A stretch of 64,000 nucleotides of DNA from a virus. Location of the stretch: IMG/VR virus record IMGVR_UViG_3300042691_044733, positions 62,980 through 126,979 of that record, one strand, 5' to 3'. A program made the translations under genes and the position numbers. Shown in pieces: positions 1 through 64,000 of the stretch. Below the pieces are notes generated by a model. It saw nothing but the letters and a program-made list of their open reading frames with translations, was not told the DNA's origin and did not search any database. Numbering within the stretch: position 1 is the first letter of the stretch; each line of letters opens with the position of its first letter.

Positions 1-1
1 G

Positions 2-844
2 TTGCTTACCTTCAGCAGTTTGACTTAATTCAAAGAAAAGATTTTCAAATAATACAGAATTTTGTAATTTAATACTTCTTACTAATGGATGTGCAAATTC
101 ATGGAATGCAATATCTTGTGTGATATTACTACCAACAAAATAAACTTTATCACCCACAAAAAATGCTTTTTCATTATTGTAGGTTTGTTTTCTTAATGAT
201 AAAACTTCTTTAGCTTGCTCTGGAGTTATAAATTCATACTCCACTCCAAATTTATTAGATAAAATACTTAAAAGGTTCTTTAAAAGACCATTTATTCCAG
301 CTGTATTATCTGCAAGTTCAGATGCTACATTAGAAGAATCTTCTATAAAAGAATATTGTTGATCATAATCTTCAAAGTCTCTGTAAAACAATACATCGTT
401 TGACATAATTTCAAATGGAGTATCTGTTGGTGTAGGCATAACTTCACCATCTACAATGTACTCATTTGCTTGTTTTTGTCTTAAAATATAATCTCTTTCA
501 GCTTGTTCTTTTAATACTTCTGATTCATGTTGCTTTATTAAATCCTCATCAAGTTCATTTAAGAGTTTGATCTGATTTGCAGAAGGTGCTATTTTAACAA
601 CTGTGTTTATACCTTCTATAGCAGTATAAGCAACATTACCAATTTTTTTAGGTCCATTGTTTATCTGTTTATTTATTTCTTGTGCTAATCTATACCCGTA
701 TCCTTTTGTTTGTTCACTTGTAAAGTTTCTATAAGGATTTTTTATAAATCTAATAACACTATCACTTCCATACTCAAACCAGGGTTTGTTGTTTAGAATT
801 TTTTCTATAGTGTTGTTTAATGTTCTATTGCAAAGTTGTCCCAT
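2..844 (-). CDS. N-terminal part of a giant virion cargo protein with a zincin-like HExxH motif (runs off the window)
   Basis: Not in the ORF track. ATG at 842-844, open to the window edge; translates MGQLCNRTLNN...DIAFHEFAHPLVRSI (HEFAH at 89-103). Starts 2 nt after the upstream gene's stop. Confidence 0.8.
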   Translation of the reverse strand, partial: MGQLCNRTLNNTIEKILNNKPWFEYGSDSVIRFIKNPYRNFTSEQTKGYGYRLAQEINKQINNGPKKIGNVAYTAIEGINTVVKIAPSANQIKLLNELDEDLIKQHESEVLKEQAERDYILRQKQANEYIVDGEVMPTPTDTPFEIMSNDVLFYRDFEDYDQQYSFIEDSSNVASELADNTAGINGLLKNLLSILSNKFGVEYEFITPEQAKEVLSLRKQTYNNEKAFFVGDKVYFVGSNITQDIAFHEFAHPLVRSIKLQNSVLFENLFFELSQTAEGKQ

Positions 845-846
845 AA

Positions 847-3111
847 TTATAATATACAACTAAAATCTTTTTGTTCTAAATCAGTTCTTATTCCTAAATC
901 ATCAGTATCTTCTTTCTGTTCTCCAAACTCATAAAGAGTTTTCATTTTAAAATCTCCAAATTTACTTTCATCATTTAAAATGGCTTGAAAAAAATCTTGA
1001 AATAATTCAATTCCAGTTCTAAGATCTTCAAAATTTTTACTATTTAAATTCTCTAAAACAGGAGTTCCAAAAAATTTCTCCATTATAGCATTAAAGAATT
1101 CTATAAGTTGTTCAATAATTGAAGAATGTTTTTTCTTTATACCTAATGTCTTTTCATATTTTTCTAAATGTTTTTGATATGCTTCTTTAAGTGCTGGTTC
1201 ATTTGCTACTAAAAAATCATACATTGGACGTAAGTAATCATGTTTTTCATCAACAATGAATATTTTATCTGGATCAAAATTAGGAGTTAATGTTAACATT
1301 ATTGTACCTACAAGATCAGGAAATATTTCAATTGTATCGTCTTGATTATAACCTCTAGAACCAACACCTTTAATTTGATAATTTTTAAAAGCATCAGTAG
1401 GATTAACAGCTAAATCTTTAATAAAATTATGAATATCAGCTCTTAATTTTGGATCATTTATATTTAAAGCATAATCAATACTATGACCTAATTCATGAGC
1501 AAACACATAATGAAAGTGATTTTTTCTCCCTCTCATTGTACTTTTAAAAGCTATCTCAAAAGGAGATTGCATTTCTTCATATGAAGCTAAATCTAAAGAT
1601 TCTAAAAAAGTGCTTGTAAGATATCTATGCAAACTATAAAGATTTGGATAGGTATCAAGAATATAATCTTCAATTTTAGAATGTGTTTCAACTAACAGTC
1701 TATTGAAATTTTCCATGTATTCTTTTGTAGGAAGTCCTTTTTTTTCTGTAGCATTATATATAAGAATTTCAATTAAATGACGTTTAACCATCATGAATGA
1801 ATCATCTTTTCTATAAACTTTATCAGTATTTTTATAGTAATGTTCTGCCATGTCAACTACAGAACTATTTAACTTTTTAATATCTTCTTTTGTTATTTCT
1901 AATTCTGGGTATGCTTTCATAAAATCATAAATAGCAACATTTAAAGACATGAATGAATTAGTTTGCTGAAGAAGTGAACCTTTTATTAATGATTTTATAG
2001 GATTTATTTTTTGAGCTGTTTTTCCGTCTCTAGAATTAATTTTATTACCATCTACTCTAAAAAATCCAGTAGCATCTTCAAGAATAATTAATCTTGCTAA
2101 GTGAGCATTTGGTAATTGTCTTAAAAGATTTAAAATAGCATCAAATTCTAAATCAGAATAATCTTTATGACTAAGTAAATTTTCTAAAAATGTTTTGATT
2201 AAATTATCCTTATCTTTTGGTTTATTCAATTTTTGAGCATCTTCTTTTAATTTATCAGCATAAGAATTAAAAAGATCTATTAAGTCTTGGTACTCATCAT
2301 CCGAAATATTTAAATTATCCTTTTTAAAAGTTTCGTTTTGAATTGTTGCATATAGAGATTTAATAGTATCAAGAGCACTTTTCATAAAAAAGCTGCTAAC
2401 TAATTTTTCAGAAACTATTCTTTCAGCAATCAGTATTCGTTGTTGTTTAAGTTTTTGGCGAACTAATTCTTTTTTTGATTTTTTATATTGTTCTTGTTTA
2501 ATTTTATTTTTTTCATCTCTTAATTCATGATAAGAAAGGATATCAATTTTAATTTTGAATATCATTTCTCCAGTGTCAATCCACATATATGTATTACCAT
2601 CTGATTCTTTTCTGATGATAGCCAGATTGGGTTTATCATTCAACAAAAATCCTTTTTCAGTTTCAGAAGGTAAACGTTTTCCTTGAGAAGATGTTACATA
2701 AGTTTCCCATTTTGTTTTTTCAGAATTAGTTAATACATAGGCATACCTGTCATTTATAAACTCTATCCCGAAATTAACTTTTAAAAAGTTTCTATATTTT
2801 TTAGACCTTGAGTTTGTTATAGTAGGATATGGATCTTTTTCGGCACCATATTCAAATAATTCTTCTACTCCTGGTTTTATTTGTGGTTGTGATTTTAATT
2901 CCTCCAAAGAGATATTAGTTTTGGAGAGCAAAGTGATATAAGTACTAGTTTCTAAATCTAATTTAGAAGGATAGTTATTCAACCCATTTCTAGATTGCCA
3001 CATTGCTATATCAGCAGCAAGAGATGAAATGTATGGTTCAGTAAAATTAGATCCATATAATTGTTTATATAGACTCTTGAAGTCTTTACTTGTTTTTAAT
3101 ACACAGTGCAT
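847..3111 (-). CDS. Virion cargo protein with zincin-like metallopeptidase motif
   Basis: ORF track 847..3120; ATG at 3111 (MHCVLK) fits better, 2 nt after the RNAP stop. FAHELGH motif at 1483-1497. Lies inside the cargo cluster. Confidence 0.65.
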   Translation of the reverse strand: MHCVLKTSKDFKSLYKQLYGSNFTEPYISSLAADIAMWQSRNGLNNYPSKLDLETSTYITLLSKTNISLEELKSQPQIKPGVEELFEYGAEKDPYPTITNSRSKKYRNFLKVNFGIEFINDRYAYVLTNSEKTKWETYVTSSQGKRLPSETEKGFLLNDKPNLAIIRKESDGNTYMWIDTGEMIFKIKIDILSYHELRDEKNKIKQEQYKKSKKELVRQKLKQQRILIAERIVSEKLVSSFFMKSALDTIKSLYATIQNETFKKDNLNISDDEYQDLIDLFNSYADKLKEDAQKLNKPKDKDNLIKTFLENLLSHKDYSDLEFDAILNLLRQLPNAHLARLIILEDATGFFRVDGNKINSRDGKTAQKINPIKSLIKGSLLQQTNSFMSLNVAIYDFMKAYPELEITKEDIKKLNSSVVDMAEHYYKNTDKVYRKDDSFMMVKRHLIEILIYNATEKKGLPTKEYMENFNRLLVETHSKIEDYILDTYPNLYSLHRYLTSTFLESLDLASYEEMQSPFEIAFKSTMRGRKNHFHYVFAHELGHSIDYALNINDPKLRADIHNFIKDLAVNPTDAFKNYQIKGVGSRGYNQDDTIEIFPDLVGTIMLTLTPNFDPDKIFIVDEKHDYLRPMYDFLVANEPALKEAYQKHLEKYEKTLGIKKKHSSIIEQLIEFFNAIMEKFFGTPVLENLNSKNFEDLRTGIELFQDFFQAILNDESKFGDFKMKTLYEFGEQKEDTDDLGIRTDLEQKDFSCIL

Positions 3112-3113
3112 AG

Positions 3114-6100
3114 TTAGCAATTTAAAATATTATCTTTTTTCTCCTGTGGAAAGCTATCCCAGATTTCTTGAGTGTACCCAATTTCTTTTAAGGTTTTACC
3201 TGAACGTACTTTTAGGTTATTTACATCATCAAAGATAGTGTTATTTACCTCACGATTTGTAGGAGTATCTTCTTTTTTTACAAGTTTTCCAAATTCACCT
3301 GAATTATAAAAATATGGATTAATAAACTGGAATTCTTCATACAGTCTTTTTGATAAGTACATGTAAGTTTTATACCCTGGGGCATCTGGAATTTTTGGTT
3401 GATTTAATAAACTCTCTGATCCAGTATAGCCAAGTAATGAGTTACCAACACCACGTTCATCAAATACTATGATTTTACCAACAGATTGTTCTTTTAATTT
3501 CATTATAGCATCCTCAATAAGTTTGATATTATCAGAGTAAGTTTCATCCGTCATTATATCTTCTATAGAGGAAACCAAAGCTCCTTTTTTAGTAGGTATC
3601 CCAAAAATATTTTCTGGGTTAATCATAGGCTTCTTAACCTCTTTATCCTTATTATTAATCTTTACAACTGTAACATCTATTGTTTCAGCTGCATTTCTTA
3701 AAACAGTGTTAGAGTAATTAGCACCCATGTAAGCAAGTTTATTTTTAGAACCTGGAATAAAATCATCATAAATGAACAATGCATTAGGTTGAGAAGCAAG
3801 AGTTATATTTACGTTGTCAATTAATGTTTTAATTGCAGGTGCAAATCTCTGTTTTGGTTGTGCTTTAACATTATCTGTTTTTGGAGTATAGAAGAATACT
3901 TTAGGTGAATAAACAGATCCATAAAAGAAACCTTTTGTTTTATCTTCTGCAAAATATTTTTTAATTCTTTTTCTTGCTTTGTTTACAATAGGTTGATCTG
4001 CATCTACATTCTCATTATTAGAAGCAACGGGTTCTTTATAAAGTTTAACAAAGAATGCTTTGTATTGATCTAAATATTTTTTAGATTCATTAGAACTGAG
4101 AATTCTTTCTGCTCTTCTTTTTATAGGTTCCATTAACATGTTCATTAAATCAGTATTAACAATTCTGTTAATTGCAAATGCCCCCATTCTATCTTGACCA
4201 GATTGATAAAATGCAAACATTGGAAACATATTAAATAACATACTTATTTTATCATTATCTATTTCATTCTCAACTTTCTTAACATTTGGATCTGCAAGTT
4301 TTATTAACTGTTCATGATAAATATTTGCTTTATCTGGAGTTAATTTATTTTCTGTAAATTTCAAATTTGTTATTGCTCCTGATCTAGAAGGTAATAATGT
4401 TTTAAGCAAGCTATATTCATCTGTTAATTCAGGATAATGAGAAATTACATCTACAACCTGATTTGCAAATCCTGTAGGACTATACATCATAGCAACAATA
4501 TTGAATTTACTTAATAATGCAAAGTCTCTAAGAAAATCTTCATAAAGATATCTTTCGGTACGTTTTTTAAATTCAGAGTCTGTTTCTCCTTTATTTTTTT
4601 CATACATTGAATCCAGCATTTTTACTTTCTTCTGATATTCTCTTGTTTCTTTAAACTTGGTAAAAGATATCTCAGAACGTAAAAATTCTCTTTCATAAAT
4701 GAATTTTACATACTCATTAAAGTTTCCTCTGAAAGGATCTAGGTTAATTTCAATAGGTGATAATCCTTTTGCTCTATAAGTTGGTTTACTATAGATCTGA
4801 TTTTTAAAATCTCTTTCAAGTCTTATTAAATCCACATATAGATTACCATCTTTTACAAATGCACCATTTTGTAATACAGTTTCGCTGATTACTTCTTTCT
4901 CTACAGGAGAATATTCTTTATTTGTAATTCTAAGTGACTTGTAAGGTTTTTTAGGATCAAATTCTATGTTATCAATGTATTCTTGGAAAGCATAAGATAA
5001 AAAGTCATTTCTTAATGCTTCTGCAAACTTTTCTTTTGTTTTCTCATCTGTACCAAAGAAAGCTCCAAATGTTTTAAGTGGATCCAATGACTCAACAGTT
5101 TCTTCAACAAACTCTACTAGTCTGGGATGGTTTCTAAGTTTAAAGAAATTACTCAAGAAATTAATTGCAAATCCTTGAACTTCAAAACTACCTATAGGAG
5201 AATTCAAATCAATACCTCTAACAATTTCATAAGGGAATCTTCTGTTATTAACAAGATCTATTTTCTTATCAAGTTTTTGTTTTGCTTCATACATGTTTGT
5301 TGATCTTGAAGTATCAAAGTTAGTATTCATTTTAATTTGAGTAACTGCTTTTGACATCTCTTCAATTTCAAGAAAATGTAAAAATACTTTTAAATCCTCT
5401 TCGGTCAGATTTCCATCAAACTCATCTAATCTTTTGTTGAGGTTCTCAAGTGTAAATACTTCTTTATCAAGTTCTTTATTTAAATTATTAGACAACAAGG
5501 TATTAAAAATTGTTCTACTTTGAGTATAGTTACTATCAAGTTTTTCAAGTCCTTTACCAAGTTGTTTTTGTACAATAGGATGAGATTTTAATACCATTGC
5601 TCTTGCTCTGGTTCTAAATTCTGTTCTTGGTATAACTCCAAGTCCAAGTGCTGGTGCAAATGTACTTTTGGTTAATTGCTGTTTTTTGAGATAATCTCTA
5701 ACCATTGGTTGGGATAATAAAGCAACTGCATGCTCTATAGGTACACCTGCTTGAAGCATAAACAACATAGAAGAGGTTAATTCTTTATTACCTTGAATAT
5801 CAAAGATCCACGCATCTTTAGCAACGTCAACCCAACCATTAATAAGCTGTCCTATTAAAGTTGAGATTTTGTTTTTCTTGTTTGTATCATAAAAATGAGA
5901 CAATGAAATATTACCATTTATTGTATTATGCGGTAGCAACATGGTTTGTTGTAAAGTATAATAACCAGATTTTTCTGTTCCTAGTGTAACTGTAGGTGAC
6001 ATGTAAGCACCAACCCTGTTAAATATTACGTTGTAGGTATTATCAACAGCACCTTGACCAAGAGTTGCTTTACCAACGTTATTTGAACTTTGTTTATATC

Positions 6101-9100
6101 TGTTATATCCTATTTCAAATATTCTTGTGCCTGCAATTACTTTTTTACTTCCTTGTTTATAAGCTTCTTTATTTCTAAAATTCTTATGTTGGTTGTATTC
6201 TCTATTGTACTTACCATACTTAGCAACGGAATCTTGTAACAAGAATGTTCCGTTTGGAGTAATTAATTCCAAGAAGTTAGTTGGTAATGATAAGATTTCT
6301 ACAATAGTATCTAATAAATTATTTTCAAGACCAGCTGCTGATCCAGAATCCATTTTAGATTGGATATCATCAATTTCTCTAACAATAGCCATATGTTCTT
6401 TTGCATAATCAAGTTTTCTCCAATTTGTTTCAGATATAACATTTTCAGTTAACTCAAATAATTGATTTTCAAGATGATACAAAGATTCATACAGATCATC
6501 AGTAACCTCTACATTAGAATCATTAACACTGTCAAGAATTTGATTTTTAAGAATTTTGATTTCTCTCTTCAATTCAGAAGCATCAAGTTTATAAAAATCA
6601 AAATCCTCATTGATCATAGTACGAATATCATCTTCGTACCTGTTTCTTACATTTTCAAGTTCTTGATATAAATTATTAAGTTGTGATCTTAATTCTTCTT
6701 TGTTTAAATTTTCATTCTCTTTAACATATTTAGTTTTTCTAACTCCTGTAATAGTCTTAGTAAGAGATGGAAAAATAAAATACATTTTATCAATATCAAA
6801 GTCAGAACCTGCTTTAGCAACAATCTCAGATGGAAGTACAACTATGTTACCTGCATTTTCAGGTAAGAATTCATAGACTTCAGCAAACTCCATAGAGTTT
6901 AATCCTTGTACAGGAATACGCACGCCACCAATTGTTATTAAATCTCTGTTTTCTTCAACCCATTCTGGATTACGTAATAAACTATTCAATGCCTCTAATC
7001 TTGTCATTGATCTGTATTTGCCATCTTCTGTAAGAGTTTTAATTTTTATCAAATCTTTTACAGCAGGATGATATAATAACTTTTTGAAATTACCTTGCAT
7101 TGCAATTTTTACTTTCATTGCTTTTGTTTTACCATCCTTTCCAGGATGATAAAAAGGTAATTCATTAGTACCATTGTAAAGCATTTGTTCTTCTTCAGTA
7201 GCTTTACGCATATTACCTTTTTCAAAACCTGCACCCGAAACCTGAATTAATGCTTCACCCCTTGTTTTTTGCCTAACAAGTCTTTTAAATACCATAGCAG
7301 TGAGTAGTCTTTCTATGTTCTCAGCATTAGGGTGAATACTTAAATCATTCTTTAATCCTCCTGTTACTGGATTGTAATCAATAAAATCAATTTCATGATC
7401 TGCAAGTTCTTGACGTGTAAGTTCTTTCTTAACAAAGTCAATAAAGTCTTTTGTAATTTTTGCATTACCTTCTTTATCATATGTTAAACCAGCTTCTTTC
7501 TCTAACTCACGTTTTTTGAAATCTGTTAAAATTCTAATCTGATTTTCATACTTAAGTGCTAAATCATAAAATGGAGTTGATTTATTCTCTTCTTTAGACC
7601 ATTCTGCATATCTCTCATCATTATCTGTAATGTGAGGTTTGTAATCAACAGGAACTCCATTCTCCATAAGTCCTTCTTCAATTAACTTTCTTAACTGAGT
7701 TGAGAATATAATTTTACCTTTGTAACTATCATGAGTTTCCAACTGATCTTTAAAGTATCTAAGGAATATTGAATTCTTGATAAAAGGTTCTGATTTTTCA
7801 AATGCTATCGATCCATCTGGATTATAAAACTTTTCTAATTTACCATTATTAGTGATAGTACTAACTTTACTTCCTGTTTGGAATAATGCATAATCTACTT
7901 TATTTTCCACAAGTTTATTATGAAGTTTTTCAAGAGTTGTTCCTTTTATTACATTAGGTACCAAAGGAAACAAACTGAACTTATGAAATCCAATTGCAGG
8001 TAAACCAACACTTGTTGCAAGTGGTCCCGCATATTGCATTTTCTTTACTGGAAAAAACTTTTTTATATCAATATGGTCGATATTTTCACCATTAATTATT
8101 TTGTGATATAGCTCATCTTGATAAGGACTCCATTTACCTAATGAAATTAACAAATCTCTATATGCATCAAAAGTTATCCAACCTTGAGCATCACCTTCTT
8201 TCATGTTAGAATATTCACCAAATATTGAAGCTGTATCTTTTTTAATTTCTTCTACTTCTTTTGCATTAGGTTCTTTACCAGTTCTTTCTTTAAATAATTT
8301 TTTTTGATTTTCAACAAATGCTTCTTCATAAATAGATCTGTAAATTGAGTTTCTTTTACTATCTGAAAAAACAACACTATCAAAAACATCACTAAAATCT
8401 TTTTTACTAGTTGGATTTCCAGTGTACCATTTACTTTGTGCATAGGTACCTTTAAAACCAGGTGTATTTAAAGCATGAATCATAGCATCATCAGTTCTAG
8501 GAATTGTCCCTGTTGCTGCAATACTAGAATTTCTTTTGTGGAATTCTTCTTTTAACATATTATATAAAGCAGGATCACCATAAAACATTGCTGTACTTTC
8601 ATATTTATGAACCCAGTCATTTACTACATAACCTGAGATTATACTATTGACAATGAATGAGTTAATGTCATCTATCTCACCTGATGCTTTAAGTTCTTCA
8701 AGATAAGAATAATTCATTTTCTTTCTGATTGAATGAACCAAGCTATTCATTAAAGCTTCATTTTGATAGAAACCCATTTTAACAAGATCTTCTTTATACT
8801 TATTGATTTGATCATTTAAGTACTCTTCAATCTCTTTTTGAATAGTTTCTCTCAAACTTGTATTTTCTTCTTTTTCAATTTCTCTTAAAAAATTTTCAGA
8901 TATATATTTATCAAGTAATTTTTGTTTAGTTTCTGGAGTTAGAATATCCTGAAAGATAATAAAATCATTACCTACGTTTTTATAAAGATTATCTCCTACT
9001 GTAACATCACCAGTTGGATCCCCATTATTGAGTCTATGAATTCTTTCAATCTCTGATGCAAGATACTTAACATATTGATTTACAACTGTATATGATAAGT

Positions 9101-12100
9101 ATGAAGGTTTAACAAATTCCTCAATTGGAAAATTATGATTTGAACCTTCTGTTACTATTCTATAGAGATACGTAGTTGCTTTATCAGAGTGACGTGTACC
9201 TTCAGACACACCATAGATAACCATAGTGTATAAATTCTGTAAAGTGTAACTGATCTCATCTGCTTCAGATGATGCAATACCTAAACCTGAGAACTCATCA
9301 TTTATAGTCAAGGAAATACCAGATGAATTTTTTAATTCAATTCTACTTTTAGGTACCCTCTTTCCATACCCTTTACCGAATAATCTTTCAACACTTCGAA
9401 GATTTTTAATAAAAGGATTTCTTTCAGGATTAAATAAAACCATAGGATCTAATCCATCAGGTCTTTTTTCTGAGATACTATTAAAATCTTGAGCTTTATT
9501 CACAGAATCAATCATTGTAGAGATTGTACTTCTAAGTGAATATTCATACTGAGGATCTCCTTTAGCATTACTAACCATAGCTCCACCATACTCATCTGAG
9601 TATCTATAAACAAGATCTAACAATTGTTTAAATGATGTGGCAAGGGTATTTCCTTTATAAGCATCATTAATAAGTTTGGAGATAGAAGTTACCTTAATTC
9701 CATTCTTTTCATAATGTTTTATTTTCTCCATTAATGCTGAAAGGAATCCTCCAAAGTTATTTCTTAAACCACTATTTATTGTAGGAACAAATGGTATGTC
9801 CATTCCTAATGCTCTAAGGAAATGTATTGGATCATATAAATAGGTTTCCTCAAAAGACATAATTATCTTATTAAGCATCAAGTAATTAGCATCTGTTCTT
9901 TTTGCTTTTTTACCAAGTTCCTTATGATCATCTTTTGCTTTCCTGATATATGGATTCATATTATCAGGTTGTTGAAAATTAGTTTCCCATATTTTTAAAA
10001 TACCAGATGATTCAAGTTTTGCATTACCAGGTTTGATTTCTAAACCTGAATATTTTCCTTTCTCATCCTGAAGTATATTCACTGTCAACTGAACCAGTGG
10101 AATTTTTTTGGATGCAATAACGTTAGCAAAGTTTGTCCATAAAGATAACTGACCTAGGTTTGTACCTGTAGAAAAATCTAAAAATACGGGACCAAGTTTC
10201 GAAAGCAATTGCATTAAAGAATTATCTTTAGTCTGTCTTGATAATGCAGTGATTGCTTCAACCTGATCTATAGGATTATAAATACCTTCTAAGTTTCTTT
10301 GAAGTTTATTCCACACTGTATCAAAGTCTACTAATTCAGGAAATCCTAATTCATTATAAACAAGTGACCCATCAGGTTTGTACTTAAACAATGTGCGTAT
10401 AGTGTAAAGAACTTCAGCACTTGCAAGTTCTTTCATTGCAATTTCATTACCTGATTTTTGAGCATATGAATCCTTATTTGTATTTTTCATTTGCTCTTCA
10501 GCGTCATCAATAGAGAAATTATCATCAAAGTTTACATACTTTGATCTCTGCATATGATATGCAATAGTTCCCTTACCCGATCTTAATGCTTCAAGTATAT
10601 CTTCTTTAGTTACTGTATTGTCTTCTCTAGCATGATTACCTGAGAAATTTATAATTGCAGTTTCTAAAATATGTTTTCTTTTTAAAAGTTTGTTCCTGTC
10701 AATTCTTTTTGGTGAGTCATCATCTAGCGCAGAATAAATATTTGCTAAAGCTTCTGTAAGTTTTAAATAAACAGCATCATATAATTGAGCTTTATATTCT
10801 ATATCACCAAGCAATAATGTAGTATATCTTTCAGTACTGTTTTCTAAGTTTTTCTCATCAATAATCTGAGATATAATAGCATCAATACTATCAATAACTA
10901 ATTTAGCTTCTGCATAATCTAAGCTTACTTCCTCCTCTTCACTTAATGGACGTATTTTATTAAGAACACCAAAATCTGATTTATTTACATCAAAATTTCT
11001 ATTTCCTAAATTTCCAATTGAGAGTTGTTCAAATAAAGTTTTTACTGTAGAGCTAACATAACTATTAGACATAACATCTTCTATAGATGCACTACTAAAT
11101 AAAATCTGAAGTATCTCAAATATTTTTTGAAATATTGTTTTTCTTTTTGGGGCTTCACCCTTAAACTTCTGACCATTGAGCATAAAAGTTCTAAACTCTT
11201 CTGCTAAGAATTCTTCAACTTCAAGATCAGTAGCATCTTTAAATGTAATAATTTTACCTAAGTGAGTTGTAAATGTTCCTTTAGTGTTACGTACTTCATT
11301 GTACAAATCTGCTTTCTCTTTCTTAGATAAGAAATAACCTGTAAATACGTGCCACGCTTCATGGTATAAATCCGAATAATCAGAACCATTAAATAAAGTA
11401 ATACCTGCAAAACTTGCAGTTGCCGCAGCATTAGGGTTCTCACTATTAACAAGATCAAAGAACTCCTCAAATCCAACATATTTACTTAATGGATGATTAA
11501 GATACCATGCTTTTGCTTTAGCAATCTGCTCTTCTGTTGCTTTTACATCAGACTCTTTTTGATACTTGAGTTTGTTTTTAGGTTTACCAATATTCTTAAT
11601 ATCTACTTTTCTACCTACATTAACATTTACTCTTTTATCTTCAGTAGTTCTTGAACCTGGAGTTTTAGGTTTTGGTACAACAACTGGTTCATTCTCATCA
11701 ACTTGCTTAAACTTGATAGACTGAACATATTGTTTTTGCTCTTCAGGAATTTCTTTAAAAATCAAGTACCCATTAACTTCTTTAAAAGTACCATCCTCTA
11801 AAGGAATCATACTGGTCCAAGTATGATTTTGTAAGAATTTTCTATACTGCTGTGCAGATAGCATTCTAGGTTTTACTATAAGTTTGTCATTAACTCTTTC
11901 AAAATAAGGTACACCATTAGCGTGTTCTGATGCTTTCAGAATATTATAAGCGTGTTTCTTGATAATACCTTTATCAGTATATGTAGTTAATGCTTGTTTT
12001 ACTATTTGTTTGGCTTGTTCTTTTTCCTCATCTGTCATTTTATCATAAGATGAGAACGTATATGAATTTTTTTCAGTAGTAATAATTAAAGTACGTACCC

Positions 12101-13334
12101 CATTAAGTAATTCATATTCAACGAATTTATTATTCCTAAAGAACGTGTCAATAAATTGTTCAATTAAAGAACGGGATTCTGGTGTATCTCTGTCTCCATT
12201 TTCTAATTCAAAATTACCCAATAAAATATTTACAGCAGCATCTAGGAATTCTTGATCAGATTCTACTGGATTTGCAGCAAAACTTATTGACGCTCTATTA
12301 GCACCTCTAATAAAATTATTAGAAATAGTATTTATTTCTTGACCGCTTGCAGTTACAATTTTAATTCTTTTTACTTCTATGGGCAACTCTGATAAATCCT
12401 CAATTTGAGGATCACCAAGATTTCTTCTTATTGAGTTATTAGAAGGAATATATCCAGTACTTAAACCAATTATTTCTTGAGTAATTTGATTTTTAGGACT
12501 TGATAATATAAATTCTTTTTTCTTTTCAACTTCTTTTAATTCTTCTGCAAGAACTTCTTCTGCTTCTTCAATAGAGATATTTCTTGTTTTTGCAATTTCA
12601 GGAAGTGTTTGAATAGTTGCAGGATCAGATCTAAAAAAGAAATAAACATATTTACCAGAATCTGATTCTTTATAATCATTATCTAATAATACAGGTTCCC
12701 CCAGGTTATTAGTAACAACCTGAATTAATGCCTTATTATCAACTCCAGAAATTAATCCATTATTTTGACGAAGTGTTACATAAAAACCACTAAGGTCAGA
12801 AGTAGTTTTTTCATTATCAGCAAGATAATTTAAAAAATTATAACTATGTTCTCTACCAGGTTCTTCTGAATTTCCTGTAGTAGAAGCAAGTGTGTTAGGT
12901 CTTGCACTGAATACTTCAGGTAAAATCTTAGTTTTTGGTTCTGGTTTAGGTTCTACTTTAGGGACCTCTTTAATTGCTGATTCTTGTTTCTTGTTTAAAT
13001 CTAAAATTGTCTCAAGATTCTTGATATCATCATTAATACTTTTCTTTAACTGATATGCAGCAGGTAATGATTCAATAATCTTACCAGTTATTGTGTCATC
13101 TACACCAACAATATATTCTAGATATTGAGGGATTAATCCTGCATAAGTTAATGCAAGATCATATGCGTCAGGATTTTTCTTTTTATCAAAGTTATTCTTA
13201 ACGTCAGAATACATTTTTTTCATGTAACCAATCAAATTAAATGGTTGATTAGTATCATGAAGAACTCTTATATCACTTATAATTTTTTTAAGTAATCTAT
13301 ATTTTTGTTGGTCATCTAGTGCACAAAAAGCCAT
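3114..13334 (-). CDS. Virion-packaged DNA-dependent RNA polymerase (crAss-like, phi14:2 gp66 type) with N-terminal zincin domain
   Basis: 3406 aa. RIPVQGLNSM...LPSEIVAKAGSDFDIDKM two-barrel catalytic motif (DFDIDK at 6786-6803). HEAWH...EEFLAEEF zincin motif at 11349-11363. Confidence 0.93.
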   Translation of the reverse strand: MAFCALDDQQKYRLLKKIISDIRVLHDTNQPFNLIGYMKKMYSDVKNNFDKKKNPDAYDLALTYAGLIPQYLEYIVGVDDTITGKIIESLPAAYQLKKSINDDIKNLETILDLNKKQESAIKEVPKVEPKPEPKTKILPEVFSARPNTLASTTGNSEEPGREHSYNFLNYLADNEKTTSDLSGFYVTLRQNNGLISGVDNKALIQVVTNNLGEPVLLDNDYKESDSGKYVYFFFRSDPATIQTLPEIAKTRNISIEEAEEVLAEELKEVEKKKEFILSSPKNQITQEIIGLSTGYIPSNNSIRRNLGDPQIEDLSELPIEVKRIKIVTASGQEINTISNNFIRGANRASISFAANPVESDQEFLDAAVNILLGNFELENGDRDTPESRSLIEQFIDTFFRNNKFVEYELLNGVRTLIITTEKNSYTFSSYDKMTDEEKEQAKQIVKQALTTYTDKGIIKKHAYNILKASEHANGVPYFERVNDKLIVKPRMLSAQQYRKFLQNHTWTSMIPLEDGTFKEVNGYLIFKEIPEEQKQYVQSIKFKQVDENEPVVVPKPKTPGSRTTEDKRVNVNVGRKVDIKNIGKPKNKLKYQKESDVKATEEQIAKAKAWYLNHPLSKYVGFEEFFDLVNSENPNAAATASFAGITLFNGSDYSDLYHEAWHVFTGYFLSKKEKADLYNEVRNTKGTFTTHLGKIITFKDATDLEVEEFLAEEFRTFMLNGQKFKGEAPKRKTIFQKIFEILQILFSSASIEDVMSNSYVSSTVKTLFEQLSIGNLGNRNFDVNKSDFGVLNKIRPLSEEEEVSLDYAEAKLVIDSIDAIISQIIDEKNLENSTERYTTLLLGDIEYKAQLYDAVYLKLTEALANIYSALDDDSPKRIDRNKLLKRKHILETAIINFSGNHAREDNTVTKEDILEALRSGKGTIAYHMQRSKYVNFDDNFSIDDAEEQMKNTNKDSYAQKSGNEIAMKELASAEVLYTIRTLFKYKPDGSLVYNELGFPELVDFDTVWNKLQRNLEGIYNPIDQVEAITALSRQTKDNSLMQLLSKLGPVFLDFSTGTNLGQLSLWTNFANVIASKKIPLVQLTVNILQDEKGKYSGLEIKPGNAKLESSGILKIWETNFQQPDNMNPYIRKAKDDHKELGKKAKRTDANYLMLNKIIMSFEETYLYDPIHFLRALGMDIPFVPTINSGLRNNFGGFLSALMEKIKHYEKNGIKVTSISKLINDAYKGNTLATSFKQLLDLVYRYSDEYGGAMVSNAKGDPQYEYSLRSTISTMIDSVNKAQDFNSISEKRPDGLDPMVLFNPERNPFIKNLRSVERLFGKGYGKRVPKSRIELKNSSGISLTINDEFSGLGIASSEADEISYTLQNLYTMVIYGVSEGTRHSDKATTYLYRIVTEGSNHNFPIEEFVKPSYLSYTVVNQYVKYLASEIERIHRLNNGDPTGDVTVGDNLYKNVGNDFIIFQDILTPETKQKLLDKYISENFLREIEKEENTSLRETIQKEIEEYLNDQINKYKEDLVKMGFYQNEALMNSLVHSIRKKMNYSYLEELKASGEIDDINSFIVNSIISGYVVNDWVHKYESTAMFYGDPALYNMLKEEFHKRNSSIAATGTIPRTDDAMIHALNTPGFKGTYAQSKWYTGNPTSKKDFSDVFDSVVFSDSKRNSIYRSIYEEAFVENQKKLFKERTGKEPNAKEVEEIKKDTASIFGEYSNMKEGDAQGWITFDAYRDLLISLGKWSPYQDELYHKIINGENIDHIDIKKFFPVKKMQYAGPLATSVGLPAIGFHKFSLFPLVPNVIKGTTLEKLHNKLVENKVDYALFQTGSKVSTITNNGKLEKFYNPDGSIAFEKSEPFIKNSIFLRYFKDQLETHDSYKGKIIFSTQLRKLIEEGLMENGVPVDYKPHITDNDERYAEWSKEENKSTPFYDLALKYENQIRILTDFKKRELEKEAGLTYDKEGNAKITKDFIDFVKKELTRQELADHEIDFIDYNPVTGGLKNDLSIHPNAENIERLLTAMVFKRLVRQKTRGEALIQVSGAGFEKGNMRKATEEEQMLYNGTNELPFYHPGKDGKTKAMKVKIAMQGNFKKLLYHPAVKDLIKIKTLTEDGKYRSMTRLEALNSLLRNPEWVEENRDLITIGGVRIPVQGLNSMEFAEVYEFLPENAGNIVVLPSEIVAKAGSDFDIDKMYFIFPSLTKTITGVRKTKYVKENENLNKEELRSQLNNLYQELENVRNRYEDDIRTMINEDFDFYKLDASELKREIKILKNQILDSVNDSNVEVTDDLYESLYHLENQLFELTENVISETNWRKLDYAKEHMAIVREIDDIQSKMDSGSAAGLENNLLDTIVEILSLPTNFLELITPNGTFLLQDSVAKYGKYNREYNQHKNFRNKEAYKQGSKKVIAGTRIFEIGYNRYKQSSNNVGKATLGQGAVDNTYNVIFNRVGAYMSPTVTLGTEKSGYYTLQQTMLLPHNTINGNISLSHFYDTNKKNKISTLIGQLINGWVDVAKDAWIFDIQGNKELTSSMLFMLQAGVPIEHAVALLSQPMVRDYLKKQQLTKSTFAPALGLGVIPRTEFRTRARAMVLKSHPIVQKQLGKGLEKLDSNYTQSRTIFNTLLSNNLNKELDKEVFTLENLNKRLDEFDGNLTEEDLKVFLHFLEIEEMSKAVTQIKMNTNFDTSRSTNMYEAKQKLDKKIDLVNNRRFPYEIVRGIDLNSPIGSFEVQGFAINFLSNFFKLRNHPRLVEFVEETVESLDPLKTFGAFFGTDEKTKEKFAEALRNDFLSYAFQEYIDNIEFDPKKPYKSLRITNKEYSPVEKEVISETVLQNGAFVKDGNLYVDLIRLERDFKNQIYSKPTYRAKGLSPIEINLDPFRGNFNEYVKFIYEREFLRSEISFTKFKETREYQKKVKMLDSMYEKNKGETDSEFKKRTERYLYEDFLRDFALLSKFNIVAMMYSPTGFANQVVDVISHYPELTDEYSLLKTLLPSRSGAITNLKFTENKLTPDKANIYHEQLIKLADPNVKKVENEIDNDKISMLFNMFPMFAFYQSGQDRMGAFAINRIVNTDLMNMLMEPIKRRAERILSSNESKKYLDQYKAFFVKLYKEPVASNNENVDADQPIVNKARKRIKKYFAEDKTKGFFYGSVYSPKVFFYTPKTDNVKAQPKQRFAPAIKTLIDNVNITLASQPNALFIYDDFIPGSKNKLAYMGANYSNTVLRNAAETIDVTVVKINNKDKEVKKPMINPENIFGIPTKKGALVSSIEDIMTDETYSDNIKLIEDAIMKLKEQSVGKIIVFDERGVGNSLLGYTGSESLLNQPKIPDAPGYKTYMYLSKRLYEEFQFINPYFYNSGEFGKLVKKEDTPTNREVNNTIFDDVNNLKVRSGKTLKEIGYTQEIWDSFPQEKKDNILNC

Positions 13335-13344
13335 AATATATTTT

Positions 13345-16300
13345 TTAGCAATTAGGGTCTATTCCTTTAAAGAACTCATCATCCACATCGAGAGAGTCTG
13401 TACTTGTTACATCTGTAAATGCTTGCTTAGCAGCATCTTTCATTGCTTGATCAGAACTCATATCAATTACAGTATTAACATTGCCAGTTGGTCCATCTGG
13501 AGTTGGTGGTTTTGGATTAATCATATCATCTATTAAAGTTTCTAAAGCATTAAACTGAGGATGATTTTTAACATCTTCATTTTGTTTAACTAACTCATCA
13601 AGTTTATTTTTTGCAATCTTAGCAATTTCTGCAATACTCATTGGTACTTTTTTATTTTCTTCTAATGTATAAAAATCAGATACATAAATTGGAGATATAC
13701 TTATTGGCATTAAAGCAAGCATTATCTCCATAATTTTATCTGCATTTTTTAAAGTATCAACTTTAGGAGATACCTTAGAATCTTCCGTTAATATATTATA
13801 CAAAGGTTCTTGCAAATATAATACATTATCTACTTCCTTGTTAGCATTTTTTTCTACTTTATCATAAACGTTTTTAATGTATTTTTTGTTTAATAGGTTT
13901 TGAATCTGAGTAGTATTTGATTCTTCGTCAGTGTAATCCAATATAATAGTGGATTTATCGGGTGCTACAACCACATCCGCGCTATCATGATAGAACCAGT
14001 TTGTTGTGATTATAGTCTGACCTATTTCTTTTAAATAGTTAACCTCATCTTTTATTTGCTCAAGTATTTCTTTATATTCTGCATTAGTATCCTGTGATTG
14101 AGATAAAGAATAAAAATAAGAACCAACTTGACTTGAGTCCATGTCTTCTATAGAAGAATGCCCGTAGGATAAAAGTACATTTCTTAAAATATCATCTACA
14201 TTTACAACATCGTAATCTTGATAAATTAAATCAGGAATTGTTCCAGGTACTACATAAATAAGTTTACCTTTAAGTTTTGCGGGTACTTGTTTTTTAGGTG
14301 TCGGTCTTTCTGACTGTTCACTCTCATCTTCCTCAGTATCCGATTCAATTGGACTTAATTGACTCATCTCAGTTGCAGTAAGTTTTGCAACAGGTAAGAA
14401 TTTAAGTGCTCCTTTTTCTGTTTTTGCAGGTTTAATTGAAAGTAATGATCCTGAAATTATACCTTCTTTCTTATTTTGTTTGTTTACTTTTTCAGTAATC
14501 TGAAGAGGGAATATCTTGATTTCATCAATTTCAAATCCTGTTAAGTCTTTAAACAACTTAGCATAGATATTCAATTGAATAGCATCTTCTTCTTTTAATG
14601 AAGAATTGCCAGTCATATACTCAACCTCTCTATTTTTTACTGAAGTTTTAATATCTATGATTGAGAATTTACCTTCTTTCTCAACCAAGATGTCCATAGT
14701 ACCAGCAGTATTGAATCCGTTAATTTCACCCCATAAAGTTGTAATATCACCATACACGTTATAATCTTTCAGTGCAACAGCAAGATCATAGATTATATCT
14801 GACAACTGATCAGAGAAACTATCTGTAATTTTTTCAAATACATTAACACCATTTATTTTATAAGATGGTGATAATGAGGCATTTGTAATATAAGTTGCTT
14901 TTATTATTGGTGCAAGAATACTTTGTACAAATGTTCTTTTATCAAATTGATCAAAACTTCCTTGAATTTGTTTTAAAATTGAAACTCCTTCAGCATCTTG
15001 ATATAATACCTGTCTAAAGATTTCATCAATAAAGTTACCTCTAATAGTTTGAAAACTATCTTCCGAAACCTGATTTTTAGAGTTAGGTTTAAATCTTGTT
15101 ACTCTATGGTATTTAAGACTACTTATTTTTGCTTTACCTGAATTTTCAATTTCAACATAATACTTTCCATTTTCAGTTTCTGGAATAGCTGCTGAAGAAG
15201 AAAGAAGTTTTTCTCTAAGTTTTTTTCTAACTTCTTCAATCATTTCTTGTGATTGCTCACTTACAGATTTTACAGGTACCTGATTTAGTTTATCAAGTGG
15301 ATCTGAAATTTCTGTATCTTGTGTTGGTTGAGTATTTGCAGTAGCTGGTTTAGGTTCTGGTTTTTCCTGTACAGGATTTTCCATATTATACTTATCAATA
15401 ATTGATTGTGCAATAGGGTTATCCTTCATCCACTCTTCTATAGATGGGTCGCCACCTTGTTCCATAGCTTTTCTATGTTCTTGAATCAGAAGTGTTTGTA
15501 AGCCAACAGGATATGTTTTTAACAAAGGAGTTGTTTCAGTGCCTTGAGGTTTAACTTCTTGGGTTTCTTCTGTTGTTGTTTCTTGTTTTGCTGTAAAGGT
15601 TGGTTTATTTTTTAATTTCTCTCCAATCAATTCTTCATAAGCATCAAATAACTCAAGTATTTTTTTGAATGTTTCTGAATCTTTTGCTACCTCGTTACCA
15701 TCTTTATCAATAAACTTATTTGGGAACATTCTGAAATTTTTTAATCTATAAAGATTAGCATCATCAAAATAAACATCCAACTTAGCAATATCTTGAATTA
15801 ACTGATTTGTTTTATTGTTTACTTTAAATCTTTCTAATGCATTACGGCTAATTTGTACTTTATTTTTTTCATACTTTAAAGTAATGTCACTAATTCTCTT
15901 AGCCATTTTTAACAATGAACCTGGGTCAGCAAGTATATTTATATTTTGAGCCTGAAACTTTGCACCTACATCAAGTTTTAAAAAGTCAATGTAATCATTA
16001 ATACTTTCATCAACAAGATCTGTAATAGGAAATACATTTTTTAAATTTGCAATTGATTTTAAGTATTGCATGTAGTTATCACGTACAACTTCATGAAGGT
16101 GTGCTTCAACAACTGCATTAAGATCAACTGAATCATCTACGTCTTCACCCTCTGCATCAAACATTGAGAGTTGACTATTCTCATCCATAATTTGAACATT
16201 CATCAAATTATTTTTTCTAGCATACTCTTTTACTGCTTGTTTATATTTTGGGTTATTATGTGATCTTGTTAATGCATCCATAACACCAGAAAACTCTAAA

Positions 16301-18756
16301 GCAGCTTCTTTCAAACCTTCTAGTTTATCTAAAAAAGTACTCTTTTTATTAAACTCAGATGTATTACCTTCAGCTTCTAAAATTTCAATTTCTGATTTTG
16401 TTGTTTCAATTAAAGATCTTAATTGATTAACATCATATAATGCAGTGAACAAAGATGAATCAGCATCTCTTACAGGTACATTAGTTGATGCTTTAGCGGC
16501 AAGGTCTTTTGCTCTTTTAAGCATTCTATCAAAACTGTACTCTCCATAAACTGACATCATTTTAGCATGCTCAAATGCTTTGTAATTATTCAGTTCTTCT
16601 ATGTAAGCATCTGGGTTCTTTTTCTTGTCTATATAACCAGGATTAAAAGGATTTGTTATGGCATCTGCTTTTTTCATCCTTGATTTTATATCCTCAGCTT
16701 TCTTTATAGCATTATCAATCTTAGACATAATATCTGGAGAGTTACCAAACATTTCTGATAACTCTTTTGGATCAGTTTGTTTAAGATCTTTTAATTGATC
16801 TACAAATAAGTCATATTTACCATTTTTAATTAATGTAAAAACATGCATAAAGAGTGAATCATCTTTAGCATTTTTTTCTCCATTAATATCTCCATTTGCA
16901 GCATTTTCCTGAACATTTGCAGAAAAGTCACGTTGTGTTTTAACATTAGTATCCAACCAGTTAACATAATCGTATGGTCTTTCCTCTAAAGAATTCATAG
17001 ATTTAACTAATTCATCCATTTGTTCTTTTTGAGATTTTACATAATCATCATAAGTAGTAGTTTTATTCTTGTAGTCATTAAACTTCATTTGAAGAAGACT
17101 ACCTGTATTAGATATATAATTACTTACTGCTTGAATAGGTCCTCCCATTAAAAATCCTGACATAAATACATCAAGACCTTGCATGCTCATTTGTTCACCA
17201 AAACCTTTCTTGAGTGCTTCCATGTAAGTATTTTTTGCAGCAATATTAGGATCACCATATAATTCTGCATAATACTGATTCAAGTAATAATCAATATTTG
17301 TTTTTTGAATACCTTCTTGATAAACTTCTTGAAGACCTTCAACTAAATTAGCTTGTAAATATTTTAAACTTTTAAGTGCAGCGGGTAAAGGTTTGTTTTT
17401 TAAAGCGTCCCAGGTACCTTTTCCAAAAGACTTTAAATAATCTTTTGTGAACATTCCTTTCTTAAACATTCCTTTTTCAATTACTGAATAAGGAGTTTTA
17501 CCAGCGGCTTTCCATCCTGAGTTTTTAACTATTTTATAGAAAGAATTTTGAGCACCCAACCTCATCAATCTTTTGTCAATTGGTTTAAATAGACCATCAA
17601 ATACTATTTTATTAGAATAGTAGATTGCAGGAATATTACCAATTACTGTTGCAGCAGCTGCTTTTTTACCACGTTGATAAATATCATCAAGTTCATTTTG
17701 TGAAATTTCTTTACTAGGGTTTGCTTTTTTCCATTCTTCAACTGCTTGATTTACAAAATCATTTTGAGCAAAACCACCCTCAAGAGTTGACTCTGAAAGA
17801 ACTGCATTTAACTGACGCATATCATAATAGAATGCAGTTCCTGTTTTAAATGTTTTAGCAAAAGTACTCAACCTATTTTCTGCTGTCCCAGCAGTAAGAG
17901 CTTTTTTAACAAATGATCCTGCATTGTCAAAAGGATTAAATAATGCATTTGCCCCTGTTTGAAGTGATTTATAAAACATTTTTGCTTTATTAGGATCCTT
18001 AAATGATCTAACTAACTTAGCTAATGATTTAGATAAACCAGCAACATTTTGTCCAGTTCTTACAGCAGCAAGTTCACTAGTACCACCAAATGTTGCAGCT
18101 GTAATTGCACCTAATGCAATTTCTTCTGCTGCCATTTCAAGTACCATACCTATAGTATATGCACTATTAGCAACAAAGTTAGTTGCCCAAGCACCTGCAC
18201 CTTTTCTATTACTTGTTGCAATAGAAAGTCTTTCTTCCATTAAAGATGCACCTTCAGTATTTGGACTGAAATCTCCAGTAAGTAAATCACCCCAACTCTT
18301 AAAGTTATCATACATTGCACCACCAGCAAGACCCCAAAATTGAGTTCCCATTCTACGTGCATCATCTAGAAATGTAGATCTAGAAGTATATTCACTTTCA
18401 TTATCATTATAAATACTGAATCCTAAATTTTTAAACTTAGGATGATTATAGTATCTATTAAAATTATAACCAAATCTACTACCATCAAAACTTGTAACTT
18501 TTGATCTACGTAATGGATCACTATAAGTTGCAACTTTTGCTTGAAGATTTGCAAATAAATCTTTAGTCAATCCTTTTGAATCAACAGGTTGTGTAAATAC
18601 ATTACCAGCACCATCCTGAGCATTTTGTACTACAGGACTATGTTGTCTAAATTGTGCATCTAGCTTTGGTAAGTTTTGATCAAAAAATTGGTTTATCTGA
18701 TCTAGTTTTGCATCAATTATATTAGGATCTAAATTATTTGCTTTGGGGTTTTCCAT
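13345..18756 (-). CDS. Giant ejected virion protein with hydrophobic Ala/Gly segments and a PD-(D/E)xK nuclease domain
   Basis: 1803 aa. Hydrophobic stretch ANSAYTIGMVLEMAAEEIALGAITAATFGG. AGTMDIL..IIDIKTS..QLNIY RecB-family motifs. Adjacent to the vRNAP as in crAss-like phages. Confidence 0.75.
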   Translation of the reverse strand: MENPKANNLDPNIIDAKLDQINQFFDQNLPKLDAQFRQHSPVVQNAQDGAGNVFTQPVDSKGLTKDLFANLQAKVATYSDPLRRSKVTSFDGSRFGYNFNRYYNHPKFKNLGFSIYNDNESEYTSRSTFLDDARRMGTQFWGLAGGAMYDNFKSWGDLLTGDFSPNTEGASLMEERLSIATSNRKGAGAWATNFVANSAYTIGMVLEMAAEEIALGAITAATFGGTSELAAVRTGQNVAGLSKSLAKLVRSFKDPNKAKMFYKSLQTGANALFNPFDNAGSFVKKALTAGTAENRLSTFAKTFKTGTAFYYDMRQLNAVLSESTLEGGFAQNDFVNQAVEEWKKANPSKEISQNELDDIYQRGKKAAAATVIGNIPAIYYSNKIVFDGLFKPIDKRLMRLGAQNSFYKIVKNSGWKAAGKTPYSVIEKGMFKKGMFTKDYLKSFGKGTWDALKNKPLPAALKSLKYLQANLVEGLQEVYQEGIQKTNIDYYLNQYYAELYGDPNIAAKNTYMEALKKGFGEQMSMQGLDVFMSGFLMGGPIQAVSNYISNTGSLLQMKFNDYKNKTTTYDDYVKSQKEQMDELVKSMNSLEERPYDYVNWLDTNVKTQRDFSANVQENAANGDINGEKNAKDDSLFMHVFTLIKNGKYDLFVDQLKDLKQTDPKELSEMFGNSPDIMSKIDNAIKKAEDIKSRMKKADAITNPFNPGYIDKKKNPDAYIEELNNYKAFEHAKMMSVYGEYSFDRMLKRAKDLAAKASTNVPVRDADSSLFTALYDVNQLRSLIETTKSEIEILEAEGNTSEFNKKSTFLDKLEGLKEAALEFSGVMDALTRSHNNPKYKQAVKEYARKNNLMNVQIMDENSQLSMFDAEGEDVDDSVDLNAVVEAHLHEVVRDNYMQYLKSIANLKNVFPITDLVDESINDYIDFLKLDVGAKFQAQNINILADPGSLLKMAKRISDITLKYEKNKVQISRNALERFKVNNKTNQLIQDIAKLDVYFDDANLYRLKNFRMFPNKFIDKDGNEVAKDSETFKKILELFDAYEELIGEKLKNKPTFTAKQETTTEETQEVKPQGTETTPLLKTYPVGLQTLLIQEHRKAMEQGGDPSIEEWMKDNPIAQSIIDKYNMENPVQEKPEPKPATANTQPTQDTEISDPLDKLNQVPVKSVSEQSQEMIEEVRKKLREKLLSSSAAIPETENGKYYVEIENSGKAKISSLKYHRVTRFKPNSKNQVSEDSFQTIRGNFIDEIFRQVLYQDAEGVSILKQIQGSFDQFDKRTFVQSILAPIIKATYITNASLSPSYKINGVNVFEKITDSFSDQLSDIIYDLAVALKDYNVYGDITTLWGEINGFNTAGTMDILVEKEGKFSIIDIKTSVKNREVEYMTGNSSLKEEDAIQLNIYAKLFKDLTGFEIDEIKIFPLQITEKVNKQNKKEGIISGSLLSIKPAKTEKGALKFLPVAKLTATEMSQLSPIESDTEEDESEQSERPTPKKQVPAKLKGKLIYVVPGTIPDLIYQDYDVVNVDDILRNVLLSYGHSSIEDMDSSQVGSYFYSLSQSQDTNAEYKEILEQIKDEVNYLKEIGQTIITTNWFYHDSADVVVAPDKSTIILDYTDEESNTTQIQNLLNKKYIKNVYDKVEKNANKEVDNVLYLQEPLYNILTEDSKVSPKVDTLKNADKIMEIMLALMPISISPIYVSDFYTLEENKKVPMSIAEIAKIAKNKLDELVKQNEDVKNHPQFNALETLIDDMINPKPPTPDGPTGNVNTVIDMSSDQAMKDAAKQAFTDVTSTDSLDVDDEFFKGIDPNC

Positions 18757-21700
18757 CTATAAATTGTATTTGATTCATATATGCATTAAACATATTCATT
18801 AATTCATTTGCTGCCATATCAACTTCACCTGCTCCAGGATTTGGTTTTACAACTGGAGGAAAATAATTTGGTGTTGGATTTCCTTTTTCATCAAATACGT
18901 TAACATAACCTGACATTACCATAGATCCATCTGATTGTTTAACTAATGACCCAGCTCCATATTTACCAAAATCAATATTTACACTTCCTCTACTGTTGTA
19001 TTCTGTAGCAAATGGTCCATTTTTAGTTGATGAAAATGCTGAGTTGTTATCTGATATAACATCATTATCCATGAATATTGTAATGCTATTTTCACCACCA
19101 GGCATAACACCAGGACTTTTTGAAGTTCCGTCTAGTTTATCTTTTATTCCTGAACCTAATGTAATTGTAATTGCTTTCTTATTAATGTCATTAACTGCAA
19201 TAGGATATGCTTTTATATCCCACATTGCAGCATTTTCTTTAGTACCACGTTGCTCAAGTAATCCTCTAACTGCAAGTAATGCATTTTGGTTGTGCTCTAA
19301 TTCTTCATATGTTCCACCTTTACCAGCCATACCACCAGCATCACCAAATACAACTTTAACCTTATCTGATTTGGTATTATCATTTAAAGCTTTGAATACA
19401 TCATTATATGTATCTACAGTTGCTTTGTAACCCCAAGAGTTTGGTGATGCTGAATTAACTCCCATCCATGCAATTGGATTAGCTTCATAAAAATTACCAG
19501 AAGCATTATATCCCATAACAGGAGCAATGTAATTATCAAATTTAACACCTGCTGATGGATCTCTGTTATATACTTTAGAAAACATTAAACTATAATCTTC
19601 ATATAATTCTTCTCCCCTTGCAAGTGCATCATCTACATCTAATCTTACATTAGCCATCCCAAAAGTACCAGGTATTGGTTGTGATTTACCTATACCAGGA
19701 TGTTTTGCATACATGTTTAAAAACTCTTGTTTTGACATCATTCCTTTATCTGAAACATACTGAGAAAGAACTTGTTTATCAAAAGCAGTTAACTCTTTTT
19801 CATTTTTAAACTTAGCATATGCTAATTTTTGAGCAGCTTGAATATTGTGTTGGTTTTTTATTTCATTATCTTGTAACATCTTAACAACTCCAGTAGCATT
19901 ATTTTTTGCAATTTGTAAGGCTGCACTTCCAGAAAATAATGTTTTCATAGTTGGGTCTTCATTTAAAACATGATTGACCTTATCGTAAAGTACTCTATAA
20001 TTTCTTTGATTGTTAGGATCCGTGTAACTCGTCTCATTTTTTAAATCAATTAAAGAATAATCATCATTCAAATATCCATTTTGTTTAGTTACTGTTCTTT
20101 TAGTTTTTTTATAATCGGGTTCATTATTTAATAACTCATCCCCCCATCCAGTTATAGTTTTAAATAATGATGATAAACCCATACTAGCAGCATTATAAAC
20201 ATCTTCATCACTTAGCCCAAAGAGTCCTTCTCCTTCTTGTTTAAATACAGCAGGATATTTTATTGGTTCGGGTTTTTCATAACTATCTTCTTCTTCAGCA
20301 ACAAAATCACCAGAACTACCATAAATATCTTTAAGTTGAGTTCTTAGTGCAGTTTTTACATCTTCAGTTACTTTAACACCATTGTAATAAGTATCTGTTG
20401 GCAGATTTAAAATTGTTCTTGCTTCAGTTACAAATTGTTTATGTAATGCATCTGTTTGCATTACAGCACCATCTGAAAGTTTTACCTGTTCTTTGAAGTC
20501 AGTATTGAATGCATCAGGTTGAACGGCAGCACCACCTTGACTAGCACCTAACTGCATAGGTGTATCACCACTACCATCTCCAAAACCATATCCTTTGAAT
20601 GATTCAGATAGCAATTCCATTTTGGTTTTATACTCAATGGTTCTTCTATCTTCATCACCTCTTGCGGATATCTCTTTAAGTCTTAAACCATGTTCAAATC
20701 CAGCAAGGGCATATTCATCTGCTTTAATATCAATTTTTTGAGTTAACTGAGCATAGTTCTGTGCAGATTTAACAAGATCTGTAGAGAGCAACATATTCCC
20801 AACACTAGAATCAATTCTCATTCTTAATGATTTAGGATCCATTGATGAGATTAATTCCTGGTTTACTAAACCTTTTGTTTTATCATAAAAGTTTACATTA
20901 CTTTCCAGTACTTTTTTATCCTGAGTAAGTTGACTTAATGCTTCAGCTAATTCTTTTGCAGTTCTTGTTTCTGGATCCATTGTCTTTAATAATGATCCAA
21001 CTGCTTTCTCACTTGTATCTGCTTGATTTAATTTAATACTTTGTTCTTGGATTAATTGATCCGCTATAGCAGGAATGCTCTTTAATACTGAATCAAAGTA
21101 CATCTCTTCTGCTTTTTGTTCACCCACCATAGATGCATTAGCAGCAATATAATCTTTTCTATTTAAATAAGCTTGTGTTTTATAATATTCTATGGCTCCC
21201 TGGTCATTTCCAAATGTTGACAAGAATACATCACTCAACGCAGGAATAGCAGCAACACCATTTGTTGTTTTAATCCTATATCTACCTGAAGGATCAAAAG
21301 TTAAGTTTTCCATTTGGAAACCCATATCTTTTGCAAACTTCAAAGCTTCTTTACTAATGTTTCTACCCTTTACATATGTTGGATTTTGGAATCCTAGAAT
21401 ATCAGAATAACGGGATTTAGAAAAGTCATCAAGTTGATAATGAATAGCTCTAACACCACCTTCCCAATACTTATCTCCACACTTTGCTGAATCCATACAG
21501 TTTTTATAATAATCTGCTTCTTCCATTGCTTTTTGTGCAGATTTTACAAACGCCATGTCTTTAATGATATACTTATCATTAATAATAGGATCAAAAACCT
21601 TTCCTGCAAGTTCTACATTTTCTCTCTTTGAAAAATCAAGTGCAGATACTTTTTTAATATCATCATCAATTTTCTTAAAAAAGTCATCTCTACGTCTAAT

Positions 21701-21880
21701 ACTCTCATCATGTGCTAAAGGAGAATAGAGTAATGACCCATACATTTTACTAAGTTGGTCATAACCAGAATCATATCTTGCCTGCTTGGTAGACAAAGCT
21801 TGATTTAAAAAATCCATGTCTGGTTGAAATACTGCAATTTCTGGGATAAAATCTCCAGATTGATCTAAATAATTTGCCAT
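18734..21880 (-). CDS. Virion internal/cargo protein
   Basis: 1048 aa helical protein at the head of the cargo operon; function inferred from position. Confidence 0.6.
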   Translation of the reverse strand: MANYLDQSGDFIPEIAVFQPDMDFLNQALSTKQARYDSGYDQLSKMYGSLLYSPLAHDESIRRRDDFFKKIDDDIKKVSALDFSKRENVELAGKVFDPIINDKYIIKDMAFVKSAQKAMEEADYYKNCMDSAKCGDKYWEGGVRAIHYQLDDFSKSRYSDILGFQNPTYVKGRNISKEALKFAKDMGFQMENLTFDPSGRYRIKTTNGVAAIPALSDVFLSTFGNDQGAIEYYKTQAYLNRKDYIAANASMVGEQKAEEMYFDSVLKSIPAIADQLIQEQSIKLNQADTSEKAVGSLLKTMDPETRTAKELAEALSQLTQDKKVLESNVNFYDKTKGLVNQELISSMDPKSLRMRIDSSVGNMLLSTDLVKSAQNYAQLTQKIDIKADEYALAGFEHGLRLKEISARGDEDRRTIEYKTKMELLSESFKGYGFGDGSGDTPMQLGASQGGAAVQPDAFNTDFKEQVKLSDGAVMQTDALHKQFVTEARTILNLPTDTYYNGVKVTEDVKTALRTQLKDIYGSSGDFVAEEEDSYEKPEPIKYPAVFKQEGEGLFGLSDEDVYNAASMGLSSLFKTITGWGDELLNNEPDYKKTKRTVTKQNGYLNDDYSLIDLKNETSYTDPNNQRNYRVLYDKVNHVLNEDPTMKTLFSGSAALQIAKNNATGVVKMLQDNEIKNQHNIQAAQKLAYAKFKNEKELTAFDKQVLSQYVSDKGMMSKQEFLNMYAKHPGIGKSQPIPGTFGMANVRLDVDDALARGEELYEDYSLMFSKVYNRDPSAGVKFDNYIAPVMGYNASGNFYEANPIAWMGVNSASPNSWGYKATVDTYNDVFKALNDNTKSDKVKVVFGDAGGMAGKGGTYEELEHNQNALLAVRGLLEQRGTKENAAMWDIKAYPIAVNDINKKAITITLGSGIKDKLDGTSKSPGVMPGGENSITIFMDNDVISDNNSAFSSTKNGPFATEYNSRGSVNIDFGKYGAGSLVKQSDGSMVMSGYVNVFDEKGNPTPNYFPPVVKPNPGAGEVDMAANELMNMFNAYMNQIQFIDGKPQSK

Positions 21881-21949
21881 TTAAACTTATTTATATTATA
21901 AATATAAGCAAAAAACATTAAAAGTTTATTAAACTTTTTAAGTTTAAAC

Positions 21950-23893
21950 TTATAAAAGTCCTGATGCTTTAAGTGCATCAAAGTAATCTTGACTAGGTGC
22001 TTGACGTTTATTATTACTCTGTAAAGCAACTAGAGCATCTAAAAGTTTTTCAGGACTAATTGATCCACTAGCTGGTATAGATTTTCTAATCTGATCAATT
22101 AAATTAGAATACTGAGTAGCCTCATAGTTCTTATCCGCAATAAGCTGTCTTTCTTTATCAAAACTTAAATAGCCACCCATCTCAGGATGAATTTGAAAGT
22201 TATCATATAATTCATTAAGTACTTGAGCACGTGCTCTATTAGTAAATGAATTAGTAACTTGTTTCAAGATTTCATTATCTGCTTTACGTTTAGAATTATC
22301 AAATTGTTGATTTGTTAAAACTCCTTTATCATAAAGATCCTGTGCAATTTTAGCATTGTACATGAGAGTAGAGTTATTAATCTCAGTATTGATTCTCTCA
22401 CTGTCATTTGCTGTAGATACATTCTGATTGCTATATCTTGCTAAAACATCAGCAGCATTTTTGGCACCTGTACCTGCAAGTGAAGATAATCTTGATGAAC
22501 TTGCTTGAGGTCCAGCAAATGCACTCATTGCTTCTGTAGAAGTATTTAACTGTTCTGATATTGAAGCAAGTTCTCTTGTAGGATCATAAAATGTTGGTTC
22601 TACAAAATCAGGAGAAACCTTAGCTGCCCAAGGCATATATTTCTTCAAGGATGCTCTGTTATATAATGCTCCATAAGTGTTTAATTCATCTTGTAGCCAG
22701 AATGGGGTATAACCAGCACCTGTTCTAGCAGCACCAGATATATCAAGATCTGCATCTGGAATATCTCCAACTTTTTTTTCTGCTTCTTGAACAAATGGTT
22801 TTAAATCTGCTTTTGGTTTTAAACTATTAATTGCCCACAACATTGCTTCATGGAATGGACCAACCTCACCATCAGTTGCTTCTGCAAGAAGAACTTCTCT
22901 AATTTTATTTGGATCATTACCTGCTTTTGCCAATCTTGCGTTAATCCTTGGAGTATAATCAGTACCTTTAAATGTACCAAATTTTAAAACTTGTTTTGTA
23001 ATTGCAGGAATATTTTCAGGAGTTAATGCGTCCTCAACCATTTTTTTCCAAGCAGGATAATCTTCATCCCAAATTGTATATCCTGTATCACCTTTTGGTT
23101 TATAAGGTAACTTATCTTGTCCCATAGGTTCATACATATCTAATCCACCAGTAGTAGTACCAGTAGATCTGCCCATAGGTCTATTAATAGTATTTTTAGG
23201 AGCTTCTCCTGTTTTTTGTTTTGGTACTACAGGAGTTGGTTTTTTCGTAAATGATGGAACTTCTTCCCCACCCTCTTGAAATATCATAGGTATATTAATT
23301 GATCCACCTTTTTTAAGTGTTGGCAATTGTTCTCCAGCTACTCCAGAAAGATAATCTTCAGCGATTTTAGGAATACCATTTTCAAACCCTTTCATAGATT
23401 CTTGAACCAATGCCAGTTTTGCAAGTTTGTTTTTATAGTTATCAATCATCATTGTAGCAGTTTGTTTTTGTATATCATCTGATTTTGGATCATCTAATAT
23501 ATCTCTATACTTATTTATATCATATTTCTTTGCTATTTGAGCAGGTGGTTTTGCTTTTGTTTCACCGAACTCTTTTGTCATTTCTTTTGGAATAGACATT
23601 GATTTAGTTTTTGAAAATATGAAAGAATTTTCTGGGGCATCAATTGGAGTACCTCCTTTGTGATGGGGATCTCCAGATATATCAAAATGGGCTGGATAAC
23701 CAAACATATCAGGTACGTATATAGTTTCCCCATTTTCTGCTTCAATATTGGCATTTTCTCTTGGAGATTCTTTAAAAGTTTTTCTTGTGTTTTCTTCAAT
23801 AGAAGATGATCTCTTAGGACTTGACACAAGTTTTCCTTGATTAGTAGCTTCACTAAAACTAGGAGATTTTGTTATTTTTATTTTTCGTTTCAT
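21950..23893 (-). CDS. Virion cargo protein (crAss-like)
   Basis: 647 aa. NIEAENGE...GDPHHKGG...SFIFS module and KKGG/QEGG motifs typical of crAss-like cargo proteins; Ala/Asn/Gln-rich helical C-terminus. Confidence 0.6.
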   Translation of the reverse strand: MKRKIKITKSPSFSEATNQGKLVSSPKRSSSIEENTRKTFKESPRENANIEAENGETIYVPDMFGYPAHFDISGDPHHKGGTPIDAPENSFIFSKTKSMSIPKEMTKEFGETKAKPPAQIAKKYDINKYRDILDDPKSDDIQKQTATMMIDNYKNKLAKLALVQESMKGFENGIPKIAEDYLSGVAGEQLPTLKKGGSINIPMIFQEGGEEVPSFTKKPTPVVPKQKTGEAPKNTINRPMGRSTGTTTGGLDMYEPMGQDKLPYKPKGDTGYTIWDEDYPAWKKMVEDALTPENIPAITKQVLKFGTFKGTDYTPRINARLAKAGNDPNKIREVLLAEATDGEVGPFHEAMLWAINSLKPKADLKPFVQEAEKKVGDIPDADLDISGAARTGAGYTPFWLQDELNTYGALYNRASLKKYMPWAAKVSPDFVEPTFYDPTRELASISEQLNTSTEAMSAFAGPQASSSRLSSLAGTGAKNAADVLARYSNQNVSTANDSERINTEINNSTLMYNAKIAQDLYDKGVLTNQQFDNSKRKADNEILKQVTNSFTNRARAQVLNELYDNFQIHPEMGGYLSFDKERQLIADKNYEATQYSNLIDQIRKSIPASGSISPEKLLDALVALQSNNKRQAPSQDYFDALKASGLL

Positions 23894-23894
23894 T

Positions 23895-25607
23895 TTAATC
23901 TAGATATTCAATTGAACCACCGTTTTTAATAATATACTGAATTTCTTCATCACTTAGTTCATATTCACCACCTTCTTTGAACTTAGACAACTCGTTTAAA
24001 CCTTTTCCAGTAAACTGCACAGGTACCATTTGGTCTTGTCTAAAGGCACCTGTATTAATTTCATAATCACCACGCAGGGATTGTTCTTTACCAAAAATAT
24101 TATCAGCAGCAGTTCTAAGACCATACTTTTTAGCATTTCTTTTATCTGTTCCTGAATTTAACATATTAGTAAATAGTTTAGCTGCAAGTATATTTCTACT
24201 TGCTGGTATTAAACCACCATAAGGGTCGCTATATGTTTTTTTTACCATACCCATACTTTCTTCTGGATTTGGATCACCTGTCATTTCACTATTACCAATT
24301 AATTTTCTTGCTTGTTGATAGTCAAGTAAACCGTTATCTGGTGTATATCCTATAGGATTTTCTGGGTAATCTCCAGGTAAAGTATCTCCAGGCAACATAC
24401 CTTGAATACCCATATATCTCAATAAATCATCTCTTCCAGAAGTTACCTGCTTTTTATCAACATTCATTGGATTACCATATGAATCATAAGGATTAATAAC
24501 ATTTGGTCCTTTGCTAGTTTTAATGTTTAATTGATTATTTAATTCTTCATTAACACTTAAACCCATCTGAGCTTTTTTAAGTTTCTTACTTCTTGCTTCA
24601 TTAGCAATTTTAGAAATACTTTTCATAAACTCATTAGATGATTCACCACCATTTTCAAATATTAAAGGTAAAAATATATCACCACCTTTTTTCATTTCTT
24701 TCATAATATATAAATCATCAGGAGTACCCTTGATGGGATGCCATTGACCTTTTATATAATCATCCTCTTTTGCGTAGTGTGAAAATTTACCTTGAGGTCC
24801 GAAATTTGCTATATTATAAGGATCTTTGTTGTAAACTTTTCTATAAAGTGGATTTAGTACAAGTTTTTTTGGAGTTGCAAGTGTTTTGAGTGGTGGTTGT
24901 GCAACGGTATTTGGAGAAACTTGAAGATTACCAGTTTTAGAAGTTATTTTTTTATAATCTTCCCCTATAGGAACTTCCCTTGTATCGGCAATATTCCAAT
25001 TAAATTTTTTAGAAGCTTCATCATCATAATTATTATTATCATCATCAAACCACGATACAGGAATTTTATGATTTCCTATATTAGTATAACGTTTATTATG
25101 ATCACATTCCTTACAATATTCCTCATAGACATCAAAATTATTATTTTTTTTTCTTTCAATAATTTCTAATATTTCAGACTCGGAAAATTTATCAAAAAAT
25201 AAATCAGCTGCATTAGGATTTGACATAGCATATTCATAATCATTAGCTAAGGCTTCTTTATTAAATAATCCTGACTCACCTAATAAACGCATTTTATTTT
25301 CATAATTGCGAGTATTAATTCTATGAGATCTCATGTATTTAGCGTCTTCAGCATCCTGTAACATTTTATGATTTAACTCCTCACTTGGTTTTTGACCACC
25401 TTTTTGTAAAACAGGAGTTTCTACAACATAATCACCTGGAAATAAATAATCCTGATCTGGTATCATAAGTTTCATGTTTCCATGATTATCAATACCAAAA
25501 ACAGGAAAGTCAACTCCTTTCATAGTAATATTATTACTAGGAATTTTAAGAGCTGGTTGTTTCTTATCCTTTGAGTTACGTTTGTATCCTTCTGTGGATG
25601 TTTTCAT
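23895..25607 (-). CDS. Virion cargo/structural protein with repeated xxGG motifs
   Basis: 570 aa. IPSNNITMKGVDFPV N-terminal module; LQKGG, MKKGG, FENGG, FKEGG and IKNGG motifs. Confidence 0.55.
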   Translation of the reverse strand: MKTSTEGYKRNSKDKKQPALKIPSNNITMKGVDFPVFGIDNHGNMKLMIPDQDYLFPGDYVVETPVLQKGGQKPSEELNHKMLQDAEDAKYMRSHRINTRNYENKMRLLGESGLFNKEALANDYEYAMSNPNAADLFFDKFSESEILEIIERKKNNNFDVYEEYCKECDHNKRYTNIGNHKIPVSWFDDDNNNYDDEASKKFNWNIADTREVPIGEDYKKITSKTGNLQVSPNTVAQPPLKTLATPKKLVLNPLYRKVYNKDPYNIANFGPQGKFSHYAKEDDYIKGQWHPIKGTPDDLYIMKEMKKGGDIFLPLIFENGGESSNEFMKSISKIANEARSKKLKKAQMGLSVNEELNNQLNIKTSKGPNVINPYDSYGNPMNVDKKQVTSGRDDLLRYMGIQGMLPGDTLPGDYPENPIGYTPDNGLLDYQQARKLIGNSEMTGDPNPEESMGMVKKTYSDPYGGLIPASRNILAAKLFTNMLNSGTDKRNAKKYGLRTAADNIFGKEQSLRGDYEINTGAFRQDQMVPVQFTGKGLNELSKFKEGGEYELSDEEIQYIIKNGGSIEYLD

Positions 25608-28600
25608 CGTGGTGAATTTAATAATTTAGTATTTGTTAACTTCAGCATCATTTTAGTACTTCCAGAAACTGATTTAATAAACATTACATAGTTAAGATAA
25701 TGTCTAAACTTCTTTCTTTCAAGTGCAAACTTACTGTAATTCAGGTTGTTGATATTTAATGTTTTAATGTAACCATTCAATTCTGTAGACCAAATAGGTT
25801 GTGCAGATGCTGTATATTCACCTCTATCATTAGTAATATCCCAAAACTGATTTATTCTGTATTTTTGTTCTACCTTCTCACATAATACTGCAATGTTAGT
25901 AGCATTTATTATAGGATAAGATACTCTTGCAAGAGGATTGTTCTTTGGCATTTGTACAATATTTAACAAACCAGATACCTGTTCTGTATTTGATACAATC
26001 ATTCTATCAAAATTTTCATCTAATATATGAAATTTATCGACACCGTCTGCATCATACCTATAACATTCTAAGATATACTCTAAACTTCTAACAGTATTAA
26101 CTGCTTGACCAGTTGTTGTTGGTTGTTCAACTTCAAATGGATAATCAGTTCCATAGAAATTACAGAATAAATCTGTTCTATAGTTATGTCTCCATAATGA
26201 CTCATCTTTAGTAGTAACAAAATCTTTTTTCATTGACAGTGTTAAATCAGGGTGCCAGTCATGAAATGATACCCAGAATTTATTCTTAGGATCATAACTT
26301 ATTGTAAATGAGGTATTTGAAAAATATCTAGGATCTCCAAGTTTAATTTTAGTGGATCCATTTACTAAGAATATATTATCTTTCAAATAAGTAATATTTA
26401 CTCCTGGTATTTTCTTTACTTTATAATCTTTCTTACAGATATATAGCATTTGATCATCTGCATCATATGCTGCTTGACAACCTATTCCAATAACTGGATT
26501 ATCTGTTACTTCAAAATTTGGAAAATCCTGCAATAGGGTGTATGGGAGGAATTTAGAAAACCACCATCTCATACCATTACCTGATATTTCCTGTAATCCT
26601 TCTCCAACTTGAAATACTTTACCCTGATTTTGAGATACGTAAAACAATCCAGCAGGTGTGTTAATAGCAGATCTTAAATTCTGACATGATCCATACTCAT
26701 ATGGCAGATCACTATTAGTTAAACTTTGCATTGGTTGTGAAAACAATCCTCCATCACCAATAGTTATTTTAGTGTTTAAATCTGTTTGAAGTGTATCAAC
26801 ACCCATAAATTGTACTGGACTATCATCATGGAATAAAATAATAGCACCATTCTTACCAATTGTTTTAACTGTTGTTATATCAGATCTAAAATCTTTGTAA
26901 TTGTTTGCTAAGAAATACTTCCAGTAATCTTTTTTATTTTCAAGATTTGTAGGTAATGAGTAAATAACTCTATTTCTACGTTTTGTGTAGCATAATAAAG
27001 AGTCATTTGGTGTATAATCTCTAGACTGCATATTACCCCAAGTTATAAAACTTGAGTATAATTTACTGATGCTGAATGAATAATCATATTTATAATAGTT
27101 GCCAGTAGTAATTATTGAAGTGTCAAACAATCTTTGGATATCAGTATATCTATAAGGATCAAAGAATCTCTTGTCATCTTGGTCTTCCCAATCTCTTAAA
27201 TCAACATTGATCTCGCTTTCAACAAAGAAATCTCTAACTCCTGATTGGAATAAATAGAAATATGCCTGCTTTTTAGCAAATTTAAAATTCAATGCCTGTC
27301 CAAAATCACTTAACCCAAACCCAGGATTACTCAATGCAGCATCATCTAAGTTATTTAAATTAGCTGGGGTATTCCAGTTTGCAGGATTTGTTAAGTTACC
27401 AACAACAGATCCTATTAATCCATTAACATCATACTTAGTTGTATCTGCCCAATACCTTGGATAGATTATAGCATAGTATTTAGAATAATCTAATTCTGCA
27501 CCATTTGGTTGGTTATATAACCAGTTATAGAAATAAAAGAATGTATTCTTTTCTGTGTATCTACCAATGAATGTATCACCACCAAATATAATTGGTGATG
27601 TATATATTTGATTAAATAGTGTATATTGGTTTGTAGATGTTATTACTTCACTAGGAATTTCATTATTATCATTTACAATTACAGTACAACCAGTTGGTAT
27701 TTGTCTAATATTGTACAACTGACCATACTGATTTCTGTTTCTGGTTTTTAATCCACCATAATAAGATACGGTAGAAGTAGAAAATCTATCAGTTGGAGTA
27801 GCACGACCAGGTGTTAACCCAATTGTGGTGATTGTATTATCTGTAAGAGTAGCACAATCACTAATGTTTTGGTTTACATTAATTGCTACTGCTCTAGATC
27901 TATTAAGGTTATTAATAGTTTTATCGGTAAAAGTTTGAAACTGATTATCCAAATAAGCAGCATCAACTATTGCTCTTCTTTTATTTGAAGAGGTATTAGA
28001 GTTTCCAACATTATCTTTATGTGAGGTTGATGTTGAAACATATCTATAAGCATACTGTCTATATGGGATTGTTGCTCTAATTAACTCAAGTGCTGTTTCT
28101 GTACTTTGTGATAAGTAAGATAAGAATATCATTATACCACTGCTTGCTTTAATTAAACCAGGTAATTGATCAAATTCACTGTATTCATGTGTGAATATCT
28201 TACCTTTACCTATACCTCCAAATAATAAAGCATTTGTACCATAAGTTGTATATACAGCATTTGTAGGATTAAAGTTTCCAGTAACTGCTGTTGCAAGATC
28301 TAATCCAAAAAGTTCTACTAAAAAAGAACCAACGTTTAAAGCAGTATTACTTGCTCCAATTGTTGCTGCTGATGGGTTTCCACCAGTTGCTGCATTTAAC
28401 GACGCAGATCCACTTCCAGCAGGAATAAGTCCTAAATTCAATACTTTAGGTGCTTCAACAGTCTGTACTTGTTTACCCTTCATTGCTCTTGCAGCATTCG
28501 CCATACCCATTAAACCAGAAACTATCAATGATAAATCAGTTAATAATTTATGTTTTGGATGTCCAGGAACAGGCTCAAAAAATCCAGATACGTTACCAGA

Positions 28601-30613
28601 AGATCCAATTTCACTATAAAGTCTTAATTCTTTAGCAGCAAGAAATGGATTATTAAACTGTGTATCAGGAGAATGGAAAGTAAAGTAATTACGTTTAGTT
28701 AAAAATGGTTGATATGGTTGATATCCTTCAACTTGAGTATCCGTTAATGATAATGTAGGATCATTACCAAGTGGATTGTAAGGATAATTCTGGAATAGAC
28801 CATTATAGTTACCACCCGTATCAGTAGGTAATTTATATGATCTCATGTTATTAAACATTCCTTTGGCAACAATGCTTTTGTTACCTTCACGAGTTCCTCT
28901 TAGTATTTCATATCCAACAATACCTTTAATAACTTTAATAGAACCGTCGGTATCAATAAATACTGGGGGTTTAATATTTTCAAATTGTACACCTATAACG
29001 TTTATAAACTCTCCAAAGTTAGATGCATTTGTTGAGCATCTTGAAAATTGAGCAGAGTCATTAATGATATCTTCAGGCATTTTATGATGTCTGATAGGTT
29101 TACCACACAAATCATACTTAGTATCTGTGGTACCACTAAATAATGGGTCGAACGTAGAGTTCCATACTTCAGGATTATCTGCTGGATAAACCTCTGTAGA
29201 TTCCCAATATGCAGGAGTTCCTTTGTAAAAAGCAATACCTCCATCCTCAACTATTTCATTAATGGGTAAATCTGCTGTTGCAGTGTTTGTTGTTTCAAAT
29301 CTTTTAGCAATATCATCCCCAAAGTAGTTTTCTACATAAGAACTACCAACTGGATCAAAACCTGTTGGATCTGGAGAGTAATTAGATTTGTGAGTTCCTG
29401 GAATATGAAAACTATTTGACTTTTCTCCTGTGTCATATACCCATCTGATAAAGAATGAATATACCTCATCTCTCATGTATCCAACTACATTACCACCTTT
29501 TCTATAATAATCAACTGGATATTTTACAATAACCCAGTTAGTTTTGATTTGGTTAGCTAGTGGTTGGTAATTAAAATCAAATTTAGAAGTAGGTGAAATC
29601 CTTAAGAGGTAATTATTTACTGTTGAAATAGACTCAGACTTCTCAAATATAGTAGTTCTAACAGATAAAAATTCTAATGACACTACAGGTAATGTAGGAT
29701 CTATAGCATCAATTGTTATTTTGTTAGAGTTGGTGGAATAATAACCTAATTTTTTAGCAACTGTTTGTTGGTTTACAACAGATACTAATACTAATTCAAA
29801 CTCATCATATATGTCAGTATCCAGATTGGATATGTTTATTTCTAATGATCCACCAAAATTAGTGTGTGTAAATAAAGCTTGAGGATTAGATTTAGCAATA
29901 TAATCTGTTGTTCTAACACCACCCACACTATATGCAATAAAAGCAATGTAAGAACCATTTGGCAACGTTCCACCAGTTCCAGGATCAAGTGTGATACATG
30001 GAGTTTTAATCTTTTCTGCAAATAGTAATTTATTACAATCTAAAGAATTAGTTTGTGTACAGATATTACAACTGTTTATAATATTGCAATCCTCTTTCCA
30101 TTGGGTTCCAGGCCATAATTTATTACCCTGGTAGTAGTTATTACCAATGTAATTCTCATCAAGCAACCATTCTTTTGGGTTTCCTATGTTAAGTATTCTA
30201 TCAGGATTACTATTGTCAGCAAAATACACATTCCACGAACAGTCAAATACTTCTCTAGATACACCAGTTACTAAGTTAAGTCTGTTGAAATTTAAACAGG
30301 AATCATTAACAATAGTTCTGTAAATACATTGATCTTCAATAAACAACCCAACCTCTGAATTAGTATCATCAGTTGAAAACAATACCCAGTTTGAAGCAAA
30401 TAAATGAACTGCACCAATAATTGTATATGGTGCATTTGCGCATGATAAATTGGCAGGTTCATTACCAATCATCCCAAGATCACCCTCAATAGAATTATTT
30501 ACTGCATTACGAGCATGTGTCCATGATCCTTCAGGATGATATGTTTCATCAAAATCTTTTACTAATCCTTTAGTAAAGTTTGTTGTTTTAATATTTTCTT
30601 CTTGTTTTGCCAT
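25604..30613 (-). CDS. Tail stabilisation/nozzle protein (P22 gp10-like, crAss-type)
   Basis: 1669 aa. N-terminus FTKGLVKD..ARNAVN; GYMRDEVYSFFIRW; GGDTFI; C-terminal TISYD..WVSFHDWHP. Follows the ring-protein genes. Confidence 0.8.
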   Translation of the reverse strand: MAKQEENIKTTNFTKGLVKDFDETYHPEGSWTHARNAVNNSIEGDLGMIGNEPANLSCANAPYTIIGAVHLFASNWVLFSTDDTNSEVGLFIEDQCIYRTIVNDSCLNFNRLNLVTGVSREVFDCSWNVYFADNSNPDRILNIGNPKEWLLDENYIGNNYYQGNKLWPGTQWKEDCNIINSCNICTQTNSLDCNKLLFAEKIKTPCITLDPGTGGTLPNGSYIAFIAYSVGGVRTTDYIAKSNPQALFTHTNFGGSLEINISNLDTDIYDEFELVLVSVVNQQTVAKKLGYYSTNSNKITIDAIDPTLPVVSLEFLSVRTTIFEKSESISTVNNYLLRISPTSKFDFNYQPLANQIKTNWVIVKYPVDYYRKGGNVVGYMRDEVYSFFIRWVYDTGEKSNSFHIPGTHKSNYSPDPTGFDPVGSSYVENYFGDDIAKRFETTNTATADLPINEIVEDGGIAFYKGTPAYWESTEVYPADNPEVWNSTFDPLFSGTTDTKYDLCGKPIRHHKMPEDIINDSAQFSRCSTNASNFGEFINVIGVQFENIKPPVFIDTDGSIKVIKGIVGYEILRGTREGNKSIVAKGMFNNMRSYKLPTDTGGNYNGLFQNYPYNPLGNDPTLSLTDTQVEGYQPYQPFLTKRNYFTFHSPDTQFNNPFLAAKELRLYSEIGSSGNVSGFFEPVPGHPKHKLLTDLSLIVSGLMGMANAARAMKGKQVQTVEAPKVLNLGLIPAGSGSASLNAATGGNPSAATIGASNTALNVGSFLVELFGLDLATAVTGNFNPTNAVYTTYGTNALLFGGIGKGKIFTHEYSEFDQLPGLIKASSGIMIFLSYLSQSTETALELIRATIPYRQYAYRYVSTSTSHKDNVGNSNTSSNKRRAIVDAAYLDNQFQTFTDKTINNLNRSRAVAINVNQNISDCATLTDNTITTIGLTPGRATPTDRFSTSTVSYYGGLKTRNRNQYGQLYNIRQIPTGCTVIVNDNNEIPSEVITSTNQYTLFNQIYTSPIIFGGDTFIGRYTEKNTFFYFYNWLYNQPNGAELDYSKYYAIIYPRYWADTTKYDVNGLIGSVVGNLTNPANWNTPANLNNLDDAALSNPGFGLSDFGQALNFKFAKKQAYFYLFQSGVRDFFVESEINVDLRDWEDQDDKRFFDPYRYTDIQRLFDTSIITTGNYYKYDYSFSISKLYSSFITWGNMQSRDYTPNDSLLCYTKRRNRVIYSLPTNLENKKDYWKYFLANNYKDFRSDITTVKTIGKNGAIILFHDDSPVQFMGVDTLQTDLNTKITIGDGGLFSQPMQSLTNSDLPYEYGSCQNLRSAINTPAGLFYVSQNQGKVFQVGEGLQEISGNGMRWWFSKFLPYTLLQDFPNFEVTDNPVIGIGCQAAYDADDQMLYICKKDYKVKKIPGVNITYLKDNIFLVNGSTKIKLGDPRYFSNTSFTISYDPKNKFWVSFHDWHPDLTLSMKKDFVTTKDESLWRHNYRTDLFCNFYGTDYPFEVEQPTTTGQAVNTVRSLEYILECYRYDADGVDKFHILDENFDRMIVSNTEQVSGLLNIVQMPKNNPLARVSYPIINATNIAVLCEKVEQKYRINQFWDITNDRGEYTASAQPIWSTELNGYIKTLNINNLNYSKFALERKKFRHYLNYVMFIKSVSGSTKMMLKLTNTKLLNSPR

Positions 30614-31521
30614 TAGTATTTGTAAGATAATCCACCAAAACTACTAAACATATCATAGTATTTTCCGTACATCATTTTTCTATTTTTTCTCCAAACTTTT
30701 GCCATTTCTGAAAAATCTGGTGTATTCACAATAGTTAATGCATTGTTTCTTGCAGCTCTATACTCTGCCGTAACAAGTTGATACTGTGTGGTAACATTTA
30801 TATTATCCATTATTAAGTTTTCAAGAACTCGTTTTTTTAAAGCATATTCATAATATTCATTTATCATTGGATGATCTAAAACAAGTAAATCACCATCATC
30901 AGATATTAAATCACCTTCATAATTTATATAAAGATTACCACAATCAAGATTTGTATATACCCAACCATCTTTGATATATGCACTGTCTACAGTTTTCATT
31001 TGAATGTTTGGACAATTATCACAATCTATAAAGTCAGATTTCCTGAAATGTATAGGTGCAAACATTGTATATTCTCTAACTGTTTGATTATAAGTCTGTA
31101 ACAATCTATATTCATTATCACATTTATCTAAACAAGTTGGTACTTCTTTAATCAAACATGGTGGTTGTTGAGGATTACTTTCATCTGAACAATATAAAGG
31201 ATCCACCCAAGGAGTATATTCAGGTGATACATCTTCAATATGAGTTCCTTGAGGAGCAGCTGTAATTATTCTATAACTACCGCACAATAGAGCAAAATTC
31301 ATTAGATAGAAATCATCAGGTAACTTTGCTCTTCCTTTTTCAATCTCAAGAACAACCTCTTTAGTTTTGTGAATTTTTAATCCCAGATCATAGTTAACCC
31401 TGCGAGCTACTTTAATAAGTACCCCAGGATCAATGACAGAATCAGAACTTATGTTTTTAAGATCTAATTTAATATCCTCAACTAAAGAATCAAATGTTCT
31501 ATATTTTATTAAATAGTTCAT
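30613..31521 (-). CDS. Tail ring/tubular protein
   Basis: 302 aa. EIEKGRAKLPDDF..., LYINYEG..DDGDLLVLDHP; located just upstream of the stabilisation protein. Confidence 0.6.
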   Translation of the reverse strand: MNYLIKYRTFDSLVEDIKLDLKNISSDSVIDPGVLIKVARRVNYDLGLKIHKTKEVVLEIEKGRAKLPDDFYLMNFALLCGSYRIITAAPQGTHIEDVSPEYTPWVDPLYCSDESNPQQPPCLIKEVPTCLDKCDNEYRLLQTYNQTVREYTMFAPIHFRKSDFIDCDNCPNIQMKTVDSAYIKDGWVYTNLDCGNLYINYEGDLISDDGDLLVLDHPMINEYYEYALKKRVLENLIMDNINVTTQYQLVTAEYRAARNNALTIVNTPDFSEMAKVWRKNRKMMYGKYYDMFSSFGGLSYKY

Positions 31522-32189
31522 CGTGTTATATTTTGTTTATCTGAAACAATTTGATCAGAAGGAACCTGCATTAAAAATCCAAGATCTTGATAAACTTGCT
31601 TTTCAATTTCAGCAAATAAATCATCGGGTATTAAGAAATCTCTTTCTCTAGGATTCGAACATATTTCATTTTCCTCACATGCAAATACAGACATATTTTT
31701 TTCAAATATCCCTTCAATTTTTATTTGCTCCCAATCAATGTTAGGAAAATACAAATAACCATTTTGGTACCAGTAGTACAATGTCTTATTATATTTGAAA
31801 TTACTAGTTTTACTCAAAGAACTATAAGCGGCTGGTGTTGTTCTATATACCTCATTATAACCATCTATGGAAGAAACTGTTCTGATAAATTGACCATATT
31901 TACCTTCAAATACTTGAGGTATTTTATCTTCAGTTCTCATTATTTTAATCTTAGTTGTAATACTTGAGCAGCAGCTATCAGTTTTATCAACTTCAACTAA
32001 ATCCATAGTGATAGGTTTAAACAAACTAGAGAACTTTAAACGCATGTTTAACAATTCTTCTTTCTTAATAAACAACTTAGCATACTTAATAATTATGCTA
32101 TAGATAAGTCTATCAGTGATAAATGCATCCTGAGATATTGTTTTTGTTGTATTTCTAATACGTGATATACTTTCACCAATAGTTGTCAT
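31518..32189 (-). CDS. Tail ring/adaptor protein
   Basis: 223 aa. YYWYQNGYLYFPN..IKIEGIFE; crAss-like gene order. Confidence 0.6.
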   Translation of the reverse strand: MTTIGESISRIRNTTKTISQDAFITDRLIYSIIIKYAKLFIKKEELLNMRLKFSSLFKPITMDLVEVDKTDSCCSSITTKIKIMRTEDKIPQVFEGKYGQFIRTVSSIDGYNEVYRTTPAAYSSLSKTSNFKYNKTLYYWYQNGYLYFPNIDWEQIKIEGIFEKNMSVFACEENEICSNPRERDFLIPDDLFAEIEKQVYQDLGFLMQVPSDQIVSDKQNITR

Positions 32190-32785
32190 AGGTCAAATTC
32201 ATTATAGTTTTCAATGTTTTCCTCAAAAAATTCTTTTGAACGCTTAACAGCAAAATCTTTAATTCTACGTTTTTTCAAAAGATCAGATGGTTTAAATGAC
32301 ATAGGTATTACCTGATATCTATGCCAATCTTCTTTAAATTTTTTTGAAGCTGCTCTTGAAAAATTTCTGCATGCTTCAAATTCCCAGATATCACTATCAA
32401 TTAAAGTAGATTTATTAGTATGATTTGTAAATATAATTTTACCCAAATGACCATCTGTTCCTAAATTTCTTGCATATACTTCTGTATTAGACTTGATTGA
32501 TGTACCATAATCTTTTATTTTACAACGATCTATCTTAATCATACCTAAAAATATAGCACCTAATCTTTGAGGTAATTCAATTCCATCCTTTGTATTACAT
32601 GCTGTTTCCCATAATAATTGATTAGATGCTTTAATTATAGAACTTAATTGAGGATCTGTATATGCTTTATATTGTGGAAAGTGTCTTCTAAATTTTGCAA
32701 AGAATGCTTGTGTTGCAATTGCATATCTTTTTCTTTTCCTTCTAGGAGCGTTTAAATCTGGTTTTCGGAAGGTATTATTCATCAT
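32186..32785 (-). CDS. IHF/HU-like DNA-binding protein
   Basis: 199 aa, basic. IIKASNQLLWE..DGIELPQRLGAIFL resembles the HU/IHF arm; IHF-like genes sit beside tail genes in crAss-like phages. Confidence 0.55.
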   Translation of the reverse strand: MMNNTFRKPDLNAPRRKRKRYAIATQAFFAKFRRHFPQYKAYTDPQLSSIIKASNQLLWETACNTKDGIELPQRLGAIFLGMIKIDRCKIKDYGTSIKSNTEVYARNLGTDGHLGKIIFTNHTNKSTLIDSDIWEFEACRNFSRAASKKFKEDWHRYQVIPMSFKPSDLLKKRRIKDFAVKRSKEFFEENIENYNEFDL

Positions 32786-32830
32786 ATCTAAATTTACAAA
32801 ATTTATTTAAATAATAAAAGTTTATTTTAC

Positions 32831-32854
32831 AAAAAATCCCTGGTAAACAGGGAT
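32831..32854 (-). terminator. Rho-independent terminator
   Basis: ATCCCTG-gtaaa-CAGGGAT stem; the A6 on + reads as a U-tract on -. Confidence 0.7.
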
Positions 32855-32893
32855 CCTTGCTCTGAAGGGAGAAACCAATAAAACCCTAAAGAA

Positions 32894-33175
32894 TTATTCT
32901 GTACTTGTCTGTAATATAATGGAATAACATATTTCATCTAGATCACATAAAGATCCTACCCTAATTATGTAACTTGTACCAGGTGTAAGTCCTGTTATGG
33001 TTGTAGAATTGGTTTCAACTAATACTTCCTCCCATGTACTAATATCATTAGGTATTACTGGAAGTGTCTGATATTGAACAACGTACCCTTGTAGAGCTGT
33101 TGATGTTCCAATCCATGAAATACTAATTTCAGTGGTTGAAGTATTAATTATTAAGTTTGTTGGTGATTGACACAT
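32894..33175 (-). CDS. Stand-alone fibronectin type III domain protein
   Basis: PTNL..ISISW..GYVVQY..TITGLTPGTSYIIRVGSLC is the classic FN3 pattern. Confidence 0.85.
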   Translation of the reverse strand: MCQSPTNLIINTSTTEISISWIGTSTALQGYVVQYQTLPVIPNDISTWEEVLVETNSTTITGLTPGTSYIIRVGSLCDLDEICYSIILQTSTE

Positions 33176-33188
33176 AAATTAAAATTTT

Positions 33189-34742
33189 TTAAGTAACTCG
33201 TATTTTCACTACACTACCTGTTCTGTATAACTCATTAATTAATATTCCTCCAGCAGCAGCAGCAGTATCATCTGCAAAATCAAGAAGTCCTTGAGGAAAA
33301 CTAATTTTCTTATCAAACATTGCAATATGAGCTTTTGCTTCCTGTAATGTATTACCAGAAGGTTCTTTAACAGGAGCAGATAGAATTAATGCAGTGGTTC
33401 CTTGACCAGTACCACAACTAGCTTCAATGATTGTATCATATCCATCAATATCTACATCAGAACCTCCTTGATTTCTATGATTAGGAACTTTAATTTTTAT
33501 TGGAAGTGCATTATCACCTGTACCAGATGTATCATCCTTTGTTCCACCAAGAACTATTTCTCTATATCTATAACCATGTTTACCACCAAGTACAAATTGA
33601 AAATCTGTATCTGTAGAACCCTCACGTCCAATAACACCACTCATAATATGATCTGACCAAGATTGATAACCAATAACAACACTATATTCTGCTGTAGTCA
33701 TTGTGCCAACTGCTTGACCATTATAATAACCTATAACGACATTACCATGCCTTTGACCATAAAGTAAATTAGCTGTTCCAATTACAGTGTTATGATAAAA
33801 TAAAGAACTTGTAGAGTTTTTAACGTTTTCAAAACCAATAGCAACGTTCCCACCAGGAGTTGAAGGAAGGTTATACATGTTTCTTACACCAATAATTGTG
33901 TTAGTCCAAGAATATACATCCGTCATAGACAAAAGATTCTCATGACCTAAAATTGTGTTATAACCAAATCTTTCTCCATTAGGCATATTATTAGCACCCA
34001 TAATAAGATTTGTTCCAATTTCAGATGCTGTACTATTGCCGTATTTAGTAGCATTAGCAAATCCAAAAAATACATTCTTCCCTCCTGTAGTAATATCTTG
34101 AACAGGGTTCAAACGAGGATTATAAATACCATCTCCATTAACACTGGACGCTGATACTACAAAGTTTTGATACCATCCTTTTACTCCAGTAGCAGCGCTT
34201 GTACCATAATGGTATTGTTCTGTTGGTGAAAGTTCATCGTTAACAAGTTTAAGACCATTATTATCACATGTGATAGACATTTGTTTAAGAATGTCAGAAC
34301 AAGTGATTGCTCTAAAACTTGGGGTACCTGATGAACCACTTGGAGATGCAAAAAATAAATTTTGATTTTGTACCTCAAGATCAAGATCAAATGTTCCACT
34401 TGGACTAGTTACTTGTTGATTAGCTAAAGTAAATAACGCTGTAGGAGCATTTAAGTCAATAGTAGTAATTCCTCCTCCTGGAGGTCCATTCTCTCCAATA
34501 ATTGTATTAGTACAACCAGGATTAGCTAATAGAAGAACTAATTGTTGAAGAATAGAATTCAGTGTTGAACCAGGATTAATTCCAGCTTCATACAGTCCTT
34601 CTTCAAGAATTATACAACTAGCATTGTAATATGTATCACATTTATCAGGTGATACACAAGAAGATGAATAAGTACTATTAGTAGTTAATGGTACATCTTT
34701 ACATCCACATTTTTTGTTATTTTCTTTACATTTGCAACTCAT
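33189..34742 (-). CDS. Tail fibre/spike-like protein (Cys-rich N-terminus, NxxIG beta-roll repeats)
   Basis: ORF track 33189..34778; likely start MSCKCKENN at 34742. Repeats NTILG/NTIIG/NVAIG/NTVIG/NVVIG. C-terminal ADDTAAAAGG..LYRTGSVVKIR. Confidence 0.6.
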   Translation of the reverse strand: MSCKCKENNKKCGCKDVPLTTNSTYSSSCVSPDKCDTYYNASCIILEEGLYEAGINPGSTLNSILQQLVLLLANPGCTNTIIGENGPPGGGITTIDLNAPTALFTLANQQVTSPSGTFDLDLEVQNQNLFFASPSGSSGTPSFRAITCSDILKQMSITCDNNGLKLVNDELSPTEQYHYGTSAATGVKGWYQNFVVSASSVNGDGIYNPRLNPVQDITTGGKNVFFGFANATKYGNSTASEIGTNLIMGANNMPNGERFGYNTILGHENLLSMTDVYSWTNTIIGVRNMYNLPSTPGGNVAIGFENVKNSTSSLFYHNTVIGTANLLYGQRHGNVVIGYYNGQAVGTMTTAEYSVVIGYQSWSDHIMSGVIGREGSTDTDFQFVLGGKHGYRYREIVLGGTKDDTSGTGDNALPIKIKVPNHRNQGGSDVDIDGYDTIIEASCGTGQGTTALILSAPVKEPSGNTLQEAKAHIAMFDKKISFPQGLLDFADDTAAAAGGILINELYRTGSVVKIRVT

Positions 34743-34746
34743 AATA

Positions 34747-36213
34747 TTATAATACTGATACTGTTGATGAAGGTCCACAGCTAGTCAACTGATAGATACC
34801 TTGACTTATACTTGTTATTTTCGCATAATAAGTTCCTGTTGATAATCCTGTAAATACATTTGATAAACTAGAACCTAAAACTGATACTGGAAAAGTAAAT
34901 GATGCAACTTGTACATTAGTAGACGCATTAAACACTGCTACAACATAACCTATTGACGCTGTTGTTATAGGATTTGTAAAATCAACTTGGAACTCACCAG
35001 GATTAGGAGATGACACTGTTAAAGCAGGACAAAAAGAACCATTCAAAAAAGAATAACTTTTTGTATTATTACAAGTAATTGTTCCATCTGTAAAACATGC
35101 TAACACATCTATTCTGTAGAATATGGTAGGTTTTAAAGAAGGTGATGAACTAATATCAAGTGCATAATTATTACCTCCCATAGCAGGAATAATATTAATA
35201 CCTGTTACAGTATAATTGTTATTGTATGCATCATATACTTTTATTGTAGCATCTGACCCACTACAGAATGAAAATCCTCCTGGTAAAGGTTGACCACTGA
35301 AAGTAATATTTAAAGCAGGTTGATCGTATGTTGCTGTAATATCCCAGATAATATCTTCACAAGTTGAAGTACAGCAATTAGAAATACTATTCTGTAGGTC
35401 AAATACAGCAGTTCTAAGATCACATAAAGCTAACCATAGATTAGTAACTGTATCAGCTAAATCTTGTGGTGATGAAACCCAACCTGCAATAGCAGACATT
35501 TGTGCTGCTGAATTGCTTGCTTGAGGATCTGAAGGAGTTACACATTGTGCGCCAACAGCAGATATAATTTCACTTGGTGTTCCAGTTGCATTTAAAAGTT
35601 CACATACTTTAGTTTCTAAGTTCTGTAAAAATATAGGAATTGGAACATTTAAATCTCCAGTTAAACAACTAATACTCATTGTAGGAAGTTGTGACCCACC
35701 TGAAATTTGATTTTCAATTGTATCAACTCTTACCTCAAGGTCATCAATCCGTTGATTAATTGCATCAATTAGAGTTACTAAATTGCAAATCCTATTACCC
35801 ATTGCAGTAGCATAATCCTTCAACTGCATGGTTGTTTGTAAATTTCCTAAGTAATCTGTATAATGAAAACATTCTGCAACTTCTATTTCACAATCAGGAC
35901 ATCCATTAGCAGGTGTAGTTGTGCTATTATCCTGGTTTATGAGAATACAAAGTTGATCTAAAATAAATTGAACAAGGTCTTTAAAGTTATCAACAGAGGG
36001 ACAAGCTGGATTAAAACAAGTTAAGTCATACCCAGAAACATTCAAGATATTTAAAATATCACACAGTTCATGTGCTAATCTTGCAGTGACATCTGATATA
36101 TTATCTCCCTTACAAAGATTTATACAAGGTATATCAGGACCTTGCCAAATAACACAATTAGAACTCACTGGAGTACACCCTTTTTGTGTATTATTATTTT
36201 TAATATCTTTCAT
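34747..36213 (-). CDS. Cys-rich structural/fibre protein with coiled coil and C-terminal Ig/FN3-like domain
   Basis: 488 aa with many Cys. CVIWQGPDIPC N-terminal module; coiled coil INQRIDDLEVRVDTIE; FTGLSTGTYYAKI. Confidence 0.6.
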   Translation of the reverse strand: MKDIKNNNTQKGCTPVSSNCVIWQGPDIPCINLCKGDNISDVTARLAHELCDILNILNVSGYDLTCFNPACPSVDNFKDLVQFILDQLCILINQDNSTTTPANGCPDCEIEVAECFHYTDYLGNLQTTMQLKDYATAMGNRICNLVTLIDAINQRIDDLEVRVDTIENQISGGSQLPTMSISCLTGDLNVPIPIFLQNLETKVCELLNATGTPSEIISAVGAQCVTPSDPQASNSAAQMSAIAGWVSSPQDLADTVTNLWLALCDLRTAVFDLQNSISNCCTSTCEDIIWDITATYDQPALNITFSGQPLPGGFSFCSGSDATIKVYDAYNNNYTVTGINIIPAMGGNNYALDISSSPSLKPTIFYRIDVLACFTDGTITCNNTKSYSFLNGSFCPALTVSSPNPGEFQVDFTNPITTASIGYVVAVFNASTNVQVASFTFPVSVLGSSLSNVFTGLSTGTYYAKITSISQGIYQLTSCGPSSTVSVL

Positions 36214-36243
36214 AGTATTAATTTAATGAATATAAATATAATT

Positions 36244-37011
36244 TCAAAGTGGATTGTTGTTTATTTTCTGATAATCAACTAATTCCTTTTCTACCCATAA
36301 TTTTAAAAGATCTTGATAATCACAATAGTTGTTTATACCATAAGCTTTTTCAAGATATAAATTATAATAATTTGTTGAAAACTTTTCTGTTGTTTCAATA
36401 TAACATTGTTCATCTAAAGAAATTGTAAAATCTTTTACAGGTTCCGAAATTGTTCTTGTTATGACAACAGGTTTTTCAACACAACATTCACAATCATCAT
36501 ATCTTTCAGTAATTGTTACAGTAACTAATTCAGCATCCTCAAGTGCTACATTTTGATCAATAAAAATTGAATAACATTCATCTGGGTATTCTTCAATTTT
36601 TATAATACCTCCTTGATATAAAGTTAAATCATTTGTTACTATTAATACTGTATCAGGAGAAATTACAAAAGGTCTTTGTTCAGTGTCAATATTTGCCTTA
36701 CAGTTTATTAAGAAATTTAAAGGAGGTAAAATTTCTTCACAACTTAAATTCTCAACAAATTCAATGTTTGCAATAACAGCTGATCCCATATTCTGAAAAC
36801 ACTGTTGACAAAATTCATCTGTAGGAGGAGCATTACAAGTAGATTGAACAACATAGATATCTTCAGGATAATTTGCTAAGTCATTCATTCTTACTGTAGC
36901 ACCTATCGCACTAAGCCAAAAATTCTGGTATTCAGAACTATTACCAGGTCTGACATATCTATAAGTATCTGTTAAACAATTATATAGTGGTACGCAAATA
37001 GCTTGTGCCAT
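36244..37011 (-). CDS. Cys-rich structural protein
   Basis: 255 aa. Contains the same Cys module as the upstream gene (..TNDLTLYQGGIIKIEEYPDECY..YDDCECC). Confidence 0.55.
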   Translation of the reverse strand: MAQAICVPLYNCLTDTYRYVRPGNSSEYQNFWLSAIGATVRMNDLANYPEDIYVVQSTCNAPPTDEFCQQCFQNMGSAVIANIEFVENLSCEEILPPLNFLINCKANIDTEQRPFVISPDTVLIVTNDLTLYQGGIIKIEEYPDECYSIFIDQNVALEDAELVTVTITERYDDCECCVEKPVVITRTISEPVKDFTISLDEQCYIETTEKFSTNYYNLYLEKAYGINNYCDYQDLLKLWVEKELVDYQKINNNPL

Positions 37012-37013
37012 AG

Positions 37014-39128
37014 TTAGTTACATTTTTTATTTTTGCAGCATGAACAATCTACATATTCTTTATCAACCTCAACAGTATTTATCGTTGGATTACACATAAT
37101 TATTTTCATAGTTACTGGTGTAGTATTATCGTAAAATTCTGGATTTCTGGTCCAATAACTAATATATGGGCAATAAGTATCTATAGGAGAAAAATAATAA
37201 TCCTGTTGTAAAGAATTATCTCTAAATATCCATTTTTCACCATCCCAATAAACAGAGTGATCTCCAGCTGAATAAACAGGTTTATCGTTTAATAAACCTA
37301 TTGAATTAATACTAACATCTAAAAATCCATATGTAACATCATCAATTACCACTCTTATGCAATCACATTCCTGTTCTCTTACTTCAAAGCATAATGCAGG
37401 ATATCCTTTTAAAGAAACTACTTTACCAAGGTAAATTGAAAGATCAACATCTGTAGTAATTACTTGTTCTGGATTAAAACAGCTAACTAGTTCATATTTA
37501 GGTTTATAACAATCAGAACATTCCGCAAATTCTTTATCAACGTTGACTGGAAATTGTAAAAGAGGGTTAATCGGATTTTCTTGGTTTATTCCAAAAGTCC
37601 AACAATCTGTTGGATATTGTTCAAAAGTAAATACTGTGCCTGGTTCAGTTCCTGAAAAACTTGGATCATTAGTAGTTATAACTACAGAAGGATCTGCACA
37701 ATTATAAAAATTATATCCTGGTAAACAAGAGTCACAATTAGCATAACTATGAGTTACAGTTACTGGAGTAATCTCTCCAATAAATACCTGATCATAAAGA
37801 GTTATATAAAAACACGCATCACCATATCCTTCTAATTTTATAACAGTACCCATATACTCAGATAAATCTGTATCTGTAGTTATCTGTAGTTCTCCACTAC
37901 ATTCAATAAGAACATAAAGGCAAGGTATAAATGGTTCTGTTACAGTGCACTTACAACCACCTTTTGCGTCATCTGTTTGTACTTTAGTACATCCTTGTGC
38001 ACAATTTGGTAAAAATGGATTTGTACCTTTACAATGACCTGTTGTTGGTTCATAAGTATATCCATCAGGACATAATGGTCCTGAAACTATTTCTTTAATA
38101 CAAATAGATTTACCATCTTGTGGTTTTGTATATCCTGGAGGACAAACCCCACATTCAAAATTTTCAGTTGAATCTAAACCATTACTCCTACCGCTTTGTG
38201 TATAACTACTCAAAACACCTGCATTGTCACCAGTTATAAATTTTGCAATAGGAGATGCATTTAATAAATGGTAATCTAAATCTTTTAATTTTTTATAAAA
38301 TACCTGATTACCAGATGATAAATCATTAGCACCCATGTCTGGAATTATTAAATTCCAGACACCATCTCCTATATCTTGATATATTTTAGAATTTGATCCA
38401 GATGAACTACTTGCTAGGTAGGTATAAAAATAATTAATTTCATCTACTTGTAATAAGAAAAATGAATCTGAATTTTCAACCATTGAAATATTAAACGTAG
38501 AACCACCATCAATAGAATAATATATTGTAGATGAAGTGGTTCCATTTCTAACAGCAATATATATTCTATTATTTGTTGCTGCAATTGATGTAATTGCAGA
38601 ATTAGCTTCAATTGGTGCACCTGTGTTTAATGCTGACCAGGTATTCCCACCATCAGTAGTTTTAAATAACTTATCAAATATACCTATGTATCCAACAGCA
38701 GGGTTTAGGAAATGAAGTGCTCTTGCAAAAATCGTAGGATCCCCAGGAAGTCCATATATTTGACTTGCTGTTTGAGCAATATTATAAAAGTTTGCTCCTC
38801 CATTATTACTTAATGCAATATAATCTCCAGCAATAATTACTTTATTATTGTCAATAAATTTACCAATTGCCCAAGAAACTCCATTAGTACCTAATATAGG
38901 ATTCCATGTAATTCCTCCATCTGTTGATCTATAAACGCCATCACCATTATTAAATAAGATTAGGACATTATCAATATCATAATTTGGAGCTACCAAAGCA
39001 TTAATATTTCCAACAGCTAATGTAAAGTTTGGATGAAAATCTGTAAATCCAGTATTAACATCATATGAGAACATTAATGCATTAGAGGGGCTACCTGTTG
39101 CAAGAGCATATGCTTTAAATATTGACAT
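37014..39128 (-). CDS. BNR/Asp-box beta-propeller protein with EGF-like and Cys-rich repeats (putative receptor-binding/decoration protein)
   Basis: Asp-boxes STDGGITW, SNNGGANF, TTDGGNTW, SIDGGSTF; CPPGY/CPDGY EGF-like units; three Cys modules. Confidence 0.7.
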   Translation of the reverse strand: MSIFKAYALATGSPSNALMFSYDVNTGFTDFHPNFTLAVGNINALVAPNYDIDNVLILFNNGDGVYRSTDGGITWNPILGTNGVSWAIGKFIDNNKVIIAGDYIALSNNGGANFYNIAQTASQIYGLPGDPTIFARALHFLNPAVGYIGIFDKLFKTTDGGNTWSALNTGAPIEANSAITSIAATNNRIYIAVRNGTTSSTIYYSIDGGSTFNISMVENSDSFFLLQVDEINYFYTYLASSSSGSNSKIYQDIGDGVWNLIIPDMGANDLSSGNQVFYKKLKDLDYHLLNASPIAKFITGDNAGVLSSYTQSGRSNGLDSTENFECGVCPPGYTKPQDGKSICIKEIVSGPLCPDGYTYEPTTGHCKGTNPFLPNCAQGCTKVQTDDAKGGCKCTVTEPFIPCLYVLIECSGELQITTDTDLSEYMGTVIKLEGYGDACFYITLYDQVFIGEITPVTVTHSYANCDSCLPGYNFYNCADPSVVITTNDPSFSGTEPGTVFTFEQYPTDCWTFGINQENPINPLLQFPVNVDKEFAECSDCYKPKYELVSCFNPEQVITTDVDLSIYLGKVVSLKGYPALCFEVREQECDCIRVVIDDVTYGFLDVSINSIGLLNDKPVYSAGDHSVYWDGEKWIFRDNSLQQDYYFSPIDTYCPYISYWTRNPEFYDNTTPVTMKIIMCNPTINTVEVDKEYVDCSCCKNKKCN

Positions 39129-39268
39129 TAGTGTTCTTCTAGTTTTGTTTTATTATCTTTTTCTTTAGCAAGTTTATTAATACACTTAGTACATCCTTGC
39201 TTTCCATTTGCTAAAACTCTTTTTTGACATCCGCATGTAATAGCAGATCCACAATTTTCACATTTCAT
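39128..39268 (-). CDS. Small 6-Cys protein (46 aa), putative metal-binding
   Basis: Not in the ORF track. MKCENCGSAITCGCQKRVLANGKQGCTKCINKLAKEKDNKTKLEEH; stop overlaps the next start (TAATG). Confidence 0.7.
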   Translation of the reverse strand: MKCENCGSAITCGCQKRVLANGKQGCTKCINKLAKEKDNKTKLEEH

Positions 39269-39285
39269 AATTTATTGGTTTTTAA

Positions 39286-39840
39286 TTATTTACATGATGA
39301 ACAGCCACATCCACAAGCAAGTTTATCAAGCTTTTTAATAACATAGTTATACATCTGCATTCCTTGTTCAGGTTTATGGCAGAATTCAACTTGAGCTTTT
39401 GCTGCTTTTAGTAATACTGTTAATATTTGAATTTGTTTTATTGCTTCCTGAATTTTTTCATTGTAATCAGGACGCAAATTTAAACAACAAAGAATTTCAT
39501 TTATTTTAATTAATGCCTTTGTTATTCTTAAATGGTTGTATTCAACATACACTTTATCATTAGGACTAACACTCCATTTAATTACATAAATACCATCTGT
39601 AAAATCATTGTGATATGTTTCACAATTTGCTGTTTGTAACCCAATATCACATGCTGATAAATTAACAGTAAAGTTCTGCTCTAGATCCTCTACCACAAAA
39701 GGTTCAACAAAACCTGGAGGTGTTATCTCTAAAATAGGGCATTCATAAGGAACAAGTGAATTATAAATACTTGCATCCCTAATATGTATAATTTGTGATA
39801 CTAATGTATCTGGAACGTCTAAACCTAATTGATGTTTCAT
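39286..39840 (-). CDS. Putative structural protein
   Basis: 184 aa. DGIYVIKWSVSP; Cys-rich C-terminus CGCGCSSCK; located in the virion module. Confidence 0.55.
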   Translation of the reverse strand: MKHQLGLDVPDTLVSQIIHIRDASIYNSLVPYECPILEITPPGFVEPFVVEDLEQNFTVNLSACDIGLQTANCETYHNDFTDGIYVIKWSVSPNDKVYVEYNHLRITKALIKINEILCCLNLRPDYNEKIQEAIKQIQILTVLLKAAKAQVEFCHKPEQGMQMYNYVIKKLDKLACGCGCSSCK

Positions 39841-39852
39841 ATGCTCTAAAAT

Positions 39853-39890
39853 AAAAAACAGGAGAGGAGAGCTTAACTCCCTCTCCTGTT
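39853..39890 (-). terminator. Rho-independent terminator
   Basis: AACAGGAGAGG...CCTCTCCTGTT stem with a U-tract on the minus strand, downstream of the 430-aa gene. Confidence 0.8.
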
Positions 39891-39909
39891 ATTATAAGTT
39901 AATAGTTGT

Positions 39910-41202
39910 TTAATCTTCAAAAACTGGTAATACTCTCTCACAAGCATCTGCACAGTTCATAGTTTCCAACTGCACACAGTCAGCACCATTTGCATTCTCC
40001 AACCAAGTATTTACAAAATCTTCAAAATCTGTATCAGGAGATTCAACTATAATCTCAAGCAGGTATTGATCATTATCAAACACACCAGTTGGGTTGTTGA
40101 AACGCGGTACAGAGTGTTGAATGTAGTATCTGTAGTAACTTGAAGTTCTTGAGATAGTATCAGTTACATCATAACCTTGAGTAATCTCGCGGATACGCAG
40201 ATCCATTCCAGTATTGAAGAAAGTTTGACCATATGCTTCAGAAAGAATTAACTCTCTTACAATGTTCTCACCAAATCCACTTCCTTGAATAGGAGCACAG
40301 GTTTTATTTACACACAATCCAGTGAATGCACAAGGATCACCGTTATAATCAACTTCAGAAGCAAGAACAACAACTGGTTCAAGTTTTGCGATAATTGAAT
40401 CACTTGGATAGAAAGTGCAATCTCCAAAAGTAGTATCAACATAAGCACCATTTATGATAAGACCTGCAAGTGTATCTGCTGGAGTAGGATTTGCTGGAAG
40501 TGCAGTAGTTCCATTGATGTAACCAAGCAGAGTTGCTAAGTTAGCTTCAGAAGAGGTACCATCTCCAAGTTGCAACCAGCTAACACCAGCATCAATGCTG
40601 TAAGTAACTTGTACTTGAACAAATGGATTAATCAAAGGACTTCTAAGGAAATTGTAAGCCCACTGAACATAAACCATCAAAGGGTTAACAGCAGTTGGAG
40701 TTTCTGGATCTTCACAACAACCAGTGTAAGCATCAGCAGTAAAGTAAGTATTACGTGTCAAGAAACGCAATACAGGTGAACCTTTAATATCAAGACGCAT
40801 GTAGTATGTTTGACCACACATAAATTGTTTTTCACATGCACCAGGAGTTTCATAGTTCTCAACATTCAAACCAATAGTTACTTGAGTTTGTTGAGGATTA
40901 CATGGGTCAACACGATAAAACTTACGAACATACTTTGGGTTAATGGTCTTTGATTTTACTGACTCCTTGTATCCACCATGAAATGGACCAATTTTGTCAT
41001 TGCTATAAATAGATCCTGCTGCAAGCACCAGTGGACATTTGAGAGTAGTAGTACCATCAAGTGTAGCTGGAACTGCCCAGGTATTAGGGTCAACAAAGGT
41101 AAATTCTCCCTTTGTTAATGCAGATGTAGTGGTAGCCGCAGTTTTAACGAAGGCATCTGTACCAACGAAAACTTTATTAAAGGCATGATTAAAATAAGAC
41201 AT
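39910..41202 (-). CDS. Abundant structural protein (auxiliary capsid/decoration type)
   Basis: 430 aa, beta-rich, followed by a strong terminator, near the MCP as in crAss-like genomes. Confidence 0.6.
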   Translation of the reverse strand: MSYFNHAFNKVFVGTDAFVKTAATTTSALTKGEFTFVDPNTWAVPATLDGTTTLKCPLVLAAGSIYSNDKIGPFHGGYKESVKSKTINPKYVRKFYRVDPCNPQQTQVTIGLNVENYETPGACEKQFMCGQTYYMRLDIKGSPVLRFLTRNTYFTADAYTGCCEDPETPTAVNPLMVYVQWAYNFLRSPLINPFVQVQVTYSIDAGVSWLQLGDGTSSEANLATLLGYINGTTALPANPTPADTLAGLIINGAYVDTTFGDCTFYPSDSIIAKLEPVVVLASEVDYNGDPCAFTGLCVNKTCAPIQGSGFGENIVRELILSEAYGQTFFNTGMDLRIREITQGYDVTDTISRTSSYYRYYIQHSVPRFNNPTGVFDNDQYLLEIIVESPDTDFEDFVNTWLENANGADCVQLETMNCADACERVLPVFED

Positions 41203-41268
41203 AAATTTTTGTTTTAAGGGTTATATACAATTAATTCAATATAATTAATATTTACTATTATTCCAAAT

Positions 41269-41811
41269 TTATCCTGACATTTTCTCATCGAGAAGTCGTA
41301 ATGCAATTTTATCTGTACCGAATGCTTCTAATTGATCCATCCAGTTTTGCATTTTATTATGCTCTTCAACTTGTTCTTTTAAATATTTAAGTGCTAATTC
41401 ATAAAGCATATGATCACCTTTTTTAAAAGCTTCAGTCGCAAGATCTTTACACTGTTTAGATACTTCAATTTCATGGTCGTAAGAAAGTTTAATTATTTCT
41501 GGTAAACCCGAAAATAGTTGCTGCTGCATTGATAATGCAGGTGTTTGAGGTTGAACCCCAAAGGAAAGTAAATATTCTCTTGACCAGTCTGCGTGAGTTA
41601 GTTCTTCATTAGAATATTGTTTCCATAATTTTGCAGCACCTTCATATCCTTTATTATTTAACCATAAAGACATTGAAAGATAAAGTCTAGAACTTAATTC
41701 CTCTTGTTCTATTCTATAATTCAAATACTTAACACACTCCTCGGATAACAGAAAATTAGGAGCTGCTGTAGGAGGTATTTTTTGAAGTCGAGATATTTTG
41801 TGTTCTATCAT
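41269..41811 (-). CDS. ftnA: Non-haem ferritin (FtnA-like)
   Basis: EELSSRLYLSMSLW..G.EG.AK..EELTHA..HEIEVS..EQVEE matches the ferroxidase-centre pattern of bacterial ferritins. Confidence 0.88.
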   Translation of the reverse strand: MIEHKISRLQKIPPTAAPNFLLSEECVKYLNYRIEQEELSSRLYLSMSLWLNNKGYEGAAKLWKQYSNEELTHADWSREYLLSFGVQPQTPALSMQQQLFSGLPEIIKLSYDHEIEVSKQCKDLATEAFKKGDHMLYELALKYLKEQVEEHNKMQNWMDQLEAFGTDKIALRLLDEKMSG

Positions 41812-42509
41812 TTATTTTCTTCTATTTTTTGATTAAGTCTTTGATATTGATTTGTAGATTCAATATCACCTGAAATTATCTGAGCACAAATGTCTATTAA
41901 AAGTTCTGTAATATCTTCTTTAAATTCACATTCTATATCTACTGTAGAGGTATTGAAAGTATAAGGATTGACACAATCAAGTATTTGTATTTTCTCTGGT
42001 AGTCTATAGTATGTTAAAGTACATTCATCAATACTGAACTCTCCATTTGTATAAATTCTCAGTTTATTATCTACTACTGTAACAACTGTTTCACCCCATT
42101 CGTAGTTGGGTTTCTTTAATTCATCATTTAAAATAATATCAATATTTGATTCTTCAACCAAATAAGTTATCATTTTTTTAGGTTTATCACAGCAAGAATT
42201 ACTTGAAATCAGAGTCACCCTTTTGTATTCCATAAAATCCTCTGGGAGTAACTCTGATTCATAGTAATTTCCACGATTAACAGTAAGTAGTTTTTCAGTT
42301 TTAACAAGAACCTGTAAATCATCAATAGATCTAACAGATTGATCATTACCAGGTGTAGCAGTTTTTGGTGCAATCTTTTCTCTACACCAAGTAATCATTC
42401 CTTTATTAAATGCTTCAACAATTTGCCAACACTCAATGTTATCATAGTCTTGACTTGATAATTTATTGACTCGTTGTTTTACTTTTAACTGTAACGTATT
42501 GTTAAGCAT
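41808..42509 (-). CDS. Head-tail adaptor/ring protein
   Basis: 233 aa. LPEDFMEY..LTYYRLPEKI..ECEF..LLIDICAQI; crAss-like ring protein position. Confidence 0.6.
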   Translation of the reverse strand: MLNNTLQLKVKQRVNKLSSQDYDNIECWQIVEAFNKGMITWCREKIAPKTATPGNDQSVRSIDDLQVLVKTEKLLTVNRGNYYESELLPEDFMEYKRVTLISSNSCCDKPKKMITYLVEESNIDIILNDELKKPNYEWGETVVTVVDNKLRIYTNGEFSIDECTLTYYRLPEKIQILDCVNPYTFNTSTVDIECEFKEDITELLIDICAQIISGDIESTNQYQRLNQKIEENK

Positions 42510-42517
42510 CTAATTAA

Positions 42518-42664
42518 TTAATGACAGGGTTCAACTTTTGCTGGTGAATTAGTTCCACCAACTCTTCCACCTGGCTTAGTTTGTACTTCTAGTTTTGGAC
42601 TTTTAGTTGGTCCTACACCATTTGAACCAGGTTTAGTTTGTACGGTTGCGGGTTTGTTTTTCAT
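42518..42664 (-). CDS. Small Gly/Pro/Lys-rich protein with a duplicated VQTKPG motif
   Basis: Likely start MKNKPATVQTKPG at 42664, just after the upstream stop; internal repeat. Confidence 0.5.
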   Translation of the reverse strand: MKNKPATVQTKPGSNGVGPTKSPKLEVQTKPGGRVGGTNSPAKVEPCH

Positions 42665-42668
42665 ATTA

Positions 42669-43679
42669 TTAACTATTCCATTGTTTTTCAACTTTATTGA
42701 GAACATCTCCTAAGATCTGGTCATTGATTGGGTTTTTAAGAAACTCAAGTACATCACTTGCATTTCTACCAAGCATGGCATTACTTTCAGTGTGGTAAAT
42801 AAAACCATCTGATTTTAAGATAATTATCTTATAAAACAATGCATCTTTAATAACTGATCTTAGTTTTAATGTCTCCATATCTTGTGCAGCAGCATTCAAG
42901 AAATCTTGCGATGCTCTGTATGCAGATTTTTCAAAACTAAGCCCATTAATGAAATTATCCATGTTTTCATAAATAACATCATTAGGAGTATCTTTTTTGT
43001 ATTGTACACTATTGAGATCAACAATTTTAGCAACATACTTCAGTTTAACTGGAGTTTTGTCATACAATTTTTGAAGTTCTGAAAGTGCTTTATTTTTGAT
43101 TTTCTTCATCTCAGTTTTTGTAGAAACTGTATCAATGAATCTATCAAGGAAAAACTTAGGAGCAACTTGTCTATTTTTAGCATCCTCGTATGATTTTGCT
43201 ACAAGACTAAATCCACCTGCATCTATAGCATGGAGTTTGATCCTATCAAATACGTTAGCAACTGGATCAAGGAATACAGGATCATTGCCACATCTCAGTG
43301 TAATTTTTGACCAAAATTCATCGTTATCTGGTCTTAACAATTTTACTTTATTCCAGAATTGTGGGTCCTCTGGATCTATAACATTGGATGCAATTTCTTT
43401 TTCAATTTCAGAAACTGCTTTTCTAATTTCTTTAATTTTTGCCTCCCTTAATTCTTCATCGGGAATTTTTTTAATTTCTGGAGCAAACTCATTGAGACCT
43501 GTTAAGTATCTTTTTACACCATTTGCTTCAATACAAGCTAATTGCTCTTCATGATATACATTATCAAAAAGTACTTGGTTAGCTCTTTCAAGTCCCATAT
43601 TTTGGGAGTTTGTAATAAAAGGTTTAATACTTATTGAACCTGATTTACTTTTAATATTATATTCTGCTACTGTTATCAT
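42669..43679 (-). CDS. Conserved crAss-like protein downstream of the MCP
   Basis: 336-aa ORF in the conserved position after the MCP; function unknown. Confidence 0.55.
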   Translation of the reverse strand: MITVAEYNIKSKSGSISIKPFITNSQNMGLERANQVLFDNVYHEEQLACIEANGVKRYLTGLNEFAPEIKKIPDEELREAKIKEIRKAVSEIEKEIASNVIDPEDPQFWNKVKLLRPDNDEFWSKITLRCGNDPVFLDPVANVFDRIKLHAIDAGGFSLVAKSYEDAKNRQVAPKFFLDRFIDTVSTKTEMKKIKNKALSELQKLYDKTPVKLKYVAKIVDLNSVQYKKDTPNDVIYENMDNFINGLSFEKSAYRASQDFLNAAAQDMETLKLRSVIKDALFYKIIILKSDGFIYHTESNAMLGRNASDVLEFLKNPINDQILGDVLNKVEKQWNS

Positions 43680-43706
43680 TTCTTTTTTTGGTTTTTAAAA
43701 AATTTG

Positions 43707-43738
43707 ATTAATGGGGGGAATAAACTCCCCCCATTAAT
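43707..43738 (-). terminator. Strong hairpin downstream of the MCP (terminator/stabiliser)
   Basis: ATTAATGGGGGGA-ataaac-TCCCCCCATTAAT, a 13-bp perfect stem. Confidence 0.75.
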
Positions 43739-43786
43739 ACTTGTCGGGTTTAAAAGTTACACACCTGCACGGCAGTGTAATATTAA

Positions 43787-45415
43787 TTAGAACGATCCAC
43801 CTGTAATAGGGTTTCTCATTACAATTTTCAAAACTTTGGTTGGGTCTTTTACCCAAATTGCTGGCATTGTTTGAGTCATATAAACTCGGTAACCATTGAA
43901 TTGACCAGAACTTTGGAATCCTTGGTGACGACCCATGTAATCCATTGTTCCGTTTTGGTACCACCATTTCAGTTGATTATCCCATTTAAGTTTCAACAGG
44001 AAGATGTTATCATTTGTATTATCAGTAATATCAAAGATAACAAAGTTGTAACTTGAAAGTGGGAAACCATCAATGATTGGGTTCTCAATATCATTTGTGT
44101 GAACGTTATCAAATGCAGGGTTAATTACAAACTTAACGTTTGCTAAGAATGGGATCACATAGCTAGTAAATGCAAATCCAAAGTTCAGATCCATTCCTTT
44201 ACCAGTGATAGCACCAATACCTGCATCACTTGCAGCTTGGATAACCAAACCAGAGTTAACTGCTTCTTTCTTGATAGCTTCATTAACAAGTCTCATACCT
44301 CCAAGACCAGTCTGAACAATCAGTTGTCTTTTTGGATCAGGACCAGCAAACTCAACTTTACCATTATAGAAGTTATAAAGCTCTGATCTAAACAAATCAA
44401 GGTTAAAACCTGATTTATTATAAATACGTTTGAATGAGTTGTCAAGTTGTTTCCAAAGACCTACAGACAATCTTACATCATCTGGACCATCTTGTTTAAC
44501 CTTACCACCTTGTCCCCACATCAGATATGTTTCAATATCATTAGAGATTTTAGACAAGTGACGTGCTTCAAGTGTAGTCAAGAAAGTTCTGCTAAGAGAA
44601 CCATTTGATACTGCTTTTTTGAAGAAGTCTTTACCCATTTTCTTAATGTAAGAATCCAAGTTAGTGATAGAAGGGTCAATGTTCTGGTCAAAGTTTCTCC
44701 AGATTTCTGTAACAGGTACAGTACCATCTGCATTCATTCCACCTTTAATCATCATGTCTGCACGTGAACTTACGGAGTAATGTACGTGTGCTTCAGCACC
44801 ACCCACAAAATTGTAGTACTCACGGAAACCTGATTGAACTTGAAGGTCGGAGAAACGCTCACCATACTCTCCTCTTGCAGAACCTTTTCTGAAGATTTTA
44901 GTTCCTGAAGCAAGATATTTGTTATCAAGGAATTTAACACTGTCGTTGTTCACAAGTTGAACTGTGTAAATAAAACCTTCACTACCATAAGGGATGATGT
45001 CCTCGCTAGGAACTACATACATCTCAGCACCAGAGTATTTATCATAAGTGATGATATCACCATGACCAAATTCTCTACGTGAAAGTTTTATTTTAAAAGT
45101 AGTACCATCAATACCTTTAGTGGTATTACTTGGTTCAATATCTTCCAAAATGTAAGGAAGATCCTGAACTACAGGTACTTGCCATTTATATTCACCACGT
45201 GGGTGGTCAACTTCAATGACATTTTTTCCATTAAAATTGGACATTTGGTACAGAGGCATTTCTACCTTTTGTGCCATTGCCCACAAATCAACAGGACCCA
45301 TATCCATAGGTTCTGATGTTCTCAGCATATTCTGAAGGTGATAAGAATCAACATGTGAAGATGCTTGATAATTTGTATCACGTAGGAATATACCATTGTT
45401 TAAAACTGGTGTCAT
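43787..45415 (-). CDS. Major capsid protein
   Basis: 542 aa. Follows portal and scaffold, followed by a strong hairpin. IETYLMWG..GLWKQL and TGLGGMRL motifs resemble crAss-like MCPs. Confidence 0.85.
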   Translation of the reverse strand: MTPVLNNGIFLRDTNYQASSHVDSYHLQNMLRTSEPMDMGPVDLWAMAQKVEMPLYQMSNFNGKNVIEVDHPRGEYKWQVPVVQDLPYILEDIEPSNTTKGIDGTTFKIKLSRREFGHGDIITYDKYSGAEMYVVPSEDIIPYGSEGFIYTVQLVNNDSVKFLDNKYLASGTKIFRKGSARGEYGERFSDLQVQSGFREYYNFVGGAEAHVHYSVSSRADMMIKGGMNADGTVPVTEIWRNFDQNIDPSITNLDSYIKKMGKDFFKKAVSNGSLSRTFLTTLEARHLSKISNDIETYLMWGQGGKVKQDGPDDVRLSVGLWKQLDNSFKRIYNKSGFNLDLFRSELYNFYNGKVEFAGPDPKRQLIVQTGLGGMRLVNEAIKKEAVNSGLVIQAASDAGIGAITGKGMDLNFGFAFTSYVIPFLANVKFVINPAFDNVHTNDIENPIIDGFPLSSYNFVIFDITDNTNDNIFLLKLKWDNQLKWWYQNGTMDYMGRHQGFQSSGQFNGYRVYMTQTMPAIWVKDPTKVLKIVMRNPITGGSF

Positions 45416-45429
45416 GTTTAAAAAAATTA

Positions 45430-46029
45430 TTAATTGTTTGTTTTATTGTTTACTAAATATTTAAAATTTTCTGGCATTTTTTCATCTGGTTTTAAAAACT
45501 TAACTATTTTACCATCTGTTATTTTTTTATAACCTTTTGTAGATTTATTGCCGAGGTGTGCTAAAGACATTTTATTTTTTGTTTCTTCAGACCATTTTTT
45601 ACCTAAATTGTTTTTATGTCCTTTTCTGGAATCTGAAAATTTTTGTTTTTGTTCTTCATCCCACTTATGATTAAGTGCATATTTGTTACCTATCATTCTT
45701 AATTTTAAAAGTTGTTTATTTTCTTCACTTATAAAACCTTTAATGGAACCAGACCCAAAATTAAGAACATTTGCTAATGTTCCAGATTTATCTATTATTT
45801 TACCATATAATTCTATAAATTCTTTTTCTTTTTCAATAGCTTGTTCAAAAGTTAAATCTTCTAATATAATCTCAACTTTATACTTTCCAGAATTTTTATT
45901 TACAATATTTAACCATAATTTATTACGACGTTTATCTTTAGATCTATTATAAGTTTTTGAAAACTTTCCTAAACCTATATAAAAAACTTGGTTTTTATCT
46001 GGTCGTATATGTCTATATATATAATACAT
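45430..46029 (-). CDS. Free-standing GIY-YIG homing endonuclease with NUMOD3-type repeats
   Basis: YYIYRH..VFYIGLG..R..AIEKE..LAN catalytic domain; HKWDEEQKQKFS and KKWSEETKNKMS repeats; very AT-rich. Confidence 0.85.
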   Translation of the reverse strand: MYYIYRHIRPDKNQVFYIGLGKFSKTYNRSKDKRRNKLWLNIVNKNSGKYKVEIILEDLTFEQAIEKEKEFIELYGKIIDKSGTLANVLNFGSGSIKGFISEENKQLLKLRMIGNKYALNHKWDEEQKQKFSDSRKGHKNNLGKKWSEETKNKMSLAHLGNKSTKGYKKITDGKIVKFLKPDEKMPENFKYLVNNKTNN

Positions 46030-46053
46030 TCAATTTAAATTGTTTGCATTTTA

Positions 46054-47232
46054 TTATTTTCTTGCAAAAATGTTAGAAGTTCTCGGAATGCTTCTACGTT
46101 GGAATTTTTCTTCTTCAATTATTGGAGAAGATTGTCCTTTACTAGATTGTTCAGTTTTTAACATTTTTACTGTTTTTTCTGTAGAGGTTTTTACCCCTAC
46201 TTCTTTTATTTTTGATTTGTATCCTTCAGGATCTGAGAGTAACCATAGTGCTTCAGCAATCAATCCATGATTTGGTTCAACAAATTGGTATTTCTCTAAC
46301 AGGTGTCCTAAAAGATTAGTTTGTTTCCCTGTAATGCTTTGGTATTTAGGTTGGGTTAAACCTTCATATAAGAACTGTTGATTTTTCTTATCTAGTTTAA
46401 TTCCTCCTAATTCACCTGGTTCAATAACTTCAAATACACTTTGCATGTATTTTTTAGCATGAGCTTCTCTAAGTTTTTGATCTTCAGCTTGCTTTTGAAG
46501 TTTTTGATTAACTCTCTCCTCTGCCAAAGCATCCAACTTTGGTTTGAACTTTGAAGCTTTAGATTTAAGTTGATTTAAATCTTTCCAAGATTCAATTTCT
46601 TCTTGGATTTCATTATCATCACCAAAATTTGTAGCTTTCAAATATTCTCTAACTATTTTTTCTTGATCTGATTCAACGTCAAGATTCAACTCTCTAGTTT
46701 CTTCTACTTCAGATAATACTCTAAAAAGACTTTTTAGATCTTTTCCACCTCTTGCAACATATTCAGCAGCCACTTGAATTTCTTCTGGAAGTGACTCAAA
46801 GAATTCTTTAGGTGTAGATTCTTTAATTTGTTTTTCTTTTTCTTTGAAATTTGCTTCAATCAATTCTTGCAGTTCATCTTCTGAGTAATCCTCAATGTCT
46901 TTTTCATCTTCAAAAGGAAATAAAACTCCTGATTCAACAAGTTTTTTAATAACTTTTGCTTCTGCTTTTTTAGAACTTGTCTGTTGCTTAATAGGTTCTT
47001 CTTTTGTAACTGCAACAGATGCTTCATCAGGATCTATTTCTGCAAGCGTCTCTGTAATTTCTTTAGAATCTGTTTTTTCTTCTGGTAGAATAGGATCATT
47101 TACAAATGATGTATCCACACCAGGTTTTTGAAATATCTGGTTTTCTGGAACAATGATATCTTCAGCACTTGGATTCAGAATTGCATCCAGGTCAAGATCA
47201 ACTTGTTCTATTTTAGTATCTACTTGATTCAT
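46054..47232 (-). CDS. Putative capsid scaffolding protein
   Basis: 392 aa, acidic N-terminus, helical; lies between portal and MCP. Confidence 0.6.
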   Translation of the reverse strand: MNQVDTKIEQVDLDLDAILNPSAEDIIVPENQIFQKPGVDTSFVNDPILPEEKTDSKEITETLAEIDPDEASVAVTKEEPIKQQTSSKKAEAKVIKKLVESGVLFPFEDEKDIEDYSEDELQELIEANFKEKEKQIKESTPKEFFESLPEEIQVAAEYVARGGKDLKSLFRVLSEVEETRELNLDVESDQEKIVREYLKATNFGDDNEIQEEIESWKDLNQLKSKASKFKPKLDALAEERVNQKLQKQAEDQKLREAHAKKYMQSVFEVIEPGELGGIKLDKKNQQFLYEGLTQPKYQSITGKQTNLLGHLLEKYQFVEPNHGLIAEALWLLSDPEGYKSKIKEVGVKTSTEKTVKMLKTEQSSKGQSSPIIEEEKFQRRSIPRTSNIFARK

Positions 47233-47331
47233 AATGTTAATTGGTTTTCAATAATAATATAATTTATTTTTTAGGTTTAAACTTTAATAATTTAAAAAAA
47301 ATTAAAAAAGGCGGGAGTCATATAGCTAAAA

Positions 47332-50100
47332 TCATTTCTTTTTCTTTGCATCTTGTTTTAATTTACGTTTTGCCATCAACTCTGCACTTGTTTTATTCTC
47401 TCTCGCAATCATTAAATTATTATCGCTAATTTGTTTTTTCAACTTTAGATCTTCTCTTTTAAGATCTATTACCTGCTTATCATAGTTTTCTTTTGATATT
47501 TGTTTCTGTCTTTCAAGATCCATTGTTTCAGAATACTCTTGTGAAGCTTGAATTCTATCAAGTGCATCAAGATAATCTGAGTTCTGATTTTGATTAAGAT
47601 CTTGCATAGAACCATAACCAGCAGCTTGAATTTGTCTTTCAATGATACGTGCTTCTCTATCTTTCTGATTTTCAGAAGCTTCAAATTGCATATCTTGAAT
47701 TTTCTGTTGCTGTTCAAACTCAAGTTGTTTTTGCTGCATTTCATTTTCATGCTGCATTTCTTGCTGTCTTTGTTGTTCAAGTCTATCTTGAGACTCTTTA
47801 AGAATTCTAGAAACTTCAGAAATACTTTCAGATTTTATAATATTACCAAGATCATAGATACTAGCACCAGAAGTATTGTTTTCTATCGCAAGTCTTTTTA
47901 ATTGCTCTAAAACATTTCTATGATTTGCTTTTGTAGAAATAAAAATATTAAGAGATCTCATTAACAATTCTGTTCCATTTATCTCAAATATCTTTTTCTG
48001 GTTAGCAGTTGTCATATATTGTAATCTAACACTTGGTTTAGTTGAGTTATAATACTGCGCTAGATCAGTTCTCATTTGATGTACTCTTGGCATCAAGTAA
48101 TCACTATGTTGTACAAAATACATCTCAGTTTGTGCATAACTTGCATTGAGAGATTGCTGAATACCTGTAGCGGTTTCTGTGGTTATGTTCTGACCCATTC
48201 TTTGTGGAGTAATGCCTATAACCTCAAATGCTTGCGTTTTAAAGTAATTGGCAAGCTCTACACGAGACATTAACCTTTGGGTTTGTTCAAGGTTTAATGA
48301 TTGAAAATGCTGGAAATTTAAAGCATTTTCTGTATTAGTAATTGTAGTATCAAGAGGTAAGATTTGGAAGTTCTTCATCGCCATGTAAGCCTTAGAGAAA
48401 TTATTTTTACCCCAATCTTCACCCATAGATTTTTTAGGTAATGCATTTTGATCTAGAACAATTATTGTCCCTAATTCGTCAACTAAAATATCTGCAATTT
48501 GATTATTTACAATGTTATATCCAATCTGGAATGGTTTCATTAAATCTACCATTGCTGTAGATCTCATGGATCTATCACTGAATACTGACCCTTCTACAGG
48601 AAGCTTACACCCATACAAGGTAGAATCACCCTTAAATTGAAATTTAAGTGGTCCTATTTTGTTTTGGTTAATTCCTAAGTAGATTGGATTCATTCCTTCT
48701 GGGTTATTTGATCCCCAGAATGAAGGTTTATTAGGTCCTATTTTAATTCCGCCCCAAGTTTGATTTATCCAAATCCACTCAATATGTTCACCAAACACTA
48801 AATTCTTTTCATCTTTATTTTTGTACAATGAAGTATCATAAACAGCCTTGTCAGTTATTTTATAATCCTCATCTACAATTGCTTTAATTATTTCACCTTC
48901 TTCTGTAATCTTCGTAAGATATCCAACCTTTCTTTGTGATTTCCAATATGCTGTAGTGACACGTAATAAATTAGTGTTACCAACATCCATATAATCTTCA
49001 CTTTCACTAAGTATCCAGTTTACAATATCTGTAGTTTGATATCTATCATCATAGGTTGACATAAACTGTCTATAACCTAATGAAGGCATATTTGTATTCC
49101 AGGAGTGAGATTTAGTTGCATCATAAAAAGTACCATCATTTTGATAACCCCCTATAGCATAACCAGCAGATCTTATTGGGAATATTGATTCTAAGGTTTC
49201 TAACTGATCTTGTGTCATTAACCAACCATAGTTGTCAATAACATCAGCAGCAGTCATCATATCAAATTTACCAACCCATTGACTTTCAGATATATATCTC
49301 TTATCTGGTGATTTATGGTAAAATACTAATAGTGGGTTCCATAATTCAATCTCATAATCATCATCCATCATTTTAAAATGCCAGAACTCTCTATCAGTAA
49401 TAAGCATGTCTTTAAATGCTCTTTCTTCAAGTTCTTCCATTTTAAATCTTTCAACATCAATTTGGTGTTGATGATTTGCCCATTCTTCAAATTGTGATCT
49501 ATAACTTTGTTCGTAAAATTGTTGTATTTCAGGTAAATTTTTGATTGCTTCTGGAGAAATCATTTGTTGCATTTCTTCCTCAGAAGGTTCATAACCAGAT
49601 TCTTGTAATTGAAATAGAATTTTAGATTGTGCATCTGCAATTAAAGCTTGTTCAACCTCAGCTCTTTTCTTTTCAAGTAATTCATTATATGAAATATCAT
49701 CAACTGCAATGTAATGAATGTTTGAATTTCTTTTAGCAAACTCAGAAACCAATGTATTTACAACATTAGGAATAATAGGATAAAATTTAAGTTCTAATGC
49801 ACCATTATCTTCTTCTACTAAATTACTTATAAGATCTGAATATTCTGTATCTGATTCTACTATATAGTCGGTTTTATCAATTATACCCTTTGCCAGTTTA
49901 TAATTCTTTTGAAGTCTTCTTGCATTTCTTCTGACATGCATTAAACCTCTCCATTCCAGCCAATCCATGTTCCATTGAGTCCACTCCTCATCCTTTTCAA
50001 TTCTTGGTAGAAATTGAACTGGTTGCGTAAGAGTACCCATCCTATTGTTCTTTTCTACCTTTGCCCCATTCTTGAGCTGTAAACCATTATAAATTTTCAC
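47332..50100 (-). CDS. Portal protein
   Basis: 922 aa directly after terL. YPIIPNVVNTLVSE, LMKPFQIGYNIVNNQI, GITPQRMG; Q-rich C-terminal barrel. Confidence 0.9.
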   Translation of the reverse strand: MKIYNGLQLKNGAKVEKNNRMGTLTQPVQFLPRIEKDEEWTQWNMDWLEWRGLMHVRRNARRLQKNYKLAKGIIDKTDYIVESDTEYSDLISNLVEEDNGALELKFYPIIPNVVNTLVSEFAKRNSNIHYIAVDDISYNELLEKKRAEVEQALIADAQSKILFQLQESGYEPSEEEMQQMISPEAIKNLPEIQQFYEQSYRSQFEEWANHQHQIDVERFKMEELEERAFKDMLITDREFWHFKMMDDDYEIELWNPLLVFYHKSPDKRYISESQWVGKFDMMTAADVIDNYGWLMTQDQLETLESIFPIRSAGYAIGGYQNDGTFYDATKSHSWNTNMPSLGYRQFMSTYDDRYQTTDIVNWILSESEDYMDVGNTNLLRVTTAYWKSQRKVGYLTKITEEGEIIKAIVDEDYKITDKAVYDTSLYKNKDEKNLVFGEHIEWIWINQTWGGIKIGPNKPSFWGSNNPEGMNPIYLGINQNKIGPLKFQFKGDSTLYGCKLPVEGSVFSDRSMRSTAMVDLMKPFQIGYNIVNNQIADILVDELGTIIVLDQNALPKKSMGEDWGKNNFSKAYMAMKNFQILPLDTTITNTENALNFQHFQSLNLEQTQRLMSRVELANYFKTQAFEVIGITPQRMGQNITTETATGIQQSLNASYAQTEMYFVQHSDYLMPRVHQMRTDLAQYYNSTKPSVRLQYMTTANQKKIFEINGTELLMRSLNIFISTKANHRNVLEQLKRLAIENNTSGASIYDLGNIIKSESISEVSRILKESQDRLEQQRQQEMQHENEMQQKQLEFEQQQKIQDMQFEASENQKDREARIIERQIQAAGYGSMQDLNQNQNSDYLDALDRIQASQEYSETMDLERQKQISKENYDKQVIDLKREDLKLKKQISDNNLMIARENKTSAELMAKRKLKQDAKKKK

Positions 50101-50101
50101 G

Positions 50102-52276
50102 TTATCTTAAATTTTTAAAAAGAGATCTGTGCGAAGTACTCCTACCAATATGATTAAATGGTAATACCTCTAATTTACTAAATTTTTTTGAATTTTGCAA
50201 CTTATCATTATCATTTTCAACATGTCGTTTTTTATAACCTTTATTTGCTTGTTGAATTTTAACAAACGCAATGAGTGCTGCAAATGAAACTAACCTATCC
50301 ACGTTGAGATCTTCTTGATAATTTTTCATTTCTGCAAGCAGCATTTTATCAGGTATTCTCTCAACTCCATAAGTTATTTTTTTAATTTTACCATCATTAA
50401 ATTCCTCTACCGCTAATTCCTCACGCAGATATTCTACAGCATAACCAAGTAAATTATCTTTAAATAATCTACCCATGTTTCTCCATCCATATTCTTGATA
50501 ACCATTTGCGCCAGATGCTAAATCTTTTAGAAAAACCATTTGATCTTTTGGTACCAAGTATTTCTGTTTTTTATGTTCAATCATGTATTGTATAAAACTA
50601 TACACGTTATTTTCTACAATTGTCCATGCATTATACCATTCGATCAAATGTAATAATCTTTCATGCGTTTTATTAATATCATCAAATCTACCACACCAAG
50701 CAGCAACTATTTTACCTTCTTCTACGTGTGAAGTAAATCCATCTGGAGTTTTTGTAGTTACTTCTACTGAATTCTTATAGATATAAATAGAACACAATGA
50801 TTCTGAAGTTGATGTTTTACCAACTGCTACTGGGTCAACTGATGCATAATATAATCCCCATTCAGGATCTTTTAGAGGTCTTTCCCATACTACTATAGAT
50901 CCTTCCTTATTCTCTGAGGATTTAGGAAATGGAAATTCTGATATTGGTAATTTATCAGTTCCCTTTGCAACTATTTCACCTTTTTCATTTTTATACAAAT
51001 CAACAAATTCAAATGGATAATCCTTATTATCAATTCTGATTTCTTGAGCTTGAATTAAATGCTGTGGGAATATGGATACGGTTCTATAGTCAAATGCTTC
51101 TTTAATGTTTCTTGGATTCTGAGAAACCCTTAACTGATACTGATCGGGTGGTAATTCTTTTTTCCATTTTGCAAATTGCTCATTTAGTGCTTCAAGTGCT
51201 TGTTCGACTTGGGAATTACCATATTGATCTATATATGGTAACATAGACCATTGTTCTGGTATAAATAAACCAGATCTTCCTATAGTTCCTTTGTCATCAA
51301 TTAAATTTGTTTCTACACTGTAGATATCATTTCTATCTGGAAATAAGGTTAATTCTTTAAGTGGATCACACTGATCCAAATCACCCACAGATCCAGCTGC
51401 AATAAACATACCTGTAGTAACCATACCAGCTTTTAAAGCAGGTCTCATATAACCATAAGTTTGATCCATTTTAGGAGCAATACCAGCCTCCTCATGAAAG
51501 AAGTATTTTACAGGTCCACCAACACCAGTTGTTGCATCCTTTTCAAAAGACATACCTTGTAGAGTACCTTTTAAACCAACTTCCGCTTTCTTGTTATTTT
51601 TCCTAACCTCAATCTTTTGTTGCCACATCAAAACCTTATTGGGGTTCATCGGTCTATACCATGCAGTATGCTCATTTAGGAATGCAGCATATTCATTGAA
51701 GAATCTCCAAGTACCTTTTTCATTTATATAATCTTTTAGGTTAGCACCAATTTTTAATGTTACCCCTTCTTCAAACCATAATTGATTTATTAATTTACCT
51801 GCATGGTAATAACTGGATGCAAACTGACGTTTCTTTAGAATACTACAGTGTTTATAATGTAACTCTGCTAAAGTTTCATAGAGTGCCATATGATACTGAC
51901 CATCACGTACTTTAGCAAAACCAAATTTTTGTTCCTCTTTGTCAAAGATTGGTAGAAAATTTAACCACATATAATAATCTCTAGGAATATACCAGGTTTC
52001 TCTATCATCTCTAAAAATTACTCCTTTTCTGCATTTTGATTTTTGGTCATCCCAGTATTTTAAATAATCCTTGGTATTTTTTGGTGTTTCGGAATAAAAA
52101 CCATCCCTATTGAAATTACGTGCTTGTTCATTAAACAAGAGACTAATCTCATTAAAGTTATAATAACCTGGTTCTCTAAATAATGGTTTTACGAAGTTTT
52201 TAAGATCTTCTTTGTTCTTAAACCCTTCGTAATCCCATTTACCACCCGAAAATGAAGGGATAATTATTTCTTCCAT
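50102..52276 (-). CDS. terL: Terminase large subunit
   Basis: LKKRQFASSY Walker A variant, FFHEEAG Walker B, YYASVDPV and NVDRLVS RNase H-like nuclease motifs. Confidence 0.93.
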   Translation of the reverse strand: MEEIIIPSFSGGKWDYEGFKNKEDLKNFVKPLFREPGYYNFNEISLLFNEQARNFNRDGFYSETPKNTKDYLKYWDDQKSKCRKGVIFRDDRETWYIPRDYYMWLNFLPIFDKEEQKFGFAKVRDGQYHMALYETLAELHYKHCSILKKRQFASSYYHAGKLINQLWFEEGVTLKIGANLKDYINEKGTWRFFNEYAAFLNEHTAWYRPMNPNKVLMWQQKIEVRKNNKKAEVGLKGTLQGMSFEKDATTGVGGPVKYFFHEEAGIAPKMDQTYGYMRPALKAGMVTTGMFIAAGSVGDLDQCDPLKELTLFPDRNDIYSVETNLIDDKGTIGRSGLFIPEQWSMLPYIDQYGNSQVEQALEALNEQFAKWKKELPPDQYQLRVSQNPRNIKEAFDYRTVSIFPQHLIQAQEIRIDNKDYPFEFVDLYKNEKGEIVAKGTDKLPISEFPFPKSSENKEGSIVVWERPLKDPEWGLYYASVDPVAVGKTSTSESLCSIYIYKNSVEVTTKTPDGFTSHVEEGKIVAAWCGRFDDINKTHERLLHLIEWYNAWTIVENNVYSFIQYMIEHKKQKYLVPKDQMVFLKDLASGANGYQEYGWRNMGRLFKDNLLGYAVEYLREELAVEEFNDGKIKKITYGVERIPDKMLLAEMKNYQEDLNVDRLVSFAALIAFVKIQQANKGYKKRHVENDNDKLQNSKKFSKLEVLPFNHIGRSTSHRSLFKNLR

Positions 52277-52692
52277 CTACTTATTGATTTTTGAAGTTGT
52301 CCAAAAAGATAACCTTGCAAATATGCATATGCTTCCTCTGAACCATTATTAAACTGTAAACCTCTACTACTCATCAGAACTGCAATAACATGGAGCATTT
52401 CATGCGCCATATCATCATAATCTGATGAGGAACCATTTTGATAATAGTAAAATCTAACAAAAATTGGTGATTGAGGATTATACCATATTGTTTGTGCATT
52501 TGCAGTATCTGGTGTACATGGTTCTAATATAAACTTTTTAGTTTCTGGATTTATATCCTTACCTGTAACAAGTTTATGTTGTACCATACTTTTCCAATAT
52601 TGCTCATCAGTTTGATTAAAACTGAAACAAATTTTTTTTCTGTAGAGTGGAACATCCACTATAATAAATTTATTTTTTATTGTTTTTTTCAT
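52264..52692 (-). CDS. Small zincin-like (HExxH) protein
   Basis: MAHEMLHVI...EEAYAYLQGYL. Confidence 0.6.
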   Translation of the reverse strand: MKKTIKNKFIIVDVPLYRKKICFSFNQTDEQYWKSMVQHKLVTGKDINPETKKFILEPCTPDTANAQTIWYNPQSPIFVRFYYYQNGSSSDYDDMAHEMLHVIAVLMSSRGLQFNNGSEEAYAYLQGYLFGQLQKSISRWKK

Positions 52693-53204
52693 ATTTGGTC
52701 ATATGCTAAAGATTGATCACCGCGAACAACACTTGCTTGTTCATCTTTTAAATCACTATAAATTCCTTTATAGCTTTGTCTAACATCATTAAACTGTTTT
52801 GCTAAAGAAAGTATTTGAGTAACATTACCATCTTTTCCATCTCTAAACTTCGTAGTGTTTAAATAATCTGCCATGTTATCAAGTGCTTTCTTAATAGCAT
52901 AATATGCTCTAGAGGTCTCAGTTTCAAATAATTTATTACAAACTTCAATTGCTCTTTGAATGACAGGTTCATCTAATGAAAAATCAATATCTAATTCTTC
53001 AATAATCAACTCTTCTTTATCTTCTTCTGTCATATGAAAGAATGGATTATTTTCTTCAGTCTGAGATGTCATGTAGAAAATATACTGATAAACTTTAAGG
53101 TAATCATCAGGATATTCTTCCATAATTGCCTTTAATGACTTTAAAGTATAACAATGTTCTGTAGGTATTACCTTACTATTTTGTATGTCAAAAAGTTTAA
53201 TCAT
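52689..53204 (-). CDS. Conserved protein upstream of terL (possible terminase small subunit)
   Basis: 171 aa helical protein; call from position only. Confidence 0.45.
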   Translation of the reverse strand: MIKLFDIQNSKVIPTEHCYTLKSLKAIMEEYPDDYLKVYQYIFYMTSQTEENNPFFHMTEEDKEELIIEELDIDFSLDEPVIQRAIEVCNKLFETETSRAYYAIKKALDNMADYLNTTKFRDGKDGNVTQILSLAKQFNDVRQSYKGIYSDLKDEQASVVRGDQSLAYDQI

Positions 53205-54010
53205 TTCTTTAAATGTTTTATTACTGCAATTACTTCATTTTTCAAATAAGGTAACTCATAATGAACTATATCTTCAATTATTGGATTATTATTTTCGTCG
53301 TAAATATACAATTTATTTCCATATTGATCTTCTCCTTCTGATTTAAAAATTATATGGTCTAAGATAAGTTTACCAGGCTTAAGTTTTGGGTTATGCTTTA
53401 GAATCATGTACATGTACAAACTTAACTGTAATGCATAATGCCAATAATTAGCGTCAGGTATATGAGTTAATGGCTCAAGCATGCACTTTTTAATCCCATC
53501 CCAACTCGTATAAGAATCTATTTTAATCTCTTTATTTGTTTTAAAGTCATATATATCAACTATTCCATTTATAACTTCAACCCTATCAGATTGACCACAA
53601 ATACCAGCAGATTTTAAATAAACAAAATGTTCTGGGTATATACCATCTGATAGTTTCTGTTCAGGGGCATATTTAAGTCCATTCTTCACAATTGGTTTTA
53701 TAATTGGAAGTACAACATCCTTTTTTGTTATAGTAGAAAATTCAAGGATATCAGATTCTCTTTGATTATGATACCACGTACCAGTTGCCATAGATCTTTC
53801 TGATTCAGCTCTCCAAATTGCAATTATCTCATCTGGTTTTAAACCATACCATTTAGATTTTTTATTTTTAGAGCATTTATCTGCTATCGCAGCCTCATCA
53901 AATTTTTCTTTAAATTTTGAAACTACTGACGTTACACTGGTCCATTCTATGTTTTCAGAATCATTAGAACTAGTGTACTTATGTTTTATTGGTTCAAATA
54001 TTACGCTCAT
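53201..54010 (-). CDS. PD-(D/E)xK exonuclease (RecB/Cas4-like)
   Basis: SVTSVV, GTWYH, GQSDRV..IYDFKTN, YALQLSLY motifs. Confidence 0.85.
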   Translation of the reverse strand: MSVIFEPIKHKYTSSNDSENIEWTSVTSVVSKFKEKFDEAAIADKCSKNKKSKWYGLKPDEIIAIWRAESERSMATGTWYHNQRESDILEFSTITKKDVVLPIIKPIVKNGLKYAPEQKLSDGIYPEHFVYLKSAGICGQSDRVEVINGIVDIYDFKTNKEIKIDSYTSWDGIKKCMLEPLTHIPDANYWHYALQLSLYMYMILKHNPKLKPGKLILDHIIFKSEGEDQYGNKLYIYDENNNPIIEDIVHYELPYLKNEVIAVIKHLKK

Positions 54011-54197
54011 TTAATTTAATTAATATTAAGTCATATGCTAAATTCCTAGAACTTTCATCACTAGAATCTATCATTTTTAAAATTGTTTCTTTTTCATGTT
54101 TTTCAAAAGAAGAAGATTGTAAAAAGTGTTTAAATGCCTCTCTTTTAAAAAGATCCTCGAAATTTTTATAACCTTTTTCTCCCGTGTATATTACCAT
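53994..54197 (-). CDS. Hypothetical protein
   Basis: 67-aa ORF filling an operon gap with a coupled stop/start. Confidence 0.55.
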   Translation of the reverse strand: MVIYTGEKGYKNFEDLFKREAFKHFLQSSSFEKHEKETILKMIDSSDESSRNLAYDLILIKLNERNI

Positions 54198-54231
54198 TTT
54201 CTTAATTGTATATTCATAATCAATTATTTCC

Positions 54232-54549
54232 TTACTGATTGTTGTCCAATGTTTTATTTAATTTATCTTCTTCATCTTCTGTTAAAACGGCTTTCCATTT
54301 ATCTACTGGACAATCTGAAGATAAAGATCTGAGTTTGAATTTTAAACTGCAACCACACTTTCCACAACAAGGTTGTGTATTTGGCATTGCACACTTCTCT
54401 CCAGTTTTATCTATGAACTCACATCCTTTACAGATTTCTAATCTCTCGTTATAAATCTCTTCAATATGTTCCTTCTTGAACATCGCGTTCTTGATCCCCT
54501 CCAGAATCTTCTCCCGATTTTTCCAAATATTTGTAATATTGTTTTCCAT
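54232..54549 (-). CDS. Small Cys-rich (Zn/Fe-S) protein
   Basis: RLEICKGC..C...CCGKCGC..K..CPVDKW. Confidence 0.7.
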   Translation of the reverse strand: MENNITNIWKNREKILEGIKNAMFKKEHIEEIYNERLEICKGCEFIDKTGEKCAMPNTQPCCGKCGCSLKFKLRSLSSDCPVDKWKAVLTEDEEDKLNKTLDNNQ

Positions 54550-54910
54550 ATCGTTGTTTTAATTTCTCCTGGTCTTTCCTATAAAGAGTATCATTTTTAG
54601 ATAGTATTTCTCTAAGTATTTCTAACTCTTTTTTTAGTTTATTATACCTACTATACTTTTCAAATGAGTCTCCTTTTGATTCATAGAACTTTATTTTATC
54701 TTGTATGAAAAGTATCTTTTGTAAAAGTTTTTTTCTACGAATTTTAAAAGATCCTAAACCAGAAACATTTATCTCAGCATCTTTTTTATCTTCCAATGCT
54801 TTTCTAACGTGCAACCAGTAAAAATCAAGTAGATCTTTAACAAGCTCACAGTTTGAGTTTAGTTGATTAATGTTCTCATCAACTATTTGTTTGCTCTTTT
54901 TCGGTGTCAA
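54461..54910 (-). CDS. IHF/HU-like protein
   Basis: VKDLLDFYWLHVRKAL..EINVSGLGSFKI HU-like signature. Confidence 0.6.
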   Translation of the reverse strand: MTPKKSKQIVDENINQLNSNCELVKDLLDFYWLHVRKALEDKKDAEINVSGLGSFKIRRKKLLQKILFIQDKIKFYESKGDSFEKYSRYNKLKKELEILREILSKNDTLYRKDQEKLKQRYGKQYYKYLEKSGEDSGGDQERDVQEGTY

Positions 54911-55262
54911 CTCTTATGCATTTATAGTTTAATAAAATATTACCAGAGGTTTGTATATTCATGTCTGGATTTAATTTAATTCTCTTTCTGTTTTTATTAA
55001 TCTTTGTAATTAGATTTTTCTTTTCATTTTTCGTTAGTGAATTTCTTACAGATTGATCGCTACTAAATATTTTTTGTTTAGTAGCGATCATACAAAAATC
55101 TGTAATTTCTTTCTCCCCTGAAAGGGCTAAAAGAGTCAAACAATTTAAATCTAGATCAGATACACTTATCTTATTAAAATTACAATGCATACTTATTTGG
55201 AATTTTACAATATCCCAAAGATTCATTCTAATTTTTTTAGTTACCTGATTTACTATTGCCAT
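54879..55262 (-). CDS. Putative winged-helix DNA-binding protein
   Basis: Likely start MAIVNQV at 55262 (ORF track 54879..55319). SDQSVRNSLTKNEKKNLITK..IKLNP resembles a wHTH. Confidence 0.5.
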   Translation of the reverse strand: MAIVNQVTKKIRMNLWDIVKFQISMHCNFNKISVSDLDLNCLTLLALSGEKEITDFCMIATKQKIFSSDQSVRNSLTKNEKKNLITKINKNRKRIKLNPDMNIQTSGNILLNYKCIRVDTEKEQTNS

Positions 55263-55455
55263 CTTGTTGATTGGATTTTTCTTCTGTACCAGTAAGTTCT
55301 GCATACTTTTGCATTGCAATATACTTATCTCGTCTCAGCATTTCTATTTCTGTAGCCATTCTTTCAAATTCAAGTTGAAGTTTTAAAAATGGGATTTGTT
55401 CCTCGTAGAATTTTTTAATTCTTTCTCTTTGTTCTTTTATTTGATTGTTATCCAT
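55237..55455 (-). CDS. Hypothetical coiled-coil protein
   Basis: 72-aa ORF coupled to its neighbours. Confidence 0.55.
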   Translation of the reverse strand: MDNNQIKEQRERIKKFYEEQIPFLKLQLEFERMATEIEMLRRDKYIAMQKYAELTGTEEKSNQQDGNSKSGN

Positions 55456-55768
55456 TGAATGTAAGGTATTTTACAGTTAACATTTGAGCTTTAAGAATTT
55501 CTTGAATTGCGTCTTCAAGAACAAATCTTTTAATTAGAAAAGAATCATAATCACTAACATCATTAAGTGTTTTAAATGTTTGAGATCTTTCCTTACTTAC
55601 TTCCATTACTAAATCAGCAAGCTCTGCACAAAGTTCTTTTGCTCTATGTACTTTAGGATCCCCAGATGGATTAAAGGTTAATCCTACAAGCTTCTCACCA
55701 AATGTCATAGTCCTATTGGTTTGGGTATCTGGTTGTGATTGGTTATTTTGTTCCATTGTTATATTCAT
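55448..55768 (-). CDS. Acb2/Tad1-like helical hairpin protein (candidate immune-signal sponge)
   Basis: TFGEKLVGLTFNPSGDPKV..KELCAELAD..AIQEILKAQMLTVKYLT. True start must lie downstream of the promoter at 55791 (ATG at 55768 or 55756). Confidence 0.55.
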   Translation of the reverse strand: MNITMEQNNQSQPDTQTNRTMTFGEKLVGLTFNPSGDPKVHRAKELCAELADLVMEVSKERSQTFKTLNDVSDYDSFLIKRFVLEDAIQEILKAQMLTVKYLTFNG

Positions 55769-55790
55769 ATTGTTTATTGATATTACAATA

Positions 55791-55821
55791 CAAATATACG
55801 TCAAAAGTTTAAACTTCCAAA
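55791..55821 (-). promoter_or_regulatory. Bacteroidota housekeeping-type promoter (-33 TTTG / -7 TAnnTTTG)
   Basis: Minus strand reads TTTG-19 nt-TATATTTG; the spacer contains the palindrome AAGTTTAAACTT. Confidence 0.75.
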
Positions 55822-55830
55822 ATTTAAAAT

Positions 55831-55857
55831 AAAAAATCCAGAAAATTTTCTGGATTT
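55831..55857 (-). terminator. Palindromic hairpin/terminator after the lysis genes
   Basis: Perfect 24-bp palindrome AAATCCAGAAAATTTTCTGGATTT with a U-tract on the minus strand. Confidence 0.6.
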
Positions 55858-55881
55858 AAACTTTAAATATTTATAGTAGTG

Positions 55882-56256
55882 TTATTGCCTTTTACTTGAG
55901 GTACCTCTTATAAAACCTGTAATCTCCGCAAGATTAGATGTGATTGTGCTAAGGTGATTGAATATGATATCAATTTTTGATTCTAACTTCTGGTAAGAAT
56001 TAATGTTGTCATTTCTTACCTCATTAATCCGATCGTGGAGATTAATTTCTCTCTTTTCAAAATCTTTTTTGTTTTCTTCAAGAGCTTCCATTACAGATTT
56101 ATTAGATTCATTGTGTTTTTTTTCTAGCTCATCCACGTGAATATAAAGTTTATCTAATTGACGTTTTAATCTGAAATAAAACCCTAGTAGTGACGCTACA
56201 GCAATAGTAAGTGCAATTACATCTTTTAGTTCAAAGATTATGGAATTAATGTTCAT
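55882..56256 (-). CDS. Membrane-anchored coiled-coil protein (holin/lysis accessory-like)
   Basis: N-terminal TM VIALTIAVASLLGFYF followed by a coiled coil. Confidence 0.5.
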   Translation of the reverse strand: MNINSIIFELKDVIALTIAVASLLGFYFRLKRQLDKLYIHVDELEKKHNESNKSVMEALEENKKDFEKREINLHDRINEVRNDNINSYQKLESKIDIIFNHLSTITSNLAEITGFIRGTSSKRQ

Positions 56257-56305
56257 AAAAATAAAAAAATAGTATATAGTAATATAACAATTTTTTTATA
56301 AAAAA

Positions 56306-56806
56306 TTACAAAATAATTTCAGTAACAACTACATAAACTAATGTAGCTGACACTATAATTGTTGTAAACTTAAATACCTTAACCTGTACCCCAAGCTTGT
56401 AGTTATCTAATTTATATGCCCTATTATCTTTTTTCAGGGTTTCATTTTCTTTTCTTATAAATTCAGTCTGTGAAATTATTTTAAGATTTTCATCTTCTTG
56501 AAATCTAAGATCAGCTTTTAAAGAAGTATTAATAGCAAGTAAATCTTTATTTCTGTCTTCAAGTTCTCTAGCAATCCAGTACATAGTTACAGCATCTTCC
56601 CTATATTGTTCCTTCCATAGCATTTTTTCAAGAGTAATTCTTTCCTGAAATTCATTCAGGAAAACACCTTCCTCTTGTAAGTACTTAATTCTTTTAGGAG
56701 GTTCAGAAAGGGGCGGATTCTTGGGTGCTGAACTCTTTTGTCCAGATGCTATCTTTATAAGCATTAGGAGCAAGACGCAAAGCATTAATTTTATCTTTTG
56801 TTGCAT
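56306..56806 (-). CDS. Putative spanin-like protein
   Basis: Signal-like N-terminus, coiled coil and C-terminal TM; overlaps the upstream gene. Confidence 0.45.
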   Translation of the reverse strand: MQQKIKLMLCVLLLMLIKIASGQKSSAPKNPPLSEPPKRIKYLQEEGVFLNEFQERITLEKMLWKEQYREDAVTMYWIARELEDRNKDLLAINTSLKADLRFQEDENLKIISQTEFIRKENETLKKDNRAYKLDNYKLGVQVKVFKFTTIIVSATLVYVVVTEIIL

Positions 56807-57062
56807 TTCGTAATGTATTTAAATTGTTATTCAAAGTTTTAATTCTTTCGGTTCTCAGACTGTCTTTGTAAAGAAAAATAAGTTCTTCCTTTTCTCTATT
56901 GTGTCTACGCATCATTATAGTATCCCTCCTGGCAATTACTTGATTGTATTGTTGTTCAATCAGTAATTGTTGTTTTTGCATTCTATAATTATGAATAAAT
57001 ATTCCCAATACTATAAGCAATACCACCACTATAGCAGTGGAAATTATGTGTTTAGTTTTCAT
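56703..57062 (-). CDS. Putative i-spanin-like protein
   Basis: N-terminal TM IISTAIVVVLLIVLGIFI plus coiled coil, directly after the endolysin. Confidence 0.5.
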   Translation of the reverse strand: MKTKHIISTAIVVVLLIVLGIFIHNYRMQKQQLLIEQQYNQVIARRDTIMMRRHNREKEELIFLYKDSLRTERIKTLNNNLNTLRNATKDKINALRLAPNAYKDSIWTKEFSTQESAPF

Positions 57063-57684
57063 TTATGTGATCTGTTATTGAGTGTATTGTTGAAAGCGGT
57101 CTAAACATTTTATAAACTCCATCTCCTTCATTGCTTCCTTTCATATTTGTATTTCCCTCGTTTGTTATAATCATTGATTCATTTAGAAATCCATCAAAGA
57201 ATCCTGTGTGACCAATTCTTTTTAATCTTGGGTAATATAATGTGAAAACATCAGCTCTTTCAGGTTGTTTAATTATTTTACCATTTCTATATTTAAAATT
57301 CTTTTTGTTCTCTGCTGTAGGGGACCATGCTGTTATATTATTTTCAACTCCTGCTTTATCAAGACAAAAGTGAACATAGGCAGCACACCATGCATAACCA
57401 GGTCCTAAATTTACAGATCTTAAAAACTCTTCAACTTCTTTACCATCATTCTTACCTGTCTTTTCCCTAACTCCTACATAAGAGTTATATACTTTTATTA
57501 CTTCTTCCCTTTTGGATTTTTTCGTAACTGATTTAGGTTTTGGTGGTTTATATTCATATTCACCATTATCAATTACTGAAATATTTCCTATAGTGGGTTC
57601 ATCTACACGTATTGTGCAAGAATGAAACAATAAAGCAATAAGAGCAATAAAGAATAAATAGGTATGAAAAGTAGTTTTAACCAT
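57052..57684 (-). CDS. Endolysin, CHAP/NlpC-type cysteine peptidase with lipoprotein-like signal
   Basis: VGVRE..NDG..V..AWCAAYV..GHTGF..TNEGNT; N-terminal FIALIALLFHSC. Confidence 0.8.
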   Translation of the reverse strand: MVKTTFHTYLFFIALIALLFHSCTIRVDEPTIGNISVIDNGEYEYKPPKPKSVTKKSKREEVIKVYNSYVGVREKTGKNDGKEVEEFLRSVNLGPGYAWCAAYVHFCLDKAGVENNITAWSPTAENKKNFKYRNGKIIKQPERADVFTLYYPRLKRIGHTGFFDGFLNESMIITNEGNTNMKGSNEGDGVYKMFRPLSTIHSITDHINEN

Positions 57685-57968
57685 GTTGGTGTGTATTGAT
57701 AAATGTCTTTTATGTCTTTATTATCTGTATAATATTTTCTAAACCATCCTCTATGATATAAGTTTATAACCAAGTTTACCACCCCAACACCTAGAATCAA
57801 ATTATATGCTGCAATTATTGGAGCAGAAATTAAACCAGGTGCATACACACCTGATTCATTTCCAAATACATTTACTATGGTGTAGGTAGTTATTCCTATG
57901 ATAAGTATGAGGACTGGCGGCAGCCATGCAATATCATATAACAACAACCATTTTTTTATTTTCTTCAT
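57603..57968 (-). CDS. Putative holin (3 TM)
   Basis: Three hydrophobic segments; overlaps the endolysin; likely start MKKIKKW (ORF track 57603..57995). Confidence 0.55.
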   Translation of the reverse strand: MKKIKKWLLLYDIAWLPPVLILIIGITTYTIVNVFGNESGVYAPGLISAPIIAAYNLILGVGVVNLVINLYHRGWFRKYYTDNKDIKDIYQYTPTWLKLLFIPIYSLLLLLLYCFILAQYV

Positions 57969-58483
57969 AGATAAATTTGATTTTCTGAAATCCAAACTGT
58001 TCTAGCTAAACGTTCTTCTTCTGCTCTAGAGTCATTTGCATAATCTGCATACCTTGTTACTTTGGTAACGTATCCAATTCTTTCGATCTTTTGTGCAATA
58101 CACTCTTCATGCGTAAGTAATTTCTTAATAATAATTCCATCAGAACTCAATCCTAAGATCGCACCAGAATAATTAAAAGTTGTTTTTCTTGTTGCAGGAT
58201 CTGTAGATGCAGCAACATTGATTAGTATATGATCACAATCATACTTCAGGTATTCATCAGCTGGAGTACCATCAAGCATGTTTGTAATTGTAAAATCTAG
58301 TCTAGGTGAAGACTCACATACAGTAGCTACAAAGTTTCCATTGAATCTCGGATTCAATGGAGCAATGTAAGTACAGGTCCCATCAAGCATACCATACTGA
58401 AGTTTAACTCCATTATTAGTAGATTCTACTTTTACCTTCAATGTTGGTCCTACTGGTGTTAATGTCATTTTTGAATTCAGCAT
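57965..58483 (-). CDS. Hypothetical protein
   Basis: 172-aa ORF, no recognisable motif. Confidence 0.6.
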   Translation of the reverse strand: MLNSKMTLTPVGPTLKVKVESTNNGVKLQYGMLDGTCTYIAPLNPRFNGNFVATVCESSPRLDFTITNMLDGTPADEYLKYDCDHILINVAASTDPATRKTTFNYSGAILGLSSDGIIIKKLLTHEECIAQKIERIGYVTKVTRYADYANDSRAEEERLARTVWISENQIYL

Positions 58484-58484
58484 G

Positions 58485-59258
58485 TTAAATAAATTTTATT
58501 GTGTTTGTATCAAGGTCAAGTTCAACTTCATTAGTCCATTCTTTCTGACCCATTGGACTATTGATAAAAAATAATCTCATTTTACAACCTGGTTGTACAG
58601 TAAATGTGTGTGTTGCCACATCATATCCTGGGAATTGTCCATAAACAATATTAACTTTTTCAGCTTCTGGAGCAGTAAGAGCAAAGTGTTTAAGTCTTGG
58701 AATGTAATTAGGTTTCTGTAGATTAGGTGCTACACATTCCCACTTGCCACCAGTACTATCAATCATTTGCCAACTAATTGCAAAGTTAGAACTTGATTCA
58801 GGACTAAAAGGCATCCTCCACTGTGATACTGTATTCTGAGAAAGGAAATCCTTATAATATAACTTTTCAATAAAAGTATGATTAAAAATCTCAGTACCTT
58901 CCTTAGTAACAAAAGCATTGATAGAACTAAATTCTTTTAATTTTGCTTTTCTAACAAAGTACCTGTACTTACCAAAGTTAATATCATAACCTCCATTATG
59001 AGGTTTTGCAATAAAGTCTGTACCACTGAGTAATTCAGTGCCAATCAAAATATCTTCATCAAAAAGAGACTCTGCACCAAAATCTTTTGGAATGGTTGCA
59101 GTTATCTTTCTAGACCCAATCAATCTATTGTTTTGTATGACAGGGACAGAAATCTGAGTTGTTGTCTCAAAGGTCATTCCACACATAACATAATCCGAAA
59201 GGAATGCGTTATCTAGGTGAATACCAACAAGTTCTGGTGTATATGTAAGTTTATTCAT
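58485..59258 (-). CDS. Hypothetical protein
   Basis: 257-aa beta-rich ORF with its own host-type promoter. Confidence 0.6.
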   Translation of the reverse strand: MNKLTYTPELVGIHLDNAFLSDYVMCGMTFETTTQISVPVIQNNRLIGSRKITATIPKDFGAESLFDEDILIGTELLSGTDFIAKPHNGGYDINFGKYRYFVRKAKLKEFSSINAFVTKEGTEIFNHTFIEKLYYKDFLSQNTVSQWRMPFSPESSSNFAISWQMIDSTGGKWECVAPNLQKPNYIPRLKHFALTAPEAEKVNIVYGQFPGYDVATHTFTVQPGCKMRLFFINSPMGQKEWTNEVELDLDTNTIKFI

Positions 59259-59276
59259 TTAATGTATGTTTTCATT

Positions 59277-59307
59277 CAAAGGTAATTAAAAAAACTTGAA
59301 TAACAAA
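59277..59307 (-). promoter_or_regulatory. Bacteroidota housekeeping-type promoter
   Basis: Minus strand reads TTTG-19 nt-TACCTTTG, 18 nt upstream of the ATG at 59258. Confidence 0.75.
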
Positions 59308-59318
59308 ATAATTTCCAA

Positions 59319-59531
59319 TTATTCTGGTGGAAATAAAATATCAAGTTGCTGAAACGTAAGATTAGTAAGTCCTAAATAGTTCTTAAGTTCTACTGACGTA
59401 GAAAACGTCAAACCATCTACAACAGTGTCATTTACATGTAAAAAGATGATCTGTCTATCATGAGTAATCAAATGAACTTGAGTACTAGTAATGATATTTA
59501 TGTAAGCATAATCTTCTTTATTTATTATCAT
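59319..59531 (-). CDS. Hypothetical protein (possible fibre accessory)
   Basis: 70 aa; ATGA overlap with the fibre gene. Confidence 0.55.
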   Translation of the reverse strand: MIINKEDYAYINIITSTQVHLITHDRQIIFLHVNDTVVDGLTFSTSVELKNYLGLTNLTFQQLDILFPPE

Positions 59532-60598
59532 GGTCTTAAACGCATTATGTAATATCCTAGAAAAATAAAAGAATCTGAAGCACTTGCTGGATTAGCAGTA
59601 AAAAACAAATACTGAGTAACCGTCCAGTCAATAGAGCTACTTACTCCTTGAACAGTTGTTAGTATATCATCACTTGCAATGTTAGATGATGTTACATATC
59701 CATGTGTAGTTGCTCCTCTAACAAAAAAATCTCTTTTCATTTGTCCAATAGGATTTGTTGTTGCTAAAGTTGTAGATGCTAATAAAGCTGCACCAACTAA
59801 AGTATTAGCATTATTAACATAAATACCCATAGAACAAGTAGAGTTTGTTCCAGTATTCCTTCTAAGTCTTTGTCTGACTAATATTCCATCACCATTTTGA
59901 AAAGTATTTGCTGGGATAGTAACTGTAGCTAAAGCATTGACACCTGTAGAACTAACAGGTAGGTTAACCTCAGTAAAGTCAGTCCATATTTTAGTAGAAC
60001 TTCCTGTATAAGCTACAGTAAAGTTAGGATAGGTTCCTGTTACTGAAATATTAGCTCCAGCATTAATAACAACAGTTTGATCTGGTGCAGTATTAGTAAT
60101 AACAATTGTACCTGTACCTGTAATAGGATTCGTACCAGACAACCCAATCCCAGTTCCTGCTGTGAATCCTACAGAAGTAACAGTACCAACTGACCAGGAT
60201 CTATCAGCAGATAAATCAAAACTAGTACCATTTATAGTCAATGTCCTAGTTAATGGCACACCACCTAAGCCAGATAAAGAATAAACTGGAATGTTTAATA
60301 CATTACTACCAAAAGTTGCTGCTCCACTAGACCCAACTGTAGTTAGGGAGATAGGGTCCTGTTTTGAATTAAAAGTAACCCAATCTAAATTAGTAAGATA
60401 CCCACTCACTAATGCTGTAGCAGCAGGCATAGAAATATTAGGTGTGGCTCCACCAGAACTGGCAAGAGGAAGAGTTGCGGTTACAGCACTAACTCCGCCG
60501 CCCCCACCTGTTAATGTTTTAATTTTTCCATCTGGACCATGAATTACAATAAACCCAGGTCCAAACATATTTCCATTTATGTCAACAACTTGCATCAT
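59528..60598 (-). CDS. Tail fibre/head fibre-like protein
   Basis: Gly/Thr/Ser-rich repeats (VTATLPLASSGGATPNIS, SGYLTNLDWVTFNSKQ, TRTLTINGTSFDLSADRSW) typical of phage fibres. Confidence 0.7.
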   Translation of the reverse strand: MMQVVDINGNMFGPGFIVIHGPDGKIKTLTGGGGGVSAVTATLPLASSGGATPNISMPAATALVSGYLTNLDWVTFNSKQDPISLTTVGSSGAATFGSNVLNIPVYSLSGLGGVPLTRTLTINGTSFDLSADRSWSVGTVTSVGFTAGTGIGLSGTNPITGTGTIVITNTAPDQTVVINAGANISVTGTYPNFTVAYTGSSTKIWTDFTEVNLPVSSTGVNALATVTIPANTFQNGDGILVRQRLRRNTGTNSTCSMGIYVNNANTLVGAALLASTTLATTNPIGQMKRDFFVRGATTHGYVTSSNIASDDILTTVQGVSSSIDWTVTQYLFFTANPASASDSFIFLGYYIMRLRP

Positions 60599-60894
60599 GA
60601 TATATATCCATAAACTTCATAATCTGTACTAGCAGCAGTTGTAGTAATAACCAAAGAGTCCCCGTTTTTGAGACCATAAGGAGTACTATCAGTAAGAACA
60701 TCCCCAGCAGCTAAAGTAAAACTATAAATCTTTTTAGTACCAGAAGCCCTAACCAATTCTAATGTAACAGTATTAACACTAGTAGAGGTTACCCTAATAA
60801 AACTAATACTAGCTCCACTATTAGGATTACTAACTGTAACAATAGTATTTGCACCAGGAGCAAGCACTCCTTCACTAATTATTGTATTATTCAT
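60595..60894 (-). CDS. Small beta-rich structural protein
   Basis: Likely start MNNTIISEG at 60894 (ORF track to 60909); coupled to the fibre gene. Confidence 0.55.
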   Translation of the reverse strand: MNNTIISEGVLAPGANTIVTVSNPNSGASISFIRVTSTSVNTVTLELVRASGTKKIYSFTLAAGDVLTDSTPYGLKNGDSLVITTTAASTDYEVYGYIS

Positions 60895-60950
60895 ATATAG
60901 AATATACAAAAAATTTTTAAAAAATAAATTTTATTGTATGTTTTGCTTTG

Positions 60951-61004
60951 GAGGGGGTCATATATGTGACCTCCCCCCTCTCTTAAATATTCGGGGCTAC
61001 CCCC
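60951..61004. other. GC-rich hairpins at the late/early strand switch
   Basis: GAGGGGGTCA-tatatg-TGACCTCCCCCCTC and GGGG-cta-CCCC in otherwise AT-rich divergent intergenic DNA. Confidence 0.5.
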
Positions 61005-61109
61005 TAGCAAAAATCACCAAGGAAACAACCTATTAGGATAGAACATATCAAGGAAAATGTTTTGAAGAAATTTTTGTTTGGAACTCATCATTGAACTGAA
61101 ATCAATGTC

Positions 61110-61292
61110 ATGAGCACAACACAACAACGTAAAACACGTATTGATCTTGAGGTGGTTGCACCTCAAGAGTTAATCAAGATCCAACAGAAACTTAATACTT
61201 GGCACACAACCAAGACACTTGTTAAGTTTGAGACCCAACCATTAGCAGATGGTAGGATCCTGTTCAAGATCATCAGAGTACAAGAGGGTTAA
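61110..61292 (+). CDS. Small early protein
   Basis: 60 aa between a motif copy and a hairpin. Confidence 0.7.
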   Translation: MSTTQQRKTRIDLEVVAPQELIKIQQKLNTWHTTKTLVKFETQPLADGRILFKIIRVQEG

Positions 61293-61301
61293 ACCTCTTT
61301 G
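61281..61301 (+). terminator. Hairpin overlapping the stop codon
   Basis: AAGAGG-gttaaa-CCTCTT followed by T/G-rich sequence. Confidence 0.6.
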
Positions 61302-61369
61302 TTGTGTTTGACAGGAATGCAATGACATTATATTCGTTTGGAACTCAATACTGTAAATAAATAAATATT

Positions 61370-61618
61370 ATGAAACGTTTCAATTTAACAGCAGCAATCA
61401 TTTGTGGAGTGAGTTGTATTTATTACATGCTTGCATTCTGCAACAATCCACAACAGTTCACTGAGAACAGTGAGATGCATGTCACATTGTTCATGACATG
61501 TATCACGGGACTGTTATTCTTCAGCATGTCTGCATTACTTGATGATGCAAGAGAACAGATAAGTGAGAAGAATGATATAATCTTAGGTCTTCACAAGAGA
61601 CTGAGAGATAAGGGGTAA
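61370..61618 (+). CDS. Small early membrane protein (2 TM)
   Basis: 82 aa with two hydrophobic segments. Confidence 0.7.
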   Translation: MKRFNLTAAIICGVSCIYYMLAFCNNPQQFTENSEMHVTLFMTCITGLLFFSMSALLDDAREQISEKNDIILGLHKRLRDKG

Positions 61619-61626
61619 AACCCTTT
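61610..61626 (+). terminator. Hairpin overlapping the stop codon
   Basis: AAGGG-gtaaaa-CCCTT. Confidence 0.5.
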
Positions 61627-61677
61627 GAATATTATGTTTGGAACTCATTAATGTTAATAAATTAAATATTTAATCCA

Positions 61678-61878
61678 ATGGTAGAAACAATTCAAAACAC
61701 CAGTAAAGTGCCAACCAAAGTTGTAGCACGTAAAGCAAAAGAACTCAACGTACTAACAATCCTGAGTATCAAACATGCAGGACCACGTTCAACCAAAAGT
61801 GTTAAAGCACTGGTTGTCATGGAAATAACCATGAAGTTCACTGATGAAGAAATGAATAAATACAAAAGAAAGGGGTAA
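61678..61878 (+). CDS. Small basic early protein
   Basis: 66 aa between a motif copy and a terminator. Confidence 0.7.
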   Translation: MVETIQNTSKVPTKVVARKAKELNVLTILSIKHAGPRSTKSVKALVVMEITMKFTDEEMNKYKRKG

Positions 61879-61892
61879 ATCCCCTTTTTTTT
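61869..61892 (+). terminator. Rho-independent terminator
   Basis: AAAGGGG-taaat-CCCCTTT followed by a T8 tract. Confidence 0.8.
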
Positions 61893-61906
61893 AAATCTTT
61901 TAAACC

Positions 61907-62062
61907 ATGAAAATACAATTAGTTGTTAATGACATTATGGTCTATCAAGTCATGGGTGAAACACCTGAGACCAAACTCAAAGCAATTGAGTTAATTATTG
62001 ATGAATTAAAACTCATGAAGAGCACAGAACTCTTAAAACTTAGCAAGATTGGAGAGACATAG
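61907..62062 (+). CDS. Small early protein (51 aa)
   Basis: Not in the ORF track. MKIQLVVNDIMVYQVMGETPETKLKAIELIIDELKLMKSTELLKLSKIGET; AT-rich leader; stop lies inside a hairpin. Confidence 0.65.
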   Translation: MKIQLVVNDIMVYQVMGETPETKLKAIELIIDELKLMKSTELLKLSKIGET

Positions 62063-62078
62063 TTCTCTCCTTTCTTTT
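62051..62078 (+). terminator. Rho-independent terminator
   Basis: GGAGAGA-catagt-TCTCTCC followed by TTTCTTTT. Confidence 0.75.
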
Positions 62079-62127
62079 AATTATGTTTGGAACTCATTAT
62101 GGATAATAATCATTAATACATACACAC

Positions 62128-62553
62128 ATGAAAACAGTTTTAAGTTTAAAGCCAGCAGGTTCATTCCTTAAAGACCGTAAGGTTGACGGAGTAACAACAC
62201 GTGACCGTAGATACCGTTATGAGGTTCACGGAGAGAGTTCTGCTATAGAACAATACAAACAGGATATTGAACGTACCTCTGATGAAGGAGATAAGATCTT
62301 CCCACAGGGTGAGGAACGTGAAGGTAAACTGTTGTATTACACCTGGGAACCAATTCCTAATGGTGTCAAATTGATCCGTAATGAAAGGAGCAAATCCTGG
62401 TATGCAGATCTTGAAGACATGGATACCATGAACAAGATGCTGAAGAAATACGGAGAGATCGGTAAACTCATGGGGATTAAAGAGTTTAAGAAAACATTCA
62501 TCCCAAAGGTTGAGGAAGAACAAGAAGAAACAACCGATCTTGAGAATGAATAA
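62128..62553 (+). CDS. Early protein with acidic C-terminal tail (probable paralogue of 62883..63359)
   Basis: 141 aa. RYRYEV..EREGKLLYYT; tail EEEQEETTDLENE. Confidence 0.75.
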   Translation: MKTVLSLKPAGSFLKDRKVDGVTTRDRRYRYEVHGESSAIEQYKQDIERTSDEGDKIFPQGEEREGKLLYYTWEPIPNGVKLIRNERSKSWYADLEDMDTMNKMLKKYGEIGKLMGIKEFKKTFIPKVEEEQEETTDLENE

Positions 62554-62584
62554 AAAGTGGGGAGCAATCCCCCTTTTTATTTTT
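62552..62584 (+). terminator. Rho-independent terminator
   Basis: AAAAAG(T)GGGGA-gcaa-TCCCCCTTTTT with a GNRA loop. Confidence 0.8.
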
Positions 62585-62597
62585 ATATTTGGAACTC

Positions 62598-62750
62598 TTT
62601 AGTGATATTACATTTTTCCTTAAATCATAGACAGAAGACATAAGACATTATACTCACTGACAAAATGACAAAAGTGAGTAAATACTGGTATTCCAGTGGT
62701 GAGCAATCAGCACTTCACAATATCAACTCTGACAACATGTCAGTTTTATA
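62598..62750 (+). ncRNA. Putative structured small RNA (GACA-rich)
   Basis: Lies between two promoter motifs; several hairpins and six GACA tetramers; ends in a hairpin plus T4. An alternative 51-codon ORF (62665..62820) is not excluded. Confidence 0.4.
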
Positions 62751-62882
62751 TTTGGAACTCTGTAGTGGTCTTAAGTTTCGTGAATATACAATGACACAAA
62801 CCATTAGGGATATAGAGTAATATCACTAATCATGTAAAAGAATACTCTAATACACACATAAACATTTTAAAATTTACATCAA

Positions 62883-63359
62883 ATGAAATTGAGATTTTTA
62901 AACAGCTACAGAGCATCGGAGATGACACCTGAAGGTAGAATCACCAAAACCCGTTTCCGTTATGCGGTAACACAAGCTACTGAGGAAGAACGTGCTATGT
63001 TCAAAAAATGGAAAACCCAAGATGGTGAGGATTACTATCGTGAGGAGAAGGGTTTACCAATCCATGTAACTTCGGTATTTTATGCAAATGAAATTACCAT
63101 GAGAGGTTACAAAAGAGAGGACAACACTGTTGGGTTCAGCATTGATGACAGCAATGTAGACAAGATCACCAGCATGATGTCAGAGTTTGGAAGTAATCCT
63201 GCAATAGCAACAGAACTTGCAAAGATGGCAATTGCAGAGAGATCTAAAGGTATGGCACTTGACATTGAGAAAATCAATGATAAGAATGCTGAACCTGAGA
63301 ACAATGCTCCTGAACATGCACATGCAGGAACTGATGGTGAAGGACTTGAAGGAGAATAA
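62883..63359 (+). CDS. Early protein with acidic C-terminal tail
   Basis: 158 aa. MKLRFLNSY..RFRYAV..YYREEKGLP; tail GTDGEGLEGE. Confidence 0.75.
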   Translation: MKLRFLNSYRASEMTPEGRITKTRFRYAVTQATEEERAMFKKWKTQDGEDYYREEKGLPIHVTSVFYANEITMRGYKREDNTVGFSIDDSNVDKITSMMSEFGSNPAIATELAKMAIAERSKGMALDIEKINDKNAEPENNAPEHAHAGTDGEGLEGE

Positions 63360-63390
63360 CCAGGGGTGGTTAGATAGTTAGTTGGATAAG

Positions 63391-63424
63391 AATGGTAGTG
63401 TTGTAATGACACTACCATTTTTTA
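63391..63424 (+). terminator. Rho-independent terminator
   Basis: AATGGTAGTGT-tgtaatg-ACACTACCATT followed by a T-tract. Confidence 0.8.
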
Positions 63425-63523
63425 TTTATCTACCTTAACCCTTTAACTCTTTTACTCTTTTACTCTTATTTGATTGACTCATATCATTATTTTTAAAAAG
63501 TTATTAACAAATGATGCTAATTA

Positions 63524-63555
63524 TTTGGAAATGTCAAAATTATTCACTAACTTTG
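63524..63555 (+). promoter_or_regulatory. Bacteroidota housekeeping-type promoter
   Basis: TTTG-20 nt-TAACTTTG. Confidence 0.7.
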
Positions 63556-63851
63556 TAAAAATAACCCTGTACAGGTAAGTAGTCATTCAGATTCTAAATA
63601 GGGTAATAATCAATAAAATCCTTACTGGAACACAAGGAAATAATAGAGGAAAAAACTTGAACCAGAAGAGAAGAATAAGATTAAAAAAGAGATTTAATAG
63701 TTGAATAAAAGGTTTAAGTAATGTGAGCTAAGTTGTTGATTATCAATGGAAAATCCCCAACCACCTCAAACAACATTCTAAAAACCTTAAAATTTCCTCA
63801 TTTCAAAAAACTCTTTCGAGAGTATAGCTATTAATTAATTAACTCATTCAA

Positions 63852-64000
63852 ATGAAACCAAACATCACATACAAATCTGTGATCCCTAAAGGTTTATCTC
63901 TTAAGAAAAGAAATGAATTCTTTCACTCTTTAGATAAACAATCACAAAGACTTGAAATAGCATGGGATTCATTACAGCTTGTACTATCTGGCATGAAAGG
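63852..64000 (+). CDS. Hypothetical protein, N-terminal fragment
   Basis: ATG at 63852, open to the window end (MKPNITYKSVIPKG...). Confidence 0.55.
   Translation, partial: MKPNITYKSVIPKGLSLKKRNEFFHSLDKQSQRLEIAWDSLQLVLSGMK

Follow-up and report, generated by a model that had tools for sequence, protein, structure and literature searches.

Cysteines at the facing termini of giant, probable cargo proteins in a crAss-like phage and its relatives

Six of the seven cysteines in a block of four consecutive giant phage genes lie within five residues of facing protein termini. The block lies in a 64,000-nt stretch of viral DNA (the window) and was completed from the 126,979-bp genome; its four full-length products, A, B, X and D, comprise 7,893 residues. 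A cysteine at the C-terminus of one product faces a cysteine at the N-terminus of the next, the ends of the chain excepted, and this pairing rule is strongly supported by the junctions of diverged lineages: a C-terminal cysteine is matched by an N-terminal one in the next product, as had been proposed for the window, at 119 junctions, while 132 carry neither and 14 are discordant (67 representative lineages, phylogenetically non-independent, so that a Fisher P for these counts cannot be read as a real probability). Comparison of split and fused genes likewise gives strong support to the view that the rule follows gene fission and fusion.

Table 1. Genes of the chain block and the adjoining cysteine-poor gene (window coordinates unless stated)
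Feature	Length	Coordinates	Strand	Cysteines and remarks
Chain member 1 (A)	1803 aa	13345..18756	minus	sole Cys is the last residue, 1803 (codon 13348-13350)
Chain member 2 (B), virion RNA polymerase homologue	3406 aa	3114..13334	minus	Cys4 (13323-13325); last residue Cys3406 (3117-3119)
Chain member 3 (X)	754 aa	847..3111	minus	Cys3 (3103-3105); Cys752 of 754 (856-858)
Chain member 4 (D), start	first 281 residues	1..844	minus	begins MGQLC, ATG 842-844; Cys5 at 830-832
Whole D gene	1930 aa	58031-63823 of the whole genome (G000)	minus	completed from the 126,979-bp genome; final gene of the block
Upstream Cys-poor protein, outside the chain	1048 aa	18734..21880	minus	Cys only at 128 and 134

The first-pass annotation had located these residues by eye and reported no other cysteine in about 6,200 residues. 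Computation agrees with it at every codon and finds exactly six cysteines in the 6,243 residues of A, B, X and the start of D, all within five residues of a terminus, in the layout A-C, C-B-C, C-X-C, C-D. The suspicion that many internal cysteines might have been overlooked is thus unfounded for the window, but the part of D beyond it contains one, Cys1221; D as computed from the whole genome has Cys5 and this single internal residue, and lacks a C-terminal cysteine. Random placement of seven cysteines in 7,893 residues would put six or more of them within eight residues of a terminus with a probability of about 2e-12. Outside the chain the same genome has 102 ORFs of 100 aa or more, in which cysteine accounts for 1.47% of residues; three of them have a cysteine in the first eight residues, six in the last eight, and none at both ends. 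Beside the chain block lie ORFs with 3-5% cysteine and Cys-rich C-terminal tails (34747-41202), which match no PHROG family. The earlier description of the neighbouring tail and capsid proteins as cysteine-rich is incorrect for the capsid, because the ORF matching the major head protein (43787-45415) has no cysteine and the portal has one; for the tail it draws on gene position only.

A is a homologue of crAss001 gp47 (jackhmmer, local set; domain E 7e-53 and 1e-36), matches phrog_298 (E 4e-9) and includes a weak PD-(D/E)XK nuclease-like stretch at residues 1339-1426 (Pfam PDDEXK_1, below the cut-off). B matches the DNA-dependent RNA polymerase of PDB 6vr4 (E 3.8e-23), is homologous to phi14:2 gp66, and carries the catalytic DxDxD of two-barrel RNA polymerases as DFDID (2178-2182) together with a HEAWH motif (658-662); D2178, D2180 and D2182 are invariant in 12 homologues, and H658 and E659 also stand in invariant columns. 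D, which has a HExxH at residue 248, matches crAss001 gp49 (domain E 3.9e-112) and phi14:2 gp76, the 1421-aa zincin-motif protein (domain E 6.6e-105; both jackhmmer, local set). On alignment, X is homologous to an N-terminal portion of D-type proteins that are longer in other phages: it aligns with residues 66-660 of a D-type protein of 2524 aa (P0016, E 4.8e-12), and it also matches P0013 (E 3.2e-59); two small relatives (P0017 and P0018) both possess Cys4 and a C-terminal cysteine. Judging from homology and from the place of their genes, where the block of structural genes ends, A, B, X and D are probably the cargo that a crAss-like phage packs into its particle in association with the RNA polymerase.

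Counting cysteines in the orthologues, as the first-pass annotation had suggested, revealed the expected terminal enrichment: 161 complete chain proteins (395,313 residues) contain 217 terminal and 19 internal cysteines. With the first ATG taken as the start, the N-terminal cysteine occupies positions 3-7 in every case (n=124), and the C-terminal one lies 1-8 residues from the end (n=121). Terminal cysteines are conserved in homologues of B found in the database (23-36% identity), since all 11 have a cysteine within the last seven residues; 6 of the 11 have one within the first eight, and two of the five that do not (P0005, P0010) are fusions of A and B. Cys4 of B is one of seven invariant columns among 11 N-terminal sequences of 15-30% identity. 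The sequence around the terminal cysteines is poorly conserved, e.g. the last 300 residues of A match just one other protein. Small ORFs, inserted or nearby, that separate chain members or flank them are involved in eight of the 14 discordant junctions (L030, L057, L063). In one locus (L078) the cysteine of A lies 19 residues from the end, and in two others (L062, L069) a partnerless cysteine is found at the end of an upstream, 5'-truncated protein.

Complete chains, defined by script as running from a member with only a C-terminal cysteine to one with only an N-terminal cysteine, number 38 (three of two members, 30 of three and five of four); their end pattern is therefore given by construction, and independent support for the valence rule comes from the junction table and from an architecture listing of 78 loci. 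A had been described as lacking an N-terminal cysteine, as befits a chain end; this is true in the window, and the listing shows none on the first member wherever an upstream ORF is visible, with the sole exception of L063, in which no A is visible. A C-terminal cysteine was never seen in the last giant member of the listed loci.

Every split examined has the cysteine pair, which is missing from the corresponding place in the colinear fused forms: proteins of 583 and 1852 aa in L040 are colinear with one of 2352 aa in L004, proteins of 396 and 2232 aa in L054 with one of 2563 aa in L024, and B plus a protein of 468 aa in L064 with one of 4700 aa in L033, the fused protein lacking the junction cysteines each time. 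Fusions of A with B have likewise lost both. Small extra members of 165-209 aa contain exactly two cysteines, both terminal (L025, L028, L062, L068, L075). On a FastTree phylogeny of the B core (61 rows), the fused or split state of A and B requires at least three changes and the presence of an extra member at least seven.

The same terminal pattern is present in the homologous cargo blocks of crAss001 and phi14:2, which have three chain members as compared with four in the window, the additional one being the 754-aa X. In crAss001, the only cysteine of gp47 (A) is third from the end, gp50 has Cys5 and a cysteine nine residues from the end, and gp49 has Cys5 only; gp47 is encoded on the strand opposite to gp50 and gp49, and since these partners are non-adjacent and on opposite strands, the terminal cysteines are not an artefact of DNA or translation junctions. 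In phi14:2 the three proteins have 1797 aa (last residue Cys), 2180 aa (Cys3 and Cys2179) and 1421 aa (Cys3). The rule is also kept by the pairs gp45/gp44 of p-crAssphage, gp32/gp33 of crAss002 and gp32/gp33 of FpV4; p-crAssphage gp44 has seven internal cysteines, and crAss002 gp33 has six in addition to Cys35, which lies close to the N-terminus only on condition that translation starts at Met33. According to the available text of the crAss001 study (PMC10172136), gp47, gp49 and gp50 were detected in virions by mass spectrometry and assigned to a capsid cargo zone, their density was not resolved, the cargo is predicted to have an alpha-helical fold, and partial unfolding is needed for its passage through the tail; disulfides are reported there for tail, portal-vertex, ring and gp57 proteins, and cysteines of the cargo proteins are not mentioned in that portion of the text. 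The phi14:2 cargo proteins are stated to be packaged in the virion in the accessible part of another report, where the words "cysteine", "Cys" and "disulfide" do not occur (bioRxiv 10.1101/2020.03.07.982082), and both sources describe the Crassvirales cargo as a single polyprotein in some relatives.

The closest precedent comes from a cyanopodophage of Anabaena, A-4L (A4, Saffermanviridae), in whose pre-ejectosome cryo-EM revealed a disulfide between Cys1715 of gp27 and Cys5 of gp26 (PNAS 2025, PMC12002296). As in the window, near-sole cysteines are located at the C-terminus of the upstream and the N-terminus of the downstream product: gp27 (1717 aa) and gp26 (1114 aa) have no cysteine other than these, and their genes are adjacent in transcription order. 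The A-4L pair differs in having only two members, neither of them an RNA polymerase, and in belonging to another virus family with a much smaller genome. The C-terminal helix of gp27 is accommodated in a cleft of gp26, and in the available part of the paper the bond figures as stabilising a folded pentameric ring locally, with no general rule of terminal cysteines or link to gene fission and fusion (PMC12002296). The first-pass annotation knew of no description of such a system; a two-member case, gp27-gp26, is in print, and the rule in Crassvirales we did not find in the literature searched. Comparison of A-4L gp26-gp29 with all crass proteins in the local set by jackhmmer returned self-hits only; because no homology was detected, the precedent is an analogy.

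Schitoviridae share with the crass chain the internal depletion, their giant virion RNA polymerase and the proteins ejected with it being nearly Cys-free; the N4 polymerase is a single-subunit enzyme that has no relation to the two-barrel polymerase of the crass phages. In line with the first-pass annotation, which named cysteine avoidance in the N4 polymerase as known, suppression of cysteine in the ejection operon (N4 gp50, DEV gp71-gp73) is documented for N4-like ejection proteins in the available text of PMC11445570, where homologues of gp71 are given 0.00075% cysteine, the few cysteines in homologues of gp72 are regarded as probable errors, and the suppression is explained by passage through the envelope without stray disulfides. 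With essentially zero cysteine, Schitoviridae have no terminal pairs and no chain, whereas the crass proteins retain the terminal cysteines.

We consider it fairly probable that the facing ends are directly linked, most likely by a disulfide, and that the members act as one unit. Selection would have purged cysteine from these proteins, save one located 3-7 residues from the N-terminus or 1-8 from the C-terminus at each facing end. The C-terminal tail of each member would dock onto the N-terminal part of the next, and on exit of the particle from the reducing cytoplasm the facing cysteines would form an inter-protein disulfide; such bonds in crassvirus virions are proposed by analogy with A-4L, where one was seen by cryo-EM. 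The separate polypeptides would then behave as one unit joined head to tail and some 7,900 residues long, the counterpart of the fused polypeptides of relatives, as colinearity and the loss of the cysteine pair on fusion suggest. Links at the extreme ends would leave the unit nearly linear, so that it could stay together inside the capsid and then pass, partly unfolded and in fixed order, through the portal and tail, until the host cytoplasm reduced the links and the members separated; these last steps, threading in fixed order and reductive release, we propose tentatively, as somewhat less than an even prospect. Internal cysteines would be selected against, as stray disulfides would prevent the proteins from unfolding and passing through, an argument already printed for N4-like ejection proteins (available text of PMC11445570).

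Co-folding of the last 300 residues of A with the first 500 of B, adjacent peptides that had been proposed for such a check, weakly supports docking: the score was 0.53 and that of the best of three controls 0.00, with contact agreement of at least 18% and partner pLDDT of at least 49 in the runs, from custom-made alignments of which one had two rows; the interface was not returned. Of 80 solved complexes 58 pass the mark, as do 2 of 110 mismatched pairs; among those that pass, just seven solved complexes, yet both mismatches, score 0.60 or lower.

The docked complex of the A tail and the B head would also suit static disulfides that lock a folded cargo or pre-ejectosome in the capsid, with no covalent string being threaded and the links possibly breaking before or during exit. 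The only solved example, A-4L, in which the bond stabilises a folded ring (PMC12002296), and the predicted alpha-helical cargo of crAss001 (PMC10172136) point the same way. Nevertheless, we regard a static lock as distinctly unlikely, since it needs neither a cysteine within eight residues of the chain ends, as seen in 245 of 245 terminal cases, nor the near-total removal of cysteine elsewhere, and equivalence to genetically fused polypeptides is better suited to a linear unit. Several circumstances speak against a disulfide chain: phages are assembled in a reducing cytoplasm, many of their hosts are anaerobes, disulfides in purified virions could arise in aerobic handling, and the rule has its discordant junctions and internal cysteines. 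The first two favour joining the facing cysteines by a common metal ion, or through their thiols in some other way, in place of a disulfide, as do pairs resembling half of a metal site in other Cys-poor proteins of the block (CxxxxxC 128/134, CxxC 165/168). A junction, however, offers two thiols, too few for the usual tetrahedral site, and the listed terminal contexts contain no conserved His or Cys neighbours; with a disulfide in the A-4L structure (PMC12002296) and disulfides in crAss001 virions (PMC10172136), a link of either kind is quite improbable.

It is very improbable that the terminal cysteines serve homodimers or anchor the cargo to Cys-rich structural proteins instead of to neighbouring cargo. 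Such proteins, with Cys-rich C-terminal tails, may be encoded by the ORFs adjoining the block, and disulfides occur in the tail and portal vertex of crAss001 (PMC10172136); this arrangement predicts neither the Cys-free outer ends of the chains (L063 being the single exception among the 78 loci) nor the joint gain of facing cysteines at splits and their joint loss at fusions, and in A-4L the partner is the product of the neighbouring gene. Finally, the pattern might be a by-product without any link between proteins, due to shared ancestry, to relaxed termini of Cys-purged proteins or to a nucleotide signal at the junctions. Termini are generally under less constraint than cores, and AATTGCTAA is common to the first two junctions of the window. 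This reading is scarcely tenable, being contradicted by the opposite strands of the crAss001 partners, the junction counts, the tree, on which new pairs arise at a minimum of seven independent splits, and the colinear splits; the cysteine is invariant while adjoining residues diverge, terminal cysteines are rare in other ORFs of the genome, and the chain-end termini, apart from L063, have none.

The direct linkage of facing ends can be extended to a broader proposal, rather doubtful when its parts are taken jointly: exchangeable bonds, N-to-C threading, reductive release, switching on of the RNA polymerase and a general podophage principle. Were it true, the cargo would functionally be one protein of about 6,000-10,000 residues, in which terminal disulfides could take the place of peptide bonds at nearly every domain boundary (a split gene amounting to a "disulfide splice"). 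The string would be threaded N-to-C through the tail in the order of the gene products, and reduction in the cytoplasm would free the members and activate an otherwise auto-inhibited RNA polymerase. Together with A-4L, chaining by terminal cysteines would become a general, convergent design principle of podophage ejection, and terminal cysteines would predict, from sequence only, the ejected proteins, their order and their true start codons.

The Cys-poor 1048-aa protein encoded upstream of A, outside the chain, has its two cysteines close together. The pair is absent from its relatives in L007, L008, L011, L040 and L056, and it is found at 128/134 in those of L004, L006, L028, L064 and L067 and at 127/133 in that of L030.

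All cysteines were listed by translating the ORFs, first of the window and then of the whole 126,979-bp genome, of which the window covers positions 62980-126979. The minus strand carries all large ORFs of the window, including those of the four successive chain proteins, termed here A, B (the RNA polymerase homologue), X and D. Together these four comprise 7,893 residues with only seven cysteines, six of which lie no more than five residues from a terminus; D, the final gene of the cargo block, begins with MGQLC and lacks a C-terminal Cys. The C-terminal Cys of one member thus faces the N-terminal Cys of the next. In a random-placement model the observed terminal cysteines of the four proteins have a probability of about 2e-12. 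The remaining 102 ORFs of the genome have a Cys frequency of 1.47%; three carry Cys within the first 8 residues, six within the last 8, and none at both ends. The terminal pattern is real and far above chance, and the positions of the chain cysteines in the first-pass annotation all agree with the computed translation.

Features of the window and small ORFs inserted in related loci
Feature	Location	Coordinates	Strand	Length	Cysteines
A	window	13345-18756	minus	1803 aa	last residue only
B	window	3114-13334	minus	3406 aa	Cys4 and last residue
X	window	847-3111	minus	754 aa	Cys3 and Cys752
D	window	ATG 842-844, extends beyond window	minus	1930 aa	Cys5 and Cys1221
Protein upstream of chain	window	18734-21880		1048 aa	128/134
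Protein upstream of chain	window	23895-25607		570 aa	165/168
Five consecutive Cys-rich ORFs	window	34747-41202	minus		3-5%
ORF with Cys-rich tail DCSCCKNKKCN	window	37014-39128		704 aa	
ORF with Cys-rich tail LACGCGCSSCK	window	39286-39840		184 aa	
Major head protein homologue	window	43787-45415		542 aa	none
Major head protein homologue and next two ORFs	window	43787-47232		542, 199, 392 aa	none
Portal	window	47332-50100		922 aa	one
Inserted small ORF	L030	17436-17792			internal
Inserted small ORF	L054	19171-19764			internal
Inserted small ORF(s)	L057	11711-13050			internal
Inserted small ORF	L063	10024-10641			internal

Protein B contains the DFDID motif at residues 2178-2182 and matches the solved virion RNA polymerase of phi14:2 (6vr4, E 3.8e-23), A is homologous to crAss001 gp47, and D to crAss001 gp49 and to a 1421-aa protein of phi14:2. 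Because of these homologies the A-B-X-D block is assigned to the RNA-polymerase-associated cargo block of crAss-like phages, with one extra member. Pfam and PHROGs returned almost no matches for the four proteins, a sequence search of the Protein Data Bank none for A or D, megablast of window positions 1-20000 against phages none, and X alone as query for related loci found no relative. According to passages of the crAss001 structure paper, gp47, gp49 and gp50 were detected in the virion by mass spectrometry and assigned to the cargo zone of the capsid; they are believed to traverse the tail partly unfolded (PMC10172136). We also found in B a zincin-like motif, YHEAWH (residues 657-662), which lies some 1,500 residues before the catalytic DFDID and does not vary among 12 homologues of B; with a separate HExxH at residue 248 of D, the cargo block appears to hold two metalloprotease-like motifs. 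Residues 1339-1426 of A weakly resemble PD-(D/E)XK nucleases (exonuclease family phrog_298, E 4e-9; Pfam PDDEXK_1, 16.7 bits, below the cut-off of 22).

The terminal cysteines are conserved among remote homologues. A Cys stands within the last 7 residues of all 11 database homologues of B (23-36% identity) and within the first 8 of 6 of them; these proteins of 2,930-5,009 residues have 0-4 other cysteines. In phi14:2 the 1797-aa protein has Cys only as its last residue, the 2180-aa protein has Cys3 and Cys2179, and the 1421-aa protein Cys3 only; in crAss001 the sole Cys of gp47, Cys2339, is the third-last residue, gp50 combines Cys5 and an internal Cys with Cys2404, nine residues from the end, and gp49 has Cys5 only. 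Since the gene for gp47 lies on the other strand from those for gp50 and gp49, the pattern is a property of the proteins and not of the DNA at the junctions. An explanation by the nucleotide junctions themselves had been considered, as two junctions of the window share AATTGCTAA, and was rejected because the rule spans strands in crAss001 and the contexts vary among loci. The rule is also kept in p-crAssphage (gp45 with Cys second from the end, gp44 with Cys3), in crAss002 (gp32, gp33) and in FpV4 (gp32, gp33). Depletion of other cysteines is looser in p-crAssphage and crAss002: B is fused to D in both, and their last protein contains 6-7 internal cysteines. In crAss002 (L082, NC_055828.1; locus 11301) the annotated start of gp33 places the first Cys at residue 35, and a start at Met33, in the same frame, would give MSC..., as in p-crAssphage gp44, which suggests that the true start lies 32 codons downstream of the annotated one.

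For a broader census, a profile search of IMG/VR provided a sample of 76 loci, taken from the best 80 of 488 confirmed matches, which with phi14:2 and the window gave 78 loci in 67 clusters at 70% identity. Among the adjacent complete junctions of the 67 cluster representatives, 119 have both the upstream C-terminal and the downstream N-terminal Cys and 132 have neither; the 14 discordant ones comprise 6 with only the C-terminal and 8 with only the N-terminal Cys (Fisher P 6e-57, not a true probability, as the loci are related). The 161 complete chain proteins of the representatives contain 236 cysteines in 395,313 residues, 217 terminal and 19 internal. Terminal enrichment and pairing by gene order, for which the first-pass annotation proposed to test, are both seen in this sample. 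In the sampled loci the N-terminal Cys occupies positions 3-7 (n=124) and the C-terminal one lies 1-8 residues from the end (n=121). Support for the pairing rule is strong.

Eight of the discordant junctions trace to small ORFs inserted between chain members or next to them (L030, L057, L063), and three further ones to small Cys-bearing ORFs outside the chain (L037, L077, L030). In L078 the Cys of A lies 19 residues from the end. The 5'-truncated first ORF of L062 and of L069, which precedes the cargo block, has Cys as its last residue (...WKC or ...KKC), and the following protein has no N-terminal Cys; this unpaired terminal Cys is unexplained by the chain rule. The small ORFs of 118-229 aa with internal Cys that stand between chain members in L030, L054, L057 and L063 break adjacency, but the flanking giants are still paired; two of these ORFs share a KGSC motif near the start, and they are probably selfish genes.

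The strongest evidence for the rule is that the Cys pair tracks gene splits and fusions. Between 2 and 5 chain members are visible per locus among the 78 loci, with five in L025, where the first is truncated and A itself is split. Thirty-eight chains are seen end to end (three with two members, 30 with three, five with four), a count that cannot test the bareness of chain ends, because our script scored a chain as complete when its first member lacked an N-terminal Cys and its last a C-terminal Cys; bare ends were instead tested by listing all loci and by the junction counts, with one exception (L063). In the gaps between giant genes of L025, L028, L062, L068 and L075 there are ORFs of 165-209 aa whose sole two cysteines are at the two ends; inserted ORFs without this pattern have internal cysteines and look like unrelated insertions. 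The 583-aa and 1852-aa proteins of L040 are colinear with one 2352-aa protein of L004 (Cys4 and Cys1647), the 396-aa and 2232-aa proteins of L054 with one of 2563 aa in L024 (Cys3), and B plus a 468-aa protein of L064 with one of 4700 aa in L033 (Cys5 and Cys4698). Proteins lacking the N-terminal Cys have the conserved HE[AGS][WFY]H motif 1,764-2,261 residues from the start, and those that possess this Cys have it at 216-1,506. A direct phmmer comparison of eight A proteins with five fused ones gave no match; iterated jackhmmer revealed that the extra N-terminal part of L059 and of the database homologues P0010 and P0005 is homologous to the A family, including the 1803-aa protein of the window. 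Fusion of A and B in L051, L066/L069 and L070/L057 was assigned from length and motif offset only. In the A+B fusions the former junction has no Cys.

The extra member X has no relative in the 78 loci by local blastp, phmmer or jackhmmer. Searching the full library with X gave matches to a 2,201-aa protein and to a D-type protein of 2,524 aa (residues 66-660 of the latter), which has Cys at its N-terminus only; the initial ~70 residues of X also match small proteins, of 231 and 453 aa, each with Cys4 and a Cys near the C-terminus. On a FastTree phylogeny of the polymerase core (61 rows), the fused or split state of A and B changed at least three times and the presence of extra members at least seven times, several of these between sister lineages; these counts are approximate, as the tree has long branches (L002 and L021 are joined).

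These observations fit direct pairing of the facing ends. Terminal cysteines could alternatively serve for homodimerization or for anchoring the chain proteins to other virion proteins; neither predicts the bare chain ends or the joint gain and loss of both cysteines. Cyclization of each middle member through its own N- and C-terminal Cys was set aside, given that each end member has a single Cys and that the corresponding bond in cyanophage A-4L is intermolecular. In the A-4L pre-ejectosome, passages of the cryo-EM report describe a disulfide between gp27 Cys1715 and gp26 Cys5 (PMC12002296), and in the genome we found that these are the only cysteines of the 1717-aa and 1114-aa proteins, encoded by adjacent genes, i.e. 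the same sequence rule as at the crass junctions. The A-4L proteins showed no sequence homology to the crass cargo, so this precedent is an analogy. For the directly paired ends a disulfide is the simplest and a likely link, though unproven in crassviruses; it is favored because of the A-4L bond and because disulfides are described elsewhere in the crAss001 virion in passages of the structure paper (PMC10172136).

Co-folding of adjacent ends, as the first-pass annotation had proposed, gave a score of 0.53 for the C-terminal 300 residues of A with the N-terminal 500 of B (best control 0.00), and returned no interface. Among solved complexes 58 of 80 passed the mark, and among mismatched pairs 2 of 110; scores of 0.60 or below include only 7 of the 80 complexes and both passing mismatches; the runs, on alignments we built, had contact agreement of at least 18% and partner pLDDT of at least 49. 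The model thus weakly suggests docking of the A tail to the B head. A nearly linear, threadable unit would require links at the extreme termini, as here, and the near-total loss of other cysteines, and we consider it reasonable to infer threading as one unit and release by reduction. No thioredoxin or glutaredoxin match was found in the genome.

The first-pass annotation knew of no description of such a system. The terminal pair of A-4L is in fact published, and so, in parts of PMC11445570, is the suppression of Cys in N4-like phages, whose ejected proteins have none at all; for Crassvirales we found no description of the rule in full texts searched with crass terms plus cysteine or disulfide. 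The preprint on the phi14:2 polymerase has no occurrence of cysteine, Cys or disulfide, and the passages of the crAss001 atlas that discuss disulfides concern other proteins only; the cargo proteins are described there as not resolved (PMC10172136).

The RNA-polymerase cargo that Crassvirales package and deliver amounts to about 700 kDa or more, and a rule that names the touching ends provides a model of its order and linkage that can be tested directly. In the human gut, Crassvirales are the most abundant phages. The rule flags chain members, including otherwise unannotated small ones (165-750 aa), tells inserted selfish genes from cargo, and can correct start codons, e.g. of crAss002 gp33. 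If true, it would mean that evolution can swap a peptide bond for a terminal disulfide when a giant gene splits.

Cys depletion reaches the head proteins as well as the cargo, since Cys is absent from the major head protein homologue and from the two ORFs after it, and the portal has one, contrary to the initial description of the neighboring capsid proteins as Cys-rich. The similar description of tail proteins holds for the Cys content of five consecutive ORFs, but these match no PHROG family and are "tail" by position only; two of them end in Cys-rich tails, and by analogy with crAss001 they may be disulfide-cross-linked tail parts. Upstream of the chain, the Cys-poor proteins of 1048 aa and 570 aa each have a close Cys pair as their only cysteines, and that of the former recurs at the same positions in the relatives L004, L006, L028, L030, L064 and L067. 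Similar pairs are present in crAss001 gp45 (390/398), phi14:2 gp80 (369/378) and A-4L gp28 (1036/1039), and could form small local loops or metal half-sites.

Follow-up and report, generated by a model that had tools for sequence, protein, structure and literature searches.

Between two copies of a promoter-like motif in the early region of a crAss-like phage lies a short cassette which, judged from its sequence, has no credible gene, and whose start is perfectly complementary over 13 nt to the leader of the gene downstream. We tentatively interpret this cassette as an early non-coding RNA, or as a leader made from tandem promoters, that would act by this 13-nt pairing, and we hold this explanation, the best that we have, with slightly less than even confidence. 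The window, that is the whole stretch of DNA analysed, is the right 64 kb of a 127-kb phage record (126,979 bases), assigned to the crAss-like phages by the match of its major capsid protein to PF23898 Crass_capsid at 2.8e-31. The features of the locus, all of them on the + strand, are the following:

62556-62580, +: upstream terminator, a hairpin (stem 62559-62572, -9.1 kcal/mol) and T-run after the 141-aa early gene at 62128-62553
62584-62605, +: P1, the first promoter-like motif, TATATTTGGAACTCTTTAGTGA, of the same sub-variant as P2
62599-62611, +: TTAGTGATATTAC, the 5' arm of a perfect inverted repeat of 13 nt (repeat I10)
62629-62648, +: AGACAnn heptad tandem repeat (2.9 copies) with three GACA, in a predicted unstructured segment
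62651-62680, +: hairpin 1, TACTCACT/AGTGAGTA, with an 8-bp stem and the 14-nt loop GACAAAATGACAAA
62665-62820, +: 51-codon ORF, probably no gene; the 9 codons at its end make up a mini-ORF (62791-62820) 40 nt after P2
62683-62725, +: hairpin domain 2, including the block TACTGGTATTCCAGTGGTG and the ACTGG/CCAGT inverted repeat
62729-62747, +: weak terminator-like hairpin, the palindrome CTGACA-ACA-TGTCAG followed by TTTT, directly before P2
62747-62768, +: P2, the second promoter-like motif (0 mismatches to the pattern), at the head of the 158-aa gene, whose leader is about 115 nt long
62817-62829, +: GTAATATCACTAA, 3' arm of the 13-nt repeat I10, situated within the leader of the 158-aa gene and overlapping the stop codon of the 51-codon ORF
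62883-63359, +: 158-aa early gene, with a strong terminator behind it (63388-63422); the syntenic slot in relatives is recognised by the homologues of this gene

The TTTGGAACTC motif is present in six copies that form one + strand cluster, each copy heading a small + strand cassette. Using the pattern TWTNTTTGGAACTCNNTANTGG with at most 3 mismatches, six matches were obtained (61073, 61333, 61633, 62082, 62584 and 62747, all on the + strand) against 0.39 expected, a number reached in none of 100 shuffles; over the whole 126,979-base record TTTGGAACTC was found only at those six sites and at one site on the opposite strand. The first-pass annotation had placed the cassette between two promoter motifs, and indeed the motifs at 62584 and 62747 both belong to this six-copy set. 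In the four cassettes with an ORF the ATG lies 33-42 nt past the motif and a terminator comes after, and a terminator-like hairpin follows every unit (14 found versus 1.7 expected). The cassette at 62584 has its first ATG 77 nt from the motif, and it consists of three hairpins and a weak terminal hairpin with T4, after which comes the next motif. We infer a promoter function for P1 from the position of the motif after terminators and ahead of ATGs, so that the six-copy motif is well placed to be the putative 5' promoter of the cassette. The exact core motif was not enriched across 18 related records, and the promoter pattern gave 23 single matches in viral contigs, among which no relative had several copies. 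No tRNA or tmRNA was found in the window.

As regards the fold of the cassette, hairpin 1 has a predicted energy of -9.3 kcal/mol (z -4.5), equalled in none of 200 shuffles, and its loop holds two GACA words and the ATG of the 51-codon ORF. The segment 62686-62725, which contains AGTG.TGA-gcaa-TCA.CACT, folds at -12.1 kcal/mol (z -2.7), and the CTGACA/TGTCAG hairpin (62729-62743) at -5.7 kcal/mol (z -2.6). These three hairpins had been described in the earlier annotation, the last of them with the T4 that follows, and all were recovered; the ACTGG/CCAGT hairpin proposed there was kept only as an inverted repeat, since the minimum-energy fold replaces it by the 62686-62725 domain. The terminal hairpin with its T4 was also detected by the terminator scan, at -5.7 kcal/mol versus -9.1 and -18.2 kcal/mol for the neighbouring terminators. 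For the whole unit (62606-62750) the energy was -28.3 kcal/mol, with a z of -2.2 on the + strand and -0.4 on the - strand, and we counted it against our explanation that the z of the short unit is only -2.2. A search with all the 4227 models of Rfam 15 over 60500-64000 (E<=10) gave no match in the cassette; likewise, in nine related loci (E<=0.1) the cassettes were without a match, and elsewhere only tRNAs and one weak leader row were obtained.

The complementarity between the start of the cassette and the downstream leader is a new observation of this analysis. The two arms are 205 bp apart and enclose P2. Neither a perfect inverted repeat of at least 13 nt nor a cassette-to-leader complementarity of 13 nt was reached in any of 300 shuffles (dinucleotide shuffles for the inverted repeat). 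The region 62598-62920 folds at -65.4 kcal/mol (z -2.9), none of 100 shuffles folding as well, and the 13-bp stem closes this fold in both the minimum-energy and the centroid structures.

On this basis the locus would work as follows. P1 (62584-62605) would start an RNA near 62600, whose 5' part would be unstructured, purine-rich and provided with the AGACA heptads; two hairpin domains would come next, and then the weak hairpin with U4 at 62729-62747. Because this terminal hairpin is weak, two products are expected: a discrete RNA of roughly 130-150 nt, and a read-through transcript into the 158-aa gene, in which case P1 and P2 would be tandem promoters, one yielding a long leader and the other a short one. 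The RNA start (62599-62611) would pair with 62817-62829, about 55 nt ahead of the AUG of the 158-aa gene, either in cis in the read-through transcripts, closing a 231-nt domain, or in trans, when the short RNA meets the mRNA made from P2. In both cases the pairing would tune the stability or the translation of the 158-aa early gene. Given that promoters, RNA synthesis, RNA end and pairing effect are all read from the DNA letters, each of these steps should be taken as a prediction.

Bacterial and phage regulation in general includes small RNAs that act by base pairing and long 5' leaders transcribed from tandem promoters. Like the former, the cassette has a 5' seed perfectly complementary to a neighbouring mRNA leader; like the latter, it has two promoter-like motifs before one gene and a predicted weak hairpin between them. 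Unlike base-pairing small RNAs, its seed is not conserved in other lineages: the longest cassette-to-leader complementarity was 6-8 nt, which is the chance level, in G001, L123, L122 and L119. The concrete 13-nt partner makes a vague RNA class testable.

For the gene that would be regulated, the AlphaFold2 model of the 158-aa protein family had a pLDDT of 63.6. The best Foldseek row for this fold had an E of 0.25, with single-strand-binding folds among the non-significant rows, and VIA-align gave only helical-hairpin rows with Z at most 5.2. The small early proteins gave nothing significant against PHROGs and Pfam. Among deposited phages no match was obtained with either the nucleotides 62000-64000 or the 158-aa protein, and the two flanking proteins, each searched alone, had no relatives in viral contigs.

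Homologues of the 158-aa gene at 13 loci formed the synteny set. In clade A (G001/L113 and L121-L126, with 3 distinct sequence variants) two copies of the clade's own motif lie 244-255 nt apart upstream of the 158-aa homologue, and no ORF is conserved in frame in the spacers between them. In L119 two copies of a third motif are 128 nt apart and the slot is ORF-less. The layout of paired motifs (128-255 nt apart) without a conserved ORF is thus shared by two other lineages, in which the flanking proteins have only 25-30% identity with those of the window; moreover, in both the window and clade A the two flanking motifs carry a sub-variant which is absent from the ORF cassettes. Part of the sequence is shared too, as the L117 spacer before the promoter of the 158-aa homologue matches the window block TACTGGTATTCCAGTGGTG at 17 of 19 positions and a clade A cassette at 20 of 22, scores that were each reached in 0 of 1000 shuffles. 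Scanning for the window/L117 block gave 23 unrelated loci, mostly coding-looking and none with a 158-family gene. Blocks of 16-21 nt are perfectly conserved among the clade A cassettes, whose overall identity is 61%, versus 75% for the adjacent coding DNA. These cassettes also have before their P2 a perfect palindrome, TAAAACTAACGTTTTA, identical in G001, L123 and L122; a scan for the clade A palindrome gave, among 20 loci, only G001's own record. The consensus fold of the three clade A sequences had little covariation (term -0.95), and among the five spacers compared there was no common motif, only two AT-rich 8-mers at inconsistent positions. Two further findings were counted against our explanation: in clade B (L114, L116, L117 and L118) the slot holds a gene of 83-100 aa, and a third copy of a 14-mer lies inside a coding region (G000:9032).

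One cultured crAss-like phage has been observed to make early non-coding transcripts. The preprint on the Cellulophaga phage phi14:2 (Drobysheva et al., bioRxiv 10.1101/2020.03.07.982082), in the part of its text available, describes two intergenic regions, at the g004-g005 and g005-g006 junctions, that are non-coding, of unknown function, and transcribed early and at a high level, and states that no common motif was present upstream of the early transcripts. The current phi14:2 record has a stretch (2905-4601) without an accepted coding sequence. As far as that part of the preprint goes, our locus is similar in being a non-coding piece of a rightward early module of a crAss-like phage, among small genes of unknown function. 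It differs in that the phi14:2 regions are about 1.7 kb in all and had their transcription measured, whereas the cassette is about 160 nt with a predicted transcript, and in that a sharp six-copy motif is present in this phage. No repeat architecture is shared by the phi14:2 non-coding region and the cassette, and a literature search on early promoters or non-coding RNAs of crAss-like phages returned nothing relevant beyond this preprint. The cassette and its syntenic counterparts are of interest as compact cases with defined edges (motif, hairpins, next motif), always placed at one position ahead of a conserved early gene, and the related phages, each of which carries its own sharp early motif, offer candidate promoters for the virion RNA polymerases of the group.

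The alternative that survives best is that the cassette is a by-product at the DNA level, namely a tandem duplication of a terminator-promoter junction with a decaying spacer and an incidental transcript, being at most upstream regulatory DNA of P2. The locus does carry marks of local duplication, all within 250 nt: the P1 and P2 regions are 86% identical (repeat D2, 62581-62615 versus 62744-62778), the cassette itself contains, at 62695-62708, a degenerate version of the terminator upstream, AGTGGTGAGCAATC (repeat D11, 93%), and a further internal repeat, D5, is at 73%. Such marks could also come from a neutral remnant of duplication. In addition, cassettes come and go between lineages; for instance, the place of a 109-aa gene in L118 is taken in L117 by a 97-nt unit. 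In a variant of this explanation the perfect palindrome, 4 nt upstream of P2, could serve as an operator, and clade A also has a perfect palindrome at that place. We consider a by-product rather unlikely, however, because the arrangement recurs in lineages with such divergent flanking proteins, because the clade A cassettes retain their perfect blocks despite their low overall identity, and because no shuffle equals the hairpins or the 13-nt complementarity.

In the first-pass annotation the cassette was instead proposed to be an immediately expressed phage RNA displaying GACA, which would titrate a host RNA-binding protein or be a decoy for an ACA-type (MazF-like) endoribonuclease. The first part of this proposal is supported by our results, in that the unit runs from promoter-like motif to promoter-like motif with no credible gene and is plausibly an early non-coding RNA, whereas the sponge or decoy role is not supported and appears quite improbable. 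The GACA cluster itself is real. The six sites listed (62630, 62637, 62644, 62659, 62667 and 62731) are exact and form the densest + strand GACA cluster in the window, the runner-up having 3; dinucleotide shuffles of 62606-62750 contained a mean of 1.51 GACA and reached six in 14 of 20,000 cases. A GACA triple with 2-5 nt spacing is found nowhere else in the genome, and among the clusters of all the 256 4-mers genome-wide the GACA cluster ranks 6th, after AAAA, GCAG, TTTT, AGCA and CCCC. GACA was also said to recur in the neighbouring intergenic DNA and hairpins, and we found it at 61310, 61324, 62056 and 63408, including terminator loops. Three copies are in a predicted unstructured segment (62606-62650 folds at -0.7 kcal/mol, z +0.26) and two in the 14-nt loop. 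An unpaired location had been claimed for five of the six; this location stands, with the count being about four of six in the minimum-energy fold.

Nevertheless, the copies are not six independent sites, since they come from two short tandem repeats detected by TRF (AGACATA, period 7 x2.9, at 62629-62648; TGACAAAA, period 8 x2, at 62658-62673) plus one stem copy. None of 18 related records contained the GACA triple, against 7 matches for the reversed control pattern, and no GACA was seen on the transcribed strand of the syntenic cassettes in clade A, L119 and L117; the repeats are hence specific to this phage among the records compared. Avoidance of GACA in the genome, as a hint of a GACA-specific nuclease, was considered and rejected: GACA is scarce against dinucleotide shuffles because GAC/GTC are scarce in general, and at order 2 its observed/expected ratio is 1.06. 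No protein was identified as a candidate partner, and no Rfam sponge family matches the cassette.

Like the CsrB/RsmZ RNAs (Rfam clan CL00106), the cassette repeats one short motif at unpaired or loop sites of a small, predicted structured RNA. It differs from them in that its word is GACA and not GGA, in that five or six copies derive from 7- or 8-nt tandem repeats, and in that the motif is not conserved in relatives; GGA is found in the cassette only inside the two TTTGGAACTC motifs and not in loops as in CsrB/RsmZ. The CsrB/RsmZ models of Rfam gave no row in 62606-62746, and the PrrB_RsmZ rows at 61798-61892 (20 bits) and 62481-62581 (16.3) are below the cut-off of 44. The RNA antitoxins of type III toxin-antitoxin systems (ToxI-like) and the pseudo-ToxI decoys of phages are built of tandem repeats of about 34-36 nt. 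The decoy idea resembles them in spirit, since it too supposes a phage RNA with repeats by which an endoribonuclease of the host could be neutralised; unlike ToxI, the cassette has repeats in units of 7-8 nt (TRF) and no adjoining toxin gene, and the neighbouring proteins match no family. The phage crAss001 has an early TROVE protein, of the Ro/Y-RNA ribonucleoprotein type; TROVE (PF05731) had no match in the phage record at E<=1, whereas the controls matched.

A combined reading would give the RNA two functions, with the AGACA heptads and the GACA loop capturing a host RNA-binding protein or RNase and the 13-nt seed controlling the neighbouring mRNA. Such an anti-host RNA of an uncultured crAss-like lineage would be synthesised within minutes of the start of infection from a lineage-specific promoter, presumably by an injected virion RNA polymerase. 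We regard this reading as highly doubtful.

It is also very unlikely that the 51-codon ORF encodes a genuine small early protein, or acts as a regulatory upstream ORF, translated from P1 read-through. This ORF is called as a gene in the source record, its ATG is in an A-rich context like those of the other cassettes, and its codon score (0.12) is within the range of the accepted small early ORFs (0.03-0.22). Its C-terminus, YTMTQTIRDIE, is similar to WTLTQVLRDIE of the 100-aa protein in the same slot of L114 (7 of 11, E 0.003 in a 761-nt database); that motif is, however, not retained in L117 and L118, which have ALQKILDVVH or ALQKILNVVH there. On the other hand, 29% of spurious antisense ORFs score 0.12 or more, and codon usage separated the 51-codon ORF neither from these nor from real small early genes. 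Moreover, the ATG is in the loop of hairpin 1, and the ORF runs through the terminal hairpin with T4 and through the perfect P2 motif. A phmmer search of the 51-aa sequence against 1.84 billion representatives returned the identical protein, that is itself, and three repeat-protein artefacts (4-11 summed stretches), hence no true relative, and there was no Pfam match. The clade A ORFs across P2 are in different frames, broken by stops and not conserved in frame. These results agree with the first-pass description of a cassette without a convincing ORF.

Finally, the 13-bp inverted repeats flanking P2 might form an invertible-promoter switch, in which a host invertase could flip the segment and alter the drive of the 158-aa gene, and their layout and size (arms 205 bp apart around a promoter-bearing segment, the range considered being about 150-250 bp) are like those of the invertible promoters of Bacteroides, which have 183-186 bp between 10-bp inverted repeats in the part of the source available (PMC8375218), but even though the repeat exceeds all 300 shuffles this is extremely unlikely, given that the phage record has no serine or tyrosine recombinase (resolvase/integrase families), that the relatives have no comparable inverted repeat and that the idea is unusual for the early region of a lytic phage.

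As a separate observation, not used as evidence, the word shares in sequencing runs were 0.05-0.15 in four RNA runs and 0.49-0.96 in six runs that are probably DNA.

We consider the cassette between two promoter-like motifs, P1 (62584-62605) and P2 (62747-62768, heading a 158-aa gene at 62883-63359), to be best supported as a putative non-coding early unit. It would produce a short structured RNA or extend the neighbouring gene's leader upstream, or do both, and in this phage it may act on the message of the 158-aa gene through a 13-nt pairing. The cassette, fifth in the array, is as the first-pass annotation had described it, with the motif at 62584-62605 followed by the first ATG only at 62665, and the hairpins are real, each with a negative z.

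Features of the early region
61073, 61333, 61633, 62082, 62584 and 62747, + strand: copies of the promoter-like motif (pattern search)
62606-62650, + strand: heptad segment, -0.7 kcal/mol, z +0.26
62651-62680, + strand: hairpin, -9.3 kcal/mol, z -4.5
62686-62725, + strand: hairpin, -12.1 kcal/mol, z -2.7
62729-62743, + strand: terminal hairpin, -5.7 kcal/mol, z -2.6

The fold of the whole 145-nt unit (62606-62750) had a z of -2.2 on the + strand vs -0.4 on the - strand. Transcripts from P1 could plausibly read through into the next unit, because the terminal hairpin is weak (-5.7 kcal/mol vs -9.1 and -18.2 in the neighbours) and its counterpart in clade A, one of the lineages of related loci, is almost pure A-T with no U-run directly after it.

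The motif, T[AT][TC][GA]TTTGGAACTC..YA.KG, has 6 copies in the window, with 0.39 expected and 6 reached in none of 100 shuffles, and its core was not found elsewhere on the same strand of the whole 126,979-base record. Four of the cassettes have a small ORF (60, 82, 66 and 141 aa) whose ATG is 33-42 nt past the motif core, and each unit ends with a terminator-like hairpin and a T-run (14 sites in 60500-64000, 1.7 expected); from this position, between terminator-like hairpins and downstream ATGs, we infer that the motif is a promoter. Early genes of crAss-like phages are described as being transcribed by an injected virion RNA polymerase (10.1101/2020.03.07.982082; PMC10136315; PMC8375218), and for the early transcripts of phi14:2 the preprint states that a common upstream motif was not detected (10.1101/2020.03.07.982082). 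A 51-aa ORF at 61907-62062, between terminator-like hairpins at 61864-61892 and 62051-62070, has no motif of its own and would be expressed only via read-through from the 61633 cassette. After the terminator of the 158-aa gene there is an AT-rich 430-nt stretch without an ORF (63423-63851), which opens with four copies of TTAACTCT (63435-63467) and could be an origin, promoters of another class or one more non-coding RNA; a non-coding stretch of similar length, rich in CT repeats, is found at the matching place in the related record G001.

The 13 nt directly after P1, TTAGTGATATTAC (62599-62611), are the perfect complement of 62817-62829, which belongs to the leader of the 158-aa gene; this pairing is absent from the first-pass annotation. 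Perfect inverted repeats of at least 13 nt were obtained in 0 of 300 dinucleotide shuffles of 62598-62920 (maximum 12), the 13-nt cassette-to-leader complementarity was matched in 0 of 300 cassette shuffles, and when 62598-62920 is folded (-65.4 kcal/mol, z -2.9) the 13-bp stem is the closing helix of the minimum-energy structure and also of the centroid structure. Clade A and the related locus L119 do not keep the pairing, their best stretch being 6-8 nt, which is the chance level. The first bases after P2, CTCTGTAGTGGTCTTAA (62758-62774), are 76% complementary to 62897-62913 (codons 5-10 of the 158-aa ORF), including 8 perfect base pairs, and this pairing and the 13-nt stem would be pseudoknot-like or mutually exclusive helices around the start codon. 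The 14-mer TTTAGTGATATTAC has a third, direct copy in the phage's own full record (G000:C1:9032-9045), outside the window and inside a 91-aa + strand ORF; by our rough estimate, about 0.01 exact matches would be expected in the genome by chance.

Relatives were collected by capsid (600 confirmed stretches, 80 kept, with 80-89% identity), and their early regions are strongly divergent. Homologues of the two flanking genes were found only in G001 among 18 large related records, at 27-28% identity, and profile-guided scans added the locus L114 and 11 metagenome loci. The related loci sort into lineages, and at the equivalent position each lineage repeats a motif of its own.

Repeated motif of each lineage
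Clade A (G001/L113, L121-L126): TATAACCTATTA
Clade B (L114, L116-L118): ATTACAAAACCCAYTACAT
L119 (locus L119): AGTATGTAAGTATCTA
L120 (locus L120): TTTGTTATTTCATAACC

The motif sites are at 61073-62768 in the window (TTTGGAACTC), about 6376-5035 on the - strand of L113, 2314-2817 in L114, 3-146 in L119 and 290-810 in L120, and all five motifs are candidate lineage-specific promoters of the virion RNA polymerase. Upstream of the 158-family gene, the homologue of the 158-aa gene that marks the syntenic slot, two motif copies are 244-255 nt apart in clade A and 128 nt apart in L119. ORFs of 50-62 codons run across the second clade A motif, in different frames in G001/L123 vs L122, with stops interrupting the alternative frames. 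In both the window and clade A, the motifs flanking the ORF-less unit share a sub-variant missing from the ORF cassettes (ATTTGGAACTCT vs GTTTGGAACTCA in the window, CCTATTAT vs CCTATTAC in clade A). In clade B a gene of 83-100 aa occupies the slot, behind a structured leader of about 90-100 nt, and L116 (362-460) and L117 (1409-1506) each have a further, ORF-less unit of 97 nt from motif to motif. As estimated from the sequences, the leader of the 158-family gene is long in all the lineages examined, at about 80 nt for clade A and about 100 nt for clade B, and reaches about 115-130 nt in the window.

The 97-nt unit of L116 and L117 is well conserved though the neighbouring proteins differ greatly, and contains a long-range stem, TATGATTA/TAATCATA, and an inner hairpin. 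Both variant promoters of clade A (L113 about 5285-4940, - strand; L122 1205-1563) are directly followed by a hairpin, absent from the clade A ORF cassettes, whose sequence differs between G001 and L122 with the pairing kept; in the leader hairpin, 5 pairs are changed on both sides.

In L117, a 140-nt spacer without its own motif is upstream of the promoter of the 158-family gene. Its TACTGGTATTACAGCGGTG agrees with TACTGGTATTCCAGTGGTG of the window at 17 of 19 positions, a score reached in 0 of 1000 shuffles and the sole outlier among 22 comparisons, and it has GTACTGATAATCAGTGGGTTAA in common with the clade A cassette at 20 of 22 positions (again 0 of 1000 shuffles). The common core is a small inverted repeat, the second hairpin of the first-pass annotation, whose inner pair varies with compensation: ACTGG/CCAGT in the window, ACTGA/TCAGT in G001 and L117, and ACTGATT/AATCAGT in L122. 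A relationship among the spacers through this core may exist, on evidence that is thin because one pair is broken in L123/L124, the generic pattern has about ten occurrences in the genome, the five spacers compared have no motif in common, and the same 19-mer pattern occurs by chance in 23 unrelated viral contigs. The G001 and L122 cassettes have 61% identity overall, vs 75% for the adjoining coding DNA, and the alignment, as we read it, has blocks of 16-21 nt without a single difference.

A neutral duplication remnant is a serious rival to the non-coding unit, because the cassette bears marks of local duplication, namely P1 together with P2, a copy of the upstream terminator and an internal 26-nt repeat.

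Less likely is the GACA sponge or decoy RNA proposed in the first-pass annotation, whose six GACA positions are exact. No other cluster on either strand of the window is as dense (6 copies, runner-up 3), six copies were reached in 14 of 20,000 dinucleotide shuffles of the 145-nt unit (mean 1.51), and among the genome clusters of all 256 4-mers it ranks 6th, after AAAA, GCAG, TTTT, AGCA and CCCC. The copies are not independent, since three are part of a 7-nt tandem repeat (AGACATA x2.9, 62629-62648) and two of an 8-nt one (TGACAAAA x2, 62658-62673); the sixth is in the stem of the palindrome CTGACA-ACA-TGTCAG. Most are indeed unpaired, about 4 of 6 in the minimum-energy fold rather than the five claimed. 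The GACA triple with 2-5 nt spacing occurs once in the 127 kb and in 0 of 18 related records, where the reversed control pattern had 7 matches, and by reading the sequences we found no GACA on the transcribed strand of the relatives' syntenic cassettes. Avoidance of GACA would be expected if a GACA-specific nuclease existed. Genome-wide, 233 copies were observed and 425 expected from dinucleotide shuffles, a deficit that reflects a general scarcity of GAC/GTC; there is no sign of avoidance, since with a second-order model the deficit vanishes (ratio 1.06). The cassette also lacks the features that define CsrB/RsmZ sponges and ToxI-like repeat RNAs.

It is also less likely that the 51-codon ORF (62665-62820) encodes a real protein. 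It starts in the loop of the first hairpin and spans the terminal hairpin with its T4 and a perfect P2 motif. When all 1.84 billion representatives were searched with phmmer, the only matches were the ORF itself and three repeat proteins, which we treated as artefacts because their scores sum 4-11 stretches, and there was no Pfam match. The codon-usage score is uninformative (0.12, with 0.03-0.22 for accepted small early ORFs and 29% of spurious antisense ORFs equalling it). Counting for coding, the C-terminus YTMTQTIRDIE resembles WTLTQVLRDIE of the same-slot 100-aa protein of L114 (E 0.003, 761-nt database); we took this resemblance as chance and not homology, because the family members in L117 and L118 have ALQKILDVVH and ALQKILNVVH at that place. 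A 9-codon mini-ORF, MTQTIRDIE (62791-62820), starts 40 nt past the P2 core, a spacing as in the real cassettes, and its stop codon falls within the 3' arm of the 13-nt inverted repeat; it is possibly an upstream ORF coupled to the pairing, and is absent from clade A leaders. An inverton, with 13-bp arms enclosing P2, is less likely too, as a recombinase was not found in the record.

Neither the cassette nor its counterparts in relatives matched an Rfam family, and family, structure-prediction and fold searches gave no function for the 158-aa protein family. The nearest precedent to the putative non-coding unit is the two early, highly transcribed non-coding regions reported for phi14:2 (10.1101/2020.03.07.982082), which are much longer and do not have the same architecture.

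The virus record, rated complete, has 126,979 bases, of which the window is the last 64 kb. The virus is a divergent member of the crAss-like phages: PF23898, the Crassvirus major capsid family, has a match (2.8e-31) in the - strand ORF at 43787-45415, and giant ORFs of 3406, 1803 and 1669 aa are also on the - strand. By capsid protein, the closest deposited phage is Leptolyngbya phage Lbo-JY46 (27.7% identity). Genes run leftward up to about 60,900, and the small rightward cassettes start at 61,073. The sequencing runs matching this phage are labelled freshwater or fungus metagenomes, and its host may not necessarily be a member of the Bacteroidota. ARAGORN found no tRNA in the 64-kb window; about 1.2-1.4 kb downstream of their early cassettes, the clade A relatives have a tRNA gene (L123 2676-2748; L113 2973-3044, - strand). 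In the whole record CCGG occurs 0 times (21 expected), GGCC 4 (70 expected) and TCGA 37 (111 expected), a scarcity that looks like restriction-site avoidance.
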